The position numbers were made by a program, and so were the translations under genes. Positions 1-64,000 of a DNA stretch of 64,000 nucleotides are shown here, piece by piece. The notes below the pieces were generated by a model. That model did not search any database and was not told the origin of the DNA. It saw nothing but the letters and a program-made list of their open reading frames with translations. Numbering within the stretch: the stretch's first letter is position 1; each line of letters starts with the position of its first letter. Location of the stretch: NCBI GenBank assembly GCA_038046645.1, contig JBBSVU010000006.1, forward strand, positions 10,304-74,303, written 5' to 3'. Origin of the DNA: an archaeon (lineage in GTDB: Archaea; Iainarchaeota; Iainarchaeia; Iainarchaeales; 0-14-0-20-34-12).

Positions 1-526
1 ACCATGGTTTTTAGTAGGCAAGATAAGAGAATCTGAAATACTTATAAAAATGTTTGAAAATAAACAGTTACTGCCAATATCTGTTGAAGAACAGCAAATG
101 TGGGATATTAACTTATTACAAAAATATTATTCCTCACTTTTAATTTTGGATTGGATAAATGAAAAAGCTGAGCAAGACCTGCTTGAACAGTATAACATAC
201 AACCAGGCATTTTGCACAGCAAACTGCTTATTTGTGATTGGATAGCTTACGCAATACAAGAATTGGCCAAAATACTTAACATGGATGAAAAGGCAGCTTA
301 TTTTTCACAAATTAGAAAAAGATTAAAATATGGCATAAAATCAGAATTAGTTGAATTAGTTGAATTGAAAAATATTGGAAGGATTAGAGCAAGAAGATTA
401 TTTAAAGCAGGAATAAAAAGCATTTCTGATTTGAAAAAAACAGACATAAAAGATGTTGAACGGGTTGTTGGAAAACAGTGCGCTGAATCTGTTTTTGAAC
501 AGCTGCACCTAAGTAAGCAGTCATAA
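1..526 (+). CDS. Ski2/Hel308-like DNA helicase, C-terminal part (gene starts upstream of window; frame 2 open from nt 2)
   Basis: Open frame runs to the window edge. The C-terminus has a helix-hairpin-helix motif (LKNIGRIRARRLFKAGIKSISDL) typical of Hel308 domain 5. Confidence 0.45.
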   Translation, partial: PWFLVGKIRESEILIKMFENKQLLPISVEEQQMWDINLLQKYYSSLLILDWINEKAEQDLLEQYNIQPGILHSKLLICDWIAYAIQELAKILNMDEKAAYFSQIRKRLKYGIKSELVELVELKNIGRIRARRLFKAGIKSISDLKKTDIKDVERVVGKQCAESVFEQLHLSKQS

Positions 527-530
527 CGTC

Positions 531-632
531 TAGGAACCCACGCCTAAAGGCGTGACAGAGTATCGAATAAGTATTAATAAAAAAATAGTTTAATAGTTTG
601 AAGGCATATATTATTAAAAGTTCGATACTCTG
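531..632 (-). repeat. Copy A (reverse orientation) of ~85-100 bp structured intergenic element; contains 12-bp inverted repeats CAGAGTATCGAA/TTCGATACTCTG and palindrome ACGCCTAAAGGCGT
   Basis: The reverse complement of 531-600 is about 92% identical to 40119-40187. Both copies lie between convergent genes. Confidence 0.6.
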
Positions 633-776
633 TTGGGCTTGTGGATAATGCTATTAATGTTCAAGAAAACAATGCCATTGCCTAAAGGCAATGGCTTCCA
701 CAAGCCAGACGTTATGAGTGACATTGCCATCGCTCTCCAATATGAATTTTCACTCCCATCATTGCCTGCTGATTAT

Positions 777-1400
777 TCATTTATTCTTAGTTTTGGGGTA
801 TTTGCAATATTCTTTAATTCTGCAAATTTCACATTTTGGGTTTATAGGCAAGCAAATATTTTGGCCAAATTTCACGAAAAGATTATTTATATATTTCCAA
901 TATTTATTAGGGACTTTTTGCATTAATTTTTGCTCTGTTTCTTCTGGCTTTTTTGTCTTTACTAACCCCAACCTGTTTGAGATTCTGTGAACATGGGTGT
1001 CAACTGCAATTCCATCCAAATCAAATGCATAAATTCTGACACATTGGGCTGTTTTTCTACCAACCCCAGGGAGGAATAATAAGTCAGCAAGAGTAGAAGG
1101 GACTTTTCCATGCCAATTATCTAATAAAATGCGGCTTAATTGTTTAATTCTAGCAGCTTTAACTTTATAAAATCCAACTTTCTTTATCAATTTTTTTATG
1201 TTTTTTAAATCAGCCCCTGCCAATTTTTCCGCTGTTGGATATTTCTCAAACAAAGAATCTGCGGCCTTTTTTGTTGTTTCATCCCTTGTCCTTGCACTTA
1301 GAACAGTCGAAACCAGAACCTTAAAATCAGAATTATATTTGAGTATTGGTTTGCTGAATTTATGTTTTTGTAATTCTTCAAAAATCCTTAAAAATTGCAT
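777..1400 (-). CDS. nth: Endonuclease III (HhH-GPD DNA glycosylase/AP lyase)
   Basis: HhH-GPD motif LPGVGRKTAQCV. C-terminal 4Fe-4S ligands C-x6-C-x2-C-x5-C (CLPINPKCEICRIKEYC). Confidence 0.85.
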   Translation of the reverse strand: MQFLRIFEELQKHKFSKPILKYNSDFKVLVSTVLSARTRDETTKKAADSLFEKYPTAEKLAGADLKNIKKLIKKVGFYKVKAARIKQLSRILLDNWHGKVPSTLADLLFLPGVGRKTAQCVRIYAFDLDGIAVDTHVHRISNRLGLVKTKKPEETEQKLMQKVPNKYWKYINNLFVKFGQNICLPINPKCEICRIKEYCKYPKTKNK

Positions 1401-1404
1401 TAAA

Positions 1405-2619
1405 TCACTTTTTCGGGCAGAGAATGGTTTTTGTGAATTCTTCAGGCACTGCCTCTTTGCAGACTGTTTGGATATCTTTCTTTGTTTTTAGTGTGGCTAA
1501 GGCCAAAAAATCCTCAAACTGCCTAAATCCAAAAGTGTCAGCAAATATATTCTGCTCAGCCATCACTAAGGGGTCTTCTCTAGCTATAAGTTGTTTCCCT
1601 TTGAAATACGCCCTTGCACGAGCTAATTGTTTGTCGGTAATACTGCCGTTCTTCAAATTATTGAATTCTTGCTCTATTAGATGGATTGCTTTCAAATAAT
1701 TTTTAGGGTTTGTTGCTAGATATACACAAAAAAAAGCGTGATTTTTATCCCCATCTACAAAGCTGTGCACATCATAGCAAAGCCCCCTTTTTTCCCTTAA
1801 TTCTTGAAAAAGCACTGAACTTAATCCTTCACCTAACATCGCACTTAATAAGTTAAAAACAGCTAATTGATTATTATCCTTTGATGAAAATGGAAAACCC
1901 ATGCAAACATGGGTCTGCTCCAAATCCTTAAGCAACATGCTTTCCCTTGGTTTCCAGCTAGAAAGATTAAACTTTTTCATCCCTGCTGGTTGCTTGCGTT
2001 TTTTTAAATCTGGAAGCCTTCTTTCCACTGAATCCAGTATCCTCCTTGCGGGAATCGACGTATTTATGCTAAAGCAAAAATTATTAGGGGAATAACATTC
2101 TTTAAAATATCTTTCAATATCCTTCTTTTTAATTGAAGAAACACTCTTTTCAGTTCCAGCTGTTTCAAAACCTAATGGGTGTTTGTGGTATAAATCAGAT
2201 AAAAAATTCTGAAAAACAAATCTTGTGGGATTATCCTTTATTTCAGTAATCTCACTTAAGATTATTTTCCTCTCTGTCTCAATCTCTTTTTTATCAAAAA
2301 CACTATTAAAAAGACAGTCAAATAGGATATCTAAGTTTTTTTCAAAAAAATCAGGCAATCCTTTTACATAGTAAGCCGTAGCTTCTTTTTTTGTATACGC
2401 ATTAGTTATGCTACCTGTCTTTTCAATATTGAAAGAAATCTCTTTACGGGTATGTTTTCTTGTTTTAGTAAAAAGCAGATGCTCAATGAAGTGGGCAACT
2501 CCAGCATATCTTTCTTCTTCCAATGCAGACCCAAAAGGTATATTTGCTAATGTCACTGTGCTGTATTTTGAAGAATCATAAAGTAGCTTAGCCCCAGATT
2601 CTAGCTGAAACACATTCAT
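1405..2619 (-). CDS. M16 family (insulinase/pitrilysin-like) zinc peptidase
   Basis: HxxEH zinc-binding motif (HFIEHLLF). Length and architecture fit the M16 family. Confidence 0.8.
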   Translation of the reverse strand: MNVFQLESGAKLLYDSSKYSTVTLANIPFGSALEEERYAGVAHFIEHLLFTKTRKHTRKEISFNIEKTGSITNAYTKKEATAYYVKGLPDFFEKNLDILFDCLFNSVFDKKEIETERKIILSEITEIKDNPTRFVFQNFLSDLYHKHPLGFETAGTEKSVSSIKKKDIERYFKECYSPNNFCFSINTSIPARRILDSVERRLPDLKKRKQPAGMKKFNLSSWKPRESMLLKDLEQTHVCMGFPFSSKDNNQLAVFNLLSAMLGEGLSSVLFQELREKRGLCYDVHSFVDGDKNHAFFCVYLATNPKNYLKAIHLIEQEFNNLKNGSITDKQLARARAYFKGKQLIAREDPLVMAEQNIFADTFGFRQFEDFLALATLKTKKDIQTVCKEAVPEEFTKTILCPKK

Positions 2620-2637
2620 AAAAACAACTATAGATAA

Positions 2638-2832
2638 TTATGTTTTTTTGTTCCTGTTTCTGCCAAAATTAGCATATTTTCTATACTTTATTTCAGTCCA
2701 AGGTTTTGGCTGTTTTGATCGCATTTTTAATTCTTCAGCCAATAACTTTTTCCTCATATCTTCAGTTACTTGCCCAAATAACAAACCTTTGAAATCAAAG
2801 TCGTCTTTAAATGAGGGATCTTCTCTAGTCAT
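2638..2832 (-). CDS. Small basic hypothetical protein (64 aa)
   Basis: ORF only, directly upstream of and co-oriented with the M16 peptidase gene. No recognisable motif. Confidence 0.3.
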   Translation of the reverse strand: MTREDPSFKDDFDFKGLLFGQVTEDMRKKLLAEELKMRSKQPKPWTEIKYRKYANFGRNRNKKT

Positions 2833-2885
2833 ATAACAGTCTATGCACCAGACTCTTTAAAAAGGTTATTAAAAACAACAGAATT

Positions 2886-3767
2886 ATGCCGCAGGAAAAA
2901 GTTATTGGTAATGACCAAAAAAACCCGGTTATGCAAAACAACAAGGAAGAGTTAATTAAAAAGTTTTCAAATGAGTTAATTGTTGCTGGGTACTCCCCAA
3001 AAACAGTGGTTATGTATTGCGGATATGTTTCTGAATTTTTTAACACACTAAAAAAGCCAATAACTGAATCAACGCATGATGATATAATTGCTTTTTTAGT
3101 AAATAAGAAATCTAAGAACGTAACTAATACTACTTTAGCACTAATCTATTCTGCGTTGAATTTTTTCTTCAAAAATTTCCTAAAAATAAAAATTTTAGAA
3201 GAGATAAAAAGGCCCAAAATAGGGAAAAAGATACCGATAGTTCTCACAAAAAATGAAGTAATCGCATTAATTTCGGCTGCAACAAAAAAAACGGATTCGT
3301 TAATTTTAAGCTTTTTATATTCCAGCGGCTGTAGGGTAAGTGAATGCACAAAATTAAAGGTAAATGACCTTGATATGGATAATTATACTGCAACTGTTTT
3401 TGGGGGCAAAGGAAATAAAGACCGCATCGTGATATTATCAAAAAAATGGGTTGAAGACATAAAACAGTACTTAAAAACAAGAAAATTACTAAGTGAATTT
3501 GTTTTTTGCAATTCATCTGGCAACAAAATATCTGAAGATGTGGTTCAGCGGATAGTAAAAAAATGCGCTAAAAAGGCAAACATAACTAAAGACACAACCC
3601 CGCACACTTTGCGCCACTCTTATGCAACCCATCTTTTGGAAAGTGGGGAAAGCATAAGAAAAATACAAGTTTTGTTGGGCCACTCAAATTTATCGACAAC
3701 CCAAATATATACTAGGGTAAGTACTGATGAGTTAAAAAAAGTAAAAAGCCCCCTTGATTCTTTATGA
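2886..3767 (+). CDS. xerA: Tyrosine recombinase/integrase, archaeal XerA-like
   Basis: C-terminal catalytic box HTLRHSYATHLLESGESIRKIQVLLGHSNLSTTQIYTRV (R-H-R-Y family). 293 aa. Confidence 0.75.
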   Translation: MPQEKVIGNDQKNPVMQNNKEELIKKFSNELIVAGYSPKTVVMYCGYVSEFFNTLKKPITESTHDDIIAFLVNKKSKNVTNTTLALIYSALNFFFKNFLKIKILEEIKRPKIGKKIPIVLTKNEVIALISAATKKTDSLILSFLYSSGCRVSECTKLKVNDLDMDNYTATVFGGKGNKDRIVILSKKWVEDIKQYLKTRKLLSEFVFCNSSGNKISEDVVQRIVKKCAKKANITKDTTPHTLRHSYATHLLESGESIRKIQVLLGHSNLSTTQIYTRVSTDELKKVKSPLDSL

Positions 3768-3915
3768 TGGGGGCGCACTTCCACTATTTTTTTAGCTGTT
3801 TTTTAGTTTAAAAACAAGAAAAAAGGCAAACATTTAAATAAACAAAATACATTATCTTATAAAAATAATTCTAAAAAATTAATAAATTAAAGGGCGGAAT
3901 AAGCGGGTGATTTAA

Positions 3916-4236
3916 ATGACATTAAGGCTTTCAGAGCTATTTGGGAAGGAAATTTTCACTTCCAAATCGGAACATAAAGGCAAGATCTTTGATCTTGTCA
4001 TTAATTTAGAGAAGGGTAGAATTGAAACAATAACTACTGAATCATTAAAGGTAAAATCAAAACAAGAAGCCAGAAAAATAATAACTGAAAAAAGCATTCC
4101 ATATAGAAAGGTAATGTCAGTAAAGGATATTGTTTTGGTGAGAGGGGATTCAGAAGTTGTTGAAGCTGAAGAAGAGCCTGTTGCTCAAAAAACAATTCAA
4201 CCTGGTGCGAGTTATAGATTAAGGCATAGAAGATAA
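3916..4236 (+). CDS. PRC-barrel domain protein
   Basis: N-terminal LSELFGKEIFT-KGKIFDLVINLEKGRIETI pattern typical of the PRC barrel. Confidence 0.55.
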   Translation: MTLRLSELFGKEIFTSKSEHKGKIFDLVINLEKGRIETITTESLKVKSKQEARKIITEKSIPYRKVMSVKDIVLVRGDSEVVEAEEEPVAQKTIQPGASYRLRHRR

Positions 4237-4371
4237 AGAATACAACGAAAGCACAGTAATTACTTGATTTTAAGTGTTTTAAGTAATAGTTTTTAAAGTT
4301 GTATGTATCATCTCTATACATAAGTAGCGAATAAATATGTTATAATTTAATTGTGGAAGTGTGGGGGTAGT

Positions 4372-4950
4372 ATGTCTACTGTAAAAGGATATTTTGTCCA
4401 ATATAAATTTATTTTTCCGGATTCAATTAAACATTCATCCTACACATACCAAAAGCTATTTAGGGCTATTTATGGATACACCCAAGTGGTTTTCAAATCA
4501 TCTGGCAAGCGTTATCGTTATCATAGGCAGGGAGTTTTATCTGAAGTTCCCTATATTCGATCAGGGAAAAACTGCGTAATTATCCCCCAAGCTGCGCTTC
4601 AAAAACTAACTACTTTTTTTAGGACTGGAATAAACCCAACCCATAAATGGCATGTTAAAGGAAATTGGAAGGCGGTTTATTATGTTGGGGAAAAAGAACT
4701 TAATCCAACTACGGTTAAAGATTCATTAGAGAAACAACTTGATCGTCTGTATTTATCTGAAGGTAAATCTGTTTTTAATGAGTTAAAAAGGTGTGAGGTG
4801 GGGGAGGTTAGTGAATCATATGCCAAGCATCTACTTTCCGAAGCTGAGAAAATAATAAAACAACCGTGGTTTGTTGTGGTTTATTCTTCTTCCCAAAATT
4901 TAAAAGATTTTAAGACTCTTTATTCAAAAATATTAACTAAATACCCCTAA
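4372..4950 (+). CDS. Hypothetical protein
   Basis: ORF with a GGGGGT Shine-Dalgarno-like sequence before the ATG at 4372. No recognisable domain. Confidence 0.45.
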   Translation: MSTVKGYFVQYKFIFPDSIKHSSYTYQKLFRAIYGYTQVVFKSSGKRYRYHRQGVLSEVPYIRSGKNCVIIPQAALQKLTTFFRTGINPTHKWHVKGNWKAVYYVGEKELNPTTVKDSLEKQLDRLYLSEGKSVFNELKRCEVGEVSESYAKHLLSEAEKIIKQPWFVVVYSSSQNLKDFKTLYSKILTKYP

Positions 4951-4954
4951 CTTA

Positions 4955-5419
4955 TCAATTACTCTCTGAAATAAGCTTTATTTTCTTTTTTTGTGGTTCT
5001 TTAGCCCTCAACTCATCTCTTATTTCATCAACCAACTCAAATAAAAACTCATTTTTCTTCCATTTTCTTATTCCCCCAACACTACTAGCCTCAAAAAAAC
5101 CAACATCAACCATTGTTTTTATGTATGGGTATAAACTTCTTTCATTTAAATATTCAATACCCACAACCACCTTTATCCTCCTTCTTATTTCTTCCATTGA
5201 AATCCACTCATCAAACCCAACTACTTTAGAAAGATGGTCGGCTTGAGTATCCTTCTTAAATCGAACAAAATCCCATACAGCGTATATTTTTTTTACCTTC
5301 TTATCCACAAATTCATCTTTAAATACTTCATTCATTTCTTTTTCTTTCGGTTCTGTTGCCCACACAACTATTGAATCTATGCGTTTTAGTAAAGATCGTA
5401 TTATTAGTTTAATTACCAT
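4955..5419 (-). CDS. Hypothetical protein
   Basis: ORF only. Repeated TACCTTATTG/GTAATTAC motifs lie in its upstream region (5420-5490). Confidence 0.4.
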   Translation of the reverse strand: MVIKLIIRSLLKRIDSIVVWATEPKEKEMNEVFKDEFVDKKVKKIYAVWDFVRFKKDTQADHLSKVVGFDEWISMEEIRRRIKVVVGIEYLNERSLYPYIKTMVDVGFFEASSVGGIRKWKKNEFLFELVDEIRDELRAKEPQKKKIKLISESN

Positions 5420-5765
5420 ATTTACCTTATTGATAGTAATTACTTAAAAATATTACGGTAATTACCTTATTGCCCCCAAACGCCACATATCTCTAAAGTA
5501 AGTGCTTTTTTATGCATTTTTATTTACCCACGCAACCCGCCTTAGTTTGATTTAATATTAAAAAACAAAGTAATTGATTTTTCATTAATGAAAAATCATC
5601 CCCTTGTTAGAAATCTAGTCTATTTTTTGAAAGTAATGATCCGTTTTTTATGTTTTTATCCCTTATCTTTAGGTTAGGACGTACCTAAAATCAGAGTAAT
5701 TGTTAATTTTAATATACTTTATTAAAAAAATCTACCATGGCCCATAAAATTAGAAAGTAATGGTA

Positions 5766-5855
5766 TAGCGGAGGAAGGATTTGAACCTTCGACCTTCGGG
5801 TTTCCAACATTAAAGTTATGAGCCCGACGGGCACTCCTGGCTGCCCTACCCCGCT
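5766..5855 (-). tRNA. Initiator tRNA-Met (anticodon CAT) with ~15-nt intron at canonical 37/38 position
   Basis: Hand-folded cloverleaf with an A1:U72 end pair and three consecutive G:C pairs in the anticodon stem (TCGGG/CCCGA). Loop CTCATAA with a 15-nt insertion. T-arm GAAGG-TTCAAAT-CCTTC. Confidence 0.7.
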
Positions 5856-6026
5856 ATTTTTCAGTAAATATAAGGACAAAAACGGTAGTATTCTATTTTA
5901 ATCGTTCTAAATTTACGTGTTTTACTAATCCTTGTTGCTTTTTATCCTTTTATTTAATAAAAAAGGAAAATACTCCTTTTTAAAGTTTAATTATTAATTC
6001 TAAAATACATCCAAGTTTATGTGTTT

Positions 6027-6557
6027 TTATGACATCTTTTTGAACTCTTTTACTATATTTTCTGCCTCATTTATCCTTTTTTTTGTTTTTTTTATTCTAA
6101 CATTACTATCTAATGAATTCATCTCTTTACCACAATCCGGGCAAATAAAGTTATATTGCGATGCTATTTCAAAAACTGCCTCAGAACAGCCCTTTTCACA
6201 AGAAAAAAAGCAATAATCCTGCATTTTTTCAATTTCCTTAGTTAATTTAGTTATTTCTTCTTGTTTATCCTTAATTAAATACTCTAAAATCTTTTTATTA
6301 TTTATTTTCCAAGTATATGAATACCATCCAGTATTCTTATTCTTCTTTCTTGCGTATTCAACAATTCCTTTATAATGCAGCCTATTTAAAGCAGTTCTTA
6401 TCTCTGTGACTTTTAGCTTTAATTTTTTTGCTACATCCTCATCCGAAAAACCATCTGATAAATAATATTTAGCTATTAATGGCATTGCTAATTGGCCACC
6501 ATTATTGGTCAAAAAATCTTGAACAAAATCATACTTAAAAATAGATTTTTTTACCAT
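6027..6557 (-). CDS. tfe: Transcription factor E (TFE alpha; TFIIE-alpha homologue)
   Basis: N-terminal winged helix (TGWYSYTWKIN) plus a C-terminal zinc ribbon (CFFSC...ICPDCG). 176 aa. Confidence 0.8.
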   Translation of the reverse strand: MVKKSIFKYDFVQDFLTNNGGQLAMPLIAKYYLSDGFSDEDVAKKLKLKVTEIRTALNRLHYKGIVEYARKKNKNTGWYSYTWKINNKKILEYLIKDKQEEITKLTKEIEKMQDYCFFSCEKGCSEAVFEIASQYNFICPDCGKEMNSLDSNVRIKKTKKRINEAENIVKEFKKMS

Positions 6558-6608
6558 ATACTATCTCCTATAATAAAAGGTATATAAACAAATCTCTTAT
6601 TAGTTCAT

Positions 6609-7142
6609 TTAATTTGTTTTTATTATATCTTTATTTGAATTACTTGGATTGATCTTTATTTTAGCATTTTTAAAATTAGCGTACATTGTTTTATCCTTCA
6701 TAATTTTATTCAAAAATATTGCCAAGGCAGCAATTTCTGAATGGGGTTGGTTCCCTATGCTGATATTATACTCACTTATTTCATAAACTTCTTTTGGAAC
6801 TTTTTGAGACCCTATTATGACCATAATTTTATTTTTCCTCTTTATTGATTTGATTTTTTTATAAATCTCTTTCCCATACATCGTTAAATGAATTAGGCAG
6901 TATCCTTCTTTTTTATAACTTTTTAAAGACTGCTTCCAATTATCAGTAAACTCAACCTTAAAATTGCCTCCCCATAAGGAGTTTATTTTAGAAATGGTAT
7001 CTTCTAATTCTTTATCATAAAATCCATCAATTATTATTTTTGAGGCATTTAGCGCCCTAGACACCAAACAAACATGGGTTGTTACTCTTAAATCTCTTAC
7101 GACCCGATGCCCATATCTAAATACAATAACTTCCTTTACCAT
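6609..7142 (-). CDS. tRNA (cytidine56-2'-O)-methyltransferase aTrm56 (SPOUT family)
   Basis: N-terminus MVKEVIVFRYGHRVVRDLRVTTHVCLVSRALNASKII matches the archaeal Trm56 family. Confidence 0.75.
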   Translation of the reverse strand: MVKEVIVFRYGHRVVRDLRVTTHVCLVSRALNASKIIIDGFYDKELEDTISKINSLWGGNFKVEFTDNWKQSLKSYKKEGYCLIHLTMYGKEIYKKIKSIKRKNKIMVIIGSQKVPKEVYEISEYNISIGNQPHSEIAALAIFLNKIMKDKTMYANFKNAKIKINPSNSNKDIIKTN

Positions 7143-7194
7143 ATCTAAGAGACCAGTAGAAATGTATTTAACTGTTTTTTATTATGTGTTAGGT

Positions 7195-8469
7195 ATGCTA
7201 GATATTAATCAAATTAGGCAAGCTCCGGATTTTGTTATTAAAAACATCGAACGAAGGAAAAATACGGAGAAAATACAATTATTGAAAGAATTAATAATTA
7301 AAGATGAAAAATGGAGAAAAGCAATTGCCGGCCTTAATGACTTAAACCATGTGCGTAATAATATTTCTAAAGAAATCAATGAGCTTAAGTTGAATGGGAA
7401 AGATATTTCAACGAAACTTGGGGAAGCAAAAAAACTTCCATTAGCAATAAAAGAAGCAGAAACCCTAGAAAATAATTTAAAGGACGAAGTGGATTCCCTG
7501 CTTTTAAAAATTCCGAATTTGTTGCATGAGTCAGTTCCTTATGGGGGGTCTGATGCTGATAATGTGGTAATTAAAACAAATGGAAAAATAAAGAAACCTA
7601 CTTTTGAATTAATTCACCACGGGGATTTGGCGGTCAATCTGGATTTGGCAGAATTCAAAAGAGCAACAAAAATCTCTGGTGTTGGGTTTTTTTATTTGAA
7701 AAATCAATTAGTGCTTTTAGATTTAGCATTGCAGCGATATGCTTTAGACATTTTAATTAAAAAGGGGTTTAGCCCAATCCAGCCACCTTTTTTAATCAGA
7801 AAAGAGCCATATCGGGGGGTTACCGACTTAGATTTCTTTGAAAATCAATTATACAAAACAGACGAGGATTTATTTTTGATTGCAACTGCAGAACATCCAA
7901 TCGCCGCAATGTATATGAATGAAACCTTAAACGAGGATGATTTGCCTATAAAATATGCTGGTCTTTCCCCTTGCTTTAGGAAGGAAATAGGCAAACACAA
8001 TATTGATGAAAAGGGGTTCTTTAGGGTGCATCAATTCAATAAAGTAGAGCAGTTCATTTTTTGTACTGAAGAGCAGTCTTGGGACCTTTTCGAAGGATTA
8101 GCTGAAAATTCTGAGAATTTGCTTACTGCTTTGGAAATACCCTACCAAAAAGTAAATGTGTGTACCGGGGATATAGGTGAAATTGCTACCAAAAAATATG
8201 ATATAAACGGATGGTCCCCAAGAGAGCAAAAATATATTGAATTAATGTCATGCTCACACTGTTCTGATTACCAAGCAAGACGGTTAAAAATAAAGTATTT
8301 GAAAGGGAATGAGAAGAAATTTGTGACCACTCTGAATAACACAATGGTTGCGACAACAAGATTGTTGAGAATACTTTTAGAGACTTATCAAACTAAAGAG
8401 GGCACATTTAAGGTCCCTAAGGTTTTGCAACCTTATTTGAATTGTAAGGAAATCACCAACCATAACTAG
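7195..8469 (+). CDS. serS: Seryl-tRNA synthetase
   Basis: N-terminal coiled coil followed by a class II core (GLSPCFRKEIG, FRVHQFNKVEQF). The ORF-track ATG at 7162 is probably upstream of the true start (MLDINQIR...). Confidence 0.9.
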   Translation: MLDINQIRQAPDFVIKNIERRKNTEKIQLLKELIIKDEKWRKAIAGLNDLNHVRNNISKEINELKLNGKDISTKLGEAKKLPLAIKEAETLENNLKDEVDSLLLKIPNLLHESVPYGGSDADNVVIKTNGKIKKPTFELIHHGDLAVNLDLAEFKRATKISGVGFFYLKNQLVLLDLALQRYALDILIKKGFSPIQPPFLIRKEPYRGVTDLDFFENQLYKTDEDLFLIATAEHPIAAMYMNETLNEDDLPIKYAGLSPCFRKEIGKHNIDEKGFFRVHQFNKVEQFIFCTEEQSWDLFEGLAENSENLLTALEIPYQKVNVCTGDIGEIATKKYDINGWSPREQKYIELMSCSHCSDYQARRLKIKYLKGNEKKFVTTLNNTMVATTRLLRILLETYQTKEGTFKVPKVLQPYLNCKEITNHN

Positions 8470-8509
8470 CGTTTTTAAATACTATCCTAAAAGGTTATTT
8501 GTACAAAAT

Positions 8510-8582
8510 GGGCCCGTAGCTCAGTTGGCAGAGCACTGGACTTTTAATCCAGGTGTCAGGGGTTCAAATCCCCTCGGGCTCG
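8510..8582 (+). tRNA. tRNA-Lys (TTT)
   Basis: Acceptor stem GGGCCCG/CGGGCTC. Anticodon arm CTGGA-CTTTTAA-TCCAG. T-loop TTCAAAT. Confidence 0.85.
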
Positions 8583-8676
8583 TTCTGCCTTTATTTTCTA
8601 AAAAAAAGAAGTTTTGTAATATAAAAAAGATTTAGGGAATGAATGGAATAGTTTAATATATTTTAGAAAGCAATTA

Positions 8677-8750
8677 GGGACAGTAGCTCAGCCTGGGAGA
8701 GCACACGGCTGAAGACCGTGGTGTCGCGAGTTCAAATCTCGCCTGTCCCA
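8677..8750 (+). tRNA. tRNA-Phe (GAA)
   Basis: Acceptor stem GGGACAG/CTGTCCC. Anticodon arm ACGG-CTGAAGA-CCGT. T-loop TTCAAAT. Confidence 0.85.
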
Positions 8751-8783
8751 TATTTATTCTTAAATTAAGAGGTAAATTCAAGG

Positions 8784-9524
8784 TTATACTTCTTTATATT
8801 CTTCTTCAATTTTTTTAATTATAATTCCCTTTTCAGCAATTTCTAAAGGATGCAGGTCTTCAGAATGTTTTGTTGCCCTCATTTTTCGTATATGCAATGT
8901 TCTGTTGCTTTGGGTGCCTATTCCCATATAATGAAGCACAACAACCCCATCTGCAACATATTCTTCTACCCCATATTTGCCGTATTTATTCTCCCCTTCA
9001 TTTGTTTCAGATATTATAATTGAAGTAGTGCCGCTTCTCATTAACATATAACTTATTTTCAAAACCGCCTTTCGTATTTCTTCCTCAGCCCCCAAGTTAA
9101 ATCCTAATGCTGCAATTGAATCAATTACGACCCTTTTTGCCCCAATCCTTTTTATATTCCTAATAATCTCCAAAAGCAATTTATCCACATCAAGACCTGA
9201 AGAAGGTAGAGAATATTCCTCTTCAGAAGGCATGCCCAATCTAGCTAATGAACCATCAATAATTGCTATTTTGTTTGCCCTTTCCAATTCTCTTAAATCC
9301 CATTTAAACCTTAAACAGTCTTCTCTTATAAGTTCAGGCCTCTCATCTAAACTAATATAAATCCCAGGTTCATTGAATTTTGTCGCCCCATTATAAATGA
9401 ATTGCATTGAAAATATTGTTTTCCCAGTTCCACAACCGCCACTTACTAAGAAGCACCTTCCTTTAGGTAACCCCCCTTCTACAAGGTCATCAAATCCAAC
9501 AATGCCTGTTTTTATCCTATCCAT
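8784..9524 (-). CDS. KaiC-like RecA-superfamily ATPase (single KaiC domain)
   Basis: GFDDLVEGGLPKG followed by the Walker A motif GGCGTGKT. 246 aa. Confidence 0.7.
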   Translation of the reverse strand: MDRIKTGIVGFDDLVEGGLPKGRCFLVSGGCGTGKTIFSMQFIYNGATKFNEPGIYISLDERPELIREDCLRFKWDLRELERANKIAIIDGSLARLGMPSEEEYSLPSSGLDVDKLLLEIIRNIKRIGAKRVVIDSIAALGFNLGAEEEIRKAVLKISYMLMRSGTTSIIISETNEGENKYGKYGVEEYVADGVVVLHYMGIGTQSNRTLHIRKMRATKHSEDLHPLEIAEKGIIIKKIEEEYKEV

Positions 9525-9560
9525 ATTGCCAGTCCCCTCTCATATTATACTTTTCTTCTA

Positions 9561-11429
9561 TTAAATTCTTTCTGCCTGCTTAACTATTGGTATTCTATTT
9601 ATGTCTGATAAAATCTGTTTTAGTTGGTCGCTTTTTGGCATATCTAGTTCTAATTCTATTTTAACGAGGTTTCCACTCTCATAATTTGCTTTTGTCGTTT
9701 TTACTAAAGATTTGTTGCGCTCAATTATTTTTAGTATGTCTGGGAGAAGATGAGGATAATCTACTGCAGTTAATGCAATCTTAGTGGAATATGTCTTTTC
9801 TTTCAAGCCCCCGAGCAAAAAGGGAGCTAATTTACTAATATCGCTTTTTATCCCTGTACAGTCTTTTCTATGTATTGTTGCTTTTCTTTTTGTTGTTTTA
9901 TATGAAACAACAATATCCCCCGGCAGTGGGTTACAACATTTTGCCAGCCTTATTTTTTCATATGGGTTTAAGATTTTCATTTTATCTTCTTTTTGTTTTA
10001 TCCCACCTAAAGACATGCCTAATTTTTTCCTGATTTTCATCCTTGCTCTATCCGTTTTTACAAAGTTTATCCATTGTTTTTTTATTTCATCCTTTTCCCC
10101 CTTTAATATTTCTACTGCATCCCCATTTACTAGCTCATAATCCAAGCCAACAGGTTTTTTATTTACTAGCACTTTTTTGCATTTGCTCCCTAAATCAGTG
10201 TGTATTTCAAAAGCAAAATCTAAAGCAGTACTGCCTGCCGGCAAAAGTACAACATCATTCTTTGGGGTAACAACAAATATTTTATTAGTCCCAAATTCAA
10301 TCTTTAATGATTCAAGCATGTTGCTTTTTGCCTTCCAATTCATTATTTGTTTTGCTAAAATAAGTTTTTTGTCAAAGAAAGGGTCTCTCCAGAATTTTTT
10401 ATACTGCCAGTGTGCGGCAAGCCCATCTTCAGCATCTTGGTGCATATCATAAGTCCTTATTTGTATTTCTACTTTATTTTTTCCCCAGCCTATTACTGTG
10501 TGAATGGACCGATACCTATTTGATTTTGGGTGTGCAATATAATCATCAAAATGTGGAAATTGGTTATATGCCCCATGAATTATCCCTAATATTGTGTAGC
10601 ACTCCTCTACGCTATTGCATATCACCCTTATGCCTAGTAAATCTGCCAAGTCAGAGACCTTTTTCCCTTGTGATTGTGTTTTTTTGAAGATGCTATAAAA
10701 GCTTTTAGGCCTTCCATAAATAGTTGCTTCAATACCCTGCTGTTTTAATTTTTCATTCAAATCTACAATTATTTCCTTTATTACCTTCTCTCTTTTTTCC
10801 CGCGTTTCCACAATTTCTTTTTTAATTGAGTAATATGCTTCGGGATTTAATATTTTGAAGCTTAAATCCCTAAGCTCCCAAGATATTTCATATAACCCTA
10901 ATTTATGCGCAATTGGGGCGTATACCTCTTCAGTCAGTTTTGCTAATTCATAAGTTTTTTGCTTTGGCATGTTTTGGGTATTCCTTAGATTATCTAAAGC
11001 CCCCGCGATTTCAACAAAAATAGTCCTGATGTCATTTGCAAGTATTAATATAATTAATCGTAGTTTGTCATTATTTAGTTTCCCAAAGTTTCTCCCGATT
11101 ACTTCGCTTATCTTTGCAGCTTCTTCAGAGATATTTGCTGCGTCTTTACCAACTAAATTTTCTAATGTTTTTTTCTGGTCAAGGTTGTTGTCCAAGAAAT
11201 CATGAGTTAATCCTGCACATATTGTCGTAAAATCCATATGTTGCTCGGCTAAACTAGTTGATACATTCAATAAATGTGAAATAAATGGCTTTCCAGATTC
11301 ACGTTTCTTTTCAGCATATTGTTTGTTTATAAAATCAAACGTCTTTTTAAGTAGTTCTGCATCGTATTCTGAATTGTATTTCCCCAGCTCTAGCTTTAGG
11401 TCTTCAAATGATGCATCAACATATCTCAT
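9561..11429 (-). CDS. Long RelA/SpoT homologue (RSH): HD hydrolase + (p)ppGpp synthetase + TGS + CC + ACT domains
   Basis: HD domain (ISHLLNV...LTHD). Synthetase motifs GRPKSFYSIFKK, DLLGIRVICNS, YIAHPKSNRYRSIHTVI, EIQIRTYDMHQDAEDGLAAHWQYK. TGS box KIFVVTPKNDVVLLPAGSTALDFAFEIHTDLG. KCCNPLPGD. Confidence 0.8.
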   Translation of the reverse strand: MRYVDASFEDLKLELGKYNSEYDAELLKKTFDFINKQYAEKKRESGKPFISHLLNVSTSLAEQHMDFTTICAGLTHDFLDNNLDQKKTLENLVGKDAANISEEAAKISEVIGRNFGKLNNDKLRLIILILANDIRTIFVEIAGALDNLRNTQNMPKQKTYELAKLTEEVYAPIAHKLGLYEISWELRDLSFKILNPEAYYSIKKEIVETREKREKVIKEIIVDLNEKLKQQGIEATIYGRPKSFYSIFKKTQSQGKKVSDLADLLGIRVICNSVEECYTILGIIHGAYNQFPHFDDYIAHPKSNRYRSIHTVIGWGKNKVEIQIRTYDMHQDAEDGLAAHWQYKKFWRDPFFDKKLILAKQIMNWKAKSNMLESLKIEFGTNKIFVVTPKNDVVLLPAGSTALDFAFEIHTDLGSKCKKVLVNKKPVGLDYELVNGDAVEILKGEKDEIKKQWINFVKTDRARMKIRKKLGMSLGGIKQKEDKMKILNPYEKIRLAKCCNPLPGDIVVSYKTTKRKATIHRKDCTGIKSDISKLAPFLLGGLKEKTYSTKIALTAVDYPHLLPDILKIIERNKSLVKTTKANYESGNLVKIELELDMPKSDQLKQILSDINRIPIVKQAERI

Positions 11430-11503
11430 AAATAACTTAAATCACCTCTCTTTAAATCCTTTTTCGCCTTCATAATTAAATACTTTTTGTTGGTTATTCT
11501 TTT

Positions 11504-12172
11504 ATGGAAAGAATTCTTTTTATTAATTTTAAGACTTATGAACAATCCACAGGCAAAAATGCCTTGAAATTAGCAAAAATTGCCGAGTCAGCCGCAAAAA
11601 AACACAATAAAAAAATAGTCCTTGTAGTGCAGCCTTTTGATTTGCAAGAAATTGCAAAGTCAGTTAGATTAGAAATTTTTGCACAACACATTGACCCTGT
11701 TGTTTATGGGGCAAATACCGGCAGCATTCTGCCTGAAGCTGTGAAGCAAGCTGGCGCTATTGGCACTATTTTAAACCATGCTGAAAAAAAGGTGGATGAT
11801 TTCTTTTTGGAAAAAGCGATTGCTAGGGCAAAAGAGGTTAACTTAAAGGTAATGTGCTGCGCTGAGAATATTGAAAGGGCAAAGAAAATAGCCTCATTTA
11901 AGGCTAAGCCAGATTTGATTGCAATTGAGCCGCCTGAATTAATTGGTGGAACAATTTCAGTTTCAGAAGCAAAGCCTGAAATAATTGAGGATGCGGTAAA
12001 AGAGATTCATAAAATAGCAAATATTGATGTAGTAACTGGGGCAGGCATAAATACTGTAAAAGATGTAGCCAAAGCAATTGAGCTTGGTTGTGTCGGGGTA
12101 TTTGTTGCATCATCCATAGTAAAATCAAATAACCCTGAGAAAGCAATTGAGGAATTGCTTTCCGGATTATGA
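11504..12172 (+). CDS. tpiA: Triosephosphate isomerase (short archaeal type)
   Basis: INFKTY start, NHAEKK, IAIEPPELIGG and TGAGI motifs. 222 aa. Confidence 0.85.
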   Translation: MERILFINFKTYEQSTGKNALKLAKIAESAAKKHNKKIVLVVQPFDLQEIAKSVRLEIFAQHIDPVVYGANTGSILPEAVKQAGAIGTILNHAEKKVDDFFLEKAIARAKEVNLKVMCCAENIERAKKIASFKAKPDLIAIEPPELIGGTISVSEAKPEIIEDAVKEIHKIANIDVVTGAGINTVKDVAKAIELGCVGVFVASSIVKSNNPEKAIEELLSGL

Positions 12173-12288
12173 CATGATTTTTCGCCCGCACGGTTAAAAT
12201 ATCGACATTTGTTAAATTATCTGAAAAATATTAGCATACTGTATTTATACTTTTTTATATTGAATATATCAGTTATATCATTTGGTGA

Positions 12289-13437
12289 GTGGTTGTTATG
12301 GATTTGTCTGATTTTAAGGTAAAAGATCTTATTTCGAAAGAATATCTTGCTTTGAATGTTGAAGATACACTTAGTGCTTATGTGGGTAAAATAGAATCCT
12401 GGAAACACGCAGAGGGATTAGTTTTTGATGATACTAATTCATTTAAAGGGATAATTTCTTTCAAAGGTTTGCTTAGGAAAAAAATAGACCCTTCCCAAGT
12501 TAAACTCAAAAAATTAATTGTTCAATTTCCAAAAATAAATGAAGAAGATAATATCATAAAGGTTGCTGAGTTGATGTATTATTCTGGTGCAAGGCTGCTT
12601 CCAGTCTTTTCAGGAAGTTCTTTTGCTGGCGTTATTTATGCGCAAGATATTATAAAGCAACTAGGAAAAGTTGATGATTTTAGGAAGATACGGGCTGAAG
12701 AGCTTGCAACCCAAAAACCACAATGCTTGAAAGAGTCTGACTCTTTTGAAAAAGCCTTACTTTTAATGGATAATACAAGAGTTAGAAAAATTCCAATAGT
12801 TAATAAAGAAGGAAGATTAACTGGCCTGTTGCTTATGGAAGATGCCCTAAAAAGGTACTATTCAAACATTTCAGCGCCAATGCAAATTTACGGGGCCAGC
12901 CCGCAAAGTCATTTTCCTGAAAAAACAGACCTTCTGAAGGTTTCAATAACTAGGGATATCAGCACAGATTATGCTGAAATTACCGAAAATGAAACATTGC
13001 CCCAAATTTTAAGTTCATTCCAGATTGATAAGGGGGTAATAATTACCAAGAACGGAATTCCGAGTGGGATAATTACTGCTAAAAATTTGTTGCAATTATT
13101 CTTAAGATTGAAGAAAGAAGAGAGAAATATTAGAATTAGCGATATGCCTGCTTTGGATGAAATAGATAAAGCAAAAGCAATTAATACAATAAATAAAACA
13201 TATGATAAAATTGACCGTATTTTAGGGAATAAACCAATGGTTTATTTTTATTTTAAGCATTATGCAAAGGAAGGGATGAGAAAAAAACATGTTGTGCATA
13301 TCAGAACTGCAGTTGGCAGCAAGAAGATCATAGTTGAGAAAAATGATTGGAAATTTCTTAATTGCCTACAGGATGTTTGTTCAGCATTTGAGACAGCAGT
13401 AATAAGGCAGTTCAAGAAAAAAGATTACCGGAAATAA
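12289..13437 (+). CDS. CBS-domain protein (multiple CBS pairs plus ~100-aa C-terminal domain)
   Basis: Repeated CBS-like segments of the form (V/I)xGIIS-KDLL. Confidence 0.65.
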   Translation: MVVMDLSDFKVKDLISKEYLALNVEDTLSAYVGKIESWKHAEGLVFDDTNSFKGIISFKGLLRKKIDPSQVKLKKLIVQFPKINEEDNIIKVAELMYYSGARLLPVFSGSSFAGVIYAQDIIKQLGKVDDFRKIRAEELATQKPQCLKESDSFEKALLLMDNTRVRKIPIVNKEGRLTGLLLMEDALKRYYSNISAPMQIYGASPQSHFPEKTDLLKVSITRDISTDYAEITENETLPQILSSFQIDKGVIITKNGIPSGIITAKNLLQLFLRLKKEERNIRISDMPALDEIDKAKAINTINKTYDKIDRILGNKPMVYFYFKHYAKEGMRKKHVVHIRTAVGSKKIIVEKNDWKFLNCLQDVCSAFETAVIRQFKKKDYRK

Positions 13438-13718
13438 ATTGCATTGAAATGGGCATCTAAAGATCGAAGATGTTAAGCGAGGCAAATTTAGCCTATTAAA
13501 TTGCTTAATTCCGTACTCCGATAGCACCCAAAGCATAGACTACCGTTGCTTTCTTCCGAACCTGGCGGGGTTCTTCTATGTAAAGGGCCTATTGGAACAG
13601 AATATCATTGCAATATAACAGATTTGCATTGCAAAACAAATCCTTTCTTTAGCATTCAGCCCCAGCGTATAGCGGATTTCTGGTTACAAGGAACCGCTAA
13701 CTCCCCAGCCTAGCCCAA
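13430..13718 (-). ncRNA. Signal recognition particle RNA (7S/SRP RNA)
   Basis: Lies in a 360-bp ORF-free gap. The RNA-sense strand begins GGGCUAGGCUGGGGAGUUAGCGGUUCCUUGUAACCAGAAAUCCGCUAUACGCUGGGGCUGAA, an Alu-domain consensus with CUGUAACC. It contains the helix-8 SRP54-binding hairpin CCAGGUUCGGAAGAAAGCAACGGUAG with a GGAA tetraloop. A TATA box TTTATAAAA lies about 25 nt upstream of the 5' G. The 3' end is approximate. Confidence 0.6.
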
Positions 13719-13796
13719 ATATTTTTCGTTAATTGTTTTTATAAAGCAGATTGTTGTCGGCAAACTGTTTTAATTAATTGCTGATAATGTATATTT

Positions 13797-14936
13797 ATGG
13801 ATATTTTTGAGCAATCTTTGATTAGTCATGGCAAATGGAAAGGCAAGATTTCTACTTCAGCAAAGGTCAAATTAAAAAACAAAAAATTGCTCTCTTTAGC
13901 ATATACCCCCGGGGTAGCAGAACCCTGCAAAAAGATTGCACTGAACAAGAATAGTCTTTATAACTATACAATAAAATCAAATTCTGTTGCAGTAATTAGT
14001 GACGGATCAGCTATTTTGGGTTTGGGGAATCTTGGAGCCGAAGCAGCTATCCCGGTTATGGAAGGCAAAGCCTTGATATTCAAAGAGTTTGCAAATATTG
14101 ATGCATTTCCTATTGTGATTAAAAATCAAAACCCTGAAAAAATTGTTGAAATAATTGAAAATATCTCCCCTGTGTTTGGTGCAATAAACCTTGAGGATAT
14201 TGCAGCGCCAAAATGTTTTTACATAGAAGAAAACTTGCAAAATTTGGGCATACCTGTTTTTCATGATGACCAGCATGCTACAGCTGTTGTGGTTCTTGCA
14301 GGCTTGTTTAATTCCTTAAAATTAGCAAAAAAGGAATTTTCTGATTGCAAAATAGTAATTAATGGCATAGGGGCTGCAGGTACTGCTATTACTAGATTAC
14401 TTTTGAGTTATGGCAAGCCTAAGGAGATTTTATTGTGTGATAAATATGGCCTTTTAGACCCACTAGATGTAAGAATTAGCGAAGAACAAAAACAATTAGC
14501 TAGAGAAATAGGTCAGTCCAGAAAAGGTTCACTTGCGGATTCTTTAGAAAATGCTGATATTTTTATTGGGGTGTCAGCACCAAATATCATCTCTAAAGAT
14601 ATGGTTAAATCAATGAGTAAAAAGCCAATAATTTTTGCTTTGGCTAATCCAATCTCGGAGATTTCACCGAAAGAAGCTAAAAAGGCTGGTGCCTTTATTG
14701 TTGCAACCGGAAGAAGTGATTTTCCAAACCAAGTTAATAATGCATTGGTGTTCCCGGGATTTTTTAAGGGTTTGCTTGATTCAAGGGCAAAAAAAGCTAC
14801 GTTGAAGATGAAATTAGCAGCAGCTTTTGCCCTTGCTAATATTGAAAAACCAAGTACTGAGAAAATATTACCGAATATTTTTAACAAAAAAATAGTTCCT
14901 TCAATTGCGAAGGCAGTCATAAATGCAAGCAAGTGA
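13797..14936 (+). CDS. NAD(P)-dependent malic enzyme (short type)
   Basis: SLAYTPGVA motif and the NAD-binding motif GIGAAG. 379 aa. Confidence 0.85.
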   Translation: MDIFEQSLISHGKWKGKISTSAKVKLKNKKLLSLAYTPGVAEPCKKIALNKNSLYNYTIKSNSVAVISDGSAILGLGNLGAEAAIPVMEGKALIFKEFANIDAFPIVIKNQNPEKIVEIIENISPVFGAINLEDIAAPKCFYIEENLQNLGIPVFHDDQHATAVVVLAGLFNSLKLAKKEFSDCKIVINGIGAAGTAITRLLLSYGKPKEILLCDKYGLLDPLDVRISEEQKQLAREIGQSRKGSLADSLENADIFIGVSAPNIISKDMVKSMSKKPIIFALANPISEISPKEAKKAGAFIVATGRSDFPNQVNNALVFPGFFKGLLDSRAKKATLKMKLAAAFALANIEKPSTEKILPNIFNKKIVPSIAKAVINASK

Positions 14937-15796
14937 TTTTTATGCAGTTTAAAGAAGATTTGGGAAATGCATTAGTTGAGTTATATAAGATAACCTCGAA
15001 CGTTTTGCCCTCAGATGTTATTTCTGCATTAAAAAAAGCACAGGAAACAGAAAAAGGCAATTCTAAACTTTTCATAGACTTTATTTTACAAAATATTGAA
15101 ATAGCAAAGCAGGAATCTAGGCCTATTTGCCAAGATACTGGTTTCCCTTTCTTTATTGTTTATTGCCCTAAAGGCGAATCAACTAAAGAGCTTGCGGAAA
15201 TAATCCATTCATCATCCGAAAAAGCAACTGCTAATTTCCTTAGGCCTAATTCAGTTAATCCTATTTCAGAAAAGAATATTGGAAATATTCCAGAAATACA
15301 TTTTAGGGAATGGGATAAAAACTATTTGCAGTTTGATTTGATGTTGAAGGGGGCTGGCAGTGAAAATGTTTCTTTTCAATACTCTTTGCCTGATATTTCT
15401 TTGAATGCACATCGGGATTTTGAGGGGGTTTTCAAATGCGCCTTGGATGCAGTTTTTAGAGCGCAGGGCAATGGCTGCCCCCCGGGCATTTTAGGGCTTT
15501 GTATTGGCGGTTCTAAAAATAATTCAATGCTTGAGGCAAAAAAACAGCTTTTCAGAAAGATTGATGATGTCAATTCAGATAAAAGGCTGGCTTTGCTTGA
15601 AAAAAACATTCTTTCTAAATCAAATAAATTAAAAATAGGGCCAGCAGGTTTAGGTGGCAAAAATACTTTGTTGGCTGTCAAAGCAACTGTTTTGCCAAGG
15701 CATCCTGCATCCTACTTTGTTTCTTTTTCCTATTCCTGTTGGGCTTTAAGAAGGCATTCGCTTAGATTCAAGGAAGGGGTGATTAAGTTTGATTAA
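14933..15796 (+). CDS. Class I fumarate hydratase / Fe-S hydro-lyase alpha subunit
   Basis: ICQDTGFPFF motif of the TtdA/FumA alpha family. Overlaps the start of the beta subunit gene. Confidence 0.8.
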   Translation: MIFMQFKEDLGNALVELYKITSNVLPSDVISALKKAQETEKGNSKLFIDFILQNIEIAKQESRPICQDTGFPFFIVYCPKGESTKELAEIIHSSSEKATANFLRPNSVNPISEKNIGNIPEIHFREWDKNYLQFDLMLKGAGSENVSFQYSLPDISLNAHRDFEGVFKCALDAVFRAQGNGCPPGILGLCIGGSKNNSMLEAKKQLFRKIDDVNSDKRLALLEKNILSKSNKLKIGPAGLGGKNTLLAVKATVLPRHPASYFVSFSYSCWALRRHSLRFKEGVIKFD

Positions 15797-16361
15797 ACTT
15801 AAGCTGCCGATCACTCCTAAAAAATTAAATGATTTAAATGTTGGTGACTATGTGGAGATATCCGGCAGAATATTTACTGCAAGAGACAAAGCTAGTAGAT
15901 GGTTATCATCAGAAAAAATCCCTGAAAAATTAAGTTCAAAGATAAAAAATTCCGTGATTTACCATTGTGGCCCAATCATGGCAGGAAAAAAATCCTTTGT
16001 TGCACTATCAGCAGGGCCAACAACCAGCGAAAGAATGTTCCCTTATTTAACTGATTTAAATAAAAAATATAGGGTTAAGGCAGTTATTGGAAAAGGGGGT
16101 TTTAGGAATACAAATATTTTCAAGAAAAATAAAATGGTATATTTGCATTCTTTAAGTGGGTGTGGAGCATTGCTCGCAAAGAAAATTATAAAAGTGCATT
16201 CAGTATTCGGGCTGAAAGAATTTGGGATGCCTGAAGCAATATGGGAAATTGAAGTAAAAGATTTTCCAGTTTTAGTAACAATAGATAGCAAAGGGAATAA
16301 TCTCCACGATAAGATTTATGCTGAATCTGGAAAAATTGCTAAAAAATTGGAAAACAGTTAG
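15789..16361 (+). CDS. Class I fumarate hydratase beta subunit
   Basis: LNVGDYVEISGRIFTARDKA beta-subunit (swivel domain) signature. Translationally coupled to the alpha subunit. Confidence 0.8.
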   Translation: MIKLKLPITPKKLNDLNVGDYVEISGRIFTARDKASRWLSSEKIPEKLSSKIKNSVIYHCGPIMAGKKSFVALSAGPTTSERMFPYLTDLNKKYRVKAVIGKGGFRNTNIFKKNKMVYLHSLSGCGALLAKKIIKVHSVFGLKEFGMPEAIWEIEVKDFPVLVTIDSKGNNLHDKIYAESGKIAKKLENS

Positions 16362-16416
16362 AAAAATAGGTGAAATATTCCCCACCTATTCTCCAAAACT
16401 GCAGATTTTTAGGTGA

Positions 16417-17373
16417 TTATTTATCTTCCTCTAAATCCTCGATTCCATTTTCAGTTATCTGGTAAATGGCTTCTCCGTCTGGCAAGAATGGGGAATCAAC
16501 AAGCTTTGCCACTCTTTTTGATGCCTTGCTCTTTCTGAGATATAATCGAGTTTTAGAAGCATGCCCTACTACATGTCCACCTATTGGGGCAGTAGGATCT
16601 CCGAATAGTATATCAGGCCTGCTCATTACCTGATTTGTTACAAGAACTGCAATATTATGGGCCTCAGCTAACTTCATCAGTTGCCTCATATGTTTGTTTA
16701 ATTTCTGTTGTCTTTCAGCTAAAAGGCCTCTTCCAATATATTCAGATCTAAACTGTGCGGTTAACGAATCCACAATTAACAGTTTGATATTTTTCTCCTT
16801 AATTATTTGGTCTGCTTTTTCAGTAAGAATCATTTGATGATCAGCATTATATGCCTTTGCAACAAAAATATTTTTTAGTGTTTTTTCCGGTTCCAAACCT
16901 TTTGCCTTTGCAATACTTACAATTCTTTCTGGCCTAAATGATGATTCAGAATCAATGTACAAAGTATTTCCCCCCAATCCTCCTTTATCTTTTGCTAATT
17001 GGACCATTACTGCTAACTGGAAACACCATTGGGTTTTGCTTGAAGACATCTCACCATATACCTCAGTAATGCTTTGGGTTTCTACCCCCCCTCCAAGCAA
17101 AGTATCTAATTCATTGCTCCCTGTGCTTATCTTCCCAATTATTTCCCTTCTTTTAAGTATCTTTTCCGCGCTTTCAAAACCCATATCAAGGGCATCCCTG
17201 GCGGCTTTAATTATCTTTTCAGCGGTTTTTTCCCCTAATTCTGCCACTTCCATCAATTCCCTTGGGGAAGCCACAGCAATATTCTCCAATGATTTATAAT
17301 TAGCTTTATATAGTTTCTCGGCTGCTTGCGGTCCAACACCAGGCAAGTCAGTAATTTCCTTTATTTCTGCCAT
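16417..17373 (-). CDS. radA: DNA repair and recombination protein RadA
   Basis: N-terminal HhH (DLPGVGPQAAEKL) followed by a RecA core with GEMSSSKTQ Walker A. 318 aa. Confidence 0.9.
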   Translation of the reverse strand: MAEIKEITDLPGVGPQAAEKLYKANYKSLENIAVASPRELMEVAELGEKTAEKIIKAARDALDMGFESAEKILKRREIIGKISTGSNELDTLLGGGVETQSITEVYGEMSSSKTQWCFQLAVMVQLAKDKGGLGGNTLYIDSESSFRPERIVSIAKAKGLEPEKTLKNIFVAKAYNADHQMILTEKADQIIKEKNIKLLIVDSLTAQFRSEYIGRGLLAERQQKLNKHMRQLMKLAEAHNIAVLVTNQVMSRPDILFGDPTAPIGGHVVGHASKTRLYLRKSKASKRVAKLVDSPFLPDGEAIYQITENGIEDLEEDK

Positions 17374-17454
17374 TTTTTCACCATACTATGCTTGTGCGAT
17401 TTTTTATTTATAAATGCTTTGGAAGAGTAGATTTCCCCTGAACTCCGTCTTTTC

Positions 17455-17757
17455 TTTTTCTCTTAGGAAGAGAAAAAGAAAATATAGGCTGTCAAAAGAA
17501 AAAGAGAAAAGAAAATATGGGTTGCCGAAAGAAAAGAGAAAGAAAAAGTAGGTTACAACTAATATCAAAGGACAAAAATAAAGAAACAAAAGTCGTCCTT
17601 TGATGGCTATAAAAAGACATTATAAAAGTTTCTAGATTAATGTCTTTTTATATAAAATCCAAGGGATTTTAGTGTACATTAAAATTCATAAGAATTTTAA
17701 TTGTATTAAGAGAAAGAAAACTTTGGTTGCCAAGAAAAAGAAAAGAGAATGTAAGTT
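17455..17757. repeat. Degenerate purine-rich ~33-bp tandem repeats (3 + 2 units, core GAAAAGAGAAA...TRGGTTGCCRAAAG) flanking two hairpins (17566-17601, 17611-17648)
   Basis: Read directly from the sequence. Located between the RPA stop and the radA start. The hairpins are followed by T-runs on the minus strand (likely RPA terminators). The repeats lie in the radA upstream region. Confidence 0.5.
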
Positions 17758-17792
17758 GCTATTAAAAATAACTGATTTATACTTGGCCTTTG

Positions 17793-19094
17793 TTATGGTA
17801 GGTTAAAACTTCTTACCCCTACTCCTAATTTATCTTCAAATGTATTCTTTCTCACATTGCCTTCTAGTTCAATCTTTTTTCCTAAAATGTTGTTTGAAAT
17901 TTCCTCAATAAGGTCATCGCTATTTTTTGTTTCTAATTCACTTTTAATTTTATCCGCTTCCTTCCCAATTATTGCCTCAGCGTTTTCCCTGAAAAATGTT
18001 GTGTCAATGCTGCCTGTGCCGTCATCTACTGTTAATGAAATTATCGCGGTGGGCATCCCCTTTTGTTTGCATTCATCACATTCCCCTGTTTCCCTGTTCA
18101 CTTTCTTGCTGCACTGCGGGCAGCTGTCATAAACAAGCCTTCCGCGGTTTACTGAAAGGATTGTGCCAGAAATTTTTATTCTTGAATCAGTTTCAGTTAT
18201 CTCTGATATTTTTTTTTCAACAGCCGATTTTATGCCCCCAAGCTCTTCTAATTCAGGAATTTTTTCTTCTGTTTTTGGGGTTTTTAAAACTCTGGCAGAA
18301 TACCCTAAATGCAATTCAATATCCTTTAATCCTTGTTTGGTATAAGCCCCCTCAATTTTAATTAAATCGCCTGCTTTTAATTTTAAAATCTCATCAACCA
18401 TATCATTCCATGCAGTAGCCCTTATTGCCTTTGTCCCGTCATTTAGCATGAAATTTATTACCCCCTTTTTTATTCCATCTTTTTCAAAATAGTTTACAGG
18501 AAAAATATTTATTACCCGGGCTATCACATCAACATTCTGCAACCCCTCTTTTATTTCATTTAATTTCATCAGATTATTTGATTCACTTAATATGATAGTT
18601 TCATTTGTATTCTTATCAATCTGCGAGGAAAAGCCAATATTCAAAGAAGGTTTTTCATTGAACATCGAAATATAGCAATTTTTAAGCAGCAGGATGTGAT
18701 TCTTCTGCACATCTTCAAGCTCTTTTACGTGGTTATGCCAGGCGGTTGCCCTGCATTCCCCGGTTTCATCTTCCACAAGCATATTGCACAACAGCCCTTT
18801 TTTCCCGTTTTTCTCAAACTTTTTTGGTGCATAAATGTGTTTTACCCGCACTAAAATTGTAACTGTTTGCATGCCCTCTTTTAACTCATTTATTTTCGAC
18901 CTTACAACATTAGCTTCCAAATCAATTCCATAATCCTTTGCAACCATAAATGCTGCGCCTTCCTTGCTTAAAAGCCCAGCCATTTTTTTTTGCTTTCTGT
19001 CTATTTTATCAAGGATTTCTTCATTGCTCTTGCCTGTCTCCTTTATTATCCTTTCAAGAATGCTTTCAAAATTTGCCGCTTGCATAGTATTCAA
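17793..19094 (-). CDS. Replication protein A (ssDNA-binding, OB folds + zinc ribbon)
   Basis: Tandem OB-fold pattern and the zinc ribbon CPQCSKKVNRETGECDECKQ. Confidence 0.8.
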   Translation of the reverse strand: MNTMQAANFESILERIIKETGKSNEEILDKIDRKQKKMAGLLSKEGAAFMVAKDYGIDLEANVVRSKINELKEGMQTVTILVRVKHIYAPKKFEKNGKKGLLCNMLVEDETGECRATAWHNHVKELEDVQKNHILLLKNCYISMFNEKPSLNIGFSSQIDKNTNETIILSESNNLMKLNEIKEGLQNVDVIARVINIFPVNYFEKDGIKKGVINFMLNDGTKAIRATAWNDMVDEILKLKAGDLIKIEGAYTKQGLKDIELHLGYSARVLKTPKTEEKIPELEELGGIKSAVEKKISEITETDSRIKISGTILSVNRGRLVYDSCPQCSKKVNRETGECDECKQKGMPTAIISLTVDDGTGSIDTTFFRENAEAIIGKEADKIKSELETKNSDDLIEEISNNILGKKIELEGNVRKNTFEDKLGVGVRSFNLP

Positions 19095-19141
19095 TTATCC
19101 CTTACAAACAATTTTAACCTTATGCGAACCAGCATTATTTT

Positions 19142-19792
19142 ATGGTTCATGAGATTAAACCGAAGATTTTTACCTTAAAATCAAACAATGAAGGATCCAA
19201 TGTTTATTTAATAAAAGACAAATTAAATGTGCTTATTGATTCCTCCTTATCCAAGAATTTTGATTTGATTATTGGTCTCTTGCGCAAGTTGGATTTAGCG
19301 CCGGTTGATATTGATTTGATTCTGCACACCCACGGGCACGCAGACCACATAGGTTGCTCAGCCTTTTTCGAGAAAGCAAAGAGAGCCATGCATCCATTCG
19401 ATGCTTTCCAAGTGAATGAAAAGAAAGATGATTTTTCCTATGCCTATTTTTTCAATCAGAAAGAATATCCTGAAATAGGCAAATTTCTTTCAGATTCAGA
19501 AATAATTGATTGTGGCAGCATTAAACTAAATGTAATTTTTACGCCAGGGCATACAAAAGGCTCGGTTTGTTTTTTTGAACCAAAAAACAAAATACTTTTT
19601 TCTGGTGATACCTTGTTTTATGGGGCATATGGAAGGACAGACCTGACTTCAAGTGATGAAGCAGACATGAAATCATCTCTTGAAAAACTTTCAAATATTG
19701 ATTTTGAGGTTTTGCTTCCAGGGCACGGAAGGTTTTTGACTGGAAAAAAAGCGCAGAAATCAAATATTGAAAATTTGCTGGCTTTGTTTTAG
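19142..19792 (+). CDS. MBL-fold metallo-hydrolase
   Basis: HTHGHADHIG (HxHxDH) motif. Confidence 0.75.
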   Translation: MVHEIKPKIFTLKSNNEGSNVYLIKDKLNVLIDSSLSKNFDLIIGLLRKLDLAPVDIDLILHTHGHADHIGCSAFFEKAKRAMHPFDAFQVNEKKDDFSYAYFFNQKEYPEIGKFLSDSEIIDCGSIKLNVIFTPGHTKGSVCFFEPKNKILFSGDTLFYGAYGRTDLTSSDEADMKSSLEKLSNIDFEVLLPGHGRFLTGKKAQKSNIENLLALF

Positions 19793-19833
19793 TTCGAAGA
19801 GAAATAGCGCACAGCATGGTTTAAATACCTGTT

Positions 19834-20637
19834 TTGCCCCTATTTTATCTTATGATTAAAGACCATTTTGGGAAAACCTATCAGAAGATTGTGGCTGAAT
19901 TGGATAAAAAAAAGGGTTTGGCATTTTTGGTCATAGACCCGCCAAATCAGGAACCGAAGTTAGCAGGAAAGCTGGCGCAGATTGCAGAATCCAATAATTT
20001 CGGCGCAATTGCCATTGGGGGGTCAGTTGGGGCGGAAGGAAAACTGCTTGAAGAAACCCTGCAGGAGATAAAGGATAACTGCAAGCTTCCTAGAGTTTTA
20101 TTCCCTGGCAATATCTCAACATTGTCGGCAAATGCTGATGCTATTTATTTTATGAGCATGTTAAATTCAACAGATCCTTATTATATTACCGGGGCACAAA
20201 TAGCTTCCTCCTCATCTATTAAAAGAATTAAATTAGAAGCAATCCCTACTTCCTATATTATTGTTGAGCCAGGAAGGGCAGTTGGGTGGATGGGCAAAGC
20301 CAAATTAATACCCAGGGATGTTCCGTATCTAGCAGCAATAACTGCGTTAGCAGGGCAATATATGGGGGCTCATTGGGCAATCCTTGAATCAGGGGGAGGA
20401 GCACCAGAACCAGCTCCGCTTGAGATGATTTCATTCACAAAGAAAATGATTGATATTCCGTTAATTGTTGCTGGTGGTGTCAGAACTCCTGATTGGGCCT
20501 ATAAAGTAATCAAGGCTGGGGCAGATATCATTCACATTGGCGCTGCAATAGAGGCAACAAATGGAGATTTGAAAAAAGCAGATTCCAGGATTTCAGAATT
20601 CAGCAAAGCAGTTGAAAAAGCAGCAAGGGAAAAATAA
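19834..20637 (+). CDS. Geranylgeranylglyceryl phosphate synthase (PcrB/GGGPS family)
   Basis: LVIDPPNQEP, IAIGGS and IVAGGV motifs of the GGGPS TIM barrel. Confidence 0.7.
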   Translation: MPLFYLMIKDHFGKTYQKIVAELDKKKGLAFLVIDPPNQEPKLAGKLAQIAESNNFGAIAIGGSVGAEGKLLEETLQEIKDNCKLPRVLFPGNISTLSANADAIYFMSMLNSTDPYYITGAQIASSSSIKRIKLEAIPTSYIIVEPGRAVGWMGKAKLIPRDVPYLAAITALAGQYMGAHWAILESGGGAPEPAPLEMISFTKKMIDIPLIVAGGVRTPDWAYKVIKAGADIIHIGAAIEATNGDLKKADSRISEFSKAVEKAAREK

Positions 20638-20673
20638 TTCTTTTTCTTATCCCTATTTTTGCAATAACCTAAA

Positions 20674-21594
20674 TTATTTTCTTATCTTTTTCTCTTTTTC
20701 TAGAATCTCAAAAACAGTCCTTGCAATCGCTTCCTTAGTATCATAGCTTGGTTTCCAGCCTAATGCCTTTATTTTTTCTATGCTATACCATCTCCCCCTT
20801 GTTAACCTGTCAAGATGCTCTGGGCTTACAATTGATTTTTTGCCAAATAGTTTTCCAATAACTAAGTAAAAATATGCCAAAATTTTTCCAATAACAGTAG
20901 GAACGCTTTTCTGGTTTTTGTTCATTCCCAAGGATTTTCTTATTTCAAGTATTACCTCTTTCAATGTAAGCGGGCTTTCTTCTGCAATATTCAATGTTTC
21001 CCCAGCTGCTTTTTTGTGTTCAACCACAAATATGAGTGCATTAACCAAATCAGTAATATAGATCATCTGCCATTTATTCTCCCCATTCCCTATTAGTGGG
21101 AAATCCTTTCTAATTAGCTGAATTATTTTTTCCCAATATTCATTTTGCCCGAGAATAATTGTCGGCCTTAGAATATTTATAGTAATTAACTCTTGATATT
21201 CATTCAGAATACGCTCTGCTAATAATTTAGTTTTTTCATAATGTGTTTTGGGGTTTAATTTAGATTCTTCTGTTTTTATTTCTTCACAATCGCCATAAAC
21301 CCCTACCGAACTCATTAAAATAAATCTTGAAACTTTGTTTTCAACAGCTGCTTTAATCAGATTTTCAGTTCCAGTAATATTTACTTTATTTAGCAGCGGT
21401 GAATGTTCATCCAAAACAGCAGCCAAATGCAGGACAATATCAATTGAGCCGCACGCAGCTCTGCACTGCCCCACATCTAAAATGTCTTCCCCTTTTTTGG
21501 AATCAAATTCCCGGATCCAATGCCCCCTTTTTCTAAGAACCTCAACAATTCTCTGCCCAACAAAACCTGAAGAGCCGGTTACTAAAATACGCAT
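20674..21594 (-). CDS. NAD-dependent epimerase/dehydratase (SDR family)
   Basis: N-terminal Rossmann motif MRILVTGSSGFVG. Confidence 0.75.
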   Translation of the reverse strand: MRILVTGSSGFVGQRIVEVLRKRGHWIREFDSKKGEDILDVGQCRAACGSIDIVLHLAAVLDEHSPLLNKVNITGTENLIKAAVENKVSRFILMSSVGVYGDCEEIKTEESKLNPKTHYEKTKLLAERILNEYQELITINILRPTIILGQNEYWEKIIQLIRKDFPLIGNGENKWQMIYITDLVNALIFVVEHKKAAGETLNIAEESPLTLKEVILEIRKSLGMNKNQKSVPTVIGKILAYFYLVIGKLFGKKSIVSPEHLDRLTRGRWYSIEKIKALGWKPSYDTKEAIARTVFEILEKEKKIRK

Positions 21595-21753
21595 GATTAT
21601 CCACAGTGTTTTATGATGTTAAAAAAAAATAATATATTGTACTGAGTTAAGTATAATTTATTAATAAATGTTTTTGTTGACAATCTTTTTTCCAATAACT
21701 ATGAAATTTCACCAAATGCTCTATTTTTAACCTTTTTTTTGGTTTGATTAGTT

Positions 21754-22821
21754 ATGATAGGCATAGATGGAGCACACGGTGAGTCCGGAGGGCAGATTTT
21801 AAGGACAACTTTGGCATTATCCGCACTTTTGCAAAAAGAAATAGAAATAAAAGATATTAGAAAAGGCCGTGAGAAACCAGGCTTGAGGCCACAGCATTTA
21901 GCTGCAGTAAAAACAATGGCTAATGTTTGCAATGCCAGGATTTCTGGCCTGTTTGAAAATAGCACTGCTTTAACTTTTAATCCTACAAAAATCCAGTCAG
22001 CACAATTGAATATTAATATTTCAACCGCAGGTTCAGCTGCATTGCTTTTGCAGCAATTATTTCCAGTTGCATTGTTGGAGGAATTTACCTTTAGAATTGT
22101 TGCTGGCACCGATGTTCCATTTTCTCCATCACTTAATTATTTGAATGCTGTTTTTTGCCCTATCATCAAAAAATTGGGTGCGAATTTTTCACTTGAACAA
22201 ATGGCTCATGGCTATTATCCCATAGGAAATGGCCGTGTTGTTTTTAGTTCAAAAAAAGCAAAGCTTCCATTAAAACCAATAAACATCAGCAAATTAGGCA
22301 ATCTTGAGTGCTTTAAACTATTTTCACATTCTTCAGGGCTGCCAATGGAGGTAGTGGATAATCAATTATGTGCAGCAAAAAATATTCTCTCAAAGAATTT
22401 TGAGGGTATTGATATTTTTGACAAGATTGATTTTTCATCCAGAAAGGATACGATAGGCTCAGGGATAGACATCTTTGCATGTTTTTCCTCTGGTGCGGTT
22501 TTAGGCACAAATTCTTTAGGTAAAAAAGGCATTCCGGCAACAAACGTTGGGAATGAGGCAGCAGAAAAAATCGTTTCAGAATTAAAAGCTGAAAAACCTT
22601 GCGATTCCCATTTGGCTGACCAGCTTATTATATATATGGCTCTTGCAAAAGGCATTTCAAAGATAGAGTGCACAAAATTGACAAACCATGCTCTGACAAA
22701 TATCTGGGTCATAGAGCAATTTTTGCCAGTAAAATTCCAAGTAACTGGGAATCTTAATGAAGCAGCAGAGATTTCAGTTGAAGGCATTGGATTTACCCTC
22801 CAAGATAACCCAAGTCTTTAG
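21754..22821 (+). CDS. rtcA: RNA 3'-terminal phosphate cyclase
   Basis: IDGAHGESGGQILRTTLALSAL and PGLRPQHL motifs. Confidence 0.85.
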   Translation: MIGIDGAHGESGGQILRTTLALSALLQKEIEIKDIRKGREKPGLRPQHLAAVKTMANVCNARISGLFENSTALTFNPTKIQSAQLNINISTAGSAALLLQQLFPVALLEEFTFRIVAGTDVPFSPSLNYLNAVFCPIIKKLGANFSLEQMAHGYYPIGNGRVVFSSKKAKLPLKPINISKLGNLECFKLFSHSSGLPMEVVDNQLCAAKNILSKNFEGIDIFDKIDFSSRKDTIGSGIDIFACFSSGAVLGTNSLGKKGIPATNVGNEAAEKIVSELKAEKPCDSHLADQLIIYMALAKGISKIECTKLTNHALTNIWVIEQFLPVKFQVTGNLNEAAEISVEGIGFTLQDNPSL

Positions 22822-22857
22822 AATTAAAATAAGTAGTTATTCAGAATTCCTTGCTGC

Positions 22858-24051
22858 TTATTCTTTACGGTATTTCTTTTTTGCATTATTTAATGCAATG
22901 TGCACTGCCTGAGTACTTAAAGGCATTTCAGGGTCTAATACCTTACCAACTTCCCACAAATAAGGGAACCTTCCCTTTTCCCTAATTGTCCTTCTTACAA
23001 GTTTTGTATAGGCAGCAACAGCCCTTCTTTCTGAGGGTGCTAGATTGGCAGGCATTTCCTGCGTAAAAAATTCAGAATATCTATTTTGACTAACAATGCT
23101 TGACCTCCCATCTGAAGGTATGCTTGTAGTTTCTGCAACCTCCCTATATCTTTGTAATGTACTTCTTTCTCTTTTACTTTTTCTGAAAGTATTCAATATA
23201 AAAAAATTAGTGTGCATTCCAATAAAGGAATGTACTTTCATTCCTTTCGTTGGATCATACTCATCCAATTTTTCAAATAGCATTGCAGTTATTGCAGCAA
23301 ACATCTCACTATTATTGCAATTATACCTTTTCATAATGCTGTAGATTAAGCCTTTATTTTCTTTTATTTTATTGGCTTTTTCCCTAGGGCTGAAAAGATT
23401 TGTTTTTACTGCTTTATGCTCAATCCTTTTTGCTTTTCCCTTTTGCCTTAATTTTTCATAAATAGAGACTACATCATTTTTAGTTATGGTTCCATCGCCA
23501 TGTTCTTTTATATACTGTGGAATGTCATTTATTCGAATTTTTCTGGCAGGATCCGTTAAAATTTTCTTAACCATTGCTAAATCCCTTTCGCTAGGTAAAG
23601 GCCCTTGGCGATGTGTCTCTAGAAAAGCTAATTTTCCTAATCTTCTAATTTCTGGTTCAGTCCTTAATCCAGAATTTATTAAAATGGCACGCACAGTTCT
23701 TCCAGCGACTTTAATTCCTTCATCACCCATTTTTCTGGTGATCTCCTCAACATTCAATTTTCTAGTCTTCCCTAAAGGGCTTTCCACTTCTGAAGCAGCC
23801 AATTCTTTTATCTTTTCTATTGTTTCTGTAGGAACCTTCTGGTCTGAAAGTGCAATTCTTTTTGCCCTATCCCATTGTTCTTTTGATAGTCTTGAATACT
23901 TTCGAACAGTAGTTGTATCAACCCCAATACGCTCTGCTATCTCTATTTGTGTTAATGGCCTTTTTCTTGGTCTTTTTGCAAGTTTTCTTATTGTTGCTGT
24001 AACTTTTTTATTAGGAACCTTGGCGTTTGGGAATCTTCCTTTTGCTAGCAT
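22858..24051 (-). CDS. HTH-containing protein with C-terminal sigma-70 (ECF-like) region-2 and region-4-like segments; paralogue of 53901..55202
   Basis: HTH segment LTQIEIAERIGVDTTTVRKY. The stretch LFEKLDEYDPTKGMKVHSFIGMHTNFFILNTFRKSKRE matches the ECF sigma region 2.2-2.4 pattern. The C-terminal segment LAPSERRAVAAYTKL...STQAVHIALNNAKKK resembles region 4. Both paralogues carry an IPSDG motif. Confidence 0.5.
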   Translation of the reverse strand: MLAKGRFPNAKVPNKKVTATIRKLAKRPRKRPLTQIEIAERIGVDTTTVRKYSRLSKEQWDRAKRIALSDQKVPTETIEKIKELAASEVESPLGKTRKLNVEEITRKMGDEGIKVAGRTVRAILINSGLRTEPEIRRLGKLAFLETHRQGPLPSERDLAMVKKILTDPARKIRINDIPQYIKEHGDGTITKNDVVSIYEKLRQKGKAKRIEHKAVKTNLFSPREKANKIKENKGLIYSIMKRYNCNNSEMFAAITAMLFEKLDEYDPTKGMKVHSFIGMHTNFFILNTFRKSKRERSTLQRYREVAETTSIPSDGRSSIVSQNRYSEFFTQEMPANLAPSERRAVAAYTKLVRRTIREKGRFPYLWEVGKVLDPEMPLSTQAVHIALNNAKKKYRKE

Positions 24052-24121
24052 AATCTTATTACTTATAAAATAGTTATTAAATTGTATGGAATGGTTATCC
24101 TGATTTTGTCTTCAATTAAAT

Positions 24122-24502
24122 TTAAAGCAATTCATTTTCAAGCAAATCAACAATCATATTCTTTACAATTTCATTGCACCTTTTCTTTGGCTTTAAAATC
24201 CTGCAGCATGCTACTTTATTCCTTGCAATAAATTTCTGGTGCAGTTTATTGCTGATTGCATAAGCTTCAGCTTTGCTCAAATCCTTGTTTTTCAGGTTGG
24301 AAATTAAGATTGCTCCGATTAATGCCCCACATACACACCCCGAATTCAAACCAGAGCCAAAAAACTGTGCCAAATTTTCAAATTCTTTTTTGTTTTCCAA
24401 ACCTAGCTTCTCTGTGCATATTTTAAGGACACATTCACAACAATTCTTTTTGCCATACATTTCATTTACTAATTTCTCAATTTCTTTTTCATCAATCTTC
24501 AT
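24122..24502 (-). CDS. Cys-rich putative redox-active protein (C_GCAxxG_C_C-like)
   Basis: Cysteine pattern CCECV...SGCVCGALIGA...ACC. Confidence 0.55.
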   Translation of the reverse strand: MKIDEKEIEKLVNEMYGKKNCCECVLKICTEKLGLENKKEFENLAQFFGSGLNSGCVCGALIGAILISNLKNKDLSKAEAYAISNKLHQKFIARNKVACCRILKPKKRCNEIVKNMIVDLLENELL

Positions 24503-24510
24503 AAGAACCC

Positions 24511-25284
24511 CTATTTTGTTATCTTTTTAATTAATTTTCCTTCACAATTCTTATCTGCAACTTTCCACAATTTTTCGAAATGTTCTGCATATGTTTCCGC
24601 TAACTGTTTATTCCTTATCATAATTACGCTGATTGGCATCTGCCAAATCACAATGGCAATTTTATCTCCATAAATAAAAGTGTTAGTGGGGTTTAGGTAT
24701 TCGGATTCAAGAAATCTATATTTTGTGGATGGGTTATCAAAAATCAGAATGCCTTTCTTCTTGAGGGAAATTACCCTTTCCTTTATGCCATTTTCCCTGA
24801 GCTTTCTGAAGTATTGTGGCATAAAAATTGGCAAAGTTTCATCATATTTTGTGTCATCAAGCCCGAATAAGCAAACATCTTTTTTTGTGCGGATAATATC
24901 CGTCAAAAATACCTTCAAACCTTCTTTTCCCTTAAACACTTCTACTTTTGTCTCCAGGTTATCTTCTTGTGACCAAGAAATAAGATCGGGCAAGCAATTC
25001 TGAAGCTCTTCTTTAGTTTTTGCTATTTCATTATTTTTTTCTTCAAGATACTCTAAAAGCTTGTTAGGGTGATGTGCTTGGAACACCTTCTTTTTACCTT
25101 TATGCACATAGCTTATTAGTCCTCTTTTTAGTAATGTTTCAAGTTTGTCGTAAACATGTGGTCTATAAATGCCTGTTTTTTGTGAAAGTTCATATGCTGA
25201 AGCTTCTCCACCCCTCAACAATGACACATATATTTGAATTTCATTATCAGATAGCCCCATTTTCTTTAATACTTCTAATTTCAT
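24511..25284 (-). CDS. TrmB-family transcriptional regulator
   Basis: N-terminal winged HTH (LSDNEIQIYVSLLRGGEASAYELSQKTGIYRPHVYDKLETLLKRGLI). Length about 257 aa. Confidence 0.7.
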   Translation of the reverse strand: MKLEVLKKMGLSDNEIQIYVSLLRGGEASAYELSQKTGIYRPHVYDKLETLLKRGLISYVHKGKKKVFQAHHPNKLLEYLEEKNNEIAKTKEELQNCLPDLISWSQEDNLETKVEVFKGKEGLKVFLTDIIRTKKDVCLFGLDDTKYDETLPIFMPQYFRKLRENGIKERVISLKKKGILIFDNPSTKYRFLESEYLNPTNTFIYGDKIAIVIWQMPISVIMIRNKQLAETYAEHFEKLWKVADKNCEGKLIKKITK

Positions 25285-25373
25285 AAAAATTACTTGTGTA
25301 AATGTCTTTAAAATATTTTCGTCCTAGTTCTGGACGACAGAAACATATTAACAAAAGAAATTATTGTTAATAT

Positions 25374-25742
25374 ATGTTCGTGGAAATAATTTGGCATTTG
25401 ATTCAGTTTGATATCATTTGGTTTGTTGATTTGCTTTTAGCCAATCTGCACTGGGCTTTTGCATTCTTTGCCTTGGGTTTTATCTTCTTTAATGGCAAAA
25501 ACCCCTGGAAGAAATTTATTGTATTGGCAACAGTCCCGCTTATTTGGGAGGACTTTAGCGCTTTAACAGGGATTGTTTTATTTATTACAGAGTTCTTGGC
25601 AATTTACTATGTTATACAGATAGCAACCTTAAGATTTGCTGAGGATTATCCGCAAATATCCAATAAATTGCACTGGGTGGAAGAATTTTTCACAATGGCT
25701 TTAGTTCTTTTGTTTAATTTTGGAGGTTTGTTATGGCAATAA
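25374..25742 (+). CDS. Small hydrophobic membrane protein (hypothetical)
   Basis: ORF predicted to have 3-4 transmembrane helices. Confidence 0.35.
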   Translation: MFVEIIWHLIQFDIIWFVDLLLANLHWAFAFFALGFIFFNGKNPWKKFIVLATVPLIWEDFSALTGIVLFITEFLAIYYVIQIATLRFAEDYPQISNKLHWVEEFFTMALVLLFNFGGLLWQ

Positions 25743-25921
25743 CAAGAATATTTTTTGCATTTTCAATAGCATTCCTTCTGCATATGTTTGCAGGCCTTTT
25801 TTTAGGGCCTGGGATTGGGAATTTACAGGAAGGTTTTTTCACTCCTTTTGGTTTTTTATTAACTGCGGGAGTAGCGTTTGTTGAAATGACTTTTCTGGCC
25901 CAATAATTGGAATCAAATCAC

Positions 25922-25955
25922 TGACGCTCCATGGGCTGAAGCCCATGGAGCGTCA
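25922..25955. terminator. Perfect 15-bp GC-rich palindrome TGACGCTCCATGGGC-TGAA-GCCCATGGAGCGTCA between convergent genes; T-run follows on + strand
   Basis: Read directly from the sequence. Overlaps the ribD stop codon. Confidence 0.5.
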
Positions 25956-27038
25956 CATCTGTTTTGTGCGGAGCATCAAATCTTTGCCGCTTTTTTTGAT
26001 GTCCAATATTTTCAGCTTAGCTTTTACTGTTTCATCAATAAAATCAATTCCATTTTTTACTTTTTTTTGGGAAATAAAAAATAAAATTTCATCATTTAAT
26101 CTTTCTTTCAAAAAACTTGAATTAATCTTCTGTCCCCCCTCTACAAGAATGCTGGTAATTCCTCTCTTGCCAATTTCTCTTAGAACCTCTTTCAGATTCA
26201 AGAAGCCGTTTTTTTGCGTCACCTTAATAATTTCAATCTTTTTGTTTGGATTTTTCCCCAGCATCTCTTTTTCTTTGTTTTTTCCCCTATTTTTCGAGCA
26301 GAAAATTATTGTTTTAGCATTGCTTTTAAACAATTTCGCATTTTTTGGAGTTTTCAATTCAGGGTCAAGAATAATTTTTATTGGATCTCTCCCAGTTTTC
26401 AATCTGCAATTTAATTTTGGATTATCCTTCAAAACAGTATTTATGCCAACAAGCAAAGCATTACACTTATTTCTTAATTCATGCACTTTTTTTTGGCTTT
26501 CTTTGCCTGTGATTTTTCTCCCTTTGCCGTCCCCCCAAGTAATCTTTCCATTTTTTGTAATCGCAATCTTCAGAAGCACATAAGGTTTCTTTGTTTTCAT
26601 CCATATTATGTATTCTTTATTCAATTCTTCTGCTTCTTTCCTGCACAACCCAACTTTAATCTTAATTCCTGCATTTTCCAATTCTTTAATTCCTCTGCCC
26701 GCAACAATTGGATTGACATCAAGCATTGCAACATTAACTTTTTTGATTCCGGCTTTAATTATTGCCTTTGTGCAAGGTCCGGTTTTTCCATAATGGCAGC
26801 AAGGCTCTAATGTAACAAACATTTCTACATTTTCAGTTGATTTCCTGCCCTTTCTTTTCCAAGCATCTGCAATTGCATTAATCTCAGCATGCTCTTTTCC
26901 AAATTCTTTATGCCAGCCTTTACCAATGATTTTCCCGTTCTTTGCAATTACGCAGCCTACTGATGGGTTTGGGTGTGTAAAACCAGTGCCTTCCTTAGCA
27001 AGTTTAATCGCCAATTGCATGAAATACTTTTTTCCCAT
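25953..27038 (-). CDS. ribD: Bifunctional riboflavin biosynthesis protein RibD (deaminase + reductase, bacterial-type fusion)
   Basis: CMP/dCMP-type deaminase motifs HAEINA and PCCHYGKTGPC. C-terminal RibD reductase domain. Confidence 0.85.
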   Translation of the reverse strand: MGKKYFMQLAIKLAKEGTGFTHPNPSVGCVIAKNGKIIGKGWHKEFGKEHAEINAIADAWKRKGRKSTENVEMFVTLEPCCHYGKTGPCTKAIIKAGIKKVNVAMLDVNPIVAGRGIKELENAGIKIKVGLCRKEAEELNKEYIIWMKTKKPYVLLKIAITKNGKITWGDGKGRKITGKESQKKVHELRNKCNALLVGINTVLKDNPKLNCRLKTGRDPIKIILDPELKTPKNAKLFKSNAKTIIFCSKNRGKNKEKEMLGKNPNKKIEIIKVTQKNGFLNLKEVLREIGKRGITSILVEGGQKINSSFLKERLNDEILFFISQKKVKNGIDFIDETVKAKLKILDIKKSGKDLMLRTKQM

Positions 27039-27239
27039 TAGCCTACTTAATAAAAAGCTTTTTTTAAACTGAATTCTGCATTATGTTTTTGAAAGTATTG
27101 AATATATGGTTCCTTGCCCTAGAAATAGCTTTTTAAACCTTATATTGAATAATTTCTTCCTATATAGATTCTATTTTTGTTAGAGTCTCCGGCCTTAGGG
27201 CCGCAGAAAATATCCCCTGTAAAGGGTTGAGGTGAATAG

Positions 27240-27851
27240 ATGGCAGTATATGACGTTCCTGCAAGGGAATTAATTGAAGCAGTTGCTCTAGATTTGGAAA
27301 GTAAATTTAACATAGTGCAACCAGCATTTGTTGAATACGTAAAATCAGGCTCGCACAAGGAAAGGGCACCTGACCAAAAAAATTGGTTTTACGTAAGAAT
27401 GGCCTCTTTATTATATAGGGTTTATAAAGAAGGTTCTGTTGGTGTTAGTTCATTAAGAACTTATTATGGTGGAAAAAAAAGGAGAGGGGTTAAGCCGCCA
27501 ATATTCAGGAAAGCCTCAGGCAAGGTTATTAGGTTAGGTTTGCAGAATTTAGAGAAATCAGGCTTAATACAAAAAGGCGCAAAAGGTAGGGTTATTTCGC
27601 CAAAAGGGGTTTCATATTTAAACAAAAAATCAAATGAAGTAAAGAAAGTAGTGGCTGATAAAGTAAAGTTTGCGGCAGAAAAGAGATTGCAGGAATTGCA
27701 GGAAGCAGAAAAAAGAAGATTGTTGGCTGAAAAACAACAAAAAGAGAAACAAGCGGCAATGCAAAAGCCCCAAAGAAAAGACGCTAATGCCCCAAAACAA
27801 GCCAAGCCAGAATTTGAGAAAAAGCAAGAGGAGCATAAGAAAGAGAAATAA
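27240..27851 (+). CDS. rps19e: Ribosomal protein eS19 with ~60-aa K/E-rich C-terminal extension
   Basis: VYDVPARELIEAVA...DQKNWFYVRMASLLYRVY...GVSSLRTYYGG core. SD sequence GAGGTGA 7 nt upstream. Confidence 0.85.
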   Translation: MAVYDVPARELIEAVALDLESKFNIVQPAFVEYVKSGSHKERAPDQKNWFYVRMASLLYRVYKEGSVGVSSLRTYYGGKKRRGVKPPIFRKASGKVIRLGLQNLEKSGLIQKGAKGRVISPKGVSYLNKKSNEVKKVVADKVKFAAEKRLQELQEAEKRRLLAEKQQKEKQAAMQKPQRKDANAPKQAKPEFEKKQEEHKKEK

Positions 27852-27874
27852 GGGAGATTTTTCTTTCTTGGTGA

Positions 27875-28180
27875 TTGCATATGGATGCTGAATTAGAAGA
27901 GTTAAAACAGCAAAGGGCATTCCAATTGAAGCAAGCCGAGCAGCAGGCCCAGGCAGAAGCACAATTGAAGCAATTGCTTGACATCATTATGACCCAAAAA
28001 GCAAAAGAGAGAATAATGAATGTTCGCTTGGTAAATAAGGAGCTTTATTTAAAAGCAGCCCAGTATATACTATTAATGTACCGCGCCGGGAAGCTGCAAG
28101 GAAAGCTCGAGGAAGAAGGATTAATCCAATTGTTAAAATCATTATCCCAAAAAAGGGAAATAAAGATCGTGAGGAAATAA
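27875..28180 (+). CDS. PDCD5-like dsDNA-binding protein (COG2118)
   Basis: Conserved position after rps19e and family-like sequence. Confidence 0.65.
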   Translation: MHMDAELEELKQQRAFQLKQAEQQAQAEAQLKQLLDIIMTQKAKERIMNVRLVNKELYLKAAQYILLMYRAGKLQGKLEEEGLIQLLKSLSQKREIKIVRK

Positions 28181-28182
28181 TT

Positions 28183-28386
28183 ATGGCAGCTAGAAAAGAT
28201 CAAGAATTCAAGGATTTTCTTGTTTCCAAAAGGAATAGCATAAAACCAGGGATAAGTAGTGCCCCGGTTTGGGTTTTCCAGAAGGCAAACAAGAGAATTT
28301 GGAATCCTGTACAAAAAAGGCACTGGAAGGATGTTGATTTTGGAAAGAAATTTGAACACAACAAGGTTTCAGAGCATAAGAAATAA
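28183..28386 (+). CDS. rpl39e: Ribosomal protein eL39
   Basis: PVWVFQKANKRIWNPVQKRHWK core. Conserved gene order. Confidence 0.75.
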   Translation: MAARKDQEFKDFLVSKRNSIKPGISSAPVWVFQKANKRIWNPVQKRHWKDVDFGKKFEHNKVSEHKK

Positions 28387-28397
28387 ATGGTGAAAAT

Positions 28398-28817
28398 ATG
28401 GATTTGCAGGAATTAAAGATTAGCTTTAGGGATGTTTTTGAATTGCCTAAAAGCAAAAGGGCTAATAAATTAGTGAATAAACTTAAAAATTTGTATAAAA
28501 CAAAGAAAATGCCGGTAAAACTTTCAAATAAATTGAACGAATTTATTTGGGAAAGGGGCAGGGAAAAGGTTCCACGTTTGCTAGACCTTATTGTTGCAAA
28601 GGAAAAGGATGCAATATATATGTTCTTAGCAACAGAGAGAAAGGAAGCAGAAAAAATGCTTGCTGAGAAGAAGAAAAAATCAGAAAAAGAGAAAGTAAAG
28701 AAGGAAGAAAAATCCAAGGTCTCAAAGGAAGAGAAGAAAGAACTAGAAGTACAGGAGAAAAAGACTGAAGAAAAGCAGGCATTAGAACAAGATTTCGCAA
28801 AGACAGCTATGAAGTAA
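28398..28817 (+). CDS. rpl31e: Ribosomal protein eL31 with K/E-rich C-terminal extension
   Basis: LNEFIWERGREKVPRLLDLIVAKE core. Conserved gene order. Confidence 0.7.
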   Translation: MDLQELKISFRDVFELPKSKRANKLVNKLKNLYKTKKMPVKLSNKLNEFIWERGREKVPRLLDLIVAKEKDAIYMFLATERKEAEKMLAEKKKKSEKEKVKKEEKSKVSKEEKKELEVQEKKTEEKQALEQDFAKTAMK

Positions 28818-28833
28818 TTGTTAGTGTTTTTTC

Positions 28834-29496
28834 ATGCATATTGATAAAGGATACATCAGAGCAAGCCCCTATGTCGGGATTTTTATGCGGGCTTCTGATG
28901 ACTTTATCCTTGTGCCTGATTCTATTTCTGATAAAGAATTTTCACAGGTTGCAAGTGTTTTTACAAACACTAAAATCATTAAATGCTCAATGGCTGGTTC
29001 TCAGTTAATAGGCATACTAAGTATTTCACTGAAGAATAAAATAGCAGTTTCGGATATTGTTACTGAGAAAGAAATTGCGCATTTAAGGCATTACGGATTG
29101 CAAGTCCATGTAATAAAAGGGGTAAGTGCCATTGGAAACCTTGTTTGTTTGAATGAATTTGGCGGGTTGTGCAGCAAGGCATTAACCGAATCCCAAGTTA
29201 AAGAACTCGCAACCTTTTTTGAAATACCCTTTCTGAGAATGACAATTGCAAAGTCTGACCTTGTTGGGGCATCATGTGTTGCAACAAGCAAAGGATTTAT
29301 TGTTAATCCTGGAATTAATGAGGAAGAATTCAAAAAAATAAAATCAATTTTTAAAATAAATGGCCAATTAACCTCTTCAAATTATGGTGACCGTTTTGTT
29401 GGCAATGGCATTATTGCTAACAACAATGGTGTTTTGGTCGGTGACCATACCACAACACATGAGCTAATAAGGATAGATGAAGCTTTCAGGGAATGA
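28834..29496 (+). CDS. eif6: Translation initiation factor 6 (aIF6)
   Basis: Pentameric repeat pattern (GIFMRASDDFILVP, IGNLVCLNEFGGL, GNGIIANNNGVLVG). 220 aa. Confidence 0.85.
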   Translation: MHIDKGYIRASPYVGIFMRASDDFILVPDSISDKEFSQVASVFTNTKIIKCSMAGSQLIGILSISLKNKIAVSDIVTEKEIAHLRHYGLQVHVIKGVSAIGNLVCLNEFGGLCSKALTESQVKELATFFEIPFLRMTIAKSDLVGASCVATSKGFIVNPGINEEEFKKIKSIFKINGQLTSSNYGDRFVGNGIIANNNGVLVGDHTTTHELIRIDEAFRE

Positions 29497-29564
29497 GCTT
29501 TTAGGCAAAACATACATAATTATTATTTGTTAACATGATATATGATTACAAATAAGGTGATTTT

Positions 29565-30053
29565 ATGGCAGAAGCAAATAAGGAAGTGAAGCTTTCTTTA
29601 GACCAAGTATTTAATTTATATCAAACCCAAAGAAATCAGTTGGAAGGGATTGCCCAGCAGATGAATACTCTTAACAATTATGTTATTGATGTAAACAATG
29701 CAGAGCAGTCAATGAAGGAATTGCAGGAAAATACAGCAAATGAGATATTATTTTCAATAGGTTCTGGAGTTCATATTGCTGCGGAGCTCAAGGATTTGAA
29801 AAAAGTAAAAGTAAATTTGGGAGTAGATATCTTTGAAGATATGTCCTTAGATAACACAAAAACATTTCTAGAGAAGAAAAAGGCAGATTTGGTTAAAGTA
29901 ATGGAGCGTTTAAAGCAACAGGAGCAGGAGCTTCTGAAAAGTATTGCTGGCTTGGAACAGGTATTGAATGCCGCACAGCATAAAATGGTTGAAGCGCAAA
30001 AAGCCCAGCAAGCCCAAGGAAATGTAAAGAAACCATTGCCAATCATCTCGTAA
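29565..30053 (+). CDS. pfdA: Prefoldin alpha subunit
   Basis: Coiled coil - beta hairpins - coiled coil pattern. Position between eif6 and ftsY. Confidence 0.65.
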   Translation: MAEANKEVKLSLDQVFNLYQTQRNQLEGIAQQMNTLNNYVIDVNNAEQSMKELQENTANEILFSIGSGVHIAAELKDLKKVKVNLGVDIFEDMSLDNTKTFLEKKKADLVKVMERLKQQEQELLKSIAGLEQVLNAAQHKMVEAQKAQQAQGNVKKPLPIIS

Positions 30054-30198
30054 TTGGCAATCTTTTTTCTATTTGTCAAAAATTCTTCTTTTTGACTTAC
30101 AACGTTAGGCTTGCGCAAGCTGCAGATTTCCGATATTTTTAGGGAAATTTAGTGGATTTATTAATCCAAATATTTTTAGGCATTCCCTTGCTTAATTC

Positions 30199-31413
30199 TT
30201 GAATACTATGTTTGATATTTTAAAGAATAAAATAAAGGGATTTACTGACAAGCTAAAGCAAAAAATTGGTGCTGAGCCGCAGGCCGAAAAAGTACAAGCA
30301 GAAGAAAAACAGGCTGATGCAGAAATTATTGAAAAATCCCCTTTGCCTGAAGAAACCTTCGCTGAAGAACCAATTGAAGAAAAACCAGCAGAATTGGAAG
30401 AACCCGAAAGTTTAGAAAAACCTGCTGCAGAACCGGCTAAAGAAACTCAAAAAATTACTGAAGTTCAAAAGAATGGCAGCATTGATTTAGAGAAATTAAA
30501 AGTAGATGATAAAAGAGAAATTAAGGCATCGGTTTCAGCCACTTCCCAACTAAAAAGCTTTTTTAGTTCCCATATTGTTATTTCAGAAAAAGATATTGAC
30601 GAGTTATTGTATGATTTTGAATTAGCATTGCTCGAATCCGATGTTGACCAGGATACTGCAACATTCCTTTGTGAAAAAATAAAAAAAGAGCTTGTTGGCA
30701 AGAAGATTCCAAAAGGAAAAGAATTTGACAATTTCATCAAGCAGGAAATAAAGAATGTATTTGCAGAATCAATTTGTGTTGAACACCAGAATATTTTATC
30801 TTTGATAAAAAATAAAACAGAAAAGCCGTTTGTGATTCTTTTTTTAGGCCCTAACGGAGCTGGGAAAAGCACCAGCATGGCAAAATTAACAAACCTGCTT
30901 CAGAAAAACAATCTTTCAGTTATTTGGTCTGCTTCTGATACTTTCAGGGCAGCAGCAATTGAACAGCTTGAAAAGCATGCCGAGCGTCTGAATGTTAGAT
31001 TAGTGAAACATAAATATGGATCAGATCCTGCAGCTGTTGCATTTGATGCGGTCAGTTCCGCAAAGGCAAAGAAGATTGACCTTGTTTTGATTGATTCTGC
31101 TGGAAGGCAAGATACTAACCAGAACCTTATGGAAGAACTCAAAAAAATCGTGAGAGTAATTAAACCAGATTTGAAAATCTTTGTTGGGGAAGCCCTCTCC
31201 GGAAGATCCCTCTTGGAGCAAGCAAAAGTATTTGATAAGGAATTATCAATAGATGGCTTTATCCTGACAAAGATAGATACTGACACAAAGGGCGGAACAT
31301 CTATTTCTTTATTGCATACCCTGAAAAAACCAATTTTCTATATTGGAATTGGTCAGGGATATGATGATCTGTTAGAATTCAGCAATGAGTTTATTGTTGA
31401 TAGAATTGTATAA
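30199..31413 (+). CDS. ftsY: Signal recognition particle receptor FtsY
   Basis: Acidic N-terminal region followed by an NG domain (GPNGAGKSTS, DTFRAAAIEQL, DSAGRQ, TKIDTDTKGG). Confidence 0.9.
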   Translation: MNTMFDILKNKIKGFTDKLKQKIGAEPQAEKVQAEEKQADAEIIEKSPLPEETFAEEPIEEKPAELEEPESLEKPAAEPAKETQKITEVQKNGSIDLEKLKVDDKREIKASVSATSQLKSFFSSHIVISEKDIDELLYDFELALLESDVDQDTATFLCEKIKKELVGKKIPKGKEFDNFIKQEIKNVFAESICVEHQNILSLIKNKTEKPFVILFLGPNGAGKSTSMAKLTNLLQKNNLSVIWSASDTFRAAAIEQLEKHAERLNVRLVKHKYGSDPAAVAFDAVSSAKAKKIDLVLIDSAGRQDTNQNLMEELKKIVRVIKPDLKIFVGEALSGRSLLEQAKVFDKELSIDGFILTKIDTDTKGGTSISLLHTLKKPIFYIGIGQGYDDLLEFSNEFIVDRIV

Positions 31414-31508
31414 ATTCCATTATTTTTTAGCTAAAACATAAAAGTAATAAAGCAAAAATAGAAAAATAAAGGGAAAAATCCCTTTACTTTATTAAAATTT
31501 TACTTATT

Positions 31509-32639
31509 TTACACTAAGGTTTTTGGCTCAACGAAAGGCAAACCAAATGCGTCCGCAACTCCCTTGTGGGTAATCTTTCCCTTGTATATATTCAATCCTC
31601 TCATGAAACCATCATCATCCTTCAATGCCTTCAATCCCTTGTTTGCAAGCTTTATTGCATAAGGCAAGGTAGCTGTTGTTAATGCAATTGTGCTAGTCCT
31701 TGGATATGCCCCAGGCATATTAGCAACACAATAATGTGTTACCCCCCCTACCTTATATACTGGGTCTGCATGCGTTGTTGCATGGCTTGTTTCTACACAT
31801 CCACCCTGGTCAATCGCAACATCCACAATAACTGAACCGTCCTGCATTGTCAGTACCATGTCTTTAGAAATTACTTTCGGGGCTTTTGCTCCTTCAACTA
31901 AAACTGCGCCAACAACTAAATCAGCATCTAAAATTTCTTTCGCAACCTTTGCTTTGTCTGATTTTTCAAATCTTGCTTTAGGGTATTTTTTCTTCAATTC
32001 TGCTATTCTTTTATCACTTAATTCAAAAAGAACTACATCTCCCCTTAACCCATATGCATTCATTAGGGCATTCTCACCTACAACCCCTCCTCCAATAATA
32101 ACTGTTTTTGAAGGTTTGGTATTTTCTACTGGTGACAACAACATCCCTCTCCCTTGGAACGGTTTTGCCAGATAATAAGCACCCATTATTACTGCCATTT
32201 GCCCAGCTACCTCACTCATCGGCTTTAAGAGTGGCAATTTTCCGTCTTTTTCAACAGTTTCATATGCTACACAACATATCTTTCTTTTTAACATTTCATC
32301 AGTCAATTGTTTTCCCGAGGCAAAGTGGAAATAGGTAAACAATATTTGGTCTTCTCTGAAATGGTCATATTCCTGAGGCAATGGTTCTTTTACTTTTATT
32401 ACCATATCTGATTTTGTGCATACCTCTTTTGGTGTTGCCAATAGTTGAGCACCAGCAGCAGTATATTCCTCATCCTTAAATCCAGAACCTAAGCCTGCTC
32501 CCTTCTCTACAAAAACAGTATGGCCGGCTTTTGTTAATTCTTTTGCTCCGCTAGGAGCCAAACCAACCCTGTTTTCGTTGTTTTTTATTTCTTTAATAGT
32601 TCCAACTATCAAATTCTCGCCCCCCATCATAGATGGCAA
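31509..32639 (-). CDS. ald: Alanine dehydrogenase
   Basis: KEIKNNENRVGLAP N-terminus and NAD-binding GGGVVG motif. Confidence 0.85.
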   Translation of the reverse strand: MPSMMGGENLIVGTIKEIKNNENRVGLAPSGAKELTKAGHTVFVEKGAGLGSGFKDEEYTAAGAQLLATPKEVCTKSDMVIKVKEPLPQEYDHFREDQILFTYFHFASGKQLTDEMLKRKICCVAYETVEKDGKLPLLKPMSEVAGQMAVIMGAYYLAKPFQGRGMLLSPVENTKPSKTVIIGGGVVGENALMNAYGLRGDVVLFELSDKRIAELKKKYPKARFEKSDKAKVAKEILDADLVVGAVLVEGAKAPKVISKDMVLTMQDGSVIVDVAIDQGGCVETSHATTHADPVYKVGGVTHYCVANMPGAYPRTSTIALTTATLPYAIKLANKGLKALKDDDGFMRGLNIYKGKITHKGVADAFGLPFVEPKTLV

Positions 32640-32785
32640 ACAAACTCTGAGATTAAAGTATTAAATAGCTTTGCTTTTTCAAGCTGCAGATTCCCTGCAA
32701 TTGTCGATTATCAACTGCAGGGTTGTTTTTATGCAGTAAAAAGCGTTCAATTATTTGATAAATATTATGTTTTACAAAAGTAACT

Positions 32786-34132
32786 ATGCTTGGCGAAAAA
32801 CTAAGACAGGCCTTGGACATACTTCAACATTCTGCTTTAGACCGAGATACAATTAAAGCAGTAACAAAAGAAATGCAAAGAGCCTTAATCTCAAGTGACG
32901 TTCCCCTTGATTTAGTTTTAGACTTAAGCAAAAAGATTGAAGAATTCTCAAATGAAAAGCCGCAAGCAAATATTACTATTAGGGAACATTTGATAAGAAA
33001 AATTTATGATAGTTTGGCAGAATTGCTTGGCGGAGATTTTGAATTACCACAAACAAAAAAAATTCTCCTTGTTGGACTTTTTGGGACTGGTAAAACGACA
33101 ACCACCGCTAGATTGGCAAAGTGGTATGCAAAAAGAGGCAAGTCTGTTTTAGTTGTTTGTGCAGATACTTTTAGGCCAGCAAGTTATGAACAATTGCAGC
33201 AGCTTTCCGAGAAAGCACAAGTAGCGTTTTATGGTGAAAAAAATGAAAAATTGCCTTATAAAATTGTCCAAAATGCTTTGCAGAAATTCAAGGATAAAGA
33301 CATTATAATTGTTGATTCAGCAGGAAGAAGTGCTCTTGATAGGGAAATGGTTGATGAGGTAAAAGACATCCACATGGTATTTGCTGCAGATCAGAACTGG
33401 CTTGTTCTTTCAGCAGATATCGGGCAGGTTGCGAACAAACAAGCAAAAGCATTCCATGATGCTATCGGAGTTAACGGAATTATAATTACCAAGATGGATG
33501 GTTCAGCAAAAGGAGGAGGTGCATTAGCAGCATGTCACCAGACAAAAGCGCCTGTTTATTTCATTGGAGTAGGGGAAAAGCTTGAGGATTTGGAACAGTT
33601 TAATGCTACGCGTTATTTGAGCAGGATACTTGGATATGGCGATTTGCAATCCTTAATTGAAAAAACAGCAGAGCTTTCATCTGATGAAGAATTGTCGCCA
33701 GAGGATTTGTTAAAAGGCGATTTTACATTAAAAACATTTTACAAACAATTAGAAATGGCCCGTAAGATTGGGCCTTTTGCCAAAGTAGCGGAAATGCTTG
33801 GCATGAAACAGCATCTACAGGCCGAACAGCTAAAAGTAGGGGAAGAGAAACTTAAATCCTATAAAGTAATCATGGACAGCATGACTCCGCAAGAGTTAAA
33901 TGACCCTGATATTTTAAGCAAGCAAAGAATCCACAGGATTGCAAAAGGTTCAGGAAAATCAGAATCAGATGTCCGTGACCTTATCAAGCAGTACAACCAA
34001 ATGGCAAAGATGTTCAAGCAGTTCAGCAAGCTGAATGAAAAGGATTTGCAAAATATGGATCAATCAAAGATGCAGCGCATGATGAAAAAAATGCAGCTTG
34101 GCGGAAAGAAAAAGAGATTGCTCATACGGTAA
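32786..34132 (+). CDS. srp54: Signal recognition particle protein SRP54
   Basis: N, G (GLFGTGKTTT, DTFRPASYEQL, DSAGR, TKMDGSAKGG) and Met-rich M domains. Confidence 0.9.
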   Translation: MLGEKLRQALDILQHSALDRDTIKAVTKEMQRALISSDVPLDLVLDLSKKIEEFSNEKPQANITIREHLIRKIYDSLAELLGGDFELPQTKKILLVGLFGTGKTTTTARLAKWYAKRGKSVLVVCADTFRPASYEQLQQLSEKAQVAFYGEKNEKLPYKIVQNALQKFKDKDIIIVDSAGRSALDREMVDEVKDIHMVFAADQNWLVLSADIGQVANKQAKAFHDAIGVNGIIITKMDGSAKGGGALAACHQTKAPVYFIGVGEKLEDLEQFNATRYLSRILGYGDLQSLIEKTAELSSDEELSPEDLLKGDFTLKTFYKQLEMARKIGPFAKVAEMLGMKQHLQAEQLKVGEEKLKSYKVIMDSMTPQELNDPDILSKQRIHRIAKGSGKSESDVRDLIKQYNQMAKMFKQFSKLNEKDLQNMDQSKMQRMMKKMQLGGKKKRLLIR

Positions 34133-34162
34133 AAAAATAAATCTAAGTATTGTTGATGGCTT

Positions 34163-34966
34163 ATGTTATTTTTGGAAATCAGATTGGCAATATTATTTTT
34201 AGTCTGCGTTCTGGCAACAATTACTGACCTAAAAAAAGGCTTAATCTATGATAAAATTACCCTGCCCGCCGTAGGTTTAGGGATCATCCTTAATATCCTT
34301 GATTTTAACATTTATAATTTTGCAATCCCCTTTTTTGTTTTCATCTTCTTTTTGATTTTATATTACTTAGGCAAGCTTGGGGGCGGGGATGTTAAATTAT
34401 TCCTAGCAGTTTCTTTATTGCTCCCATTTTACAACGACCAAATCTTTATCATTCCGGCATTATTTTTTTCTGCGTTGTTTTCAGTTATTTTCCTTTCGGT
34501 TTTTTACACAGTGAAATATATAAAATCAGGGATTGATTTGCAGAAAAACAAAAAGGGCATTCTGCAAGCATCAGTGCTTGCAATGTTGATTTTAGTTTAC
34601 GGCTTTTTTATGTTATCTACAGCCACACTTTCACTGAATTCTGTTTTGTTCATTACAATTCCATTGCTTTTTGCCATGCCTTTTTTGGCTTTCCAGAGCG
34701 GAATAAAGGAAAAATTCTTTTTGAAATATGTTTCTCTTTCTGATCTTGAGGAAGATGAGGTAATTGCAAAGGAATTCTTTGAAAATAAGGAGATGTTCCA
34801 GGCAAAAGGGATAATTACTGAAGAGGATAAAATAAAATTAAAACAACTAGATATAGACAAAGTCCCTGTTTACCGGGAATTGCCGCCATTTGCCCCCTTC
34901 TTTCTAGTTGGAACAATTTTGGCATTATTATTCCCAAATTTTTTAAGCCTGCTTTTTATTTCCTGA
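34163..34966 (+). CDS. A24-family prepilin/preflagellin peptidase (polytopic membrane protein)
   Basis: TDLKKGLIYD and GGGDVKL catalytic Asp motifs within transmembrane helices. Confidence 0.65.
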   Translation: MLFLEIRLAILFLVCVLATITDLKKGLIYDKITLPAVGLGIILNILDFNIYNFAIPFFVFIFFLILYYLGKLGGGDVKLFLAVSLLLPFYNDQIFIIPALFFSALFSVIFLSVFYTVKYIKSGIDLQKNKKGILQASVLAMLILVYGFFMLSTATLSLNSVLFITIPLLFAMPFLAFQSGIKEKFFLKYVSLSDLEEDEVIAKEFFENKEMFQAKGIITEEDKIKLKQLDIDKVPVYRELPPFAPFFLVGTILALLFPNFLSLLFIS

Positions 34967-35048
34967 AACGTTAATTATAAATTCTGCAGATGTGCTATAC
35001 ATATACCACACAGTAAATTTGGATTTATATTCTTTGGAGGGATTTTTT

Positions 35049-35561
35049 ATGGCAAAGAGTCATGGCATTAACAGAGGTTTATGGGTTACCTTGGGAGTTG
35101 TTGCTGCTGTTGCCGGCGGGTTTGCTGGTTCGCAGGTTAATACAATGGGCCAAGCATATGATTTGGCAAGAAGGGAATTTTCTGAAGCAGAAGTTAGGAA
35201 ATATACTAAAGAGATTGATAGGTTAACTTGGGCTGTTGCTGGTGAAAAAATAAATTTGGGCATAGATACAGTTGTAGGAAAAGATACTGCCTGGAGAGAA
35301 AAAAAGATAGATTCAATGGCCAAGCGTGTTGAAGGAATGAAATTTGATAAATACCGTATTGGAACCGGAAGGCTTTCTTTTTTGGAGCATTTTAAAGTAA
35401 TAAAAGGCGCACCAAAATTCTTTAAACCAACTCTCCCAAAAACGGCTAAACGAATGAAGCAGGCTGGAATGGGTGCAGGTGCAGGGGCTGGATTTATTGC
35501 TTTAGGTGCTGCAGCAGCTGCAATCAGGAGAAGAAGAAGCCATCACCACGCAAGAAGATAA
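35049..35561 (+). CDS. Hypothetical membrane-anchored protein with Ala/Gly-rich C-terminal TM and basic tail (RRRRSHHHARR)
   Basis: SD sequence GGAGGG before the ATG at 35049. N-terminal and C-terminal hydrophobic segments. Confidence 0.4.
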   Translation: MAKSHGINRGLWVTLGVVAAVAGGFAGSQVNTMGQAYDLARREFSEAEVRKYTKEIDRLTWAVAGEKINLGIDTVVGKDTAWREKKIDSMAKRVEGMKFDKYRIGTGRLSFLEHFKVIKGAPKFFKPTLPKTAKRMKQAGMGAGAGAGFIALGAAAAAIRRRRSHHHARR

Positions 35562-35762
35562 TTATAATTATAGCAAACGACATTAATTTTTGAACAAATA
35601 TTATCGTTTACTAGATAGCAAATGACATTGAGTTGGTCAATTATTTTTGTCATTTGCTATATCTTCTTATCCCCCTGAGTTTATTCCTTGCGCAGAAAAA
35701 TCCTCCTGCCTTAAACCTATGCAAGGCATGAAAAAATAAGAGAAATTCAGATTAAAAAGAAA

Positions 35763-36563
35763 TTATTTTATTGGTTTAAGCAGATTATAATCTACAGGAA
35801 TCTTCTTGATTAAGCTATAATTTATTGGGATCTTTTTGAATTTTCCAACACTTGAATATAATACAAACAGCCCAAATTTATCCCCTGCCTCTAATGTCCT
35901 TAAATCATAGCTTCCTTTAGTACTTTGTGCCATCCCAAACATAGTATTGCTTTCACAACCTTGGGCCCAAACATCCGCCAACCCTATGGCATGGCCTAAT
36001 TCATGTGTTAATATCCCTTGAAAATCTATTTTGTTCTGGTTCTGCAAGTAATCGCCCCAGTCAAAATCCTTTGCATTGAATTCTATGTTTGCGCCAATTA
36101 TCTTGTCTCCATAATAGTAATATTTTGCTTGTGCTGGTATGTATTTTCCCAATTTTGAATCCTTATTGAAATAAATGAAAGTATTGTCACCAGAGGTTTC
36201 TATGCTTGAATTAGGGTCAATTCCTACGATCCCAAATATGTTCGTGTTATACATTTCCCAAGCATTTATTGTATTTTTTGTTGCATTTTCTACTGCCAAA
36301 CTGCTTAATCCGGAATAATTTGTCGGGTTTACCAAAATATTCAGCGGTTCTTTTACCTTTGGCCCAATGAATCCATAGCATTTCTGTTCTGGCTCAGGTG
36401 ATGATGATGCCAATGGCAGAAAATTCGGATTTTGAGGAATAGTTTTTTCTGTGAGATTGTTCTTTTTTGCATACTCCTGGCTGATTGCATATGAAAATCC
36501 AGCCAGTAAAACTATCAGAATTATTATGCTAAATAATCGCATTACATTTACCTTATTGCTCAT
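35763..36563 (-). CDS. Secreted metzincin-like zinc metalloprotease (HELGHAIGLAD)
   Basis: N-terminal signal/TM segment. HExxHxxGxxD motif. Confidence 0.65.
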   Translation of the reverse strand: MSNKVNVMRLFSIIILIVLLAGFSYAISQEYAKKNNLTEKTIPQNPNFLPLASSSPEPEQKCYGFIGPKVKEPLNILVNPTNYSGLSSLAVENATKNTINAWEMYNTNIFGIVGIDPNSSIETSGDNTFIYFNKDSKLGKYIPAQAKYYYYGDKIIGANIEFNAKDFDWGDYLQNQNKIDFQGILTHELGHAIGLADVWAQGCESNTMFGMAQSTKGSYDLRTLEAGDKFGLFVLYSSVGKFKKIPINYSLIKKIPVDYNLLKPIK

Positions 36564-36631
36564 AATAATCTTCTGAAAAGAACTGTTTAAAAAGGCGGAA
36601 TTTATTGGGTTTTCCCTTATTTCTGCTATGC

Positions 36632-36973
36632 TTAATTAACTGCTTTTCTTAAGGCTTTCTTAAAACCGCACTCCTTGCAAACAACCCTTTCAAAGCCTTT
36701 TTCAATAACAATCTCGGCATTTTTCCCTTTCTTCAAGAATGCACCGCATTTCTTGCAGAATTTTTCCTTGAATTCCTTTGGAATCTTTACCCTATTCCGT
36801 GTTCCGATCTTCCTTACCAATTCAACATATCTCTTGCTTCTTTCAGGGTGCTTTTCAAACTCTGTTTCAGCTAACTCAAATAATCGGTAAATCCTTTCCA
36901 AAGAAATCTTTTCCACAAAACCCTTATTTGCCATAAAAATCATTTTCTTTTTGTTATCCTTAGAAACATTCAT
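36632..36973 (-). CDS. rnp4: RNase P protein component 4 (Rpp21/Rpr2)
   Basis: Helical N-terminus followed by a zinc ribbon (CKKCG...CKECG). Confidence 0.7.
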   Translation of the reverse strand: MNVSKDNKKKMIFMANKGFVEKISLERIYRLFELAETEFEKHPERSKRYVELVRKIGTRNRVKIPKEFKEKFCKKCGAFLKKGKNAEIVIEKGFERVVCKECGFKKALRKAVN

Positions 36974-37082
36974 GCAGGCATACTGAAACTGGATTAACTG
37001 TTATTTTAAACTGAATTATTAATTCATGCGATAGAAAGGGTTAAAAAGATATTACTCTATTATTAACAATATTAAAATTATA

Positions 37083-38411
37083 GTGTATACTAAAATTCAT
37101 AAGTATATTATTTTGGTAATGAGGCAAAAACATATGCTGGAAAATAAAAATGGGAAATTTTTCCCAAGAAAACTGTTTTCGCCTTTGTTGTCGCTGGCAA
37201 GGGATAAAAAAGTTTCTTTGATTTTAGGCGCAAGACAGACAGGAAAAACCACCCTTCTAAAGCAGCTTTACTTAGAATTTTCTAAGGCTAACAAATGCCT
37301 TTTTTTAGATTTGGATGTTTTGTCAAATTATGAAAAAGTCAGCACCTTTGAAAAGTTGTTGAACACCATTAAAGTTAATGAGTATGCTGAAGATCAGAAG
37401 GATTTCTTTTTTCTGTTTCTTGATGAATTCCAAAAATATCCTTCAATGACAAAGATTATGAAAAATGTTTATGATAACTTAGACAATGTTAAGATCTATG
37501 CGTCAGGTTCTTCTTCTGTGACTATAAAAGATCAGGTGCAGGAATCATTAGCTGGGAGAAAGAGGATTATCGAGCTTTTTCCGCTTGATTTTGAAGAATT
37601 TTTATGGTTCAAGCAAAGGCATAAGCTTGCTAAAAACCTTTTAAATATAAGCAAATTGAAGGGGAGGGATTTGCATTCTTCACTGAAGGAGTATTATGCC
37701 TTGTTGGAGGAATTTCTCATTTTTGGCGGTTACCCTGAGGTTGCCTTGAAAAGCACTAAGGAAGAAAAAATCGAGGTGCTCTCAAGCATTTTTGATCTTT
37801 ATGTTAAAAAAGACCTGGTTGAGTACTTAAATATGGAAAAAATTCTTGAAACAAAGAAGTTGATTGAATTTTTAGCAGTGAATAACGGGCAAAAAATAAA
37901 ATATGAGGCTCTATCTGCAATTACTTCTTTAACGTTTAATGAAATAAAAAGGCAGATTGAAATATTAAGCGAAACTTATGTTATTGAAGTTTTGAGACCA
38001 TTTTACACCAATAAGAATAAAGAGATAGTAAAGATCCCCAAGATTTATTTTGTAGACCCTGGCGTAAGAAATTTTTTCATAAATAATTTCAATGGATTAG
38101 CATTAAGGAATGACTATGGTTTCCTGTTTGAAGGGTTTGTGATATCCGAACTTTTGAAGAAGGGAACAAGAAACCTGAAATTCTGGCAAGATAAGAACGG
38201 AAATGAAGTTGATATCATTATTGAAGGTACTGGTTTAATTCCAATTGAAGTAAAATTCAAGCAAAACCTAAAGTCAGAAGATTTTAGGGGCATTGAAGCG
38301 TTCTTGAAGGAATACACTAAAGTGAAAAAGAGTTATTTAATCAACCTGAATTTCCAAAAAACCCAAAGAAAAATCAAATTCATTTTGCCATACTGCCTAA
38401 ATCTGCGGTGA
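37083..38411 (+). CDS. AAA-family ATPase with DUF4143-type C-terminus
   Basis: Walker A motif GARQTGKTTLL. 442 aa. Confidence 0.7.
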   Translation: MYTKIHKYIILVMRQKHMLENKNGKFFPRKLFSPLLSLARDKKVSLILGARQTGKTTLLKQLYLEFSKANKCLFLDLDVLSNYEKVSTFEKLLNTIKVNEYAEDQKDFFFLFLDEFQKYPSMTKIMKNVYDNLDNVKIYASGSSSVTIKDQVQESLAGRKRIIELFPLDFEEFLWFKQRHKLAKNLLNISKLKGRDLHSSLKEYYALLEEFLIFGGYPEVALKSTKEEKIEVLSSIFDLYVKKDLVEYLNMEKILETKKLIEFLAVNNGQKIKYEALSAITSLTFNEIKRQIEILSETYVIEVLRPFYTNKNKEIVKIPKIYFVDPGVRNFFINNFNGLALRNDYGFLFEGFVISELLKKGTRNLKFWQDKNGNEVDIIIEGTGLIPIEVKFKQNLKSEDFRGIEAFLKEYTKVKKSYLINLNFQKTQRKIKFILPYCLNLR

Positions 38412-38434
38412 GTTTCTGGCAAAATAAATTTTTT

Positions 38435-39406
38435 CTAAGTTATCAACGAATAATTCAGTTTATGCTCCTTTGTGATTGTTAAAATCTCGCAAGAATCAAT
38501 AATATCGGAGAACTTCTCCCTTAGTTCATCCATTATTTTCCTTAGCTCTTCCCTTCCTTTTACCTCAAAATCAAAATGGACATCAGCCAACCCAATCTCC
38601 TGTATTAAATAAATTACATTTGGATGGTTCTCCCCATAACCTACAAAATCCTGCAGCCTTTTTGCAGTAATATTCCTCAATGAAAATATTGCCTTGAAAT
38701 AATAAAGCCCGATCTTCTCCAAATTTAATCTAATCCAATGGTGGATTAACCCTATCTTTTCAAGCCTTTTAATCCTATAGCTTACTGCTTCCGGGGTAAT
38801 TCCTGCCTCTTTTGCCAATTCCTGCAATGTTGCCCTTGAATTTTTTGATAATTTCAATCCAATTTCAATATCAATTTTATCCAATTCTGCTTTCTCTGCA
38901 GGCACAAAAATATTCCTTGAACTTTCTTTAGGTATTTTCTCCTCAATGAGGTATTTTCTGTTGAAATAACTCAATCTTGTCCTGAAATAAAAAGTTCTAG
39001 CTTTAATCTTTTCCCCAAATTTGTATGTAAATTGCTGCAAAAAATCAAAATAATCTGCAATTGTCTTCCATCTAGTATTTATTAATAAATCCCAATGGCC
39101 TTCAGTTGAAACAACCCAGCTAACGTTATTGCTTTCTTTAAAATAATTTATTATTTGATTTTCATCTTCTTTTGTTGCTCCCTTGAATTTGAATAAGATT
39201 GCATAGTCTGTGTAACCCAATGCCCCAATATTCCATGTTGTAATAAACTCTTCAATTATCCCTCTTTCTAACATCCTTTCAATCCTGAATTTCACTACTT
39301 GTTTGCTTAACCCTACTTTTTTTGCTATTTCTGAATATGATTTCCTTGAATTTCTATCTAATTCAAATAAAATCTTGCGGTCCTTCAAATCTAGTTCATA
39401 TGCCAT
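38435..39406 (-). CDS. Tandem-domain Lrp/AsnC-family transcriptional regulator
   Basis: Two HTH-AsnC modules (DRKILFELDRNSRKSYSEIAKKVGLS and KLSKNSRATLQELAKEAGIT). Confidence 0.7.
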   Translation of the reverse strand: MAYELDLKDRKILFELDRNSRKSYSEIAKKVGLSKQVVKFRIERMLERGIIEEFITTWNIGALGYTDYAILFKFKGATKEDENQIINYFKESNNVSWVVSTEGHWDLLINTRWKTIADYFDFLQQFTYKFGEKIKARTFYFRTRLSYFNRKYLIEEKIPKESSRNIFVPAEKAELDKIDIEIGLKLSKNSRATLQELAKEAGITPEAVSYRIKRLEKIGLIHHWIRLNLEKIGLYYFKAIFSLRNITAKRLQDFVGYGENHPNVIYLIQEIGLADVHFDFEVKGREELRKIMDELREKFSDIIDSCEILTITKEHKLNYSLIT

Positions 39407-39468
39407 ATATATAACTATCCTAAATAGTTATATTTAATTATTTTGTTTTGACAAAAAATTGACTACTA

Positions 39469-39858
39469 ATGTATTTCTTTTACAAAAGCAATATGTTCTA
39501 TATGGGTGAGTATTTTTTCAGGTTTTTGTCAGAGCTGCTTTCATTTAATTTTACTTGGATTATTGATGCTGCTTTGCTTAACCTGCAATGGGTTTTTGTT
39601 TTCGCTTTGTTTGCTTTTTTCCTTATTGGGGAAAAGAATTTGCTGAAAAATACTTTTTTTGTTTTCTTTTACTTGTTTGCGTTCACTTCCATAATCCTTT
39701 TTATTGGCTGGAGCTTTGGTGCATTGTACCTCTTCTGCAATTTTATACTCCAGTGCTTTATAAGAATTTTCATTCCGAACAGCAAGTATTTTTACCAAAT
39801 TCTAGCTTCCAGCATTTACTGTTTGATTGGATTTTTAAGCCTGGGCGGTTTTTTATGA
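39469..39858 (+). CDS. Hydrophobic small membrane protein (hypothetical; alternative frame 39588..40022 equally hydrophobic)
   Basis: ORF in a T-rich region. The frame assignment is uncertain. Confidence 0.25.
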   Translation: MYFFYKSNMFYMGEYFFRFLSELLSFNFTWIIDAALLNLQWVFVFALFAFFLIGEKNLLKNTFFVFFYLFAFTSIILFIGWSFGALYLFCNFILQCFIRIFIPNSKYFYQILASSIYCLIGFLSLGGFL

Positions 39859-40104
39859 TAAAACAATTCCTAAAAGCAGTGAACATTTCAATTTCCCTGC
39901 TCATATTATTTTTCATATTGGGCCTTTTTGGGTTTCAATTAGTCTCTCCCCAAACATTTTCCTTGTCAGGCCTGGCAGTTTTTATTACCGTGGCTTACTG
40001 TGAGGTTTTGTTTGGGATTTGATTAAAAACAAAATTTATAGTAATTAAAATTTTAGTATGAGCTTGCTTTTGTTATCAGTTATTCCCATTTATAAAGGAT
40101 TTCT

Positions 40105-40187
40105 ACAGAGCTCCTTCAAACTATTAAACTATTTTTTTATTAATACTTATTCGATACTCTATCACACCTTTAGGTGTGGGTTCCCAT
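40105..40187 (+). repeat. Copy B (forward) of the structured intergenic element (see 531..632); contains palindrome CACACCTTTAGGTGTG
   Basis: About 92% identity to the reverse complement of 531-632. Lies between convergent genes. Confidence 0.6.
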
Positions 40188-40219
40188 ACGCTTTGACTAG
40201 CTATAACTGTCTTTTCAAA

Positions 40220-40759
40220 CTACCAACTTATGACTATTACTGCAGGGCCTTCAAATACTTCTGTTCCAATAGTAATTCTTATGCTGCCTGTCGTATCTTC
40301 AGGATTACTGCTTTGAGTTAACATTACTTCAATGGGCTTTGTTATCCAAGAAATGTTTCCTGTTGGGTTTGCTGTGAATTCCAAGGTTCCTTCTAATTGA
40401 TTGTATAGGCCAGTTTTAGCTGTTTTCCAATGAACTTTCTTTCCATCCTTTACTGAAGACAGATTTCCATTACCTTTGAGCCATACATTGTAATATATAT
40501 CTGTCATTGTAACAAATTTTCCACCGCCACTGATATCGATTGTTTTTCCTCCACTAGTAAGGTCTGTGGCAGAAAAACTAAACGTGCGAATGGCTGTCCA
40601 ATCAGATTTGTTGTTCAATATAGCTGTCGTGAGCAGGGTAGTAGTGTTGTTCAAGTTTATTGTTGTTATTGTCAAAACAACTAAGAGTGCAAGCGTTAGC
40701 ACAATTACTGCGGCAAGATGTACCTTTCTTTCATCCCAAAACATAACTTTTTCTTCCAT
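40220..40759 (-). CDS. Hypothetical membrane-anchored protein (possible archaeal pilin-like: N-terminal hydrophobic segment after charged leader)
   Basis: N-terminal MEEKVMFWDERKVHLAAVIVLTLALLVVL. Thr/Asn-rich ectodomain. Confidence 0.4.
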   Translation of the reverse strand: MEEKVMFWDERKVHLAAVIVLTLALLVVLTITTINLNNTTTLLTTAILNNKSDWTAIRTFSFSATDLTSGGKTIDISGGGKFVTMTDIYYNVWLKGNGNLSSVKDGKKVHWKTAKTGLYNQLEGTLEFTANPTGNISWITKPIEVMLTQSSNPEDTTGSIRITIGTEVFEGPAVIVISW

Positions 40760-40870
40760 ATGTTAATTATTAAAGTTTTCAAGTATTTAAAACCAATGCT
40801 TTAGTTCGTTGATAACTTTAAACCAAAACCTTCTTCTTTTAGGATTTCTAATTCTGCTTCTCATTTTGAA

Positions 40871-41028
40871 TGCAGCCGACGGGATTCGAACCCGTGTCAA
40901 GACCTATCCTCATTTTTTAAATATCCAAAATTCTTTTCTTTGGATAATACCTAGACTTTCTTTTCTTTCTAAGAAAAGAAAGGCTTGGTTTTGGAAGGGT
41001 CTGATGCTAACCACTACACAACGGCTGC
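40871..41028 (-). tRNA. tRNA-Gly (TCC) with ~85-nt intron in the anticodon loop
   Basis: Exons fold into a cloverleaf: acceptor GCAGCCG/CGGCTGC, anticodon arm AGACC-CTTCCAA-GGTCT, T-arm ACGGG-TTCGAAT-CCCGT. The intron forms a long hairpin. Confidence 0.65.
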
Positions 41029-41187
41029 TTTTAGAGCATATACAACATTCCTTAATGCTATTTTTATTACTTTCCATTCTTTCGAGTACTGAGTATTATC
41101 CACGCAGGGATAAACCAATGAACAATATATTTTTATTTACTCAATACCTGTTCCATATAGTTATTGGGAGTAATAAGGGGATTATAG

Positions 41188-41817
41188 ATGAAAGGCGCTT
41201 TTATAGTATTTGAAGGATTAGATGGCTCGGGAAAAGGCACAATGCTTGCTAGGGCTGCGGATTATTTATTTAATGAATATAAGTCATTTGACCGCTTGAT
41301 GATAACAAGGGAACCAACCTATTCTGGCACAGGAAAACAGATAAGGAAAATGCTGCAGCAAAGCGATTCGCCAATGAGCGATGCAAAGAGATTATTGCAA
41401 TTATATTTAGATGATAGAAAAGACCATTTGGAATTTTTAAGGCCTTTAATAAACAAAAATTGTGTCATACTTTGCGACCGTTATAAATATTCAACTTTAG
41501 CATACCAGCAAACACAGGGAATTCCATTAGATAGCATTGTAAAATTACATGAAAAAATGTTGGTTCCTGACATTGTTTTCTTTTTGGATGTTTCTCCAGC
41601 AGTTGCATTGCAGAGGATTAAAGAAAGCAGGTCTTCAACAGAAAAATTCGAAAAGGAATTCTTCTTTGAGGAATTAAGAAGTAATTATTTAAAACTTCCA
41701 AGCCTTTTACCAAATGAAAACATAAAAATAATTGATGCAAACAGGTCAAAGGATGAAGTTTTTGAGCAGATAAAGTCTCATTTGGATATTTTCTTTAAAA
41801 GCAAAATGTCTGAGTAG
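41188..41817 (+). CDS. tmk: Thymidylate kinase
   Basis: FIVFEGLDGSGKGT P-loop. 209 aa. Confidence 0.85.
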   Translation: MKGAFIVFEGLDGSGKGTMLARAADYLFNEYKSFDRLMITREPTYSGTGKQIRKMLQQSDSPMSDAKRLLQLYLDDRKDHLEFLRPLINKNCVILCDRYKYSTLAYQQTQGIPLDSIVKLHEKMLVPDIVFFLDVSPAVALQRIKESRSSTEKFEKEFFFEELRSNYLKLPSLLPNENIKIIDANRSKDEVFEQIKSHLDIFFKSKMSE

Positions 41818-41860
41818 CAGCATGTTTCCTAAAAACAAATAAAGGACAAAAGGTGATTTT

Positions 41861-42907
41861 GTGAATATTTCAGAAGCAATTAATTTCTCTATTTTTTCCT
41901 GGATAAGGAAGAAGGAATTTTTTAGCAAAGCATTGCCTTTTTGGGTTTCATTCATTGTTTTTTATGCACTTCTTATTGCATTTGTCCTATACTTCTTTGC
42001 GGATTTATTCTCCGCCTTGGCATCCAACACCTTTGAACAGTACCTTCTTACTTTATTTAAGCCAGCCTATCTTTCAGAATTCCTAGGCAAGATGTTCCTG
42101 GCAATATTCCTTATCCTGATTATAGTTGTTTTATTCTGCGTTGCCATTAATTATTTTTATTTCAAGCTTTTGCAATATGCATTAACCCAAAAAGGGGTAA
42201 AATCGCAGAATCTAACCATAAATCTTTTCATAAGGCTTTTTATCCTTCAAATCCTTGCCTTTTTTGCCTTATTATTTTACCCTCAAGACAAAAAGCTTTT
42301 AGCTATACAATGGCTTAGCCTTATTCTTTTCGTTTTTGCCATACTTTTTAGTTCATTAACCCCCGTTGTTGCAATATTTGGCCTTTGCATATTGCCGTAT
42401 GCCCTTCTTGTAATCCATAATGCCATACGGTATTCACAAACAGTAACCTGCATGCTTGTTGGTAATTCATCCTATTCAGAATCATTGAAAAATTCTTGGA
42501 ATCTTACTGAGAATAGGTTCTGGGAAATACTTTTTACCCAATTTGTTGTCCTTATCGTGATGGCTTTGCTTTTGGCAGGGCTAAGCTTTGTGTTATCTGC
42601 AATTGTGAACATTATCTTAGTATTAGCGGTTCAAAATGAGGTTATCCGCTATATTATTTCTGATTCCTTCTCCAATATTGTATTTGCACCAGTAGGCTAT
42701 TTTGTCCAGGCTTTTCTTTTAGCTTTCATATATTCAAACCTTATTTCGGGAAAAGGCAACCTTTGCTGTGCTGGGGAAAAATCTGAAAAAGAACCCAGTG
42801 AAGAAATCGCTAAAACAGAGGAACATAAAGAAAAGAAAGCTGTTCCTAAGGCTGAAGCAAAAAAGGCTAATTTAACAAAAAATTCAAAACTCAAAACTAA
42901 AAAATAG
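41861..42907 (+). CDS. Polytopic membrane protein (hypothetical) with K/E-rich C-terminal tail
   Basis: Predicted to have about 8 transmembrane helices. Confidence 0.5.
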   Translation: MNISEAINFSIFSWIRKKEFFSKALPFWVSFIVFYALLIAFVLYFFADLFSALASNTFEQYLLTLFKPAYLSEFLGKMFLAIFLILIIVVLFCVAINYFYFKLLQYALTQKGVKSQNLTINLFIRLFILQILAFFALLFYPQDKKLLAIQWLSLILFVFAILFSSLTPVVAIFGLCILPYALLVIHNAIRYSQTVTCMLVGNSSYSESLKNSWNLTENRFWEILFTQFVVLIVMALLLAGLSFVLSAIVNIILVLAVQNEVIRYIISDSFSNIVFAPVGYFVQAFLLAFIYSNLISGKGNLCCAGEKSEKEPSEEIAKTEEHKEKKAVPKAEAKKANLTKNSKLKTKK

Positions 42908-42909
42908 AG

Positions 42910-42982
42910 TGCGGCCACCGGGAATCGAACCCGGCTCCCAACCTTGGCAAGGTTGAATCATCAGCCAATAGACCATGGCCGC
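42910..42982 (-). tRNA. tRNA-Gly (GCC)
   Basis: Acceptor stem GCGGCCA/TGGCCGC. Anticodon arm CAACC-TTGCCAA-GGTTG. T-loop TTCGATT. Confidence 0.85.
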
Positions 42983-43018
42983 ATTTTTTACTAACTAAAT
43001 AAATTCCTTGAAATAGTA

Positions 43019-43195
43019 TTAAAAACTAATTCTTTTGCTCTTCAGTTCCTTCTTTAGGTTGTGTTTTATCACTGGATCAGTAGTTGTTTCAAGCAATTGC
43101 CTTACATCGTCAGGGCTAACCTCAACAGTCCTGAATACCAATTCTCCGTTTTGCCCTGTTACTAACATATCGATTTTGACCTTCTTGTTTGCCAT
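43019..43195 (-). CDS. Small ORF (58 aa, MANKKVKIDMLVTGQNGELVFRTVEVSPDDVRQLLETTTDPVIKHNLKKELKSKRISF), not in ORF track
   Basis: Hand translation. Lies immediately upstream of tRNA-Gly(GCC) on the same strand. No known motif. Confidence 0.25.
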   Translation of the reverse strand: MANKKVKIDMLVTGQNGELVFRTVEVSPDDVRQLLETTTDPVIKHNLKKELKSKRISF

Positions 43196-43321
43196 ACATT
43201 AAAAGTATGCCTTTGTTTAATAAAATGCTTTTGAATGGCTTGAACTGATATTCAGTTGTGCCTTATTGCAAAAAATTATCTAGGATTACCCTTTTTATTA
43301 ACAATTAGACATTTACTTATT

Positions 43322-44299
43322 ATGCGTTATTTTACAATAGTTTTGATTTTGATTGTATTTACCCTGCTAGCAGCAACAGCAAGCGCTAAATATTCTTCAA
43401 AAGACTGTTTTTTCAAAGAACATAAATTAAAAATAATCAAACCGCTTTCCTTGGCAAAGGACAACCTTTTAGTTAATGCTATCAATAAAAAAATTACCCC
43501 AATTAATATTTCATTATGCAATTTATCCAATTTTATCGAAAGAAAAACACCGCCAGAAGTTATTGCAACATACTCAGCTGTTTTGCTAAAAGGAAAGCCA
43601 ACAATTAAGGTAGATATTGAGTATTCAAAAAAAATTTCCAAAAAAGAAAATTCACAGAATAAAATCTATCGCCTTTATATTGATCCAGTAACTGCCAATA
43701 TTACTCTAATAAAATACCAGTCAAGGTTAGTTAGAAAGGCGTATTCAAGGTATGCTGCAAATTATTTCCTTTCTGACCGCGATTTGAACCTTTTAAAATA
43801 TTTAATCATGCCAAAAACCGCTATTTTTGCGAAATATTTTAACGAATCTAAATCTACAGATGAAGCATCACCAGAGCAAGCAATGCCACAAGATGATTAT
43901 TTTGAATTCCCGCAAGATGCTAACATATTACAGGGAGATGGGATACACCCAAGTGCCTCAGGGACAAAGGTAATCGCAAACAATAATGTTGCAATTCAAT
44001 TCAACAAAATAGCCATAATAGGCGATTCACAGATATCCTTGCTTTTTGACATTTATATCGGTGAGGAAAAACTGAATATTATGCCATTGATTATTTCAGG
44101 CAGCATCTTTTCATTTGAAGGCAAATTCTATGGCTTGAAGGTGAATGTGGATAAAAGCTATCAGGTGCAAGGCATTCCACTTAAGCAAATTGTCAAATTA
44201 ATTAAAAATTCAAACTATATTTCCATTGAAATTTCCTCGCTTATTTCTGAGAAGGTTACATCCTGTGCAATTTTACAACAAATGTTTAGAAAAAAATGA
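43322..44299 (+). CDS. Secreted/membrane-anchored hypothetical protein
   Basis: Signal-like N-terminus MRYFTIVLILIVFTLLAATASA. Confidence 0.45.
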   Translation: MRYFTIVLILIVFTLLAATASAKYSSKDCFFKEHKLKIIKPLSLAKDNLLVNAINKKITPINISLCNLSNFIERKTPPEVIATYSAVLLKGKPTIKVDIEYSKKISKKENSQNKIYRLYIDPVTANITLIKYQSRLVRKAYSRYAANYFLSDRDLNLLKYLIMPKTAIFAKYFNESKSTDEASPEQAMPQDDYFEFPQDANILQGDGIHPSASGTKVIANNNVAIQFNKIAIIGDSQISLLFDIYIGEEKLNIMPLIISGSIFSFEGKFYGLKVNVDKSYQVQGIPLKQIVKLIKNSNYISIEISSLISEKVTSCAILQQMFRKK

Positions 44300-44303
44300 T
44301 GCA

Positions 44304-45509
44304 ATGTCCTGCAGCTTAATATGCCCAAATATGCCTTTAAATAACCAGGAAAAAATAACAACAGAAAACATTAATTTCTTTTTTTCACAAACATTTGATG
44401 CAGCATTGAAAGAATCAGTTCAAGCGGCCTTTGCAGAGTGTTATCCTAAGGTAAAGAATTATCTCCAAATTATGCCATATTCAAAATTAAATGTTAAAGC
44501 ATATTCCAAGCAAGATTGCCCTGACTGCACTTATTATGTCACAAATATCGGTGGAATTGATTTAACCTTGTATGAACAACAAGAATGCGGTGAAACATTT
44601 GCCCATGAGCTTACCCATTATTTTAATTATGCCAGCTCTCTTTCCCCTAATATTCTTGAAGAAGGCAGAGCAGTATTTATTTCAAAAGACATTGTTTCTG
44701 AAAATCAGGGGATGCAATCAAGCAAGGGCATAGATTGCTTGGCTGATTCATGGAAATATTCAGGGGAAAAGCCATTATCTGAAAAGATTGGGGAAGAGAC
44801 CGTTTGTGTTAATAATGCTACATCCAATTGCGGCAAAAAAACACTTTGGCAGATCGTAAATACCCCAGTATCTTTACTGACAAAAACATTTTCTAATGGT
44901 TACACCTTGAAGGTACAGGATTATTCATCCAATAAATTATCTTTTGACCTTTTTGATGAAGCAAATCAATTTTTGGAAAATGTAACATTAAAGCCATTGG
45001 AGTTTTTTGAAGGAAATAATTTCTTAGTCCATTTCGGCAAAATTATTACCCCATCTCCAATAAATCAGCAAATAGTACTGTTATTGATGCTTGATGATTA
45101 TAATTTACAGTGCTTTGTTGAAAATAAGCAGCAGTGCAATGTAAAAGCATCAAGCTGGCCGGAGAATAAATTTGCAAAGCTTGAAGAAGCGACATATTCA
45201 ATCAATTCTTTGAATACTGGATATTGTTTCTTCAAAGCCCTTAATTCTTTAAGTGCGGGCATTGTTAAAGCGTTATCTGAAAAAATGGCGTCTTCAAGAA
45301 ATGACTTCAAGGTATTCTGCACTGAAGATTTTCTTAAAACAAAGATTCAGCCATCAGATTTAAACATATTAAAGCAAAAATACGGCCTTGAAACTTATAT
45401 TGACCAATGCAAATTTTCAGCAATCCCGGCAGCACTTTTAGGCTGCCCAATGAACCTTGGATGTTACAGCTATTATGACCCTGTACAAGGTTGGGTTAAT
45501 ATTGAATAA
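44304..45509 (+). CDS. Cys-rich hypothetical protein with HExxH motif (FAHELTHYFNY); possible zinc-dependent hydrolase
   Basis: ORF plus the motif. The start is probably Met27 of the track ORF (MSCSLICPN). Confidence 0.45.
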   Translation: MSCSLICPNMPLNNQEKITTENINFFFSQTFDAALKESVQAAFAECYPKVKNYLQIMPYSKLNVKAYSKQDCPDCTYYVTNIGGIDLTLYEQQECGETFAHELTHYFNYASSLSPNILEEGRAVFISKDIVSENQGMQSSKGIDCLADSWKYSGEKPLSEKIGEETVCVNNATSNCGKKTLWQIVNTPVSLLTKTFSNGYTLKVQDYSSNKLSFDLFDEANQFLENVTLKPLEFFEGNNFLVHFGKIITPSPINQQIVLLLMLDDYNLQCFVENKQQCNVKASSWPENKFAKLEEATYSINSLNTGYCFFKALNSLSAGIVKALSEKMASSRNDFKVFCTEDFLKTKIQPSDLNILKQKYGLETYIDQCKFSAIPAALLGCPMNLGCYSYYDPVQGWVNIE

Positions 45510-45547
45510 TTCAGGGGAAATCTACTCTTCCAAAGCTAATTTAAATG
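45510..45547 (+). promoter_or_regulatory. Promoter cassette: motif TTCAGGGGAAATCTACTCT + 9 nt + TATA-like AATTTAAAT, 20 nt before ATG 45567
   Basis: One of four copies at identical spacing (also 56523-56558, 58794-58829, 63964-64000). Confidence 0.55.
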
Positions 45548-45566
45548 ATAAAAAGCAACAATAACT

Positions 45567-46355
45567 ATGAATCTTTCTTTGATGTCTATTGAATATTTAA
45601 CTAATTCATTGTTAGATCCAAAAGTAATCACAAGAGAAGTAAAAGTCACTAAAAGAGATGCTTACTTTGATTTTATTGTTTATAGGAATGCAAGACGTTC
45701 GAGAATTCCGTTTGAACTTAATTCATCCATTGCATATCTTTGTGGAGTTATTTTAGGGGACGGTAGCATATCACTAATTCATAGGAAAAAAGTAAATACC
45801 GTTCTACCTTATACCTTTCTAAAAATATTCAACCAATCATTACCATTCTTACTTCAAATTAATCGCCTTTTTAAAGAAAATTTTGGGACTGAAGGCAAAC
45901 TATATAAAAAAAATTATTGTAACTGTTATGTTCTTCAAGTTTCTAATAAAATAGTTTGGTTATATTTTGTTAAACTACTTGGTTTGCCTATTGGTAAAAA
46001 AAGCAACATTAGTATTCCCCGATCTTTATTAAATAAGAATATTTTCAAATATTTTGTTGCAGGTCTAATGGATACTGATGGTTATTTTTCAGAAAACTCC
46101 TTTGGAATAATGCTTTCTGGATCTAATTTGATTTTTTTGGAGTCAATAAAAAAATATTGCAAGTGCTTTTATGGCATTAATTTTAGAAAAACTAATATAA
46201 ATACTTTAGAAGTTAATGGTAAATTATTTCAAAGAGCGCAGATAACTACTTCTGCGAATTCCATGAATACGTTTAAAGGAATAATTCCCCTATGTCATGA
46301 AAAATGGGATGGGCCCGGTGAGGATCGAACTCACGAGTTCCACCGTACCCAGTGA
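45567..46355 (+). CDS. Free-standing LAGLIDADG homing endonuclease (two LAGLIDADG motifs)
   Basis: YLCGVILGDGSI and FVAGLMDTDGYF motifs. The 3' end overlaps an antisense tRNA gene. Confidence 0.7.
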   Translation: MNLSLMSIEYLTNSLLDPKVITREVKVTKRDAYFDFIVYRNARRSRIPFELNSSIAYLCGVILGDGSISLIHRKKVNTVLPYTFLKIFNQSLPFLLQINRLFKENFGTEGKLYKKNYCNCYVLQVSNKIVWLYFVKLLGLPIGKKSNISIPRSLLNKNIFKYFVAGLMDTDGYFSENSFGIMLSGSNLIFLESIKKYCKCFYGINFRKTNINTLEVNGKLFQRAQITTSANSMNTFKGIIPLCHEKWDGPGEDRTHEFHRTQ

Positions 46356-46429
46356 TTAAACTTGTAAGGGTTACGCACCCCCCATTTCTGGAAGATTTGG
46401 CGTCCTAACCACTAGACCACGAGCCCATA
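46312..46429 (-). tRNA. tRNA gene with ~40-nt intervening sequence; isotype unresolved (anticodon region reads CUUCCAG: Gly-UCC or Glu-UUC-like)
   Basis: Good acceptor stem (GGGCTCG/CGGGCCC), D-arm (GTCT-AGTGGTTA-GGAC) and T-arm (GTGAG-TTCGATC-CTCAC). A canonical anticodon stem could not be closed by eye. Confidence 0.5.
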
Positions 46430-46527
46430 TCATTTTCTTCTTTATTCCAAAGAAGAATGATAGTCCATTATATTATACGAATAGCAATATTTAAATATAA
46501 AAGTCTTCTATTACTAATAATATTTAT

Positions 46528-46947
46528 ATGATTGGTGGTGTAAAAATGCAAGGCTTAATGAATGTAAGGGTTGCTGGTCAGCAAATTCAGCTGATTAAGC
46601 TAATGGGCGCGTTCGTGATATTTGCTGCAATACTGATGTTTTTCATGGCTGCAGCCGAGATGTTTGAATATTGGGGCAATATCAAAACAATTGACAGCTG
46701 TTTAGGCATTGCAAAAGGGGATGTAGACTTCTTCAAGGAATGCAAAACAATGGCTTTTGAAGCCTTTGGCGTTTTTGTAAAGCCAGACCAGTCTGCCTTA
46801 AATGGCAAGCAGCTTTATATTGTTTTGATTAAACCTGTAGCATCCTTATTCATCTGGATTGCAATTTTAATCCTGGGATTCATAATATATGGTTTGCCAT
46901 CAAAGGTAATGGTTCCAGTAAAAAAAGACTTTAAAGTAAAAAAATAG
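46528..46947 (+). CDS. Small membrane protein (hypothetical)
   Basis: ORF with transmembrane segments. Downstream hairpin GGGAAG-TATTC-CTTCCC followed by a T-run. Confidence 0.4.
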   Translation: MIGGVKMQGLMNVRVAGQQIQLIKLMGAFVIFAAILMFFMAAAEMFEYWGNIKTIDSCLGIAKGDVDFFKECKTMAFEAFGVFVKPDQSALNGKQLYIVLIKPVASLFIWIAILILGFIIYGLPSKVMVPVKKDFKVKK

Positions 46948-47011
46948 AAAAATAAATTAAAGGGAAGTATTCCTTCCCTCTTTTTCAAATTTTAATTTTT
47001 AGTTGTCGCTT

Positions 47012-48259
47012 TTACTCTGCAGCAATAATTCTTGTTTTATTGCCTTCTTTTACATTGCCTTTCTTAATCCCGACAAGGAAATCCACATTGGATTCTTCGC
47101 AAGTATCCAATAATCTCTTTGTTATGATTCCATCGAAGACAACAGCCTTAATCCCCTTTTCTTTAGTAATGCTTTTTACCAAATCGCGGACATTTACTGT
47201 TTCTATTTCTTCATGTGCTGCATTTAGCAATTTTGCTGTCAGGCTTCCTTTTATTGAAGCCAGGATTGTTGGGAATTTGTCTGGCATTGGAGCTTCAACA
47301 GCAGCTGCTGTTTCAACAACCGGTTCGGCTGCTTGCTCTGTTAACCCTTCTGCTGGTCTTTCAAAGCTCTCAGGCCTTTCAATCCTTTCAGGTCTTGGTT
47401 CATATGATGGCCTGTATTCCGCTTGCTCATATCTTTCCCTTGGATTTTGGGCAGCAGCGAATTTCTTTCTTAAGGCCATTTCTATTTCCTTCCTTGTTAA
47501 TTCCTCTACTTCTTTGCCATCAGGTGCCCTAGCTATATAATCTATTTTTGCGGAACCCATCAATTTTCTGATTATTAAATCTCCGCCCCTGTCCCCATCT
47601 ATGAATGCTATCACTTGTTTCTTCTTTGCTAGTTCAGCAATGCTTGGTGGAATATTTCCGCCCTGCATCCCAACAACATTTTTGATGTTGTGCTTTAGCA
47701 TGTTCAAGACATCAGCCCTTCCTTCAACCAAAATTATTGAATCGCTTTCTTCAATTGAAGGGCCAGCAGGCAGCTTATCTTTGCCATAACTTGTTACTTG
47801 GCTTTTCTTTACTTCTTCCTTTACCCTATCTGCTATTTCAGTAGAGTCAGGCATTTCTTCATGCAATAATTTTTGCAATAAAGCAACAGCCCTTTGTGTA
47901 ATAAATTCTCTCTTCTTTGACCTCATATCCTGTATGCTCACTGCCTTGAATACTGATTTGTAAGGCCCTACCTTATCAACAGTTTCAATTGCTGCTGCAA
48001 GTATGCATGTTTCAACCATGTCCATTGAACTTGGTATGATTAAATCACCAAAAGTATTGCCTTCCTGCAATCTTTGGTTTATTTCAATCCTTCCAATCTT
48101 GCCAGAGTTTTGCAATTCCCTAAGGTCTAAATCCTCGCCAACAAGGCCTTCACTCTGACCAAATACTGCTCCAACAATATCGTGCTTTTCTACTATGCCC
48201 TCAATCCTGAAGTTTACCAAAACTTCATATTTGGCAGTATTAATATATGTTTTTGCCAT
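47012..48259 (-). CDS. dnaG: Archaeal DnaG-like primase (Toprim domain)
   Basis: Toprim motifs ILVEGRADVLNML and IAFIDGDRGGD. N-terminal pattern conserved in archaeal DnaG. Confidence 0.8.
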   Translation of the reverse strand: MAKTYINTAKYEVLVNFRIEGIVEKHDIVGAVFGQSEGLVGEDLDLRELQNSGKIGRIEINQRLQEGNTFGDLIIPSSMDMVETCILAAAIETVDKVGPYKSVFKAVSIQDMRSKKREFITQRAVALLQKLLHEEMPDSTEIADRVKEEVKKSQVTSYGKDKLPAGPSIEESDSIILVEGRADVLNMLKHNIKNVVGMQGGNIPPSIAELAKKKQVIAFIDGDRGGDLIIRKLMGSAKIDYIARAPDGKEVEELTRKEIEMALRKKFAAAQNPRERYEQAEYRPSYEPRPERIERPESFERPAEGLTEQAAEPVVETAAAVEAPMPDKFPTILASIKGSLTAKLLNAAHEEIETVNVRDLVKSITKEKGIKAVVFDGIITKRLLDTCEESNVDFLVGIKKGNVKEGNKTRIIAAE

Positions 48260-48328
48260 AAATTCACCTTTTTTGTATATTATTCAAACTTTACTTCAGA
48301 TAAAAAATTAATTTTACAAAAGTAAAAT

Positions 48329-48592
48329 TTATTCTAGAGAATTAGAGTTTAATTTTAAGGAATTTAACATATCCGCAGTACAATCAAGGCCAATGGCCTT
48401 GTTCTTGCTTGTTTTTCCTTTTAAAATCCTTACTTCACAATTACAAAGCTTCCGCAATTCCTTAACAAGCTCAAGATTTGCCTTGCCCTCTTCAGGCCTT
48501 GATTTCAGATGAATTTTAAATAAATCCTTATCAGAATCAAAGCAAATCCCAAAGCCTTTGCTGTTAGGAATCACTTTAGCGTTAATTATCAT
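48329..48592 (-). CDS. DUF167/YggU-family protein (UPF0235)
   Basis: Size and sequence pattern. Confidence 0.55.
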   Translation of the reverse strand: MIINAKVIPNSKGFGICFDSDKDLFKIHLKSRPEEGKANLELVKELRKLCNCEVRILKGKTSKNKAIGLDCTADMLNSLKLNSNSLE

Positions 48593-48710
48593 AGATATTA
48601 AGAATGATCAATTAAACTCTAAATCTTCCAATAAACATTACAGTGCTAGACACTGATTTATATATGTTTATAATTACTCCCTATTACATTCAATTAAAAA
48701 AGGTATTCTA

Positions 48711-49103
48711 ATGGCCTATTACGACAAAGGAGCTAATGCAGAAAGGGAATTGCTTTATTTATTTGCAGAAAGAGGCTTTTCCGTGGTTAGATCTGCAGGA
48801 TCTGGCAAAATAGACCTTCCAACGCCAGATATAGTTGCAATGAGCCCCCGAAATCAGTATGCTATAGAATGCAAGGCACAAGCTGGTGCCTATTTGAATA
48901 TAAAGAATGAGCAGATGTTTGAGCTTATAAAATGGGCAAAGAATGCCTGCATTGACTTGTGTATTGCATGGAAGATTACAAGCAAGGGTTGGCGTTTCCT
49001 AAAGCCTGAACAATTCAAGCAGAACAAGAAAGGTTTTTTGATCTCAAAAGATGATGCTTTGGAAAACGGCCTTTCGCTGGAAGATTTTATCAGGCAGAAC
49101 TAA
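48711..49103 (+). CDS. hjc: Holliday junction resolvase Hjc
   Basis: GANAERELLYLFAERGFSVVRSAGSG...DIVAM...AIECKA nuclease fold signature. Confidence 0.8.
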   Translation: MAYYDKGANAERELLYLFAERGFSVVRSAGSGKIDLPTPDIVAMSPRNQYAIECKAQAGAYLNIKNEQMFELIKWAKNACIDLCIAWKITSKGWRFLKPEQFKQNKKGFLISKDDALENGLSLEDFIRQN

Positions 49104-49181
49104 CTTTGCAATTTCTCAGATGTGCTTAATCAGCCCTAATTTTTATGTGCTTGGTCTTCCCCCTTTACTTATAAAAATTGA

Positions 49182-50138
49182 TTGATTCCCCTATTTTATA
49201 TGCCAAACCTGAGGAGATTTTTTTCAGGGAAAAAGCCAAAATCTTTGCCGTCCGGCGTTTCAAAAAAAGACAGGCAGAGATATAAAAGCCTGAAAGGCAG
49301 AAGGATTCCAAAAAGACCTTCTGTGGGGGGGGCAAAATTGGAAAAAGGTCTTTCCCTGGCAACAAGAACAAAATTATTGGCCCCGAAGATTGAAGAATTT
49401 CTGCGAGGAAAAACCAAAGGTAGGAATCTTCTTTATGCTGATACTCTTAGCTGGTCTCTTCGACGCGTTCTATTTACTATTTTTGAAACAGTTGGTGAAG
49501 GTTTGCCAAGGGAAGTTTTTGACAGATCATTACCTGAAATATTCGCTCAAGCCGTTAGGCAGAAAGGAATAAGGTCAATTGCTGAAGTAGGTGCAGGAGA
49601 AACAGGAATTTTGACCGAAGCAAATGATTTGCTTGGGAAATCTAGAGTAAAAAGATATTCTGTTGGTGGAATGTCTGATCGTGAAAAATCTGCTTGCCGA
49701 AGATTGGGCATTGAAGTTATTCCAGAATATGCGGGGGATTTATCTAGAAGACATAAAGGAAAATGTGATCTCATAGTCGCAAGCAATGTATTCAGTTTTG
49801 GTGGTTCAGATGCCGGAGTTGGTAGTAATTCAATGAATAGGGCTTTTCTACAAAATACTAAAGCAGTTGTTGATTTGATTAAAACTTTAAGCAATAACCC
49901 AAATGCAAGGATTGTTTTGACAGAAGCAGAAGATTGTTTATTATTAGCTAGAAAAGAAATTGAGAGATATGCTAGAGTTGAAAGATGGCAACAAACAGAT
50001 ATGCCCAATGCACGTTATATTAGGGATCCTTTTTTCATAGAATTAAATGCAAGAAAAGCAGGCGGTCCTGCCCTTGCAAGAAAAATGAAAGAAGCACCAA
50101 ATATTGTTGTGCTTGCCCCACCACGTAAAATTCAATGA
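49182..50138 (+). CDS. Putative class I SAM-dependent methyltransferase with ~120-aa Lys/Arg/Pro-rich N-terminal extension
   Basis: Motif I IAEVGAGETG and motif II CDLIVASNVF. Locally higher GC than flanks. The start codon is uncertain. Confidence 0.45.
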   Translation: MIPLFYMPNLRRFFSGKKPKSLPSGVSKKDRQRYKSLKGRRIPKRPSVGGAKLEKGLSLATRTKLLAPKIEEFLRGKTKGRNLLYADTLSWSLRRVLFTIFETVGEGLPREVFDRSLPEIFAQAVRQKGIRSIAEVGAGETGILTEANDLLGKSRVKRYSVGGMSDREKSACRRLGIEVIPEYAGDLSRRHKGKCDLIVASNVFSFGGSDAGVGSNSMNRAFLQNTKAVVDLIKTLSNNPNARIVLTEAEDCLLLARKEIERYARVERWQQTDMPNARYIRDPFFIELNARKAGGPALARKMKEAPNIVVLAPPRKIQ

Positions 50139-50224
50139 ATTTTAAATGGAAAGAAAAAATAAACCCAAGAGTTTACTAATTTCAGCAAGTTAAAATAAAA
50201 GCTATTTGTTACTAGTTTTTTATA

Positions 50225-50378
50225 TGAACAAAATAAAATGTATTTGTGGAAAAGCAGCCAATCAAAAAGATTTCAATATCCAAGGTTTTCAAGTAAAAGG
50301 CTGGCAGTGCCCAAGTTGCAAAAGGATTGAATATTCAGATGATATAAATAAAGTTTTGGTTATTCAAAAAGCGTAGAA
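50225..50378 (+). CDS. Small zinc-ribbon protein (51 aa; CICG...CPSC), not in ORF track
   Basis: Hand translation showing a CxC...CxxC pattern. Confidence 0.3.
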
Positions 50379-50486
50379 AATTATTGAATGTACTTTCTTA
50401 GCATCTATTTCTTTTTTAGCAATAGTTTCTTTTCTCTTGCAGACCTATTTTCTCTTTTCTTTTTTAAAGAAAAGAGAAAACGGTAA

Positions 50487-50589
50487 CGAGCCCGCTGGGA
50501 TTCGAACCCAGGACACCCAGATTAAGAGTTTCACCTCATGTTATAATCAAATAACAGAACTGGTGCTCTGCCAACTGAGCTACGGGCCC
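50487..50589 (-). tRNA. tRNA-Lys (CTT) with 30-nt intron at a non-canonical position (within the 5' strand of the anticodon stem, ~30/31)
   Basis: The exons reproduce the tRNA-Lys(TTT) body exactly (GGGCCCGTAGCTCAGTTGGCAGAGCAC...). Anticodon arm CCAG|intron|A-CTCTTAA-TCTGG. Confidence 0.7.
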
Positions 50590-50633
50590 ATTGCACAAAA
50601 TACCTTTTCTGGGTAGTGTTTAAAAATAGAACT

Positions 50634-50819
50634 TTAGTGCTTTGATTCCTTGTTCATTGCCTTTTCCTTTTCTTCCTCATCAAGCAAAGATTTCACTTTT
50701 TTCAGGCGTTCTATGGCTTCCTTAATTAAGACCCTTCTTCTTACGCTGTTTTCAGCCAAAGACCTTCTTTCCAATTCAACAATAATCTGCTCTAATTCAA
50801 GAAACATCATAGAAATCAA
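50634..50819 (-). CDS. Small coiled-coil hypothetical protein (61 aa)
   Basis: ORF only. Confidence 0.2.
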   Translation of the reverse strand: MISMMFLELEQIIVELERRSLAENSVRRRVLIKEAIERLKKVKSLLDEEEKEKAMNKESKH

Positions 50820-50865
50820 TATCAGTATAATAAAACAGAACTTTTAAATAATCACTCTTTTGAAT

Positions 50866-51420
50866 CTAATGCAATAACAATCTCCTGCTTAATCTTGCAG
50901 TTTTGGCACCAACAGCTTCTTTTCTTTTTTTAAACTCGCTCACTTCTTTTGGTTTAAAATAGGATACATCGGTTCTGGCGTGTGCGGATAAATTATAGTC
51001 ACCCTTTAAAACAATAATTCCTATTGAAGGAAAATTTTTTCTTAATCTCTCCATCGCTTCTGCACAACACCGCTCTTTATATAATCCTGCTAAAAGAACC
51101 CTTGTTGGGGCAATTCCTAATTCAGCACAGCGAGCTTCCATATTTTTTGGCTCTTCTGTGCCGTGCAGCAAATGAAATCTTCCTTTTTCAATTCCCATTC
51201 TTTTGAAAAAGCGGTCCATTCTTTTTTCTTGGTACTCATTAATAACTTCCCAAAAAACAGGCAAATTATGTTCTCCTGCAAACCTTAAAAGTTTTTCAAT
51301 TTTCTTTAAATGGTTAAGGTCTTTAGCTTCGAGCGGGTGGTTAATTACCTCTGGTTCTGGTTTTTGTGAAGGGCTATGCACTATGTAAACAACAGGGCCT
51401 TTGTAATTTGCAGTTGTCAT
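50866..51420 (-). CDS. Isochorismatase-like cysteine hydrolase family protein (tentative)
   Basis: VLLAGLYKERCCAEAMERLRKNFPSIGIIVLKGD resembles the isochorismatase-fold C-terminal strand-helix with catalytic Cys. Confidence 0.4.
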   Translation of the reverse strand: MTTANYKGPVVYIVHSPSQKPEPEVINHPLEAKDLNHLKKIEKLLRFAGEHNLPVFWEVINEYQEKRMDRFFKRMGIEKGRFHLLHGTEEPKNMEARCAELGIAPTRVLLAGLYKERCCAEAMERLRKNFPSIGIIVLKGDYNLSAHARTDVSYFKPKEVSEFKKRKEAVGAKTARLSRRLLLH

Positions 51421-51501
51421 ACTTGAATAAGCAGCATAAAATTAAAAAGAACCTTGATTTTCTGAAGTTCAAATTCAGTTGGATGAACTAAGTAAAATAT
51501 G

Positions 51502-52161
51502 TTACATCAAGGTAGCAACAAATAACAGTGTAATGCCGATAAGCGCCATTATTACTGTGACTATTATTGAATCCATAGTCATTGCCTGGCTGTTTGTAAA
51601 AAACATGTATAAAGCACCTAAGCAGAATATTAATCCAAGTGCTATTAATCCCAAGGAAATAAATTTATTTCTTGACCCTACTCCCTTAACCTTCATCTCT
51701 TCCATGTCTTTTTCAATTGTATTAATCCTTAAGCCTAATTCATTTAACGCATTTTTTGTCCTGTCTGTCAAATCTGTTACTGCTCGTATATTTTCGCCCA
51801 TCTGCTGCTGGAATGTCTTGCTCTGCCCTGTAATATTCTTTTCATAATCTTCCAAGTCTTTCATTACCTCAGAACTCACTTTCTTTTTCATATCCTTGCT
51901 TACAACTTCAGATTGATCCTGCAAATATTTTATTATTTTTGGCTTTTCATTATCCATATCTGTTGAAACAATTTTGCTGATTTCATTTCTCAATAATGCA
52001 AAGGTGTCTGCCTGCCCTAATAAAAGAAGCCTTTTTGCCTTTTCAGGCTCTACCCCCAAAGATTGCAATGTTTGTATTATTTTTTCTTCAGATTCCCCTT
52101 CCTTTACCATATCTTGGATTATTTGGATAATGCTTGACTCCTTTTGTTCTTTTGCAGCCAT
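51502..52161 (-). CDS. Hypothetical protein with C-terminal transmembrane helices
   Basis: ORF with a hydrophobic C-terminus. Confidence 0.45.
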   Translation of the reverse strand: MAAKEQKESSIIQIIQDMVKEGESEEKIIQTLQSLGVEPEKAKRLLLLGQADTFALLRNEISKIVSTDMDNEKPKIIKYLQDQSEVVSKDMKKKVSSEVMKDLEDYEKNITGQSKTFQQQMGENIRAVTDLTDRTKNALNELGLRINTIEKDMEEMKVKGVGSRNKFISLGLIALGLIFCLGALYMFFTNSQAMTMDSIIVTVIMALIGITLLFVATLM

Positions 52162-52814
52162 TATTCAATCACCGTTTCTATTTTCAATTCCTTTATAGTA
52201 TCTAGTACCTTTACTTTAAATATTATCTGTGCAGTTCCTTTTCCTATTGCTGTGAATTCAAATTCTTCAGTAACGCATTTCCCTTCTTCTTTAGTGATTA
52301 ACCTATCTAACGAGCCGTCATTATCAATATTTGAGTCATCAGCTTCCAGCAGTTTTTCATCAATGTTTATTTCAATCTCCCCTTCTTCCATTTCATCCGA
52401 GCATATTTCTAAGTATATTTTAAAATTCATCCCTGATTTAACCATCTTAGGGTAATTAGCGCTTAGGTTTAAAGGGATGCCAGCCTCCATTTTTATTATG
52501 GCAGTGCTTACAGGCACATGCCAAGGGGCAGAAGCAGTTATTTTGGCAATATTTTTAGGCATATCAATTTCTTTCTTTTCTAACGGCTTTAACTCTTCAA
52601 TAAAGCCTATTTTATTTCCTTTTTCGTCTAAAATATCAATGTTTTTTATCAAATGTGAGGTGGTGTTGCTGATGAATAATTTTTCCCCTGCTGAAGTAAC
52701 TTCCCTGTCTAGTTTTAGCCCGCTATTAAAAAAAAGCAGAAGCAGAAAAATTGCTATGAATATGGCATAAATTATCCCGAAAAAAAAGATCACTCTTTTT
52801 TTATTCTCAAGCAT
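52161..52814 (-). CDS. Hypothetical membrane-anchored protein
   Basis: N-terminal transmembrane segment. Acidic C-terminal region. Confidence 0.45.
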   Translation of the reverse strand: MLENKKRVIFFFGIIYAIFIAIFLLLLFFNSGLKLDREVTSAGEKLFISNTTSHLIKNIDILDEKGNKIGFIEELKPLEKKEIDMPKNIAKITASAPWHVPVSTAIIKMEAGIPLNLSANYPKMVKSGMNFKIYLEICSDEMEEGEIEINIDEKLLEADDSNIDNDGSLDRLITKEEGKCVTEEFEFTAIGKGTAQIIFKVKVLDTIKELKIETVIE

Positions 52815-52886
52815 ACTATGCTAATAGATATTCTTTTAATAAAGTTAACCGTGCAAATGAGAAATCTAAATTTTTTAAAAATATTT

Positions 52887-53363
52887 TTAGCAGTCAGCAG
52901 CATTTGCCAACTGTTTTAATGTATATTCTCCTTTCAATATCTGGCCATTTATTGCCCAAGTAGGATAGTCTGAAATATTTGCTTTTTCACATTCATTAGA
53001 AAGTTCTATGCCAGTAATACATTCGATATAATTAATGTGTACAAAAGCGCTTCCAAATGCTTCTTTCTGGCTTACCGTATGTTTACTCCAATTTGCGCCA
53101 TATAATTTCGCATTCTTACTGCCTAAACACACTGCAATATCCGTATTTGCAATCTCTATTGTTTCAGGTGATTCTTCAAGTATATCTTCCTGAAATTCAG
53201 TTTGTGTTTTGTTGCTGCCAGCATCAAGCCATATTGCTGCCAATCCCCGTAATCCACTGCCGGCTAGGGGATTTGCCTTATTGGATAGGCTCATAAATCC
53301 AAAAGCCACAATCAGCAAAACAAAAATCCAGAAGGCTTTGCTTAATACAAATCTCTCAAACAT
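52887..53363 (-). CDS. Membrane-anchored thioredoxin-fold protein (VKOR-associated Trx-like) with degenerate active site (WSKHT instead of WCxxC)
   Basis: LYGANWSKHTVSQKEAFG...YPTWAINGQ resembles the Trx-like domain partnered with VKOR. Confidence 0.45.
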   Translation of the reverse strand: MFERFVLSKAFWIFVLLIVAFGFMSLSNKANPLAGSGLRGLAAIWLDAGSNKTQTEFQEDILEESPETIEIANTDIAVCLGSKNAKLYGANWSKHTVSQKEAFGSAFVHINYIECITGIELSNECEKANISDYPTWAINGQILKGEYTLKQLANAADC

Positions 53364-53373
53364 GGTTTACTCA

Positions 53374-53751
53374 TTATATTAATTTGAGATTGCCAGTGAT
53401 TTTATCTATATCTATCTCAGGCACAGGGCCTATGGCAAAGCAGGTCTTTGTCCCTGCAATAATTTGGGTTCTTCCAGCATCAGTAATTAGTGCTGGCATT
53501 CCCTGAAACCTTTTCTTAACAGCTTCAAACATCTCAAGCAATTCCTTTTCGCTTCCAACCTTTAAAACAACCTTTTCTTGGCCAGAATTTTTCCAAGCAT
53601 CAACCCATTCAGGCTCTTTATTCAATGCCTTTTCATATGCCCCCAAAGATGCATGCGAAGATTGCGCAGCTAATTTCCCTTTACCCATCTTCAAATCTGC
53701 CCTTATTACAATTACCTGCTTGAAGTTCATTATTAAATCAAATACAAACAA
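53374..53751 (-). CDS. pth2: Peptidyl-tRNA hydrolase, archaeal Pth2 type
   Basis: KQVIVIRADLKMGKGKLAAQSSHA signature. About 120 aa. Confidence 0.85.
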   Translation of the reverse strand: MFVFDLIMNFKQVIVIRADLKMGKGKLAAQSSHASLGAYEKALNKEPEWVDAWKNSGQEKVVLKVGSEKELLEMFEAVKKRFQGMPALITDAGRTQIIAGTKTCFAIGPVPEIDIDKITGNLKLI

Positions 53752-53900
53752 TAATAAAAATAGATTGATTTATTAGGACAAGTAACAAAAGAGGCAGAAA
53801 GAGCAGTTGTAATAATGTAGCCGCATGAAGAATAACAAGCCCAATCCCTAATTCAGAACCTTCCATTACTTTAAAAAATTCTTTTATTGCTGTTTTTATT

Positions 53901-55202
53901 ATGGTTACAAGGCGAAGATTAGGTATTAAACATAACTCATTGCTCACATGGCGTTCGATTGATAAGGAAAGATTAGTTCACAGGCCTAACGTAAAGATAT
54001 GCTCTAAGCAGATTAGTGTTTCTTTTTTGGAATGGCTGAAGCATTTAGAATCTCCTTACACTTTTCTCAGCAGATTAAAAGCAGAAAAGAAAGGCGAGAA
54101 ATATTTAAGGCCAAAATCTGAAAAGCAAAGGAAAGAGGATTTGGTCCAATTGGAAAAATTTTGGTATGTTACCAAAGGAAGGGTATTGCTAGGGAAATTG
54201 TTTGCGGACAAGGATTTGACTGAAGCAGGGATTGCTAAGGAGATGTCTAGGCAGGGCTTTAAGATGAGCCGTGAATTTGTCAGGCAAATAAAGGTTGCAT
54301 GGCAGCTTGAAAGGGATACTCGGTTTACCCGTGCCACAAGAACCCGTAAAAAAGTGCTTGATCTTATTAAAGAACATCCTACTTGGTCTTTTAAAAAAAT
54401 TGGTGCAGAGGCAGGAATTGGCACTGAGTATGCTTCTCATATTGTCCAGTCAGCCGGAGTAAAGAAACCCCCTGCAGGAAGGGTTTCCCCAGAAGAGCGT
54501 GCTGCCAGAGAAAACTTTTTGTACTCTGCTGGCATTGAGTTTTCTGGGCCTGTTCGCACGCCTTCAATTAAGATGAAGGCGCATGCAATTCACATGTATA
54601 CTAAGTATCGTGATAATGATGGCAACAATTTTGTTGTTCGGCATTATAACCCTTTTTTGAAGTTGACTTCTGGCAAGGTTGATACATCTATTAGGATTTT
54701 GGATAAATATGGTGTGGACTGGAGAGATGATGATAAGGGTTTATGGCGATTGATTAGTAACAGTACTTCTACGCTTAGGGCTAGATTGGGATTGTTTGAA
54801 TTGCTTGGAGTCTCTCCTGAATTACATTATTTGCTAATCTGTAACTTTCGTAATGGAATTAGGCATTTTAACCAGGAGGGTTTTGCTTCAATGCGCGAAG
54901 CCGTTGTTTCCCATAATATTCCTGTGCTGAAAAATTTTGTTAGAGGAACTTGTAATAAAATGCTGAATAGAAGTGCAAGACCCCCTAATGCAGATTTTTT
55001 TGAAGCTGCTGAAAACGCCTTTGTTACTGTAATGAGCGAATGCAAGCATCCTGAAAAACACCCTGCGGCTTTTCTTACATTAGTTTCTCATGCTATAGGT
55101 GATGCCTTAAATAAAGAGGCAATACATTTTGCTAGGACAAGCTCAATAGAAGATTTTACTGATATTCCTTCTGATGGAACAAGGCCAAGGAGAAAATTAT
55201 AA
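53901..55202 (+). CDS. HTH-containing protein with C-terminal sigma-70 region-2-like segment; paralogue of 22858..24051
   Basis: HTH-like GIAKEMSRQGFKMSREFVRQIK and IGAEAGIGTEYASHIVQ. C-terminal DFFEAAENAFVTVMSECKHPEKHPAAFLTLVSHAIGDAL and a shared IPSDG motif. Lys/Arg-rich N-terminus. Confidence 0.45.
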   Translation: MVTRRRLGIKHNSLLTWRSIDKERLVHRPNVKICSKQISVSFLEWLKHLESPYTFLSRLKAEKKGEKYLRPKSEKQRKEDLVQLEKFWYVTKGRVLLGKLFADKDLTEAGIAKEMSRQGFKMSREFVRQIKVAWQLERDTRFTRATRTRKKVLDLIKEHPTWSFKKIGAEAGIGTEYASHIVQSAGVKKPPAGRVSPEERAARENFLYSAGIEFSGPVRTPSIKMKAHAIHMYTKYRDNDGNNFVVRHYNPFLKLTSGKVDTSIRILDKYGVDWRDDDKGLWRLISNSTSTLRARLGLFELLGVSPELHYLLICNFRNGIRHFNQEGFASMREAVVSHNIPVLKNFVRGTCNKMLNRSARPPNADFFEAAENAFVTVMSECKHPEKHPAAFLTLVSHAIGDALNKEAIHFARTSSIEDFTDIPSDGTRPRRKL

Positions 55203-55610
55203 AGCAATTCCCTTAAAATTTTTATAAAAAATTTAGTGAAAAGTGAGGACGGAATAGGGAAATTTTTTTTCACTGAGAACTCACTTCCATAAGCTTTAAA
55301 AACATCTTTTCCAGATTTTCTTATATGGAATTTGTTTTTTCAAAAAAAGAAATTTCTTTCAACAGAGAACTGTCTTTTCTTGACAGGTTTGTGTTGAAGT
55401 TCACCAAATTACTTGAAAAGCATAAAATTGACTATGTGATTATTTCAGGTTATATTGCAATTTTGTTTGTAGGGAAAAGTTAAAATAAAATTTACCTTAA
55501 TAATCTATTTTTGTAGACTAAACAAATAGTATCCCACTTGCCTTATACCCCCGTTTTTATTTATTATGTATTCTATTCTATTTTTATTTATTCTGCATTT
55601 TATTTAACAT

Positions 55611-56501
55611 ATGCCTGTATTAAAAAAACCCGCACCAAGGCCAAGAAGGCCTTTTGCTGAAATAACCGAATCAAGAAAAGGCCCTCTGAATGTAGCGCTT
55701 GCTGATTTTTATGACGAACATGGCAGATGGGTAAAAAGAAAATCAAAGGTAACGGTAGGGGGCAGATTAGTAGAGAGGCGCAAGCACACTGTTGATAAGG
55801 AAGGGCCTAAATATATACAAGATGTTTATTCTGACAAAGGTAAGCTTATTGGTTCTATCATAACCCAAAGAGAACCTGCTTTTGATTTAAATAGAGGGGA
55901 AGACAGGTTTCATCTTGAGGTTAAGGATAAAAGGCGTGGTCAGATTAGAACAATAGATGCAATACACAAAGGAAAATTTGAAGATGTAAATATTGCCCAT
56001 TTAAATGAATGGCTTTCAGCCGAAATATTAGATATGCCTATATTTGATAGGCCTATTTTTGATAAGCCTGATTTTGCAAGAAATCTTGCAACTGCATTAA
56101 CTAGGGCTCCATATTTTTTCTTTGAAAACTTTTCAGATGCAAGAATGGAAGAATTTGCAAGGTATGTTGCTGAACATAAATACGAATTTATGTCCGGCAT
56201 AAGCAAAAATCCCGACGGTTTTTGGAATTCTTTGCATAAACATAAATATGCTTTTGCAAAAAACCTTGAGCGTTTCTTGTTGGAAGGCCATATAGAAAGG
56301 GATAACGCCCTGATGATTGCATTTAAATTAAGTGGCGTAAATCTGGCTGGTGAAGGAAGGTTAGCGCCTGCAATAAGGCGCAGTATGCGGCAAGAGGAAA
56401 TTGATAAACAAGCAAGAGCCAATGCTGAACAAAGAAGATTATTGCAAGAAGCAGAAAGGGCTGTTGTAATAAAACCGCCATCCAAGCAACCAAAAAAGTA
56501 A
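55611..56501 (+). CDS. Hypothetical protein (Pro/Arg-rich N-terminus MPVLKKPAPRPRRP; FDRPIFDKPDF repeat)
   Basis: ORF with coding-like composition. No known domain recognised. Confidence 0.45.
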   Translation: MPVLKKPAPRPRRPFAEITESRKGPLNVALADFYDEHGRWVKRKSKVTVGGRLVERRKHTVDKEGPKYIQDVYSDKGKLIGSIITQREPAFDLNRGEDRFHLEVKDKRRGQIRTIDAIHKGKFEDVNIAHLNEWLSAEILDMPIFDRPIFDKPDFARNLATALTRAPYFFFENFSDARMEEFARYVAEHKYEFMSGISKNPDGFWNSLHKHKYAFAKNLERFLLEGHIERDNALMIAFKLSGVNLAGEGRLAPAIRRSMRQEEIDKQARANAEQRRLLQEAERAVVIKPPSKQPKK

Positions 56502-56522
56502 CCTTATTTTTATTTGCAAACT

Positions 56523-56558
56523 TTCACAGGAAATCTACTCTCTCCATTTGTTTATAAA
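56523..56558 (+). promoter_or_regulatory. Promoter cassette copy: TTCACAGGAAATCTACTCT + 9 nt + TTTATAAA, 24 nt before ATG 56583
   Basis: Same motif and spacing as 45510, 58794 and 63964. Confidence 0.55.
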
Positions 56559-56582
56559 CCCCAAATTCTCTTTTATTTCAGA

Positions 56583-57680
56583 ATGAATCCTTTAAGAATA
56601 ATTTCTGAAGCTGTTGAAAACATAAAGCAGAATGAGGCAAAGAGAGTAGATGCAGTAAAAGAAATTCTTGCAAAAAAATATTCGAAAATTGATTTTGATA
56701 CAGGTTCAAAAAATTGCTTGCTTGAAGATAAATTGGTTTTTCCAATTGCTGAACATACTTTGAATTCAAGGATTGCGGCGGTTGATTCAGGCTTTGTTGG
56801 AAAAAACCTTTATTCTTTTGACCTGCTTTTCATAAGGACAGCAGGTGTACTTTTTACTTATAAAAACAACATTCTTGAGAGGGCAGCATATTACCCAGAA
56901 ATGTTTTCCTTCCCAAAGCCAATTTTCATCAATGGAGCTTTACAATTAGATGAAAGCTCGGTTTCAAGAAGCCTTTACCGCCTATTTGAAGAAATTGGCT
57001 TAGCCAAAGAAATAATTGAAAAGGAAAAGCCGGAATACTGTTTAATCGACGGTTCAATTATTCCACAGCATGCAGACAAGCCAAGAAAGGATTCTAAGGT
57101 AACAAATTCATATTCAAAGGTTATTTCCCTATTTGAAAGTTTATACAAAGCAGCAGAAGATAATGGCACAATTTTAATCGGATGTATTGAAGATTCAAGA
57201 GGTTCAAGATTCAGGGAAATAATCCAGCAGAATTTTGTTTCTGAACTGAATAAACCAAGGTTAGATGATTGCTATGATTCTGTTTTGTTGGATTCCTTGC
57301 TAAAAGAAAAGGAAAGAACCTCTGCATTCCATTATACAAACAATATCGAAATGCACCCTATACTTTCAGATTTTAATGAAAAATATTCAAAAGCCGTGAA
57401 TGTTTGTTACTTAAAACCTTCAAAATATGATCGTGCATTAAGGATTGAATTTTTGTCAAATGAAAGGAATGAAAAACTAACTGAATTTGTGGATAAAATT
57501 TCACCCGTAATCTGCCAATTGTCATCACTGCACAGGGAATATGCATTTCCCTCCCCTTTAATAGAAGCAGATTTAAGGGCAGGTTTAAATCCAGACGAAA
57601 TAGAATTTGTTTTCAACAAAATAGCTGACAAATTAGGCAATAATTTTAGGCTAATGCGCAGGGATTCAAGGCCGTTTTAA
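56583..57680 (+). CDS. NurA-like nuclease (RNase H-like fold) - tentative
   Basis: RIAAVDSGFVG near the N-terminus and CLIDGSIIPQ mid-protein resemble the NurA catalytic Asp motifs. The real start is probably ATG 56583 (MNPLRIIS), downstream of the TATA box. Confidence 0.45.
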   Translation: MNPLRIISEAVENIKQNEAKRVDAVKEILAKKYSKIDFDTGSKNCLLEDKLVFPIAEHTLNSRIAAVDSGFVGKNLYSFDLLFIRTAGVLFTYKNNILERAAYYPEMFSFPKPIFINGALQLDESSVSRSLYRLFEEIGLAKEIIEKEKPEYCLIDGSIIPQHADKPRKDSKVTNSYSKVISLFESLYKAAEDNGTILIGCIEDSRGSRFREIIQQNFVSELNKPRLDDCYDSVLLDSLLKEKERTSAFHYTNNIEMHPILSDFNEKYSKAVNVCYLKPSKYDRALRIEFLSNERNEKLTEFVDKISPVICQLSSLHREYAFPSPLIEADLRAGLNPDEIEFVFNKIADKLGNNFRLMRRDSRPF

Positions 57681-57824
57681 ACAAGCATTATTGAAGTTAT
57701 CCTTAACCTATTTATTCTATTTGTTCACTATTTTAATATGCCTAGCCCAAAACCCTCAAGAAAAGTTATGTTTAAGAAAAACATTCTAATGCTAGTTGGG
57801 GTTAGTTCCCTCTTAGCCAATTAC

Positions 57825-58715
57825 CTAGGTAAAATATGCTTTCTTAGGGAATTGTATTGAGCTTGCTGTTCCTGCTACCAAACGCCCGTTACCTGTCTTT
57901 GGGTCAATTACTACAAAAAAGCATTTTGCTATCTCAGCACATAAATTAGGGGTGGCACTTTCTTTTGCTAGGTTGCTTAGTTCTGCTTTAGCTTTCAATA
58001 TCTTATCTCTGTATTCTTTGAACTGCTTGCGTAATTCTTCATAATTGGGAATGTTCTTTCTGCGTGTTGCATAATAATCTAATACTTGTTTAGTTCCTCC
58101 TTCAGATAAATCCTCAACAGGCAACACAGCGCAAGTCATTACCTGTTCTGGATTTGTTTTTACTAATTTATAAGATTCAATGGTTGGAATGCCCATATTT
58201 CGCAATATTTTAAAATTTTCATTTTCAAGGTGAAGCCATATTGTTCCATGCCTATGGCTTACAAAATAATTTTCATCAAAATATCTTTTTCTTATTGCAG
58301 CAGGCACATTATCAGGCAATTCCCCAACTCCAATAATCCCTAAATTCATCTTTCCTTCTAACTCAGAAAGCTGCCTTCTGACCCAATTATCAGGATATCT
58401 GCAGGCTTTAAGTGCAAACCATTTTCTTTCACCAGTTTTATGGTCATCAAATTGCCCTGCCCTAAAAACAAGTATCTTGCCACCAACCCCTAAAAGCCTT
58501 GGGTCTTGCTTGCTTATTGCAACAGTTTTGATGCCTCTTGGAAAAATATATCTAAATCTTTCCATAACAAGTGTTTGCATGCTATTTCTGCTGACTTCTG
58601 TTACTTTCAGTTCAGCACTTCTTTCAATCATATCCTTTCTTCTTAAGAGTTTTGACAATTTTCTTAATCCTTTGTGAAATCTGTTCTTTAGTCCCAGCAA
58701 ACTTGGCTTAATCAT
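57825..58715 (-). CDS. Hypothetical protein (basic N-terminus; HRHGTIWLHLENEN segment), divergent from HerA-like gene
   Basis: ORF only. Confidence 0.45.
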   Translation of the reverse strand: MIKPSLLGLKNRFHKGLRKLSKLLRRKDMIERSAELKVTEVSRNSMQTLVMERFRYIFPRGIKTVAISKQDPRLLGVGGKILVFRAGQFDDHKTGERKWFALKACRYPDNWVRRQLSELEGKMNLGIIGVGELPDNVPAAIRKRYFDENYFVSHRHGTIWLHLENENFKILRNMGIPTIESYKLVKTNPEQVMTCAVLPVEDLSEGGTKQVLDYYATRRKNIPNYEELRKQFKEYRDKILKAKAELSNLAKESATPNLCAEIAKCFFVVIDPKTGNGRLVAGTASSIQFPKKAYFT

Positions 58716-58793
58716 ATTCTACTCATATTGCAACCTTCTTAATTATTTTTGGTTTGCAGGTAATACACAAAAAGTGTCCACTAGAAAGAATAG

Positions 58794-58829
58794 TTCAGGG
58801 GAAATCTACTCTTTGCAATGCTTTATAAA
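58794..58829 (+). promoter_or_regulatory. Promoter cassette copy: TTCAGGGGAAATCTACTCT + 9 nt + TTTATAAA, 24 nt before ATG 58853 (divergent region shared with 57825..58715)
   Basis: Same motif and spacing as the other copies. Confidence 0.55.
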
Positions 58830-58852
58830 CAACCTTTTGGCTTAAGTAATTC

Positions 58853-61800
58853 ATGGTTATAAATAATTCACAGACTGTTGGCACAGTAATTTCAGCAATA
58901 AATTCCCCAAACCCTAGTTCTGCAGATTTTGTTGTTACCTCTGGCTTAATACACAGAGGGCAATTTGTTGAAATAGAAAATCCATCAGGCAATTTTATTG
59001 CCTTGGTAATGGACGTATATAAAACAAACAAATATTTTGAAAGGGCTGACTCAGTAAAAGAATTTGAATCAAAAGGCCAAGCATTATTTGAACAGTTTCC
59101 TGTACACGAATGGGAATACCTTGTCGCAAATACAAAACCTTTAGGTGTGTACTCTGGCGACAATTTCTACAGGCCAAGCTTTCCTCCATCCCCAGGATCA
59201 AAGGTAAGGATTGCTGATTCTGAAAAATTAAAAAAATTCTTCCATTTTGATGAATCTGGCTTGCATTTAGGCAATGTTGAATACCATGATTTATCTGTTA
59301 AACTGAATCTGTCAAGGATGTTGAAGAAACACCTAGCAATTTTAGCTATGTCTGGTTCGGGAAAATGCGGTGATTACAATCTTGAAATATTGTTGAGTAA
59401 TGGCAGGACAATTAAGCTTGGTGAGCTTGTTGACAACCATTTGAAAAATAAAAAAGTAATTGAAGATAATGTCGAGGTCTGTGATGTTAATCCAAATAAC
59501 TTAAAAGTAATTTCCATAGGTAAAGATAATCAACCAATAACCTCTGAAATTAAGGCGTTTATGAGGAGGAAGGCCCCAAAAAAGATGTTTAGAATCAGGA
59601 CAAGAACAGGCAAACAATTATTGATTACTCCAGAGCACCCAATACCGATTCTAAATGAACAAATAAATTGGATTCAAGCTAAAAATCTTGCTAAAAAAGA
59701 TTACCTAATTACGACAATGCCCCTAATAGAGGGATCAGAACAAATAATTGATTTTGTCCAATTATGGAAGAATTCTTCTAAAGTCAGAGTTGATGATGAG
59801 CTTATTCTGGCTGAATTAAAATCTAAACTTTTTGAGAAATATTCAATAAAAGAGTTTTCAAAAATCATTAATATGACCCCCCAAAAACTACAATATTTAT
59901 TATCGCATTCAGGAGTTCCTTTGGATTATCTAAAATTAATTTGTAACAAATTAGGCGTGGATTTTTTGGAGATATGTTCAAAAATAAAAACATTAAAAGT
60001 ACTGTCTTCCAGAATCCCTGCAAAGGTTATTGTTGATGAAAAATTTGCAAGATTTATGGCTTATTTGTTAGCAGAAGGACATAATAGTGGTCAAACTATT
60101 ATTTTTACTAATAGCTCTACTTTAATTAGGGAAGATTTTAGCAATCTAACAAAATTATTTGGTGTTACTGCAAGCATTAATAGAAAGAGGGATATTGAAC
60201 TTAGAATTTATAACAAACTTTTAGCAGACAGTTTATTTAAGTTAGGTTTTACTGATTCTAGTTGGACCAAATATATTCCAGAGGAGATTCTATTAAGTAA
60301 AAAATCAGTTTTAGCAGCTTTTTTGGGTGCATTTATTGATTGTGATGGTTATGTTAGTTCTAAGAAATCACATATCGAAATAACGCTTGCCAGTAAACAG
60401 ATGTTAGACAACATAGAACAGATAGTTTTGCGATTTAAGTTAAATCCAATAAGAAAGATAAAAACAGTTAAAGGCAAACAATATGGCAGGTTATTTTTAG
60501 GCGGTGCGGATTATTTAACTATCCTAAATAATGAATTAACCCTTTTAATAGACTATAAAGCAAAAGCGCTTAAGGAATGTTCCTTAAAAAAACCAAATTC
60601 AAACATTAGGGTAATCCCCAACATTAAACATACTTTAGCTTTCCTACAAAATAAGCTTAATTTAACCCAAAGCCAATTTGTTAATATTGCTAATTATTTG
60701 TCGCGAGAGGAAAGGCATGATGATCCAACACCCACTTCGTTAAAATCTTTACTGAATGAATTTGAACATAATTATGAAAGTATTCAGAGTACCCTAGCTC
60801 AAACAAAAAAATTATTTTATGCTATGCCAAATTTAACTGAAGAAGATGCAAAAAAAATACTTGTAGATGCCTACTCTAAATATGATTTTAACAAAATTGC
60901 TAAAAATACAAATATTTCAAGCACTACCGCAAGAAGAGTAGTAAGAGGTTTAACCGAACCAAACCTAAATACCTTTTGCCTTGCTAAAAATGCCTTGGCT
61001 TTAGAAAATGAATCTGATTTAGGCATAGATGTAATTACTAATTTAGACTTTAAGCAACTAGCCAGTCAAATTAGGGTTTTGTGTAAAAATATTGGTTGTG
61101 AAATACAGGAGTTATGCAACAGAAGTGGGTTTAACGATCAATATTTGGATGGTTATTCTTACAATCCCTTAAATACAATAAGGTATTCAAATATCTACAA
61201 GGTTTTGTATAATCTCTTTATTATTTCATTAGATAAAGAAAAGCAATTGCCTGAAATTAGAGAGAAACTTGATTTTTTGCACACACTTATTTCTGATAGC
61301 TTATTTTTTGATGCAATTGAATCTGTTGAAGAGGTTGATTATGACAAAGAATATGTTTATGACTTATGTGTAAAAGAGCACAATTTTGTTGCAAATAATC
61401 TAATCATTCACAATAGTTTTTCAACAGCTTGTTTAATTGAAGAGCTCCTTAACCGGCAAAAAGAAAAAGGCAGGATTGCAATTGTTGTTTTAGACCCGCA
61501 TGGTGAATATTCCAGCTTTGCCCAGCCTGTGAAAGATGGCAAGTATGAGGATTTTTCTGACCGCACGAAAATCATTAAAGCCCAAAACATCAGAATAGCT
61601 GTGCCAAAAATGAGCGTTCATATGCTTTCTGGAATAATTCCTGGATTAACAATTCCGCAGAAAAGGGATTTAAGCAGGATTTTATCAAGCCTTAAAGAAG
61701 ATATGTATCGCGGCTTAGGGCCTTTTGATTGGTCACATGTAAAAGATGCAATTTTGAAAGATGACAATATAAAGCAAAATTCAAAATTCCCTTTAATGGG

Positions 61801-62449
61801 CTGGATTGATGATCTAATGTCCTATAACTTATTTGCGAGGACAGATATGCCTGCTGTTTCTGAATTAATTAAACCAGGAACATTAACAATACTTGATTTT
61901 TCAGACATAGTGAACATGAAAAAGAAGCAGATGATTGTAAGTTATTTTGCAAACAAGCTGTTTGATGAAAGAAAATCAAATGTAATTCCCCCGACACTTT
62001 TAATTGTGGAGGAAGCTCATCAATGGTGTCCGCAGATGGCATCAGAAGAATCAGCTATTTCCCGTTCCATTCTGCGAACAATTGCAAGGGAAGGAAGAAA
62101 ATTTGGAATGTCCCTTTGCATAATTTCTCAAAGGCCTGTTCAGCTTGATACCACAACACTTTCACAATGTTCCACTCATTTAATTTTGCGCATTACAAAC
62201 CCAAACGATTTGAAACACATAGCAGAATCATCAGAAGGAATTGACCAAAGAAGTTTTGGAATAATAAATTCCTTGCAGGTTGGGGAAGGATTGCTTGTTG
62301 GGGAAGCAACAGGCTATCCATTATTTTTTAAGGTAAGGTATAGGAAATCAATGCCAAGCAAGCATGAAATTTCCCTAGAAGATGCAGCTTTGAAATTTGA
62401 AAGCTCTGCAGATAAAACAAAGGCTGAAACCGAGGGATTTTTGGAATAA
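58853..62449 (+). CDS. HerA-like FtsK/HerA-superfamily ATPase interrupted by a 683-aa intein in the Walker A motif (extein ~515 aa)
   Basis: N-terminal HAS-barrel-like region. Walker A GSGK|C...HN|S restores GSGKS after splicing. DPHGEY, LLIVEEAHQW and ISQRPVQLD motifs typical of HerA. Confidence 0.75.
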   Translation: MVINNSQTVGTVISAINSPNPSSADFVVTSGLIHRGQFVEIENPSGNFIALVMDVYKTNKYFERADSVKEFESKGQALFEQFPVHEWEYLVANTKPLGVYSGDNFYRPSFPPSPGSKVRIADSEKLKKFFHFDESGLHLGNVEYHDLSVKLNLSRMLKKHLAILAMSGSGKCGDYNLEILLSNGRTIKLGELVDNHLKNKKVIEDNVEVCDVNPNNLKVISIGKDNQPITSEIKAFMRRKAPKKMFRIRTRTGKQLLITPEHPIPILNEQINWIQAKNLAKKDYLITTMPLIEGSEQIIDFVQLWKNSSKVRVDDELILAELKSKLFEKYSIKEFSKIINMTPQKLQYLLSHSGVPLDYLKLICNKLGVDFLEICSKIKTLKVLSSRIPAKVIVDEKFARFMAYLLAEGHNSGQTIIFTNSSTLIREDFSNLTKLFGVTASINRKRDIELRIYNKLLADSLFKLGFTDSSWTKYIPEEILLSKKSVLAAFLGAFIDCDGYVSSKKSHIEITLASKQMLDNIEQIVLRFKLNPIRKIKTVKGKQYGRLFLGGADYLTILNNELTLLIDYKAKALKECSLKKPNSNIRVIPNIKHTLAFLQNKLNLTQSQFVNIANYLSREERHDDPTPTSLKSLLNEFEHNYESIQSTLAQTKKLFYAMPNLTEEDAKKILVDAYSKYDFNKIAKNTNISSTTARRVVRGLTEPNLNTFCLAKNALALENESDLGIDVITNLDFKQLASQIRVLCKNIGCEIQELCNRSGFNDQYLDGYSYNPLNTIRYSNIYKVLYNLFIISLDKEKQLPEIREKLDFLHTLISDSLFFDAIESVEEVDYDKEYVYDLCVKEHNFVANNLIIHNSFSTACLIEELLNRQKEKGRIAIVVLDPHGEYSSFAQPVKDGKYEDFSDRTKIIKAQNIRIAVPKMSVHMLSGIIPGLTIPQKRDLSRILSSLKEDMYRGLGPFDWSHVKDAILKDDNIKQNSKFPLMGWIDDLMSYNLFARTDMPAVSELIKPGTLTILDFSDIVNMKKKQMIVSYFANKLFDERKSNVIPPTLLIVEEAHQWCPQMASEESAISRSILRTIAREGRKFGMSLCIISQRPVQLDTTTLSQCSTHLILRITNPNDLKHIAESSEGIDQRSFGIINSLQVGEGLLVGEATGYPLFFKVRYRKSMPSKHEISLEDAALKFESSADKTKAETEGFLE
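59366..61414 (+). mobile_element. Intein with LAGLIDADG homing-endonuclease domain (Cys1 ... His-Asn, +1 Ser)
   Basis: Starts CGDYNLEILLSNGRTIKLGELV (block A). LAGLIDADG blocks FMAYLLAEGHNSG and LAAFLGAFIDCDGYV. Ends FVANNLIIHN followed by S. Confidence 0.8.
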
Positions 62450-62465
62450 TCATCAACTTGCCTAT

Positions 62466-63101
62466 TTATTTCCTTAATTCTTTAATAATCTGGTCCCTGG
62501 CCTGAATGCATGCGTTTTTGCATTCTTCATTTAATGGTGATGGAAGATTTCTGCTATCAACAATCTCCTTATCAGTTATTTTGCCAATTGCTGAAACAGC
62601 CCTAGTTATTCCTTCTTGGTATTCTGCTTCACTTTTACTTCTTAGCCCAAGCAAGTGTTTAAAACTCTCAATTGATCCAGTGCGGCTTCCAGTAATTGGT
62701 ACGGCATATTGCACTACAAAGTGGAGGCGCAAGCGTTCACCAGTGTGTTTGTTGCCATTTCTTATTGATTCAATGACTCTTTCTTTTGTTCCTAAATATA
62801 TTGGCCTTACTGCATCAACAATTGCATTTTCTGCATACAGCTCTAAAGCATCGCCATACCTTGCTTTTAAATCTTTCCAGAACCTGGCATAAATTGTTTC
62901 TAAACGTCTTAATTCACCTGTTCCCTGCTCTGGGGGAAGAGCACCTTCTTTAATCCAAACAAGCTGTTTTGCTAATTCTTCACTGCATTCTCTTTTCAAT
63001 TCCTTTAATGGCGGGCGCCGTATTGGAATAGCTTCATGGCTTTCAATAGACCTTCTTCGTGCCATATTCCAAGGAACTGGTTTTGCTGGTGCTTTTGGCA
63101 T
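62466..63101 (-). CDS. Hypothetical protein (Pro/Lys/Arg-rich N-terminus MPKAPAKPVPW..RRRS)
   Basis: ORF only. Confidence 0.45.
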   Translation of the reverse strand: MPKAPAKPVPWNMARRRSIESHEAIPIRRPPLKELKRECSEELAKQLVWIKEGALPPEQGTGELRRLETIYARFWKDLKARYGDALELYAENAIVDAVRPIYLGTKERVIESIRNGNKHTGERLRLHFVVQYAVPITGSRTGSIESFKHLLGLRSKSEAEYQEGITRAVSAIGKITDKEIVDSRNLPSPLNEECKNACIQARDQIIKELRK

Positions 63102-63181
63102 AATATTTACTTCTTTAGAACTGTTTATATTTGTTATTATGTAGTAGAATGTGTTTCCTTTAGTTTATAACAAAAACTATC

Positions 63182-63901
63182 TTGATTTATTTTTTAGGAT
63201 TGTTTTTAATTGTTTTATGTGCTTATTTTTGTATGCCTGTGAAGTTAAGAACCAGAACAATTAGATTTAGGGAACGGCAGGGCCAAGATACTTATTATTA
63301 TGAATTAATTAAGGAAAGAATAAAGCGCCGTTGGAGATATCGTATCCGTAAAGGATTAATGAAGGCAGCAGAATGCCATAGTGCAATATTTAACAGGTTG
63401 AAAAAATTAGGAATCCCAATATCTACTTTATATGATGTAAGAACCGGCGGGATGCAATATACTGCCAAGGATATGTCAAAAGGCGGCTATTTAAGGATAA
63501 TTAATGCATATGAAGCAACAATTGCAGCAAGAAAGCGTACAAAAAAATGGGCTGATGCATCTGCCTACTGGAAAGACAACCCTATCTCGAATATGCGCAG
63601 CATTGTTTCAGGCATTACTAGGGATTTGGCAATAATGCACAAAAATGGCTTGTTTATTTCAGGGCGAAGAGTTGTTCTTGAACCTTGGCTTGTTTATTTT
63701 CGCGGAAAAGAAAATGAGAAGCAAAGAATTGCATCAAGGGCAATCACTGATGTCGGGTCAATACTTGAAACATCCAAAATGAGTATTAATGATATTTATG
63801 ATGCATATATGGATAATATTGAAGACCTACATATTAGTTTTCCTGAAGAATATCAAAGCCTTATTGATAAAACATATGCAAAATATTTTACTTCGGCCTA
63901 A
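63182..63901 (+). CDS. Hypothetical protein (N-terminal hydrophobic segment then Arg-rich region)
   Basis: ORF only. Confidence 0.4.
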   Translation: MIYFLGLFLIVLCAYFCMPVKLRTRTIRFRERQGQDTYYYELIKERIKRRWRYRIRKGLMKAAECHSAIFNRLKKLGIPISTLYDVRTGGMQYTAKDMSKGGYLRIINAYEATIAARKRTKKWADASAYWKDNPISNMRSIVSGITRDLAIMHKNGLFISGRRVVLEPWLVYFRGKENEKQRIASRAITDVGSILETSKMSINDIYDAYMDNIEDLHISFPEEYQSLIDKTYAKYFTSA

Positions 63902-63963
63902 CCATCTAATTCAATGAAAAGGTCTTAGCTTAGCATTCAGGGGAAATGCCCCTAGAGGGAAAG

Positions 63964-64000
63964 TTCAGGGGAAATCTACTCTCCTTCAATTTCTTTAAAT
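63964..64000 (+). promoter_or_regulatory. Promoter cassette copy: TTCAGGGGAAATCTACTCT + 9 nt + TCTTTAAAT at window end (target gene outside window); truncated copy TTCAGGGGAAATGCCCC at 63936-63952
   Basis: Same motif and spacing as the other copies. Confidence 0.5.

What the first reader, a model, noticed from the sequence alone, without database searches (positions are those of the whole stretch)
8784..11429. Full-length bacterial-type RelA/SpoT homologue in an archaeon, co-oriented with a KaiC-like ATPase
- Long RSH proteins (HD hydrolase + synthetase + TGS + CC + ACT) are rare in archaea. They are generally attributed to horizontal acquisition from bacteria.
- This 622-aa ORF has every domain in canonical order, with recognisable synthetase motifs (GRPKSFYSIF, YIAHPKSNRYRSIH, EIQIRTYDMH).
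- It is 36 bp upstream of a single-domain KaiC-like ATPase on the same strand, which suggests an alarmone/ATPase signalling pair.
- In the HD domain, the usual RLHN-type His appears replaced (ALDNLRN). Hydrolase competence is therefore uncertain.
Basis: partly seen in the sequence, partly recalled or inferred. Interest (0 to 1): 0.55.

Follow-up and report, generated by a model that had tools for sequence, protein, structure and literature searches.

The report
Synthetase-only archaeal RelA/SpoT enzyme with KaiC partner
A tiny DPANN archaeon carries a trimmed relative of the bacterial starvation-alarm enzyme RelA/SpoT that keeps the alarm-making site, has lost the alarm-breaking site and one ribosome-contact domain, and stays next to a KaiC-type ATPase gene across its relatives, which hints at an unstudied alarmone pathway in archaea.

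Summary
A 622-aa RelA/SpoT homologue (9561-11429, minus strand) lies 36 bp upstream of a 246-aa single-domain KaiC-family ATPase (8784-9524, minus strand) in an archaeal (Diapherotrites/Iainarchaeota-like) window.

The interpretation needs amending.
- The gene is not a stray bacterial-type gene. It belongs to a deep, archaeal-only clade (bootstrap 197/200) of about 600-640-aa proteins.
- The clade shares one clean deletion of the roughly 100-aa alpha-helical (AH) domain.
- In 65 clade members every synthetase catalytic residue and the zinc-finger Cys/His are 100% conserved. The hydrolase catalytic residues are eroded (metal-binding Asp kept in 4 of 65, against 86 of 87 bacteria). It is therefore most likely a synthetase-only alarmone enzyme.
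- RelA/SpoT in DPANN is already reported (69% of Diapherotrites genomes; Li et al. 2021), so presence alone is not new.

What appears undescribed is this anatomy and the KaiC coupling.
- 8 of 8 RSH-anchored loci have KaiC immediately downstream.
- 23 of 23 well-covered KaiC-anchored loci have the RSH within a few kb, through inversions and insertions.
- The two proteins co-diverge (r = 0.80).
- 0 of 78 bacterial Rel loci, and 0 of 3 loci with AH-less RSHs that keep an intact hydrolase, have a KaiC.

The functional link and the product, (p)ppGpp, are inferred and not shown.

The parts
9561..11429 (-). RSH gene, 622 aa: pseudo-hydrolase, synthetase, TGS, short linker (no AH domain), ZFD/RIS, ACT
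   Evidence: ORF. Pfam. NCBIfam TIGR00691 scores 499.0 bits against a cut-off of 499.2. PDB hits to Rel/RelA at 1e-98 to 1e-91. AF2 model has pLDDT 82.5 and Foldseek top hits are RelA, SpoT and Rel.
10893..11336 (-). HD_4 domain (aa 32-179) with eroded catalytic set: H52, H76 and D77 are kept, ED has become D80-N81, and the metal-binding Asp has become G143. Predicted pseudo-hydrolase.
   Evidence: Alignment to Rel structures. Clade alignment and census. Mean pairwise identity of this domain is 0.27 in archaea against 0.58 in bacteria. The domain still folds, with pLDDT about 90.
10395..10715 (-). Synthetase domain (aa 239-345) with all catalytic and substrate residues kept (R240, K242, K250, D263, R268, D296, K302, N304, Y306, H310, E321, Q323). 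The bacterial RFKD motif is replaced by HFDD.
   Evidence: Ten catalytic positions are 65/65 conserved in the archaeal clade and 87/87 in bacteria, except H310 at 86/87 in bacteria. Motif alignment.
10101..10280 (-). TGS domain (aa 384-443)
   Evidence: Pfam 4.5e-18. Mean pairwise identity 0.57 in the clade, similar to 0.64 in bacteria.
9954..10025 (-). Short linker (aa about 469-492) at the position where bacterial long RSHs carry the roughly 100-aa alpha-helical (AH) domain
   Evidence: A single clean gap shared by the whole clade. Linker median 26 aa against 115 aa. No PF19296 hit in any clade member, but present in the bacterial hits. The AF2 model shows one short helix (460-470) and low confidence at 475-490.
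9840..9953 (-). Cys-rich zinc-finger / ribosome-intersubunit domain (aa 493-530) with C498, C499, H520 and C524
   Evidence: All four residues are 65/65 and 87/87 conserved. Precomputed PF28438 RelA_RIS hit.
9567..9800 (-). ACT/RRM domain (aa 544-621)
   Evidence: Pfam ACT_4 1.8e-10. A beta-alpha-beta-beta-alpha-beta fold in the model.
9525..9560 (-). 36-bp spacer with a GAGGGG Shine-Dalgarno-like motif about 10 nt before the KaiC ATG and no terminator-like hairpin
   Evidence: Sequence. Terminator scan. Co-transcription is inferred, not shown.
8784..9524 (-). Single-domain KaiC-family ATPase, 246 aa. Walker A is GGCGTGKT (aa 28-36). D60-E61 sit at the position of the KaiC-CI catalytic EE. Walker B is VVIDS (132-136). 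R216 sits at the Arg-finger position.
   Evidence: Pfam PF06745 1.2e-73. Closest structures are the KaiC CI half and P. horikoshii PH0186, 2zts, at 5.8e-61. The orthologue group is 65-91% identical with these residues invariant.
11430..11503 (.). 74-bp divergent intergenic region between RSH and the triosephosphate isomerase gene, with GAGAGGTGAT before the RSH ATG and AT-rich TATA-like boxes
   Evidence: Sequence. The TIM-RSH divergent arrangement is conserved in 7 of 8 RSH-anchored loci.

Best explanation
The 622-aa ORF is a member of an archaeal (DPANN) subfamily of long RelA/SpoT homologues.

Enzyme: the synthetase domain is catalytically intact and most likely transfers pyrophosphate from ATP to GDP/GTP to make (p)ppGpp (inferred from conserved residues). 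The N-terminal HD domain has lost its hydrolase active site and survives as a folded pseudo-hydrolase, as in E. coli RelA but independently of it.

Regulatory half: TGS, the zinc-finger/RIS domain and ACT are kept, but the alpha-helical domain is gone. That domain links TGS to RIS in ribosome-bound bacterial RelA (my recollection of the 2016 cryo-EM papers). Bacterial-style docking on a stalled ribosome is therefore unlikely to be preserved unchanged (inferred).

History: the gene was acquired once, long ago, presumably from bacteria, and has since been inherited vertically.

Partner: the gene is genetically coupled to a highly conserved, apparently active single-domain KaiC-family ATPase, probably co-transcribed with it in this genome. 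I propose that the ATPase is the trans-acting partner of the enzyme, either a nucleotide/energy-state sensor that gates the synthetase or the first effector of the alarmone (inferred; direction unknown).

Removal of the alarmone must rely on another enzyme, because no second RSH-type hydrolase lies within the 64-kb window.
For: - Domains and homology.
- Synthetase intact: ten catalytic positions are 65/65 conserved in the clade and invariant in A1.
- Hydrolase eroded. Window protein: ED -> DN and metal-binding Asp -> Gly. Clade: D144-equivalent kept in 4/65, D78-equivalent in 17/65 and the ED pair almost never, while 86/87 bacteria keep all of them.
- Relaxation is specific to the HD domain. 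Identity is 0.27 in archaea against 0.58 in bacteria, while SYN, TGS and ZFD are about as conserved as in bacteria.
- AH deletion.
- Single archaeal clan at 197/200 bootstrap. At least 45 clusters at 50% identity. Host-like GC. Conserved synteny.
- Coupling to KaiC:
  - 8/8 RSH-anchored loci have KaiC 36-86 bp downstream on the same strand, including a Micrarchaeota locus with otherwise different neighbours.
  - Of 80 KaiC-anchored metagenomic loci, 56 show the RSH. All 23 with at least 6 kb upstream and at least 4 kb downstream have it. 32 are directly adjacent, with a median gap of 73.5 bp.
  - The pair survives an inversion to convergent orientation and insertion of CARDB/ABC or transposase-like genes.
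  - RSH and KaiC distances correlate at r = 0.80, Mantel 0/2000, n = 42.
  - 0/78 bacterial Rel loci have a KaiC within 10 kb.
  - 0/3 loci of AH-less RSHs with an intact hydrolase have one.
- KaiC catalytic motifs are invariant.
- No terminator in the spacer.
Against: - Nothing biochemical is shown. [quoted passage not shown]
- The window protein keeps H52, H76-D77 and N147, and has an Asp three residues after the lost metal-binding Asp. Residual or altered hydrolase activity cannot be excluded from sequence alone.
- RSH and KaiC sit inside a larger conserved block (CBS-TIM <> RSH-KaiC .. SerRS <> Trm56-TFE). Part of the adjacency and the co-divergence is what any two vertically inherited neighbours would show.
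- Insertions of 1-5 kb, and a transposase-like gene in the closest sequenced relative, show that co-transcription is not obligatory.
- KaiC is far more conserved than the RSH (p-distance 0.28 against 0.62) and its family exists in archaea without RSH (PH0186 of Pyrococcus), so it may have a job of its own.
- No gene fusion of the two was seen.
- The trees are neighbour-joining only.
Confidence: 0.6

Rival explanations
1. The adjacency to KaiC is retained synteny only. The RSH was inserted long ago next to a housekeeping KaiC-like ATPase in a slowly rearranging block, and the two proteins do unrelated jobs.
For: A wider block of unrelated housekeeping genes (CBS, TIM, SerRS, Trm56, TFE) is conserved around them. 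Unrelated cassettes and a transposase-like gene can sit between them. KaiC evolves much more slowly than the RSH. The KaiC family occurs in RSH-free archaea such as Pyrococcus.
Against: The pair outlasts the rest of the block: in L085, L152, L157 and L158 none of the other block genes is present, and the L127-type loci are inverted. 23/23 well-covered KaiC loci keep the RSH within a few kb. Same strand with a median 73.5-bp spacer in 32 loci. The sister AH-less RSHs with an intact hydrolase lack the KaiC neighbour.
Confidence: 0.28
2. The enzyme is still bifunctional: a divergent HD pocket hydrolyses (p)ppGpp with a non-canonical residue set (for example D146 replacing the lost metal ligand).
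For: The window protein and its closest relatives (P0002, P0005-P0007) keep H52, H76-D77 and N147, and share a conserved LDNLR motif. The domain folds with high confidence.
Against: The positions equivalent to E81, D82 and D144 of RelSeq are changed in the window protein. Across the clade no hydrolase position is conserved and the domain is selectively relaxed (0.27 against 0.58). That pattern fits loss of catalysis, not a new conserved active site.
Confidence: 0.08
3. The synthetase fold is used for something other than (p)ppGpp, for example (p)ppApp synthesis or pyrophosphorylation of tRNA 3' ends as in CapRel/FaRel2-type toxic small alarmone synthetases, with TGS presenting the tRNA.
For: The fold search also retrieves the tRNA pyrophosphokinase CapRel at low rank. 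PADLOC gives domain-level homology to a SAS-like defence candidate. The RFKD motif is altered. No partner hydrolase is visible in the window.
Against: The guanine-nucleotide contacts typical of long RSHs (K302, N304, Y306, H310) are conserved as in bacterial Rel. The best sequence and fold matches by far are Rel, RelA and SpoT. The chromosomal housekeeping context and vertical descent argue against a toxin or defence role.
Confidence: 0.05
4. The gene is a recent bacterial transfer or a binning/assembly contaminant in an archaeal MAG.
For: Long RSHs were reported as absent from archaea in the 2011 census (PMC3153485). The closest non-clade hits are Firmicutes Rel proteins at about 41-43% identity.
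Against: It is flanked on both sides by archaeal genes on one contig. GC matches the host. It belongs to an archaeal-only clade with 197/200 support and deep internal divergence. The same synteny appears in dozens of independent metagenomes.
Confidence: 0.01

Closest known systems
E. coli RelA (long RSH, [hS] type; PDB 5iqr, 5kpv)
   Same: Multi-domain long RSH with an active synthetase and a degenerate, non-catalytic HD domain. An acidic xFDD motif stands in place of the RFKD of bifunctional Rel. TGS, the Cys-rich RIS/ZFD and ACT are present. It is the top Foldseek hit and a strong sequence hit at 9.6e-91.
   Different: The hydrolase was lost independently: the archaeal sequences form their own clan, and their best sequence matches are Rel-type proteins. 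The AH domain is absent. The protein is about 120 aa shorter. The host has an archaeal ribosome. A KaiC-family gene is genetically coupled, which was not seen in any of 78 bacterial loci.
Bifunctional Rel of Firmicutes, Actinobacteria and Thermus (PDB 6yxa, 1vj7, 6s2t, 8fr8)
   Same: Closest by sequence (E 1e-98 to 1e-93; 41-43% identity over the N-terminal about 470 aa). Same order of shared domains and identical synthetase catalytic residues.
   Different: Rel keeps H53, H77, D78, E81, D82, D144 and N148 (86/87 in my sample) and the RFKD motif. The archaeal clade does not. Rel has the AH domain.
AH-less archaeal/uncultured RSHs with an intact hydrolase (P0108, P0278, P0363; 636-651 aa)
   Same: They share the AH deletion and group with the window's clade (P0108 is sister at 191/200). 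P0278 is in a clearly archaeal context with TFS, Orc1/Cdc6 and uS2.
   Different: All seven hydrolase positions are canonical and the motif is mostly R/K/HxKD. No KaiC neighbour in the three loci examined. One locus carries a separate small alarmone synthetase.
KaiC CI domain and single-domain archaeal KaiC-like ATPases (P. horikoshii PH0186, PDB 2zts; PH0284, 2dr3)
   Same: The partner protein aligns end to end with PH0186 (209 bits) and with the CI half of cyanobacterial KaiC (167 bits), with Walker A/B, the catalytic acidic pair and the Arg finger conserved.
   Different: It has a single domain, so it lacks the CII half that carries the clock phosphorylation sites. No KaiA or KaiB is present. 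It scores below the NCBIfam equivalog cut-offs (188 against 307 for TIGR03877). Its function is unknown, and PH0186 itself has no assigned function.
Trans-acting protein regulators of Rel (e.g. B. subtilis DarB-Rel complex, PDB 8acu)
   Same: A precedent that a long RSH can be switched by a separate small protein binding its catalytic half instead of by the ribosome (the entry was retrieved). This is the kind of role I propose for KaiC.
   Different: DarB is a CBS-domain c-di-AMP receptor unrelated to KaiC. No interaction between the archaeal proteins has been shown.

Membership tests
RelA/SpoT homologue superfamily, long RSH class | RelA_SpoT synthetase domain with catalytic residues | tested here: met
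   PF04607 at 124.8 bits against a cut-off of 27. R240, K242, D263, R268, Y306, H310, E321 and Q323 are all present and invariant in the clade.
RelA/SpoT homologue superfamily, long RSH class | N-terminal HD_4 domain (fold) | tested here: met
   PF13328 at 82.3 bits against a cut-off of 27.2. Helical bundle modelled at pLDDT about 90.
RelA/SpoT homologue superfamily, long RSH class | C-terminal regulatory region: TGS, AH, RIS/ZFD (conserved Cys), ACT/RRM | tested here: inconclusive
   TGS, ZFD (C498, C499, H520, C524) and ACT are present. The AH domain is absent. So four of five regulatory elements are present.
RelA/SpoT homologue superfamily, long RSH class | Passes the NCBIfam TIGR00691 (spoT_relA) curated cut-off | tested here: not met
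   499.0 bits against a cut-off of 499.2, missed by 0.2 bits. This is consistent with NCBI naming it only 'HD domain-containing protein'.
Bifunctional Rel/SpoT ([HS]) | Complete hydrolase catalytic set (RelSeq numbering H53, H77, D78, E81, D82, D144, N148) | tested here: not met
   The window protein has H, H, D, D, N, G, N, which is 4 of 7. Clade-wide erosion against 86/87 conservation in bacteria.
Bifunctional Rel/SpoT ([HS]) | RxKD motif in the synthetase domain | tested here: not met
   HFDD in the window protein. The clade has mostly [EKAQH]F[D]D. Bacteria have R at the first position in 79/87 and K at the third in 77/87.
RelA sensu stricto (beta/gamma-proteobacterial [hS] paralogue) | Descent from the RelA/SpoT duplication | tested here: inconclusive
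   The archaeal sequences form a separate clan (197/200) and match Rel better than E. coli RelA (334 and 317 bits against 308). No proteobacterial RelA was included in the tree.
RelA sensu stricto (beta/gamma-proteobacterial [hS] paralogue) | Activation on the ribosome by deacylated A-site tRNA | not testable with these tools
   Needs biochemistry. Absence of the AH domain makes identical docking doubtful (inference).
Circadian KaiC | Tandem CI-CII double domain with CII Ser/Thr autophosphorylation sites | tested here: not met
   246 aa with a single RecA-like domain. Both halves of KaiC align to the same single domain. NF006799 scores 201 bits against a cut-off of 408.
Circadian KaiC | KaiB (and KaiA) partners encoded nearby | not tested
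   None of the called neighbours in the window or in 8 related loci carries a KaiA or KaiB Pfam hit. No dedicated search was made.
Archaeal single-domain KaiC-like ATPases (PH0186 / TIGR03877 type) | Single KaiC-family P-loop domain with Walker A/B and a catalytic acidic pair | tested here: met
   PF06745 at 247.7 bits. 2zts at 209 bits over residues 3-238. Motifs are invariant in 40 orthologues.
Archaeal single-domain KaiC-like ATPases (PH0186 / TIGR03877 type) | Passes the equivalog cut-off of TIGR03877, TIGR03880, TIGR03881 or ArlH | tested here: not met
   188.2 against 307, 135.9 against 249, 131.9 against 248 and 37.6 against 215. It is a distinct orthologue group and not the archaellum protein ArlH.
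Anti-phage defence / toxic SAS systems | Match to a known defence-system model, or a mobile or variable context | tested here: not met
   PADLOC gives only domain-level homology of the SYN domain to PDC-S33, and nothing for KaiC. The context is a conserved housekeeping block.

The most novel reading that the evidence does not exclude
DPANN archaea run a native alarmone pathway built differently from the bacterial stringent response. A synthetase-only RSH has shed the AH domain used in bacterial ribosome docking. It is instead switched by, or signals through, a dedicated hexameric KaiC-family ATPase that reads the cell's nucleotide/energy state. This would be the first (p)ppGpp system of archaea and a new input logic for RSH enzymes.
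Probability: 0.2. Interest if true: 0.85.

Novelty: new variant of a known kind. Interest (0 to 1): 0.6.

Why it matters
(p)ppGpp signalling is regarded as essentially absent from archaea. [quoted passage not shown] The RSH field's reference census found no long RSH in archaea (PMC3153485).

The data here show that one archaeal radiation maintains, under purifying selection on the synthetase, TGS and zinc-finger parts, a distinct long-RSH subfamily. It has an RelA-like loss of the hydrolase, a missing AH domain and a conserved KaiC-family neighbour.

That yields concrete, clonable targets to ask three questions:
- Do archaea make an alarmone?
- How is a long RSH controlled without the bacterial ribosome interface?
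- What do the widespread, functionally orphan single-domain KaiC-like ATPases of archaea do?

It also offers a natural experiment on which RSH domains are needed for what.

Tried and rejected
- **GTDB genome scan.** I used a clade alignment hoping for many archaeal loci, but the patterns chosen (EIQIRTxxMH and a TGS motif) are shared with bacteria. 78 of 80 loci were bacterial. They were reused as a negative control for KaiC adjacency and as the tree outgroup.
- **Biopython NJ with bootstraps** timed out and was replaced by a vectorised NJ. No ML software was available, so the trees are distance-based.
- **Linker-length measure on the representative set** failed because the fast alignment moved the AH block. 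Protein length was used instead.
- **The listing of cluster members** returned no organism names for the intact-hydrolase short forms. Domain of life was inferred from gene context instead.
- **Makarova et al. 2017** on KaiC-like ATPases could not be read because it is not held. I cannot say whether that paper lists an RSH association.
- **Apparent counter-example L087** (closest KaiC, no RSH in 278 nt upstream) turned out to be a transposase-like insertion between the two genes.
- **Defence-system reading** rejected.
- **Recent-transfer or contamination reading** rejected.
- **Search of the window for a second RSH-type hydrolase or synthetase, or a KaiC paralogue,** found none. This covers only 64 kb of the genome.
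- **Sigma-70 promoter scan** is uninformative for an archaeon.


Full report
**1. Observation**

The window contains, on the minus strand, a 622-aa ORF (9561-11429) and, 36 bp downstream, a 246-aa ORF (8784-9524).
- Pfam assigns HD_4, RelA_SpoT, TGS and ACT_4 to the first ORF, all far above their cut-offs, and KaiC (PF06745, E 1.2e-73) to the second.
- The surroundings are archaeal: an archaeal SRP RNA, aTrm56, TFE-alpha and an archaeal-type TIM.
- The identical protein is deposited from an 'archaeon' MAG. An 80%-identical copy lies in Ca. Diapherotrites archaeon CG08_land_8_20_14_0_20_34_12 with the same gene order.
- The gene's GC content (33.8%) equals that of the window (34.7%).

**2. What kind of RSH it is**

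A database search returned about 30 proteins of roughly 606-629 aa from archaeal MAGs (labels: archaeon, Diapherotrites, Micrarchaeota). The list then jumped to about 720-aa Firmicutes Rel proteins at 41-43% identity over only about 72-78% of the query. The short proteins lack the precomputed PF19296 (AH/RIS) and PF01966 (HD) hits that the bacterial ones have.

Alignment shows one clean gap shared by the whole group. It removes the block between the end of TGS and the Cys-rich AKCCNP motif. The linker has a median of 26 residues against 115 in bacteria. In an AlphaFold model (mean pLDDT 82.5) this region is one short helix plus a low-confidence stretch, while the HD, SYN, TGS, ZFD and ACT domains are all well formed. 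The best structural matches are ribosome-bound RelA, full-length SpoT and Rel.

**3. Catalytic sites**

I compared 65 non-identical archaeal-clade sequences (database hits plus ORFs harvested from fetched loci) with 87 bacterial-type ones.

| Feature | Archaeal clade (n = 65) | Bacteria (n = 87) |
|---|---|---|
| Synthetase R240, K242, K250, D263, R268, D296, Y306, E321, Q323 | 65/65 each | 87/87 each |
| Synthetase H310 | 65/65 | 86/87 |
| ZFD C498, C499, H520, C524 | 65/65 | 87/87 |
| D78-equivalent is Asp | 17/65 | 86/87 |
| D144-equivalent (metal ligand) is Asp | 4/65 | 86/87 |
| ED pair | almost never kept | 86/87 |
| R of the RFKD motif | acidic or neutral xF(D)D instead | 79/87 |

The window protein itself reads H, H, D, D, N, G, N at the seven canonical hydrolase positions. 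The His-Asp dyad survives, but the ED pair is DN and the fourth metal ligand is Gly.

Mean pairwise identity by domain:

| Domain | Archaeal clade | Bacteria |
|---|---|---|
| HD | 0.27 | 0.58 |
| SYN | 0.50 | 0.64 |
| TGS | 0.57 | 0.64 |
| ZFD | 0.57 | 0.59 |
| ACT | 0.33 | 0.29 |

This is a selective relaxation of the HD domain. I conclude that the enzyme is a synthetase-only ([hS]) long RSH, analogous to RelA but arising independently. That it makes (p)ppGpp is inferred from the conserved guanine-nucleotide and catalytic residues. It has not been shown.

**4. Evolutionary placement**

- In a neighbour-joining tree (152 sequences, 613 columns) the archaeal sequences form one clan in 197 of 200 bootstraps. 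P0108, an AH-less protein with an intact hydrolase, is their sister in 191 of 200.
- Divergence within the archaeal clan (1.17) exceeds that among the sampled bacterial phyla (0.79).
- An exhaustive profile search of 1.84 billion representatives found, among the best 150, about 45 clusters at 50% identity of the eroded-hydrolase 596-643-aa type. It also found about 15 short forms with an intact hydrolase.
- Eight of those intact forms group with the archaeal clade, though support for the exact membership is weak (57/200). One of them (P0278) sits among TFS, Orc1/Cdc6 and uS2 genes and so is archaeal. The other seven fall among bacteria.

The most economical reading (inference) is one old acquisition of a Rel-type gene by a DPANN ancestor. 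Loss of the AH domain came first, and loss of the hydrolase followed in the lineage that includes the window.

Literature:
- The 2011 RSH census found no long RSH in archaea (PMC3153485).
- A 2021 comparative-genomics paper reports RelA/SpoT in 69.0% of Diapherotrites, 41.7% of Woesearchaeota, 21.3% of Pacearchaeota and 19.0% of Nanoarchaeota genomes, and predicts a bacterial origin. This is a single sentence (PMC8407392).
- Presence is therefore known. I found no description of the domain loss, the dead hydrolase or the KaiC link. One key KaiC paper could not be read.

**5. The KaiC neighbour**

Starting from the RSH, eight of eight loci with readable downstream sequence have a 243-249-aa KaiC-family gene on the same strand 36-86 bp downstream. 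These are the window, a Ca. Iainarchaeum genome and six contigs encoding relatives that are only 36-42% identical. One of them is a Micrarchaeota contig with otherwise different neighbours. None of 78 bacterial Rel loci has a KaiC hit within 10 kb.

Starting from KaiC, the orthologue group is tight (65-91% identity, mean column identity 80%). A metagenome scan returned 80 loci, tallied:

| Arrangement | Loci |
|---|---|
| RSH directly upstream, same strand (gap 43-214 bp, median 73.5) | 32 |
| RSH upstream with a 0.66-1.4-kb insert | 7 |
| RSH upstream with a 4.3-5.7-kb insert | 9 |
| RSH convergent, 1.3-1.6 kb downstream | 8 |
| No RSH seen (all on contigs too short to judge) | 24 |

- All 23 loci with at least 6 kb upstream and at least 4 kb downstream contain the RSH.
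- The inserts are a CARDB-domain surface protein with or without a MacB/FtsX ABC transporter. In the closest sequenced relative the insert is a 181-aa transposase-like ORF.
- RSH and KaiC pairwise distances correlate (Pearson 0.80; Mantel 0 of 2000; n = 42).
- The three loci of intact-hydrolase AH-less RSHs have no KaiC.

The partner resembles the CI half of KaiC and the function-unknown P. horikoshii PH0186. It has Walker A/B, the acidic catalytic pair and the Arg finger, all invariant. It is not ArlH and does not reach any NCBIfam equivalog cut-off.

**6. Caveats on the coupling**

- Both genes lie in a larger conserved block (CBS-TIM <> RSH-KaiC .. SerRS <> Trm56-TFE). Any two vertically inherited neighbours would show some adjacency and co-divergence.
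- Insertions between the genes show that co-transcription is dispensable.
- KaiC evolves much more slowly than the RSH and its family exists in RSH-free archaea.
- In favour of a specific link: the pair persists where the rest of the block is gone or inverted, it shows tight same-strand spacing in most loci, and the linkage is restricted to the hydrolase-dead clade.

I put the functional link at about 0.6-0.7 and any particular mechanism much lower.

**7. Proposed mechanism**

- Shown: the domain content, the residue conservation pattern, the clade structure and the gene linkage.
- Inferred: the protein synthesises (p)ppGpp and cannot degrade it. Without the AH domain, which in bacterial RelA connects TGS to RIS along the A-site tRNA (my recollection of the 2016 cryo-EM papers, not tested here), the bacterial ribosome-docking geometry is unlikely to be kept. 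The KaiC-family ATPase acts in trans, either gating the synthetase according to nucleotide or energy state or acting as the alarmone's receiver. The DarB-Rel complex (PDB 8acu, retrieved) is a precedent for protein-in-trans control of a long RSH.
- Degradation must be done elsewhere. No second RSH-type hydrolase lies in the 64-kb window. NUDIX genes lie a few kb away in two relatives, which is only a lead.

**8. Verdict**

The finding is real and the gene call is right. The 'rare, horizontally acquired, full-length bacterial-type' framing is only partly right.

It is a new variant of a known kind: a DPANN-specific, AH-less, hydrolase-dead long RSH with a conserved KaiC-family partner. Presence of RelA/SpoT in DPANN is already published. 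The anatomy and the coupling appear not to be.

Interest is moderate to high because it makes the question of alarmone signalling in archaea, and the role of orphan KaiC-like ATPases, directly testable with clonable genes.

Noticed in passing
window 40871-41028 (-), 50487-50589 (-), 5766-5855 (-): Rfam tRNA hits of 158, 103 and 90 nt, much longer than a standard tRNA. They are probably intron-containing archaeal tRNAs. ARAGORN misses the first two.
   Followed up: no
window 13447-13720 (-): Archaeal SRP RNA (124.5 bits) between the CBS-domain gene and the malic-enzyme gene. It is useful as a domain-of-life marker for the window.
   Followed up: no
L121 3536-7752; L163 6748-7956; L127 8788-10062; L085 2725-4648: A cassette encoding a CARDB-domain surface protein, with or without a MacB/FtsX-type ABC transporter, recurs at the RSH-KaiC locus. 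It lies between the two genes in several lineages and just upstream of the RSH in the Micrarchaeota contig. Whether it is related to the module or is just a frequent insertion is unknown.
   Followed up: partly
L170 1165-1710 (+): A 181-aa transposase-like ORF is inserted between RSH and KaiC in the strain whose RSH is 100% identical to that of Ca. Diapherotrites CG08_land_8_20_14_0_20_34_12. The pair is therefore split by about 970 bp in the window's closest sequenced relative.
   Followed up: yes
L169 10088-10900 (-): An archaeal contig with an AH-less RSH that keeps its hydrolase also encodes a separate 270-aa single-domain RelA_SpoT protein (a small alarmone synthetase) between two Orc1/Cdc6 genes. 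Some DPANN may therefore carry more than one alarmone enzyme.
   Followed up: no
L083 10399-10603 and L086 11513-11694: A NUDIX hydrolase gene lies about 4 kb downstream of KaiC in two relatives. It is a possible candidate for alarmone removal in genomes whose RSH has lost its hydrolase. It was not tested and is not seen near the pair in the window.
   Followed up: no
L081 8107-8703, L082 8086-8982, L085 10479-11126: LAGLIDADG_3 homing-endonuclease-like ORFs lie just downstream of KaiC in several relatives, at the place where the window has tRNA-Lys and tRNA-Phe genes.
   Followed up: no
window 9561-11429: The protein misses the NCBIfam TIGR00691 (spoT_relA) cut-off by 0.2 bits (499.0 against 499.2). 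This probably explains why public annotation calls it only 'HD domain-containing protein' and why such genes escape keyword-based surveys.
   Followed up: yes
window 777-3767 and L170 7793-10733: By synteny with L170, the window ORFs at 2886-3767 (293 aa), 1405-2619 (404 aa) and 777-1400 (207 aa) correspond to a tyrosine recombinase (Phage_integrase), an M16 peptidase and an HhH-GPD glycosylase. The window ORFs themselves were not scanned.
   Followed up: partly

What the first reader, a model, noticed from the sequence alone, without database searches (positions are those of the whole stretch)
45510..64000. Fixed-geometry promoter cassette TTCAGGGGAAATCTACTCT-N9-TATA repeated four times, upstream of a free LAGLIDADG gene, the NurA-like gene, the intein-bearing HerA-like gene and a gene beyond the window
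- Copies lie at 45510-45528, 56523-56541 (variant TTCACAGGAAATCTACTCT), 58794-58812 and 63964-63982. A truncated copy is at 63936-63952.
- In every case exactly 9 nt separate the motif from an A/T TATA element, with the ATG 20-25 nt beyond.
- The motif therefore occupies about -45 to -65. That is upstream of the BRE, the position of an activator or repressor site.
- The sequence is GC-rich in an AT-rich genome and partly palindromic (GGGGAAAT...), consistent with protein recognition.
- It links otherwise unrelated accessory genes into a putative regulon. The 58794 copy lies in a divergent region and could control both 57825-58715 and the HerA-like gene.
- A degenerate relative (AATTCAG...TTTAAAAAA) precedes 53901.
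Basis: seen in the sequence. Interest (0 to 1): 0.75.

Follow-up and report, generated by a model that had tools for sequence, protein, structure and literature searches.

The report
Shared promoter box of DNA-repair genes
A 19-base box sits at a fixed distance in front of the promoters of DNA recombination and replication genes, and of selfish nuclease genes, in an uncultivated groundwater archaeon and its relatives; it probably marks a gene set under common control not described before, and it resembles the sites bound by replication-initiator (Orc1/Cdc6) proteins.

Summary
TTCAGGGGAAATCTACTCT occurs five times in the window (0.03 expected). Every copy is followed by a 9-nt spacer and a TATA box, and flanks beyond that are at background identity.

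The genes served are related: RadA, NurA, HerA and a compact PolB-fold protein, plus a free LAGLIDADG endonuclease.

The box recurs in at least seven DPANN Iainarchaeota/Diapherotrites genomes, giving about 41 non-redundant sites, at least 35 with the TATA geometry. There it precedes RadA, NurA, HerA, MCM, a Hel308-like helicase, the PolB-like gene, many LAGLIDADG genes and TnpB genes. More distant relatives carry lineage-specific variants at the same promoters.

Best reading: an upstream box abutting BRE/TATA, bound by a dedicated regulator of a recombination/replication gene set that selfish nucleases have also acquired. Its 5' half matches mini-ORB elements, so an Orc1/Cdc6 paralogue is the leading candidate (about 0.35). 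This rests on sequence resemblance alone. No binding or expression data exist, and no literature on this box was found.

The parts
17424..17442 (-). The TATA box TTTATAAA is at 17407-17414.
16417..17373 (-). RadA (Rad51/RecA-family recombinase), the gene served by the 17424 box.
   Evidence: Pfam Rad51, E = 4.6e-92
45510..45528 (+). Full box upstream of the free-standing LAGLIDADG endonuclease gene. It starts directly after the stop codon of the upstream ORF. TATA-like AATTTAAAT is at 45538-45546.
45567..46355 (+). Free-standing LAGLIDADG homing-endonuclease gene. Both LAGLIDADG motifs keep their acidic residues.
56523..56541 (+). Variant box TTCACAGGAAATCTACTCT upstream of NurA. TATA is at 56551-56558.
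56583..57680 (+). NurA nuclease (365 aa from the ATG at 56583).
58794..58812 (+). Full box upstream of HerA. TATA is at 58822-58829.
58853..62449 (+). HerA helicase interrupted by an intein that carries a LAGLIDADG domain.
63936..63947 (+). Half box (TTCAGGGGAAAT only), 28 nt upstream of the full box. The same half-plus-full tandem is kept at the orthologous promoter in five lineages.
63964..63982 (+). Full box. TATA-like TCTTTAAAT is at 63992-64000. The gene served starts about 23 nt beyond the window end and encodes a 504-aa compact protein with the fold of a family-B DNA polymerase.
55325..55480 (+). Truncated remnant (52 codons) of a 202-aa gene that carries a 2-mismatch box in the close relative. 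In the window the box has decayed.

Best explanation
Tier 1 (confidence about 0.8). The 19-bp box is a cis-regulatory element of archaeal promoters. It lies in one orientation with its 3' end 8-11 nt (9 nt in the window) upstream of the TATA box, so it abuts the BRE at roughly -58 to -40. It is the binding site of one dedicated sequence-specific factor. That factor co-regulates a small recombination/replication gene set: RadA, NurA, HerA and a PolB-fold protein in this window; MCM, a Hel308-like helicase and a few small unknown proteins in relatives. Selfish nuclease genes (free LAGLIDADG homing endonucleases and TnpB) have repeatedly acquired the same box. Their expression would then coincide with the host's recombination machinery, which they need in order to spread.

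The strict spacing, the single orientation and the position upstream of BRE point to direct contact with TFB/TBP. By the archaeal positional rule this means activation by recruitment. That direction is inferred, at about 55:45 over repression.

Tier 2 (confidence about 0.35). The factor is an Orc1/Cdc6-family paralogue. The 5' 12 nt of the box form a mini-ORB-like core that the winged-helix domain would read. The lineage-variable pyrimidine-rich 3' extension, which faces the BRE, would be read by the AAA+/ISM side. This parallels Orc1-2 as DNA-damage regulator in Sulfolobales and DnaA acting as a transcription factor in bacteria.

What is shown: sequence, geometry, conservation, gene content and resemblance to ORB elements. 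What is inferred: protein binding, the identity of the factor, the direction of regulation and the inducing signal.
For: - Non-random occurrence with exact geometry; flanks at background identity.
- A genome scan gave 21 hits in seven Iainarchaeota/Diapherotrites assemblies, 11 of them in one assembly, against 20 singletons in unrelated bacteria, as expected by chance. The metagenome scan added more.
- About 41 non-redundant sites were found; 35 have a TATA box 7-10 nt downstream and a few more have one at 11 nt.
- The box is all-or-none. In 280 kb of related DNA only three more sites with 1-2 mismatches turned up (NurA, the 202-aa gene and TnpB), all in promoter geometry.
- Downstream genes: RadA in 3 lineages, HerA in 3, NurA in 3, the PolB-like gene in 3 (with the near-exact box), MCM, a Hel308-like helicase, an 87-aa protein in 3, LAGLIDADG genes in at least 8 families, and TnpB in 3.
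- The 504-aa protein has a family-B polymerase fold: Foldseek E = 1e-11, all top 50 hits archaeal PolB, model pLDDT 86.5. Weak sequence matches fall on polymerase motifs A and C.
- An exact box persists at RadA at 69% RadA identity.
- In relatives with NurA 47-49% and PolB-like 28-30% identical, the same promoters carry lineage-specific variants in the same geometry. Examples: CGCACCGGAAACCCGCCCC twice in L129, TTCAGGGGAAATCCGCCCTC in L135, and a GGCACGG type at both the HerA-operon and PolB-like promoters in L132. The box therefore changes in concert within a genome.
- The half-plus-full tandem (offset 27-29 nt) is kept at the PolB-like promoter in five lineages.
- The box has decayed where the gene became a pseudogene.
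- ORB resemblance: the S. solfataricus Orc1-1 mORB is GATTTTCAGATGAAACG (PMC3089459). The euryarchaeal ORB consensus is GTTCCAGTGGAAAC-AAA----GGGGG (PMC1868953). TTCAGTGGAAAT occurs in L006, L008 and L022.
- Orc1-2 acts as a transcription regulator in Saccharolobus (PMC9738581).
- The close relative has two Orc1/Cdc6 paralogues, one with a divergent winged-helix domain.
Against: - There are no binding, transcription-start or expression data of any kind.
- Whole genomes were not available, so membership of the gene set is a sample. Copies with changes outside positions 5-6 were not captured by the collection scans.
- Several sites precede genes with no link to DNA metabolism (PIN, a 56-aa ORF, a 209-aa ORF). 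A few lack a TATA box at the right distance (L012, L051/L006, L042).
- RPA, the Rad50-like gene and the DnaG-like primase lack the box.
- Against the Orc1 tier: the 3' extension is pyrimidine-rich, not a G-string. The core is 1 nt shorter than the euryarchaeal ORB consensus. Neither orc1/cdc6 gene that was seen has the box or ORB repeats beside it. The Sulfolobales DDRE hexamer ANTTTC is absent from both strands.
- The core promoters look strong (TTTATAAA, A-rich BRE region), which would suit a repressor as well as an activator.
Confidence: 0.75

Rival explanations
1. The element and the gene set are the same, but the box is bound by an ordinary archaeal transcription factor (a winged-helix/MarR, TrmB or Lrp-type protein, or an unknown DPANN-specific one) rather than an Orc1/Cdc6 paralogue. 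The ORB resemblance would then be coincidental.
For: - The window encodes TrmB-family and double-wHTH regulators and many basic proteins without known relatives next to the recombination genes.
- The TTC-N4-GAA partial dyad could suit a dimeric wHTH protein.
- The 3' extension does not look like a G-string.
- No box lies at the orc1 genes that were seen.
Against: - A 19-bp, strongly asymmetric, almost invariant site with a separable 12-nt half-site fits a monomeric two-module binder better than a symmetric dimer.
- The core matches published Orc1 sites at 10 specified positions.
- No candidate factor is conserved next to the genes concerned.
Confidence: 0.4
2. The box is a core-promoter class element: an extended upstream element read by an alternative TFB/TBP paralogue. 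It would define a promoter class, much as an alternative sigma factor does, rather than a regulator-binding site.
For: - Rigid spacing to the TATA box and a single orientation.
Against: - TFB reads about 6 nt of BRE directly next to the TATA box. The box lies beyond that and is 19 nt long.
- A normal A-rich BRE region is present between box and TATA, as in promoters of the window without the box.
- A half box 28 nt further upstream is not expected for a core-promoter element.
- Archaea have no sigma factors, and the sigma matches are below threshold.
Confidence: 0.1
3. The box belongs to mobile DNA. It would be the promoter or target site of LAGLIDADG/intein or IS200-605 (TnpB) elements, and it sits at host genes only because those elements inserted there.
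For: - Roughly a third of the non-redundant sites precede free LAGLIDADG genes or TnpB genes. HerA, MCM and Hel308 carry LAGLIDADG inteins.
- At 19 bp and asymmetric, the box has the size of a homing site.
Against: - RadA, NurA and the PolB-like gene have no intein or endonuclease gene yet keep the box in several lineages. An intein-free HerA (515 aa, L067) keeps it too.
- Flanks are not repeated.
- The position is fixed relative to the TATA box, not to any insertion point.
- The free LAGLIDADG proteins are only 20-32% identical to each other, so they are independent lineages that each acquired the box.
- Lineage-specific variants occur at host promoters.
Confidence: 0.05
4. The boxes are Orc1/Cdc6 sites whose role is in replication control, such as initiator titration or dormant origins, and not in transcription.
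For: Resemblance to mini-ORB elements. Scattered mini-ORBs of unknown role exist in Pyrococcus (PMC1904270).
Against: - The exact 8-11 nt spacing and orientation relative to TATA at about 37 of 41 sites would be unexplained.
- No AT-rich unwinding element or inverted ORB pairs are present.
- The sites are tied to one functional class of genes.
Confidence: 0.03

Closest known systems
Orc1-2 and its DDRE element in Sulfolobales (Saccharolobus islandicus); PMC9738581, PMC12490963
   Same: A dedicated DNA-metabolism regulon in an archaeon is marked by a short asymmetric promoter element. In Sulfolobales the binder is a non-initiator Orc1/Cdc6 paralogue whose winged-helix and ISM modules both contribute to specificity.
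   Different: - The DDRE is a hexamer (ANTTTC) that is absent from this box.
- The Sulfolobales regulon holds ups, ced, tfb3 and cell-division genes, not radA/herA/nurA. Repair genes are not induced there (PMC2246294, abstract listed).
- Here the site is 19 bp, nearly invariant, at a fixed distance from the TATA box, and found in a DPANN phylum.
- Binding by an Orc1 protein is untested here.
Origin recognition boxes (ORB and mini-ORB) of archaeal replication origins
   Same: The 5' 12 nt (TTCAG-NN-GAAAY) share skeleton and spacing with the S. solfataricus Orc1-1 mORB GATTTTCAGATGAAACG. They differ by a 1-nt deletion and one substitution from the euryarchaeal mini-ORB GTTCCAGTGGAAAC. Total length (19-20 bp) and the core-plus-extension layout match a full ORB, and short and long versions coexist as mini-ORB and ORB do.
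   Different: - There is no G-string; the extension is pyrimidine-rich and lineage-variable.
- The sites are single and dispersed, not clustered around an AT-rich unwinding element or next to orc1/cdc6.
- They are locked to TATA boxes.
   Same: The site lies immediately upstream of BRE, is orientation- and distance-dependent, and would act by recruiting TBP or TFB.
   Different: Those sites are shorter or palindromic, more degenerate, and belong to other protein families. None defines a recombination/replication regulon conserved across a phylum.
Bacterial DNA-damage regulons with fixed promoter motifs (PafBC/RecA-NDp in mycobacteria, RDRM/DdrO in Deinococcus, the LexA SOS box) and DnaA boxes in promoters; cited from my own knowledge
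   Same: One motif ties recombination and repair genes into a regulon. RecA-NDp sits at a fixed distance from the core promoter. DnaA is a replication initiator that also acts as a transcription factor.
   Different: A different domain of life, different transcription machinery and unrelated proteins. This is analogy only.

Membership tests
Transcription-factor binding element of an archaeal promoter (upstream of BRE/TATA) | Fixed position and orientation relative to the TATA box | tested here: met
   9-nt spacer in all 5 window copies. 35 of about 41 non-redundant sites have a TATA box 7-10 nt downstream, and a few more have one at 11 nt.
Transcription-factor binding element of an archaeal promoter (upstream of BRE/TATA) | Conserved at orthologous promoters while the flanks diverge (phylogenetic footprint) | tested here: met
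   RadA, NurA, HerA and PolB-like promoters keep the box in several lineages. Variants keep the same geometry at NurA identity of 47-49%. Flanks are at background identity.
Transcription-factor binding element of an archaeal promoter (upstream of BRE/TATA) | A restricted, functionally coherent gene set rather than general occurrence | tested here: met
   5 of about 60 genes in the window carry it. The host genes are RadA, NurA, HerA, PolB-fold, MCM and Hel308-like. No whole genome was available, so this is a sample.
Transcription-factor binding element of an archaeal promoter (upstream of BRE/TATA) | A protein binds the site and changes transcription | not testable with these tools
   Needs EMSA, footprinting, reporter assays or transcriptomics.
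ORB / mini-ORB (Orc1/Cdc6 recognition element) | Core sequence of the TTCC-N3-GGAA / TTCAG-NN-GAAAC type | tested here: inconclusive
   The core matches the Sso mORB skeleton without a gap. It is 1 nt shorter than the euryarchaeal consensus. This is a comparison with published sequences only.
ORB / mini-ORB (Orc1/Cdc6 recognition element) | G-string extension 3' of the core | tested here: not met
   The extension is CTACTCT, CCGCCCC or TCGCTCC, all pyrimidine-rich on that strand.
ORB / mini-ORB (Orc1/Cdc6 recognition element) | Repeats clustered around an AT-rich unwinding element next to an orc1/cdc6 gene | tested here: not met
   The sites are single and dispersed. The intergenic regions beside the two orc1/cdc6 genes seen (L024, L070) have no box repeats.
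ORB / mini-ORB (Orc1/Cdc6 recognition element) | Bound by an Orc1/Cdc6 protein | not testable with these tools
   Two paralogues exist in the close relative. Binding is unknown.
Sulfolobales Orc1-2 / DDRE regulon | The ANTTTC hexamer in the promoters | tested here: not met
   Reading both strands of the box shows no ANTTTC. The reverse strand has GATTTC.
Sulfolobales Orc1-2 / DDRE regulon | Regulon made of ups/ced/tfb3-type damage-response genes | tested here: not met
   The genes here are recombination and replication enzymes and selfish nucleases.
Mobile repeat (MITE, IS end or longer repeated cassette) | Sequence similarity extending beyond the motif; terminal repeats | tested here: not met
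   Flank identity is 0.27-0.29 against 0.274 for random 60-mers.
LAGLIDADG homing site | The site coincides with the insertion point of an endonuclease gene or intein | tested here: not met
   The box occurs at RadA, NurA, PolB-like and an intein-free HerA. It is always positioned relative to the TATA box.

The most novel reading that the evidence does not exclude
In Iainarchaeota (DPANN), a paralogue of the replication initiator Orc1/Cdc6 has become the master transcription factor of the homologous-recombination and replication genes. It would read ORB-derived boxes docked at a fixed distance from BRE/TATA. Box and protein would have co-evolved across the phylum. Homing endonucleases and TnpB nucleases would have plugged into the same switch, so that they cut DNA only when the host's repair machinery is expressed. 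That would make initiator-derived control of DNA-metabolism genes a general archaeal theme rather than a peculiarity of Sulfolobales.
Probability: 0.33. Interest if true: 0.75.

Novelty: new variant of a known kind. Interest (0 to 1): 0.62.

Why it matters
- Archaea are generally held to lack an SOS-like regulon for recombination genes. In the studied models radA, herA and nurA are little regulated, and the only known master regulator (Orc1-2) controls other genes.
- Here radA, nurA, herA, mcm, a Hel308-like helicase and a PolB-fold gene share one nearly invariant promoter box across a phylum of uncultivated, genome-reduced archaea for which no regulator is known.
- The box gives a concrete, testable handle: one 19-bp probe and two or three candidate proteins.
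- It is a marker for finding further genome-maintenance genes, such as the compact PolB-fold family and the 87-aa protein.
- It is a clear case of selfish nucleases acquiring the promoter box of the host's recombination genes.
- If the binder is an Orc1/Cdc6 protein, the box links replication initiation with control of repair genes.

Tried and rejected
- **LAGLIDADG-derived transcription factor (WhiA-like) as binder.** Rejected. The free LAGLIDADG proteins are only 20-32% identical, so they are not orthologues, and they keep the acidic residues of both motifs.
- **RNA-guided recognition (a TnpB/TldR-like factor reading TTCA as TAM plus a guide).** Unlikely. The only variable positions (5-6) would fall in the TAM-proximal seed, and the extension varies between lineages.
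- **DDRE hexamer.** Absent from both strands.
- **Degenerate copy before 53901.** Not supported.
- **Purine/pyrimidine hairpins upstream of many boxes (window 17450-17482) as part of the element.** The same hairpins follow tRNA genes without any box (40946-40992, 50448-50480). They look like terminators, and three window copies lack them.
- **Hairpin AGGGGAAATGCCCCT at 63938-63952.** Not conserved in relatives; the half box is.
- **Replication origin or box next to the orc1/cdc6 genes in L024 and L070.** None seen.
- **87-aa box-associated protein.** My guess was a PC4-like ssDNA binder. Pfam, NCBIfam and a PDB profile search gave nothing.
- **Viral contigs.** Only three copies of one chance-like hit without a TATA box.
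- **Rfam.** No known RNA family lies next to any box.
- **Literature.** No report of this motif or of promoter motifs in Iainarchaeota.
- **First look-up for the gene beyond the window end.** It failed because of the start-codon choice and was solved through the neighbouring gene.


Full report
**1. The observation**

TTCAGGGGAAATCTACTCT occurs five times in the window at up to 3 mismatches, against 0.03 expected. The four listed copies are at 45510, 56523 (TTCACAGG...), 58794 and 63964. The fifth, exact, copy at 17424-17442 on the minus strand was missed.

Each copy is followed by exactly 9 nt and then TTTATAAA, AATTTAAAT or TCTTTAAAT. The start codon lies 20-33 nt after the TATA. The truncated copy at 63936 is identical over the first 12 nt only.

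Outside the box and the spacer/TATA, the copies are no more alike than random 60-mers of the window (0.27-0.29 against 0.274). They are therefore not parts of a longer repeat. The supposed degenerate copy before 53901 shares only TTCAG, at the wrong distance.

**2. The genes served**

- The missed copy precedes RadA (Pfam Rad51, E = 4.6e-92).
- The other copies precede a free LAGLIDADG endonuclease, NurA, and HerA carrying a LAGLIDADG intein.
- A contig of the same population extends past the window end (L047). It shows that the last copy precedes a 504-aa protein with no Pfam match.

That 504-aa protein belongs to a small family of 15 homologues. Weak sequence matches fall on family-B polymerase motifs A and C. 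An AlphaFold model (pLDDT 86.5, pTM 0.85) matches only archaeal family-B DNA polymerases (Foldseek E = 1e-11). The aspartates of motifs A and C are not among the invariant columns, so it may not be an active polymerase.

The host genes are therefore a coherent recombination/replication set, not unrelated accessory genes.

**3. Origin and distribution**

Identical proteins occur in Hainich groundwater assemblies.

The pattern TTCANNGGAAATCTACTCT was scanned over one genome per species. It gave 41 hits:

- 21 fall in seven Iainarchaeota/Diapherotrites (DPANN) assemblies, 11 of them in PEXL01.
- 20 are singletons in unrelated bacteria. By my own calculation about 70 chance hits are expected for 17 specified bases in 596 Gb.

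The metagenome scan added related populations. Viral contigs gave only a chance-like hit.

After removing duplicates there are about 41 sites. Of these, 35 have a TATA box 7-10 nt downstream, and a few more have one at 11 nt.

The box is all-or-none. A scan of 280 kb of related DNA for 1-4 mismatches found only three additional sites with 1-2 mismatches. They precede NurA, a 202-aa gene and TnpB, and all are in promoter geometry.

**4. The gene set across relatives**

| Gene downstream of the box | Lineages or families |
|---|---|
| RadA | 3 lineages, including one with only 69% RadA identity and an exact box |
| HerA | 3 lineages, one without an intein |
| NurA | 3 lineages |
| PolB-fold gene | 3 lineages with the near-exact box; variants in more distant lineages (section 5) |
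| MCM with intein | 1 |
| Hel308-like helicase with intein | 1 |
| Conserved 87-aa protein | 3 lineages |
| 202-aa gene | 1 |
| Free LAGLIDADG genes | at least 8 families, mutually 20-32% identical where five were aligned |
| TnpB genes | 3 |
| PIN and unknown ORFs | a few |

In the window the 202-aa gene survives only as a 52-codon remnant at 55325-55480, and its box has decayed.

RPA, the Rad50-like gene and the DnaG-like primase have no box.

**5. Deeper conservation**

Homologues of the PolB-fold protein led to more distant genomes. There NurA is 47-49% identical and the PolB-like protein 28-30% identical. The gene order NurA-HerA-PolB-like-RpoK-S17e, with Rad50 on the opposite strand, is kept.

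At the same promoters and in the same geometry these genomes carry lineage-specific versions of the box:

| Locus | Box variant | Promoter(s) |
|---|---|---|
| L129 | CGCACCGGAAACCCGCCCC | NurA and PolB-like, identical over 20 nt |
| L130 | TTCACCGGAACCTCGCTCC and ATTACCGGAAACCCGGTCTC | NurA and PolB-like |
| L135 | TTCAGGGGAAATCCGCCCTC | PolB-like |
| L134 | TTCACCGGCGGAATGGTCCC | PolB-like |
| L132 | GGCACGG type | HerA operon and PolB-like |

The core CA-NN-GGAAA is the most stable part, and the 3' extension stays pyrimidine-rich but changes. Within a genome the sites are nearly identical, while between lineages they differ. This is what is expected if one trans-acting factor co-evolves with its sites.

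The PolB-like promoter keeps a half box 27-29 nt upstream of the full box in five lineages.

**6. Mechanism**

The archaeal TATA box is centred about 26 nt upstream of the transcription start (established knowledge). On that basis the box spans about -58 to -40.

The 9-nt spacer carries the A-rich BRE-like positions that are also seen in promoters of the window without the box. The box therefore abuts the BRE.

The position upstream of BRE, the single orientation and the rigid spacing are the signature of a factor that contacts TFB/TBP. In archaea that position usually means activation (inference). Repression by crowding TFB is not excluded, because the TATA boxes are near consensus.

The signal (DNA damage, replication or cell cycle) is unknown.

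**7. Identity of the factor**

The box is asymmetric, 19 bp long and nearly invariant, and it has a separable 12-nt module. Its 5' half has the skeleton TTCAG-NN-GAAAY.

- This is the skeleton of the S. solfataricus Orc1-1 mini-ORB GATTTTCAGATGAAACG (PMC3089459).
- It is one deletion and one substitution away from the euryarchaeal mini-ORB GTTCCAGTGGAAAC (PMC1868953). The version TTCAGTGGAAAT occurs in three loci.
- Pyrococcus mini-ORBs keep TTCC and GAA invariant (PMC1904270).
- An Orc1 paralogue is a proven DNA-damage regulator in Saccharolobus (PMC9738581).
- The close relative encodes two Orc1/Cdc6 proteins, one with a weak winged-helix match.

Against this reading: there is no G-string, the spacing differs from the euryarchaeal consensus, no box or ORB cluster lies beside those orc1 genes, and no DDRE hexamer is present.

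I therefore treat Orc1/Cdc6 as the leading candidate at about 0.35 and do not file the box as an ORB.

**8. Rivals**

- An ordinary transcription factor as binder (about 0.4 for the identity question).
- A core-promoter class element read by an alternative TFB (about 0.1).
- A feature of mobile elements or a homing site (about 0.05). This is contradicted by intein-free and endonuclease-free host promoters and by the unrelated flanks.
- Replication-only Orc1 sites (about 0.03). This is contradicted by the lock to the TATA box.

**9. Selfish nucleases**

Independent LAGLIDADG lineages and TnpB genes carry the box in several genomes. Both kinds of element depend on the host's homologous recombination to spread (established for homing; reported for TnpB, from my own knowledge). 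Acquiring the recombination regulon's box is therefore a plausible adaptation. This is inference.

**10. Novelty and verdict**

No paper in the library mentions this motif or promoter motifs of Iainarchaeota.

The kind of element, an upstream regulator site, is known. The specific box, its regulon (recombination and replication genes, which are not known to form a regulon in studied archaea), its ORB-like make-up and its use by selfish nucleases are new. I rate it a new variant of a known kind, with interest 0.62.

All functional statements rest on comparative sequence evidence. No binding or expression data exist.

Noticed in passing
L027:3960-5060 (minus strand): A tRNA gene appears split. 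Its 5' part (GGGCCCTTAGATCAGCTGGTAGATCGCTCTTTG) ends exactly where a box-TATA-LAGLIDADG cassette begins. A complete intron-containing tRNA-Ala(GGC) follows the endonuclease gene. The matching T-arm and acceptor 3' part (…ACGGGTTCAAATCCCGTAGGGCCCA) lies about 960 nt downstream. ARAGORN with long introns allowed does not join the halves.
   Followed up: partly
L008:~160-240, L022:~2405-2485, L025:~4485-4540, L107: A conserved short upstream ORF (M-x-x-S-x-LCRFV..., 18-26 codons, with its own GAGGTG ribosome-binding site) lies between the box promoter and two unrelated genes, the 87-aa protein and the Hel308-like helicase, in at least three genomes. It may be a regulatory leader peptide.
   Followed up: partly
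L023, L072, L035, L082 (first ~200 nt after the box promoter): Box promoters drive a conserved non-coding stretch (…TTAGGAATNCAAGGCTGAA…). In L023 and L072 it continues as a conserved segment of about 150 nt without an ORF. In L035 and L082 it precedes TnpB, and L035 also has a 47-nt tandem duplication. There is no Rfam match.
   Followed up: partly
L047:6323-7837 (starts ~23 nt past the window end); homologues P0001-P0015: A lineage-restricted family of compact proteins (460-530 aa) with the fold of family-B DNA polymerases and an invariant CxCC cluster. The aspartates of motifs A and C are not conserved. The family is always encoded next to NurA-HerA and RpoK-S17e, with the Rad50 gene opposite.
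   Followed up: partly
window 53901-55202, 55611-56501, 57825-58715, 62466-63101, 63182-63901: Arginine/lysine-rich ORFs of 210-430 aa with no Pfam or NCBIfam match are interspersed among the recombination genes. The close relative has different ORFs at these places, and 55611-56501 sits beside the truncated 202-aa gene.
   Followed up: partly
window 22858-24051 (minus strand): A 397-aa basic protein has an N-terminal HTH and sub-threshold similarity to sigma-70 region 2/ECF sigma factors (Pfam E = 0.0018; NCBIfam 21.7 bits against a cut-off of 42.9). This is odd for an archaeon.
   Followed up: no
window 17450-17482, 40946-40992, 50448-50480: Perfect 12-15-bp hairpins with a pyrimidine 5' arm and a purine 3' arm (TTTTCTTTTTCTCTT/AAGAGAAAAAGAAAA). 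Two lie directly after tRNA genes and one lies 7 nt upstream of the RadA box. Similar hairpins precede many boxes in the relative. They are probably bidirectional terminators.
   Followed up: partly
window 40871-41028 and 50487-50589 (minus strand): Rfam finds two tRNA genes here that the default ARAGORN run missed, presumably because of long introns (158 and 103 nt overall).
   Followed up: no
L002-L005 (Logan contigs) versus window 17440: Four independent short-read assemblies end 67 nt upstream of the RadA start, which is inside the box. This fits assembly breaks at the repeated 27-nt box plus TCCAAAGC shared with the 45510 copy.
   Followed up: no
L012:2727-2745: One box copy has no TATA box at the right distance and lies about 230 nt upstream of a TATA-binding-protein gene. 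Its status is unclear.
   Followed up: no

What the first reader, a model, noticed from the sequence alone, without database searches (positions are those of the whole stretch)
53901..63901. Accessory island of uncharacterised, GC-richer genes whose products share Lys/Arg/Pro-rich N-terminal leaders
- From 53.9 kb onward the genes have no recognisable housekeeping homologues and visibly higher GC than the flanks.
- The products include a sigma-like HTH protein, a 296-aa FDRPIFD-repeat protein, a NurA-like protein, a basic 296-aa protein and proteins of 211 and 239 aa.
- Several begin with short basic/proline-rich peptides (MVTRRRLGIKH, MPVLKKPAPRPRRP, MIKPSLLGLKNRFHKGLRKLSKLLRRK, MPKAPAKPVPW...RRRS, MPVKLRTRTIRFRER). 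This feature is shared with the MTase-like gene at 49182 and the sigma-like gene at 22858.
- Such leaders could be nucleic-acid-binding arms, packaging or targeting peptides of a virus or plasmid, or export signals of a symbiont.
- Together with the intein/HEG-rich HerA-like gene and the shared promoter cassette, this looks like an integrated or lineage-specific module rather than core genome.
Basis: partly seen in the sequence, partly recalled or inferred. Interest (0 to 1): 0.6.

Follow-up and report, generated by a model that had tools for sequence, protein, structure and literature searches.

The report
Basic-tailed orphan genes around herA–nurA
This stretch is not a foreign island: it is the DNA-repair (NurA/HerA) neighbourhood of a tiny DPANN archaeon, interleaved with fast-evolving, arginine-rich orphan proteins that nearly all start with a short Met-Pro plus Lys/Arg/Pro tail of unknown, probably nucleic-acid-binding, role.

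Summary
The window is chromosomal DNA of a Diapherotrites-like DPANN archaeon from groundwater.

**Island claim: not supported.**
- Region GC is 0.349 against 0.347 for the rest of the window, and tetranucleotide and codon usage are native.
- NurA and an intein-bearing HerA lie inside the region. RpoK, S17e and Rad50 follow it.
- No integrase, flanking repeats or viral/plasmid homologues were found.
- The orphan genes are slightly GC-richer only at codon position 2 (Arg, Pro and Trp enrichment). Their GC3 is lower than in core genes.

**Leader observation: real, and it generalises.**
- All five orphans in the region, plus the genes at 22858 and 49200, have strongly basic N-termini.
- Across the window and six related loci, 26/61 proteins without a Pfam hit have N-terminal net charge ≥+4, against 3/73 with a hit. 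21/61 against 2/73 start with Met-Pro.
- The orphans belong to several unrelated families and have pI around 10.
- They are under purifying but relaxed selection (dN/dS 0.24–0.29 against 0.05–0.09 for core genes).
- They differ in presence and order between close relatives.
- One family is predicted to have a protein-kinase-like fold, and another carries HTH motifs.

Tail function is inferred only. A nucleic-acid-contacting arm is my best guess (about 35%). A new targeting signal is not excluded.

The parts
53901..55202 (+). 433-aa orphan with leader MVTRRRLGIKH. All-alpha protein with two HTH-like units and a confident C-terminal helical domain.
   Evidence: No family hit. Homologues are P0024 (50% identity, HTH_24 above cut-off) and P0025 (37%). 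AF2 gives pLDDT 69 and pTM 0.42, with residues 1-27 disordered. Fold searches give only HTH-level matches.
53789..53815 (+). Possible relic of the 3' end of a 296a-type gene, just upstream of the 433-aa gene (tentative).
   Evidence: 24 of 27 nt match 56446-56472 (alignment). Its position matches the L002 gene order 291 then 411.
55325..55483 (+). Truncated remnant (52 codons) of a DUF2204/AbiEii-like nucleotidyltransferase gene.
   Evidence: 77% nt identity to the start of the intact 202-aa gene in L001. The L001 protein hits DUF2204 at E=3.7e-6.
55611..56501 (+). 296-aa orphan ('296a') with leader MPVLKKPAPRPRRP. Contains a short (PxFD)x3 repeat at nt 56034-56084.
   Evidence: The only homologues are the near-identical strain copy and the L002 orthologue at 65% identity. 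dN/dS is 0.27 overall and 0.39 for leader codons 2-40.
56523..56559 (+). Promoter cassette (19-mer plus TATA) of nurA.
56583..57680 (+). NurA nuclease (core gene).
   Evidence: Pfam NurA E=1.9e-13. 88-90% identical and syntenic in L001 and L002.
57825..58715 (-). 296-aa orphan ('296b') with leader MIKPSLLGLKNRFHKGLRKLSKLLRRK. Possibly a distant relative of the kinase-fold family.
   Evidence: Singleton cluster. hhalign against the 222-aa family gives probability 39-51% and E of about 2e-4 over about 60 columns.
58794..58830 (+). Promoter cassette of herA.
   Evidence: An exact copy lies upstream of herA in L002.
58853..62449 (+). HerA ATPase (core gene), interrupted by an intein.
   Evidence: Pfam DUF87/HerA, Intein_splicing and LAGLIDADG_3. 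PADLOC HerA 1e-42. 88.6% identical in L001 and L002, intein included.
59366..61414 (+). 683-aa intein with a LAGLIDADG endonuclease, inserted in Walker A (GSGK|S). It accounts for the low-GC trough at 59-62 kb.
   Evidence: GC 0.303 against 0.371 for the exteins..
62466..63101 (-). 211-aa orphan with leader MPKAPAKPVPWNMARRRS.
   Evidence: No hit in any library. Found only in near-identical strains.
63233..63901 (+). 222-aa orphan with leader MPVKLRTRTIRFRER. Member of a rare family with a predicted protein-kinase-like fold.
   Evidence: The family has 15 clusters among 1.84 billion representatives. AF2 gives pLDDT 71 and pTM 0.73. Foldseek top hit is PRPK/Bud32 at E=1.1e-4, and every listed hit I recognised, Rio1 included, is a protein kinase or kinase-like protein.
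63964..64000 (+). Promoter cassette of the conserved 504-aa gene that starts just beyond the window.
49200..50138 (+). 312-aa orphan outside the region with the same leader type (MPNLRRFFSGKKPK).
   Evidence: No family hit.
22858..24051 (-). 397-aa orphan outside the region with a basic leader. Weak HTH and Sigma70_r2 signals only.

Best explanation
**What it is.** The 53.9-63.9 kb stretch is ordinary chromosome of a Diapherotrites-like DPANN archaeon. nurA, herA and the next gene are each transcribed from their own copy of a shared promoter cassette. The gaps between them hold small, separately promoted genes for a lineage-wide class of orphan proteins.

**What the orphans are like (shown).**
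- They are arginine-rich and basic, with pI around 10.
- They evolve three to four times faster than the core genes but remain under purifying selection.
- They come from several unrelated families. One has a predicted protein-kinase-like fold and another carries HTH motifs.
- They carry a short N-terminal tail that usually starts Met-Pro and continues with Lys, Arg and Pro. The two modelled tails are predicted to be disordered.
- The slots turn over by local insertion, deletion and rearrangement, so close relatives carry different orphans at the same positions.

**How it most likely works (inferred).** The tail is probably an electrostatic arm that holds these proteins on nucleic acid (AT-rich DNA or RNA), in the way of histone-H1/SPKK-type or HU-extension tails. 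On that reading the orphans are nucleic-acid-associated regulatory proteins.
For: **Native composition.**

**Core genes inside and after the region.**

**Synteny of core genes, with orphan replacement between them.**
- A truncated DUF2204 gene lies where the 296a gene now sits.

**No mobile-element or viral signal.**

**Leader statistics.**
- Window: p=0.0017.
- Relatives: 3.24 against 0.16, p=0.0004.
- Pooled: net charge ≥+4 in 26/61 against 3/73 (p=7.5e-8), and Met-Pro start in 21/61 against 2/73 (p=9e-7).
- The same pattern appears in more distant loci with 43-47% GC.

**Tails are predicted disordered.** pLDDT is below 50 for residues 1-17 and 1-27 in the two models.

**Tails are translated and conserved.**
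- AT-rich TATA-like elements lie about 20-35 nt upstream of each annotated ATG.
- The 296a leader is 72% identical to its orthologue, with dN/dS 0.39.

**Whole proteins are basic and Arg-rich.**
- Arg enriched 2.5-fold.
- Median pI 10.0.
- Interiors more basic than core proteins.

**HTH support.** HTH_24 above cut-off in homologue P0024.

**Families are unrelated.** hhalign all-against-all.
Against: - Nothing here tests nucleic-acid binding directly.
- A kinase-fold protein has no obvious need for a DNA arm.
- The strict N-terminal position and the Met-Pro start look more like a positional signal than a generic basic arm. C-termini are not significantly more basic than in core proteins.
- The related loci are few and partly non-independent. 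Some were fetched through one orphan family, and some of their genes are orthologues of window genes.
- 'No Pfam hit' is only a proxy for lineage-specific.
- Four of the orphan families have no structural model.
Confidence: 0.6

Rival explanations
1. The Met-Pro plus basic tail is a lineage-specific targeting or translocation signal. It would mark a set of fast-evolving effector-like proteins that the DPANN cell delivers to a partner cell, a vesicle or a particular compartment.
For: - The tail sits at the extreme N-terminus of unrelated families, with Pro at position 2 in 19 of 35 leader proteins. Positions 3-6 are dominated by K, P and R.
- C-termini are not enriched in the same way.
- The carriers evolve fast and turn over between relatives, as effector repertoires do.
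- Diapherotrites have been proposed to be symbiotic (PMC5905446).
Against: - There is no hydrophobic h-region, so it is not a Sec, Tat or class III signal (hydrophobicity counts).
- No secretion machinery is linked to these genes in the loci examined.
- The whole proteins are basic, not only the tail.
- No known prokaryotic export signal has this form.
Confidence: 0.15
2. The tails have no specific function. High pI, disorder and basic termini are general properties of young, rapidly evolving orphan proteins, and the cluster is simply a recombination-tolerant stretch between independently promoted genes.
For: - The orphans are fast evolving (dN 4-10 times that of core genes).
- They are basic throughout.
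- Leader sequences keep their composition more than their sequence in the 222- and 433-aa families.
Against: - The Met-Pro enrichment (21/61 against 2/73) is not predicted by a mere composition effect.
- The 296a leader is at least as conserved as the rest of the protein.
- Arg, Pro and Trp enrichment runs against the AT mutational bias, and GC3 is fully native, so it must be maintained by selection.
Confidence: 0.17
3. One reading: the region is an integrated virus, plasmid or other mobile island, and the leaders are packaging or nucleic-acid-binding arms of its proteins.
For: - Orphan content differs between close relatives.
- A toxin-type nucleotidyltransferase remnant and an intein with a homing endonuclease are present.
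- dS of the 433- and 222-aa genes against L002 exceeds that of the flanking core genes. This suggests non-orthologous replacement.
Against: - Composition and codon usage are native.
- Core NurA and HerA lie inside the region, with the same promoter cassette as RadA elsewhere in the window.
- No integrase, att sites or terminal inverted repeats.
- No hits in IMG/VR, INPHARED, PLSDB, PHROGs, PADLOC or BFVD.
- Leader orphans are dispersed in other chromosomal contexts in relatives.
Confidence: 0.06
4. The leaders are annotation artefacts, arising from wrong start codons or spurious ORFs.
For: - 63182 is an upstream TTG alternative to the 63233 ATG.
- 57825 has an internal Met at residue 29.
Against: - Orthologues conserve the leader peptides.
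- dN/dS is below 0.3.
- AF2 gives folded models.
- TATA-like elements lie about 20-35 nt upstream of the annotated ATGs.
- NCBI and two other pipelines call the same starts.
Confidence: 0.02

Closest known systems
Archaeal herA-nurA(-mre11-rad50) DNA end-resection gene neighbourhood
   Same: NurA and HerA are present, adjacent and conserved. Rad50 lies a few kb downstream in the same strain.
   Different: The genes do not form one operon. Each has its own copy of a 19-nt cassette plus TATA box, and orphan genes (one on the opposite strand) sit between them. HerA carries a 683-aa intein in its Walker A motif.
Basic Lys/Pro/Ala-rich DNA-binding tails (histone H1 / SPKK motifs, N-terminal extensions of Deinococcus and actinobacterial HU) - comparison from my own knowledge
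   Same: Short, disordered, K/R/P-rich segments attached to a folded domain, in an AT-rich genome. Examples are MTPKKTPTKPP, MPKAPAKP and MPVLKKPAPRPRRP.
   Different: Here the tails are only about 10-25 residues long and always at the extreme N-terminus. They usually start Met-Pro and occur on many unrelated orphan families. No binding has been tested.
Bud32/PRPK and RIO small atypical protein kinases
   Same: The 222-aa family has the same size and predicted bilobal kinase fold. The top Foldseek hit is PRPK (6wqx_D, E=1.1e-4), and A. fulgidus Rio1 reaches TM 0.45. A beta3-like Lys (K40) and a DxG Asp (D173) are conserved.
   Different: There is no sequence-profile match to Pkinase, RIO1 or Kdo: one member in 14 hits Kdo at E=0.044. 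The HRD-type catalytic Asp is not recognisable. The family is rare (15 clusters), has two copies in the L001 locus, evolves fast and carries the basic leader.
Genomic islands / integrated mobile elements
   Same: A cluster of uncharacterised genes whose content differs between related genomes.
   Different: There is no compositional deviation, integrase, att site or tRNA border, and no mobile-element homologue. Conserved core genes lie inside the cluster.

Membership tests
Genomic island / integrated mobile element | Base composition or codon usage deviating from the host genome | tested here: not met
   Region GC is 0.349 against 0.347, its tetranucleotide distance is average, RSCU r=0.97, and orphan GC3 is lower than in core genes.
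Genomic island / integrated mobile element | Integrase or transposase plus flanking direct or inverted repeats, or a tRNA border | tested here: not met
   No integrase or transposase domain in the region. No convincing terminal repeats. The nearest tRNA is at 50487-50589, 3.3 kb outside.
Genomic island / integrated mobile element | Present or absent as a block relative to related genomes | tested here: not met
   Pth, NurA and HerA stay syntenic in L001 (and NurA and HerA in L002). Only the genes between them differ, one slot at a time.
Genomic island / integrated mobile element | Homologues in viruses or plasmids | tested here: not met
   No hits in IMG/VR, INPHARED, PLSDB or PHROGs. BFVD best E is 0.035.
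NurA nuclease family (56583-57680) | Match to the Pfam NurA domain above the gathering score | tested here: met
   50.9 bits against a cut-off of 21, E=1.9e-13.
HerA/FtsK-type ATPase with intein (58853-62449) | DUF87/HerA domain, plus an intein splicing domain and LAGLIDADG interrupting it | tested here: met
   Pfam hits. PADLOC HerA 1e-42. Junctions are GSGK|C...HN|S.
Protein-kinase-like superfamily (222-aa family, 63233-63901) | Bilobal kinase fold | tested here: met
   The AF2 model has pTM 0.73. PRPK/Bud32 is the top Foldseek hit at E=1.1e-4, and every listed hit I recognised is a protein kinase or kinase-like protein. TM scores are only 0.3-0.46.
Protein-kinase-like superfamily (222-aa family) | Sequence-profile match to a kinase family (Pkinase, RIO1, Kdo, APH) | tested here: not met
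   One of 14 members hits Kdo at E=0.044. The PDB profile search finds no kinase.
Protein-kinase-like superfamily (222-aa family) | Catalytic residues: beta3 Lys, HRD Asp/Asn, DFG Asp | tested here: inconclusive
   K40 is nearly invariant and D173 (DxG) is invariant, but no HxD catalytic loop is recognisable after the RDLAxMHxNG helix. The residue mapping is by eye, not by structural superposition.
Sigma-70 family (53901 and 22858 proteins) | Sigma70 region 2/4 profile matches above cut-off | tested here: not met
   53901 has no hit. 22858 hits Sigma70_r2 at 18.5 bits against a cut-off of 24, and TIGR02937 at 21.7 against 42.9. Fold hits to sigma factors have probability ≤0.13.
Winged-helix / HTH DNA-binding proteins (433-aa family) | HTH profile match | tested here: inconclusive
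   Homologue P0024 hits HTH_24 at 24.2 bits against a cut-off of 21.9, at the position aligned with residues ~164-184 of the window protein. The window protein itself has no hit. The model shows helices 108-133 and 164-184.
Known archaeal signal peptides (Sec, Tat, class III) | Hydrophobic h-region following the basic n-region | tested here: not met
   The leader proteins have at most 6-8 hydrophobic residues in any 15-residue window of the first ~55 residues. Membrane proteins in the same window score 13-15.
AT-hook / SPKK minor-groove-binding motifs | Core motif (RGRP, or S/T-P-K/R-K/R) and demonstrated DNA binding | not tested
   Only read by eye. TPKK is present in one relative (L003, 107 aa), and most leaders are merely K/R/P-rich. 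Binding cannot be tested with these tools.

The most novel reading that the evidence does not exclude
A Met-Pro-(Lys/Arg/Pro) N-terminal tail is a previously undescribed positional signal shared by many unrelated, fast-evolving orphan protein families in Diapherotrites-like DPANN archaea. It would mark a dedicated effector or regulator repertoire that is sorted, modified or delivered (for example to a host cell) through recognition of this tail.
Probability: 0.15. Interest if true: 0.75.

Novelty: new variant of a known kind. Interest (0 to 1): 0.45.

Why it matters
- DPANN genomes consist largely of hypothetical proteins, and there is little to go on when grouping them. A simple, testable N-terminal signature would give a first handle on that dark proteome. 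The signature combines a Met-Pro start, a K/R/P tail, Arg-richness and fast evolution, and it cuts across unrelated orphan families in several genomes.
- If the tail proves to be a recognition signal rather than a generic basic arm, it would point to an unknown sorting or modification system in ultrasmall archaea.
- The work also corrects a tempting misreading. Higher GC here reflects amino-acid composition (GC2), not foreign DNA.
- It adds a rare kinase-fold family.
- It reveals a shared promoter cassette linking radA, nurA, herA and two other genes.

Tried and rejected
- **Paralogy among the orphans.** BLASTP all-against-all and hhalign all-against-all of 20 orphan families found only one weak link (296b to the 222-aa family) and one pair in L003. 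The leaders are therefore not inherited from a single ancestral family.
- **Family annotation.** Pfam, PHROGs, NCBIfam, PADLOC and PDB sequence searches gave nothing significant for the orphans.
- **Viral or plasmid origin.** IMG/VR pattern scans for two families, tblastn and megablast against phages, megablast against plasmids, and a BFVD fold search were all negative.
- **Transposon reading of the 433-aa HTH protein.** No DDE-type fold match (Mos1 hit at E=0.6, probability 0.08), no terminal inverted repeats and no near-identical copies.
- **Wider sampling.**
  - The genome scan found one relative.
  - The metagenome scan added only the same lineage and two short fragments.
  - Word-index protein searches found at most four homologues per family.
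- **Literature.** Searches found no description of such leaders in DPANN.
- **NRMT-type X-P-K N-terminal methylation motif.** Considered, but only a minority of leaders fit, so it was not pursued.

Full report
**Source and context**

Exact look-ups place the window on a 213-kb contig of an 'archaeon' MAG (proteins MEK69727xx, locus tags AABW72_). DnaG and NurA are annotated there and the orphans are listed as hypothetical proteins. Contigs from Hainich aquifer groundwater assemblies are 99.98-100% identical to it. The nearest distinct genome is Candidatus Diapherotrites archaeon CG08_land, with NurA 87-88% identical in alignment (84% over the longer ORF by tblastn). The organism is therefore a Diapherotrites-like DPANN archaeon with about 35% GC.

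**Check of the observation**

The ORFs exist as described.

Within 53.9-63.9 kb there are two well-supported core genes:
- NurA, Pfam E=1.9e-13.
- HerA, carrying DUF87 plus Intein_splicing plus LAGLIDADG_3. The intein spans aa 172-854 and is inserted in the Walker A motif.

The near-identical contig L009 shows what follows the window end: a conserved 504-aa gene, RpoK, ribosomal protein S17e and then, by position matching L002, probably Rad50. 'No housekeeping homologues' is therefore wrong.

'Visibly higher GC' is also not borne out:
- The region is 0.349 GC against 0.347 for the rest of the window.
- 67 of 108 ten-kb windows are at least as GC-rich.
- Its tetranucleotide distance to the window average is typical.

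The seven leader-bearing genes are slightly GC-richer than other genes (0.378 against 0.353). This comes from codon position 2 (0.405 against 0.318, p<1e-4). GC3 is lower (0.277 against 0.318), and relative synonymous codon usage correlates with core genes at r=0.97. The GC excess therefore reflects amino-acid composition (Arg 2.5-fold, Trp 2-fold, Pro 1.4-fold enriched), not foreign DNA.

The leader observation holds. I used external gene calls and precomputed or fresh Pfam assignments for all 70 window genes.

| Measure (window genes) | No Pfam hit | With Pfam hit | Test |
|---|---|---|---|
| Mean net charge, residues 2-21 | +1.8 (n=27) | +0.4 (n=43) | Mann-Whitney p=0.0017 |

- Five of the seven lie in this 10 kb.

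**Replication in relatives**

I fetched loci from five other lineages (L001/L004, L002, L003, L007, L014/L016). The same pattern recurs.

| Measure | No Pfam hit | With Pfam hit | p |
|---|---|---|---|
| Mean N-terminal net charge (L002, L003, L007) | 3.24 | 0.16 | 0.0004 |
| Net charge ≥+4 (pooled, window plus six loci) | 26/61 | 3/73 | 7.5e-8 |
| Second residue is Pro (pooled) | 21/61 | 2/73 | 9e-7 |

- Typical leaders are MPVVKKPAPKPR, MPARRRGIAKG, MPAPKPIRKVFLRPKK, MPKSKRKLPP, MPRKRKSM, MTPKKTPTKPPVRP, MPPKKIPLVRKEH and MPAPKKLKKSAPR.
- The carriers have median pI 10.0, against 8.5 for proteins with a Pfam hit. Their Arg content is 9.2% against 4.1%.
- Their interiors are also more basic than those of core proteins. 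Their C-termini are not significantly so.

Caveat: the loci are few. Some were retrieved through one orphan family, and some of their genes are orthologues of window genes. The p-values therefore overstate independence.

**Are the leaders translated?**

- Each annotated ATG has an AT-rich TATA-like element about 20-35 nt upstream. This fits leaderless archaeal mRNAs, though it is weak evidence in an AT-rich genome.
- The 296a leader is 72% identical to its L002 orthologue, with dN/dS 0.39.
- Three pipelines call the same starts.
- AF2 models place the tails in low-confidence, presumably disordered segments: residues 1-17 of the 222-aa protein and 1-27 of the 433-aa protein.

**What the orphans are**

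They are not one family. BLASTP and hhalign all-against-all detect only a weak link between the 296b protein and the 222-aa family (probability 39-51%) and one paralogous pair in L003.

*The 222-aa family*
- It is rare, with 15 clusters among 1.84 billion representatives.
- It occurs in chromosomal contexts.
- It is predicted (pTM 0.73) to adopt a protein-kinase-like fold. Foldseek's best hit is human PRPK/Bud32 (E=1.1e-4). Every listed hit I recognised is a protein kinase or kinase-like protein, including A. fulgidus Rio1 at TM 0.45.
- A Lys in the predicted N-lobe (K40) and a DxG Asp (D173) are conserved, but no HRD-type loop is recognisable.
- No kinase profile matches it. I therefore call it kinase-fold and of uncertain activity.

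*The 433-aa family*
- It is all-alpha with two HTH-like units.
- Its 50%-identical homologue P0024 matches winged-helix HTH_24 above cut-off.
- Neither PDB nor BFVD fold searches go beyond HTH-level similarity, and there is no sigma or transposase support.

*The remaining orphans*
- The 296a, 296b, 211-aa and 312-aa proteins remain without any assignment.

*Selection*

All three orphans with an orthologue in L002 are under purifying but relaxed selection.

| Genes | dN/dS | dN |
|---|---|---|
| Orphans (433-aa, 296a, 222-aa against L002) | 0.24-0.29 | 0.24-0.63 |
| NurA, HerA, Pth | 0.05-0.09 | about 0.06-0.08 |

**Island or not**

Synteny comparisons show core genes fixed and orphans variable.

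| Genome | Gene order |
|---|---|
| Window | Pth, 433, [NTase remnant], 296a, NurA, 296b(-), HerA, 211(-), 222, 504 |
| L002 (NurA 90% identical) | 162, 188, 291 (=296a), 411 (=433), NurA, 406 (433 paralogue), HerA, 237 (=222), 504, RpoK, Rad50 |
| L001 (CG08) | Pth, 202-aa DUF2204 nucleotidyltransferase, NurA, 97(-), 142, 214, HerA, 225, 504 |

- In L001, the 214- and 225-aa proteins are paralogues of the 222-aa family.
- The window retains only the first ~48 codons of the DUF2204 gene (55325-55483). The 296a gene sits where the rest should be.
- A 27-nt stretch upstream of the 433-aa gene matches the 3' end of 296a at 24 of 27 positions. This fits the L002 order, but the match is short and tentative.
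- In more distant genomes, members of these families sit in quite different chromosomal contexts.
- No integrase, terminal repeats or bordering tRNA were found.
- Searches of IMG/VR, INPHARED, PLSDB, PHROGs, PADLOC and BFVD were negative.

The region is a local concentration of orphan genes in slots between independently promoted core genes, not an integrated element.

**The promoter cassette**

The 19-mer TTCAGGGGAAATCTACTCT, followed by a TATA box, occurs five times in the window against 0.03 expected. The five copies lie upstream of:
- RadA
- a free-standing LAGLIDADG gene
- NurA
- HerA
- the 504-aa gene

None lies upstream of an orphan. Exact copies lie upstream of herA and the 504-aa gene in L002. 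The cassette therefore argues for a core DNA-repair regulon, not for a mobile module. It also explains why insertions between these genes are tolerated.

**Mechanism**

*Shown:* a class of Arg-rich, basic, fast-evolving, lineage-restricted proteins from unrelated families, each carrying a positionally fixed N-terminal Met-Pro/K/R/P tail, predicted disordered in the two proteins modelled.

*Inferred:* the tail most likely acts as an electrostatic arm contacting nucleic acid, by analogy with H1/SPKK-type tails and HU extensions (comparison from my own knowledge). This fits the HTH content of one family (and weak HTH signals in a second) and the AT-rich genome.

I put about 35% on that specific role. 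The rivals are:
- A new targeting or recognition signal, about 15%. The strict N-terminal position and the Met-Pro start favour it. The lack of any hydrophobic segment or linked machinery counts against it.
- A by-product of orphan-protein composition, about 17%.
- A mobile or viral origin, about 6%.
- Annotation artefact, about 2%.

**Verdict**

The island interpretation is not supported.

It is a moderately interesting lead into the DPANN dark proteome rather than a demonstrated new system. I rate it as a new variant of a known kind, with interest 0.45.

Noticed in passing
window 17424-17442(-), 45510-45528(+), 56523-56541(+), 58794-58812(+), 63964-63982(+); L002 6321 and 10799: The 19-nt cassette TTCAGGGGAAATCTACTCT, followed about 8 nt later by a TATA box, lies 50-60 nt upstream of RadA, a free-standing LAGLIDADG gene, NurA, HerA and a conserved 504-aa gene. 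That is 5 copies against 0.03 expected. It is a candidate operator of a DNA-repair regulon.
   Followed up: partly
window 50487-50589 (-): Rfam detects a 103-nt tRNA (49.7 bits), presumably intron-containing, that ARAGORN did not report.
   Followed up: no
window 44278 (gene 43322-45509): The window lacks a GA dinucleotide that is present in the otherwise 99.98%-identical contig L013. This splits a 729-aa signal-peptide-bearing protein with no Pfam hit into two ORFs. Two mismatches lie within 100 nt. It could be a strain variant, a pseudogene or an assembly error.
   Followed up: partly
window 9561-11429 (-): A long RelA/SpoT homologue (HD_4, RelA_SpoT, TGS, ACT; 622 aa) is encoded in this archaeal genome. 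As far as I know, long RSH enzymes are unusual in archaea.
   Followed up: no
window 1-6000: This is the segment with the largest tetranucleotide deviation in the window (0.14-0.16 against about 0.09). It holds a Xer-type tyrosine recombinase (2886-3767) and a 92-nt tRNA-Met (5765-5856), and GC falls to 0.29 at 5-7 kb. If any part of the window is foreign, this is the better candidate.
   Followed up: no
window 59366-61414 (within herA): A 683-aa intein with a LAGLIDADG endonuclease is inserted in the HerA Walker A motif (GSGK|C...HN|S). Its GC is 0.303 against 0.371 for the exteins. It is conserved at the same site in L001 and L002.
   Followed up: partly
L009 18413-19927 (starts about 60 nt beyond the window end); L001 11916-13430; L002 10858-12372: A 504-aa protein has no Pfam, NCBIfam or PADLOC match, yet it is 94% identical between the window strain and L002 (dN/dS 0.13) and is preceded by the repair cassette. 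It is a conserved unknown that may belong to the repair set.
   Followed up: partly
window 55325-55483: A 52-codon remnant of a DUF2204/AbiEii-like nucleotidyltransferase gene that is intact (202 aa) in the CG08 relative. Its 3' part has been replaced by the 296a orphan gene.
   Followed up: yes
window 45567-46355 (+): A free-standing 262-aa LAGLIDADG homing-endonuclease-like gene carries the same repair-gene promoter cassette as herA, whose intein holds another LAGLIDADG domain.
   Followed up: no
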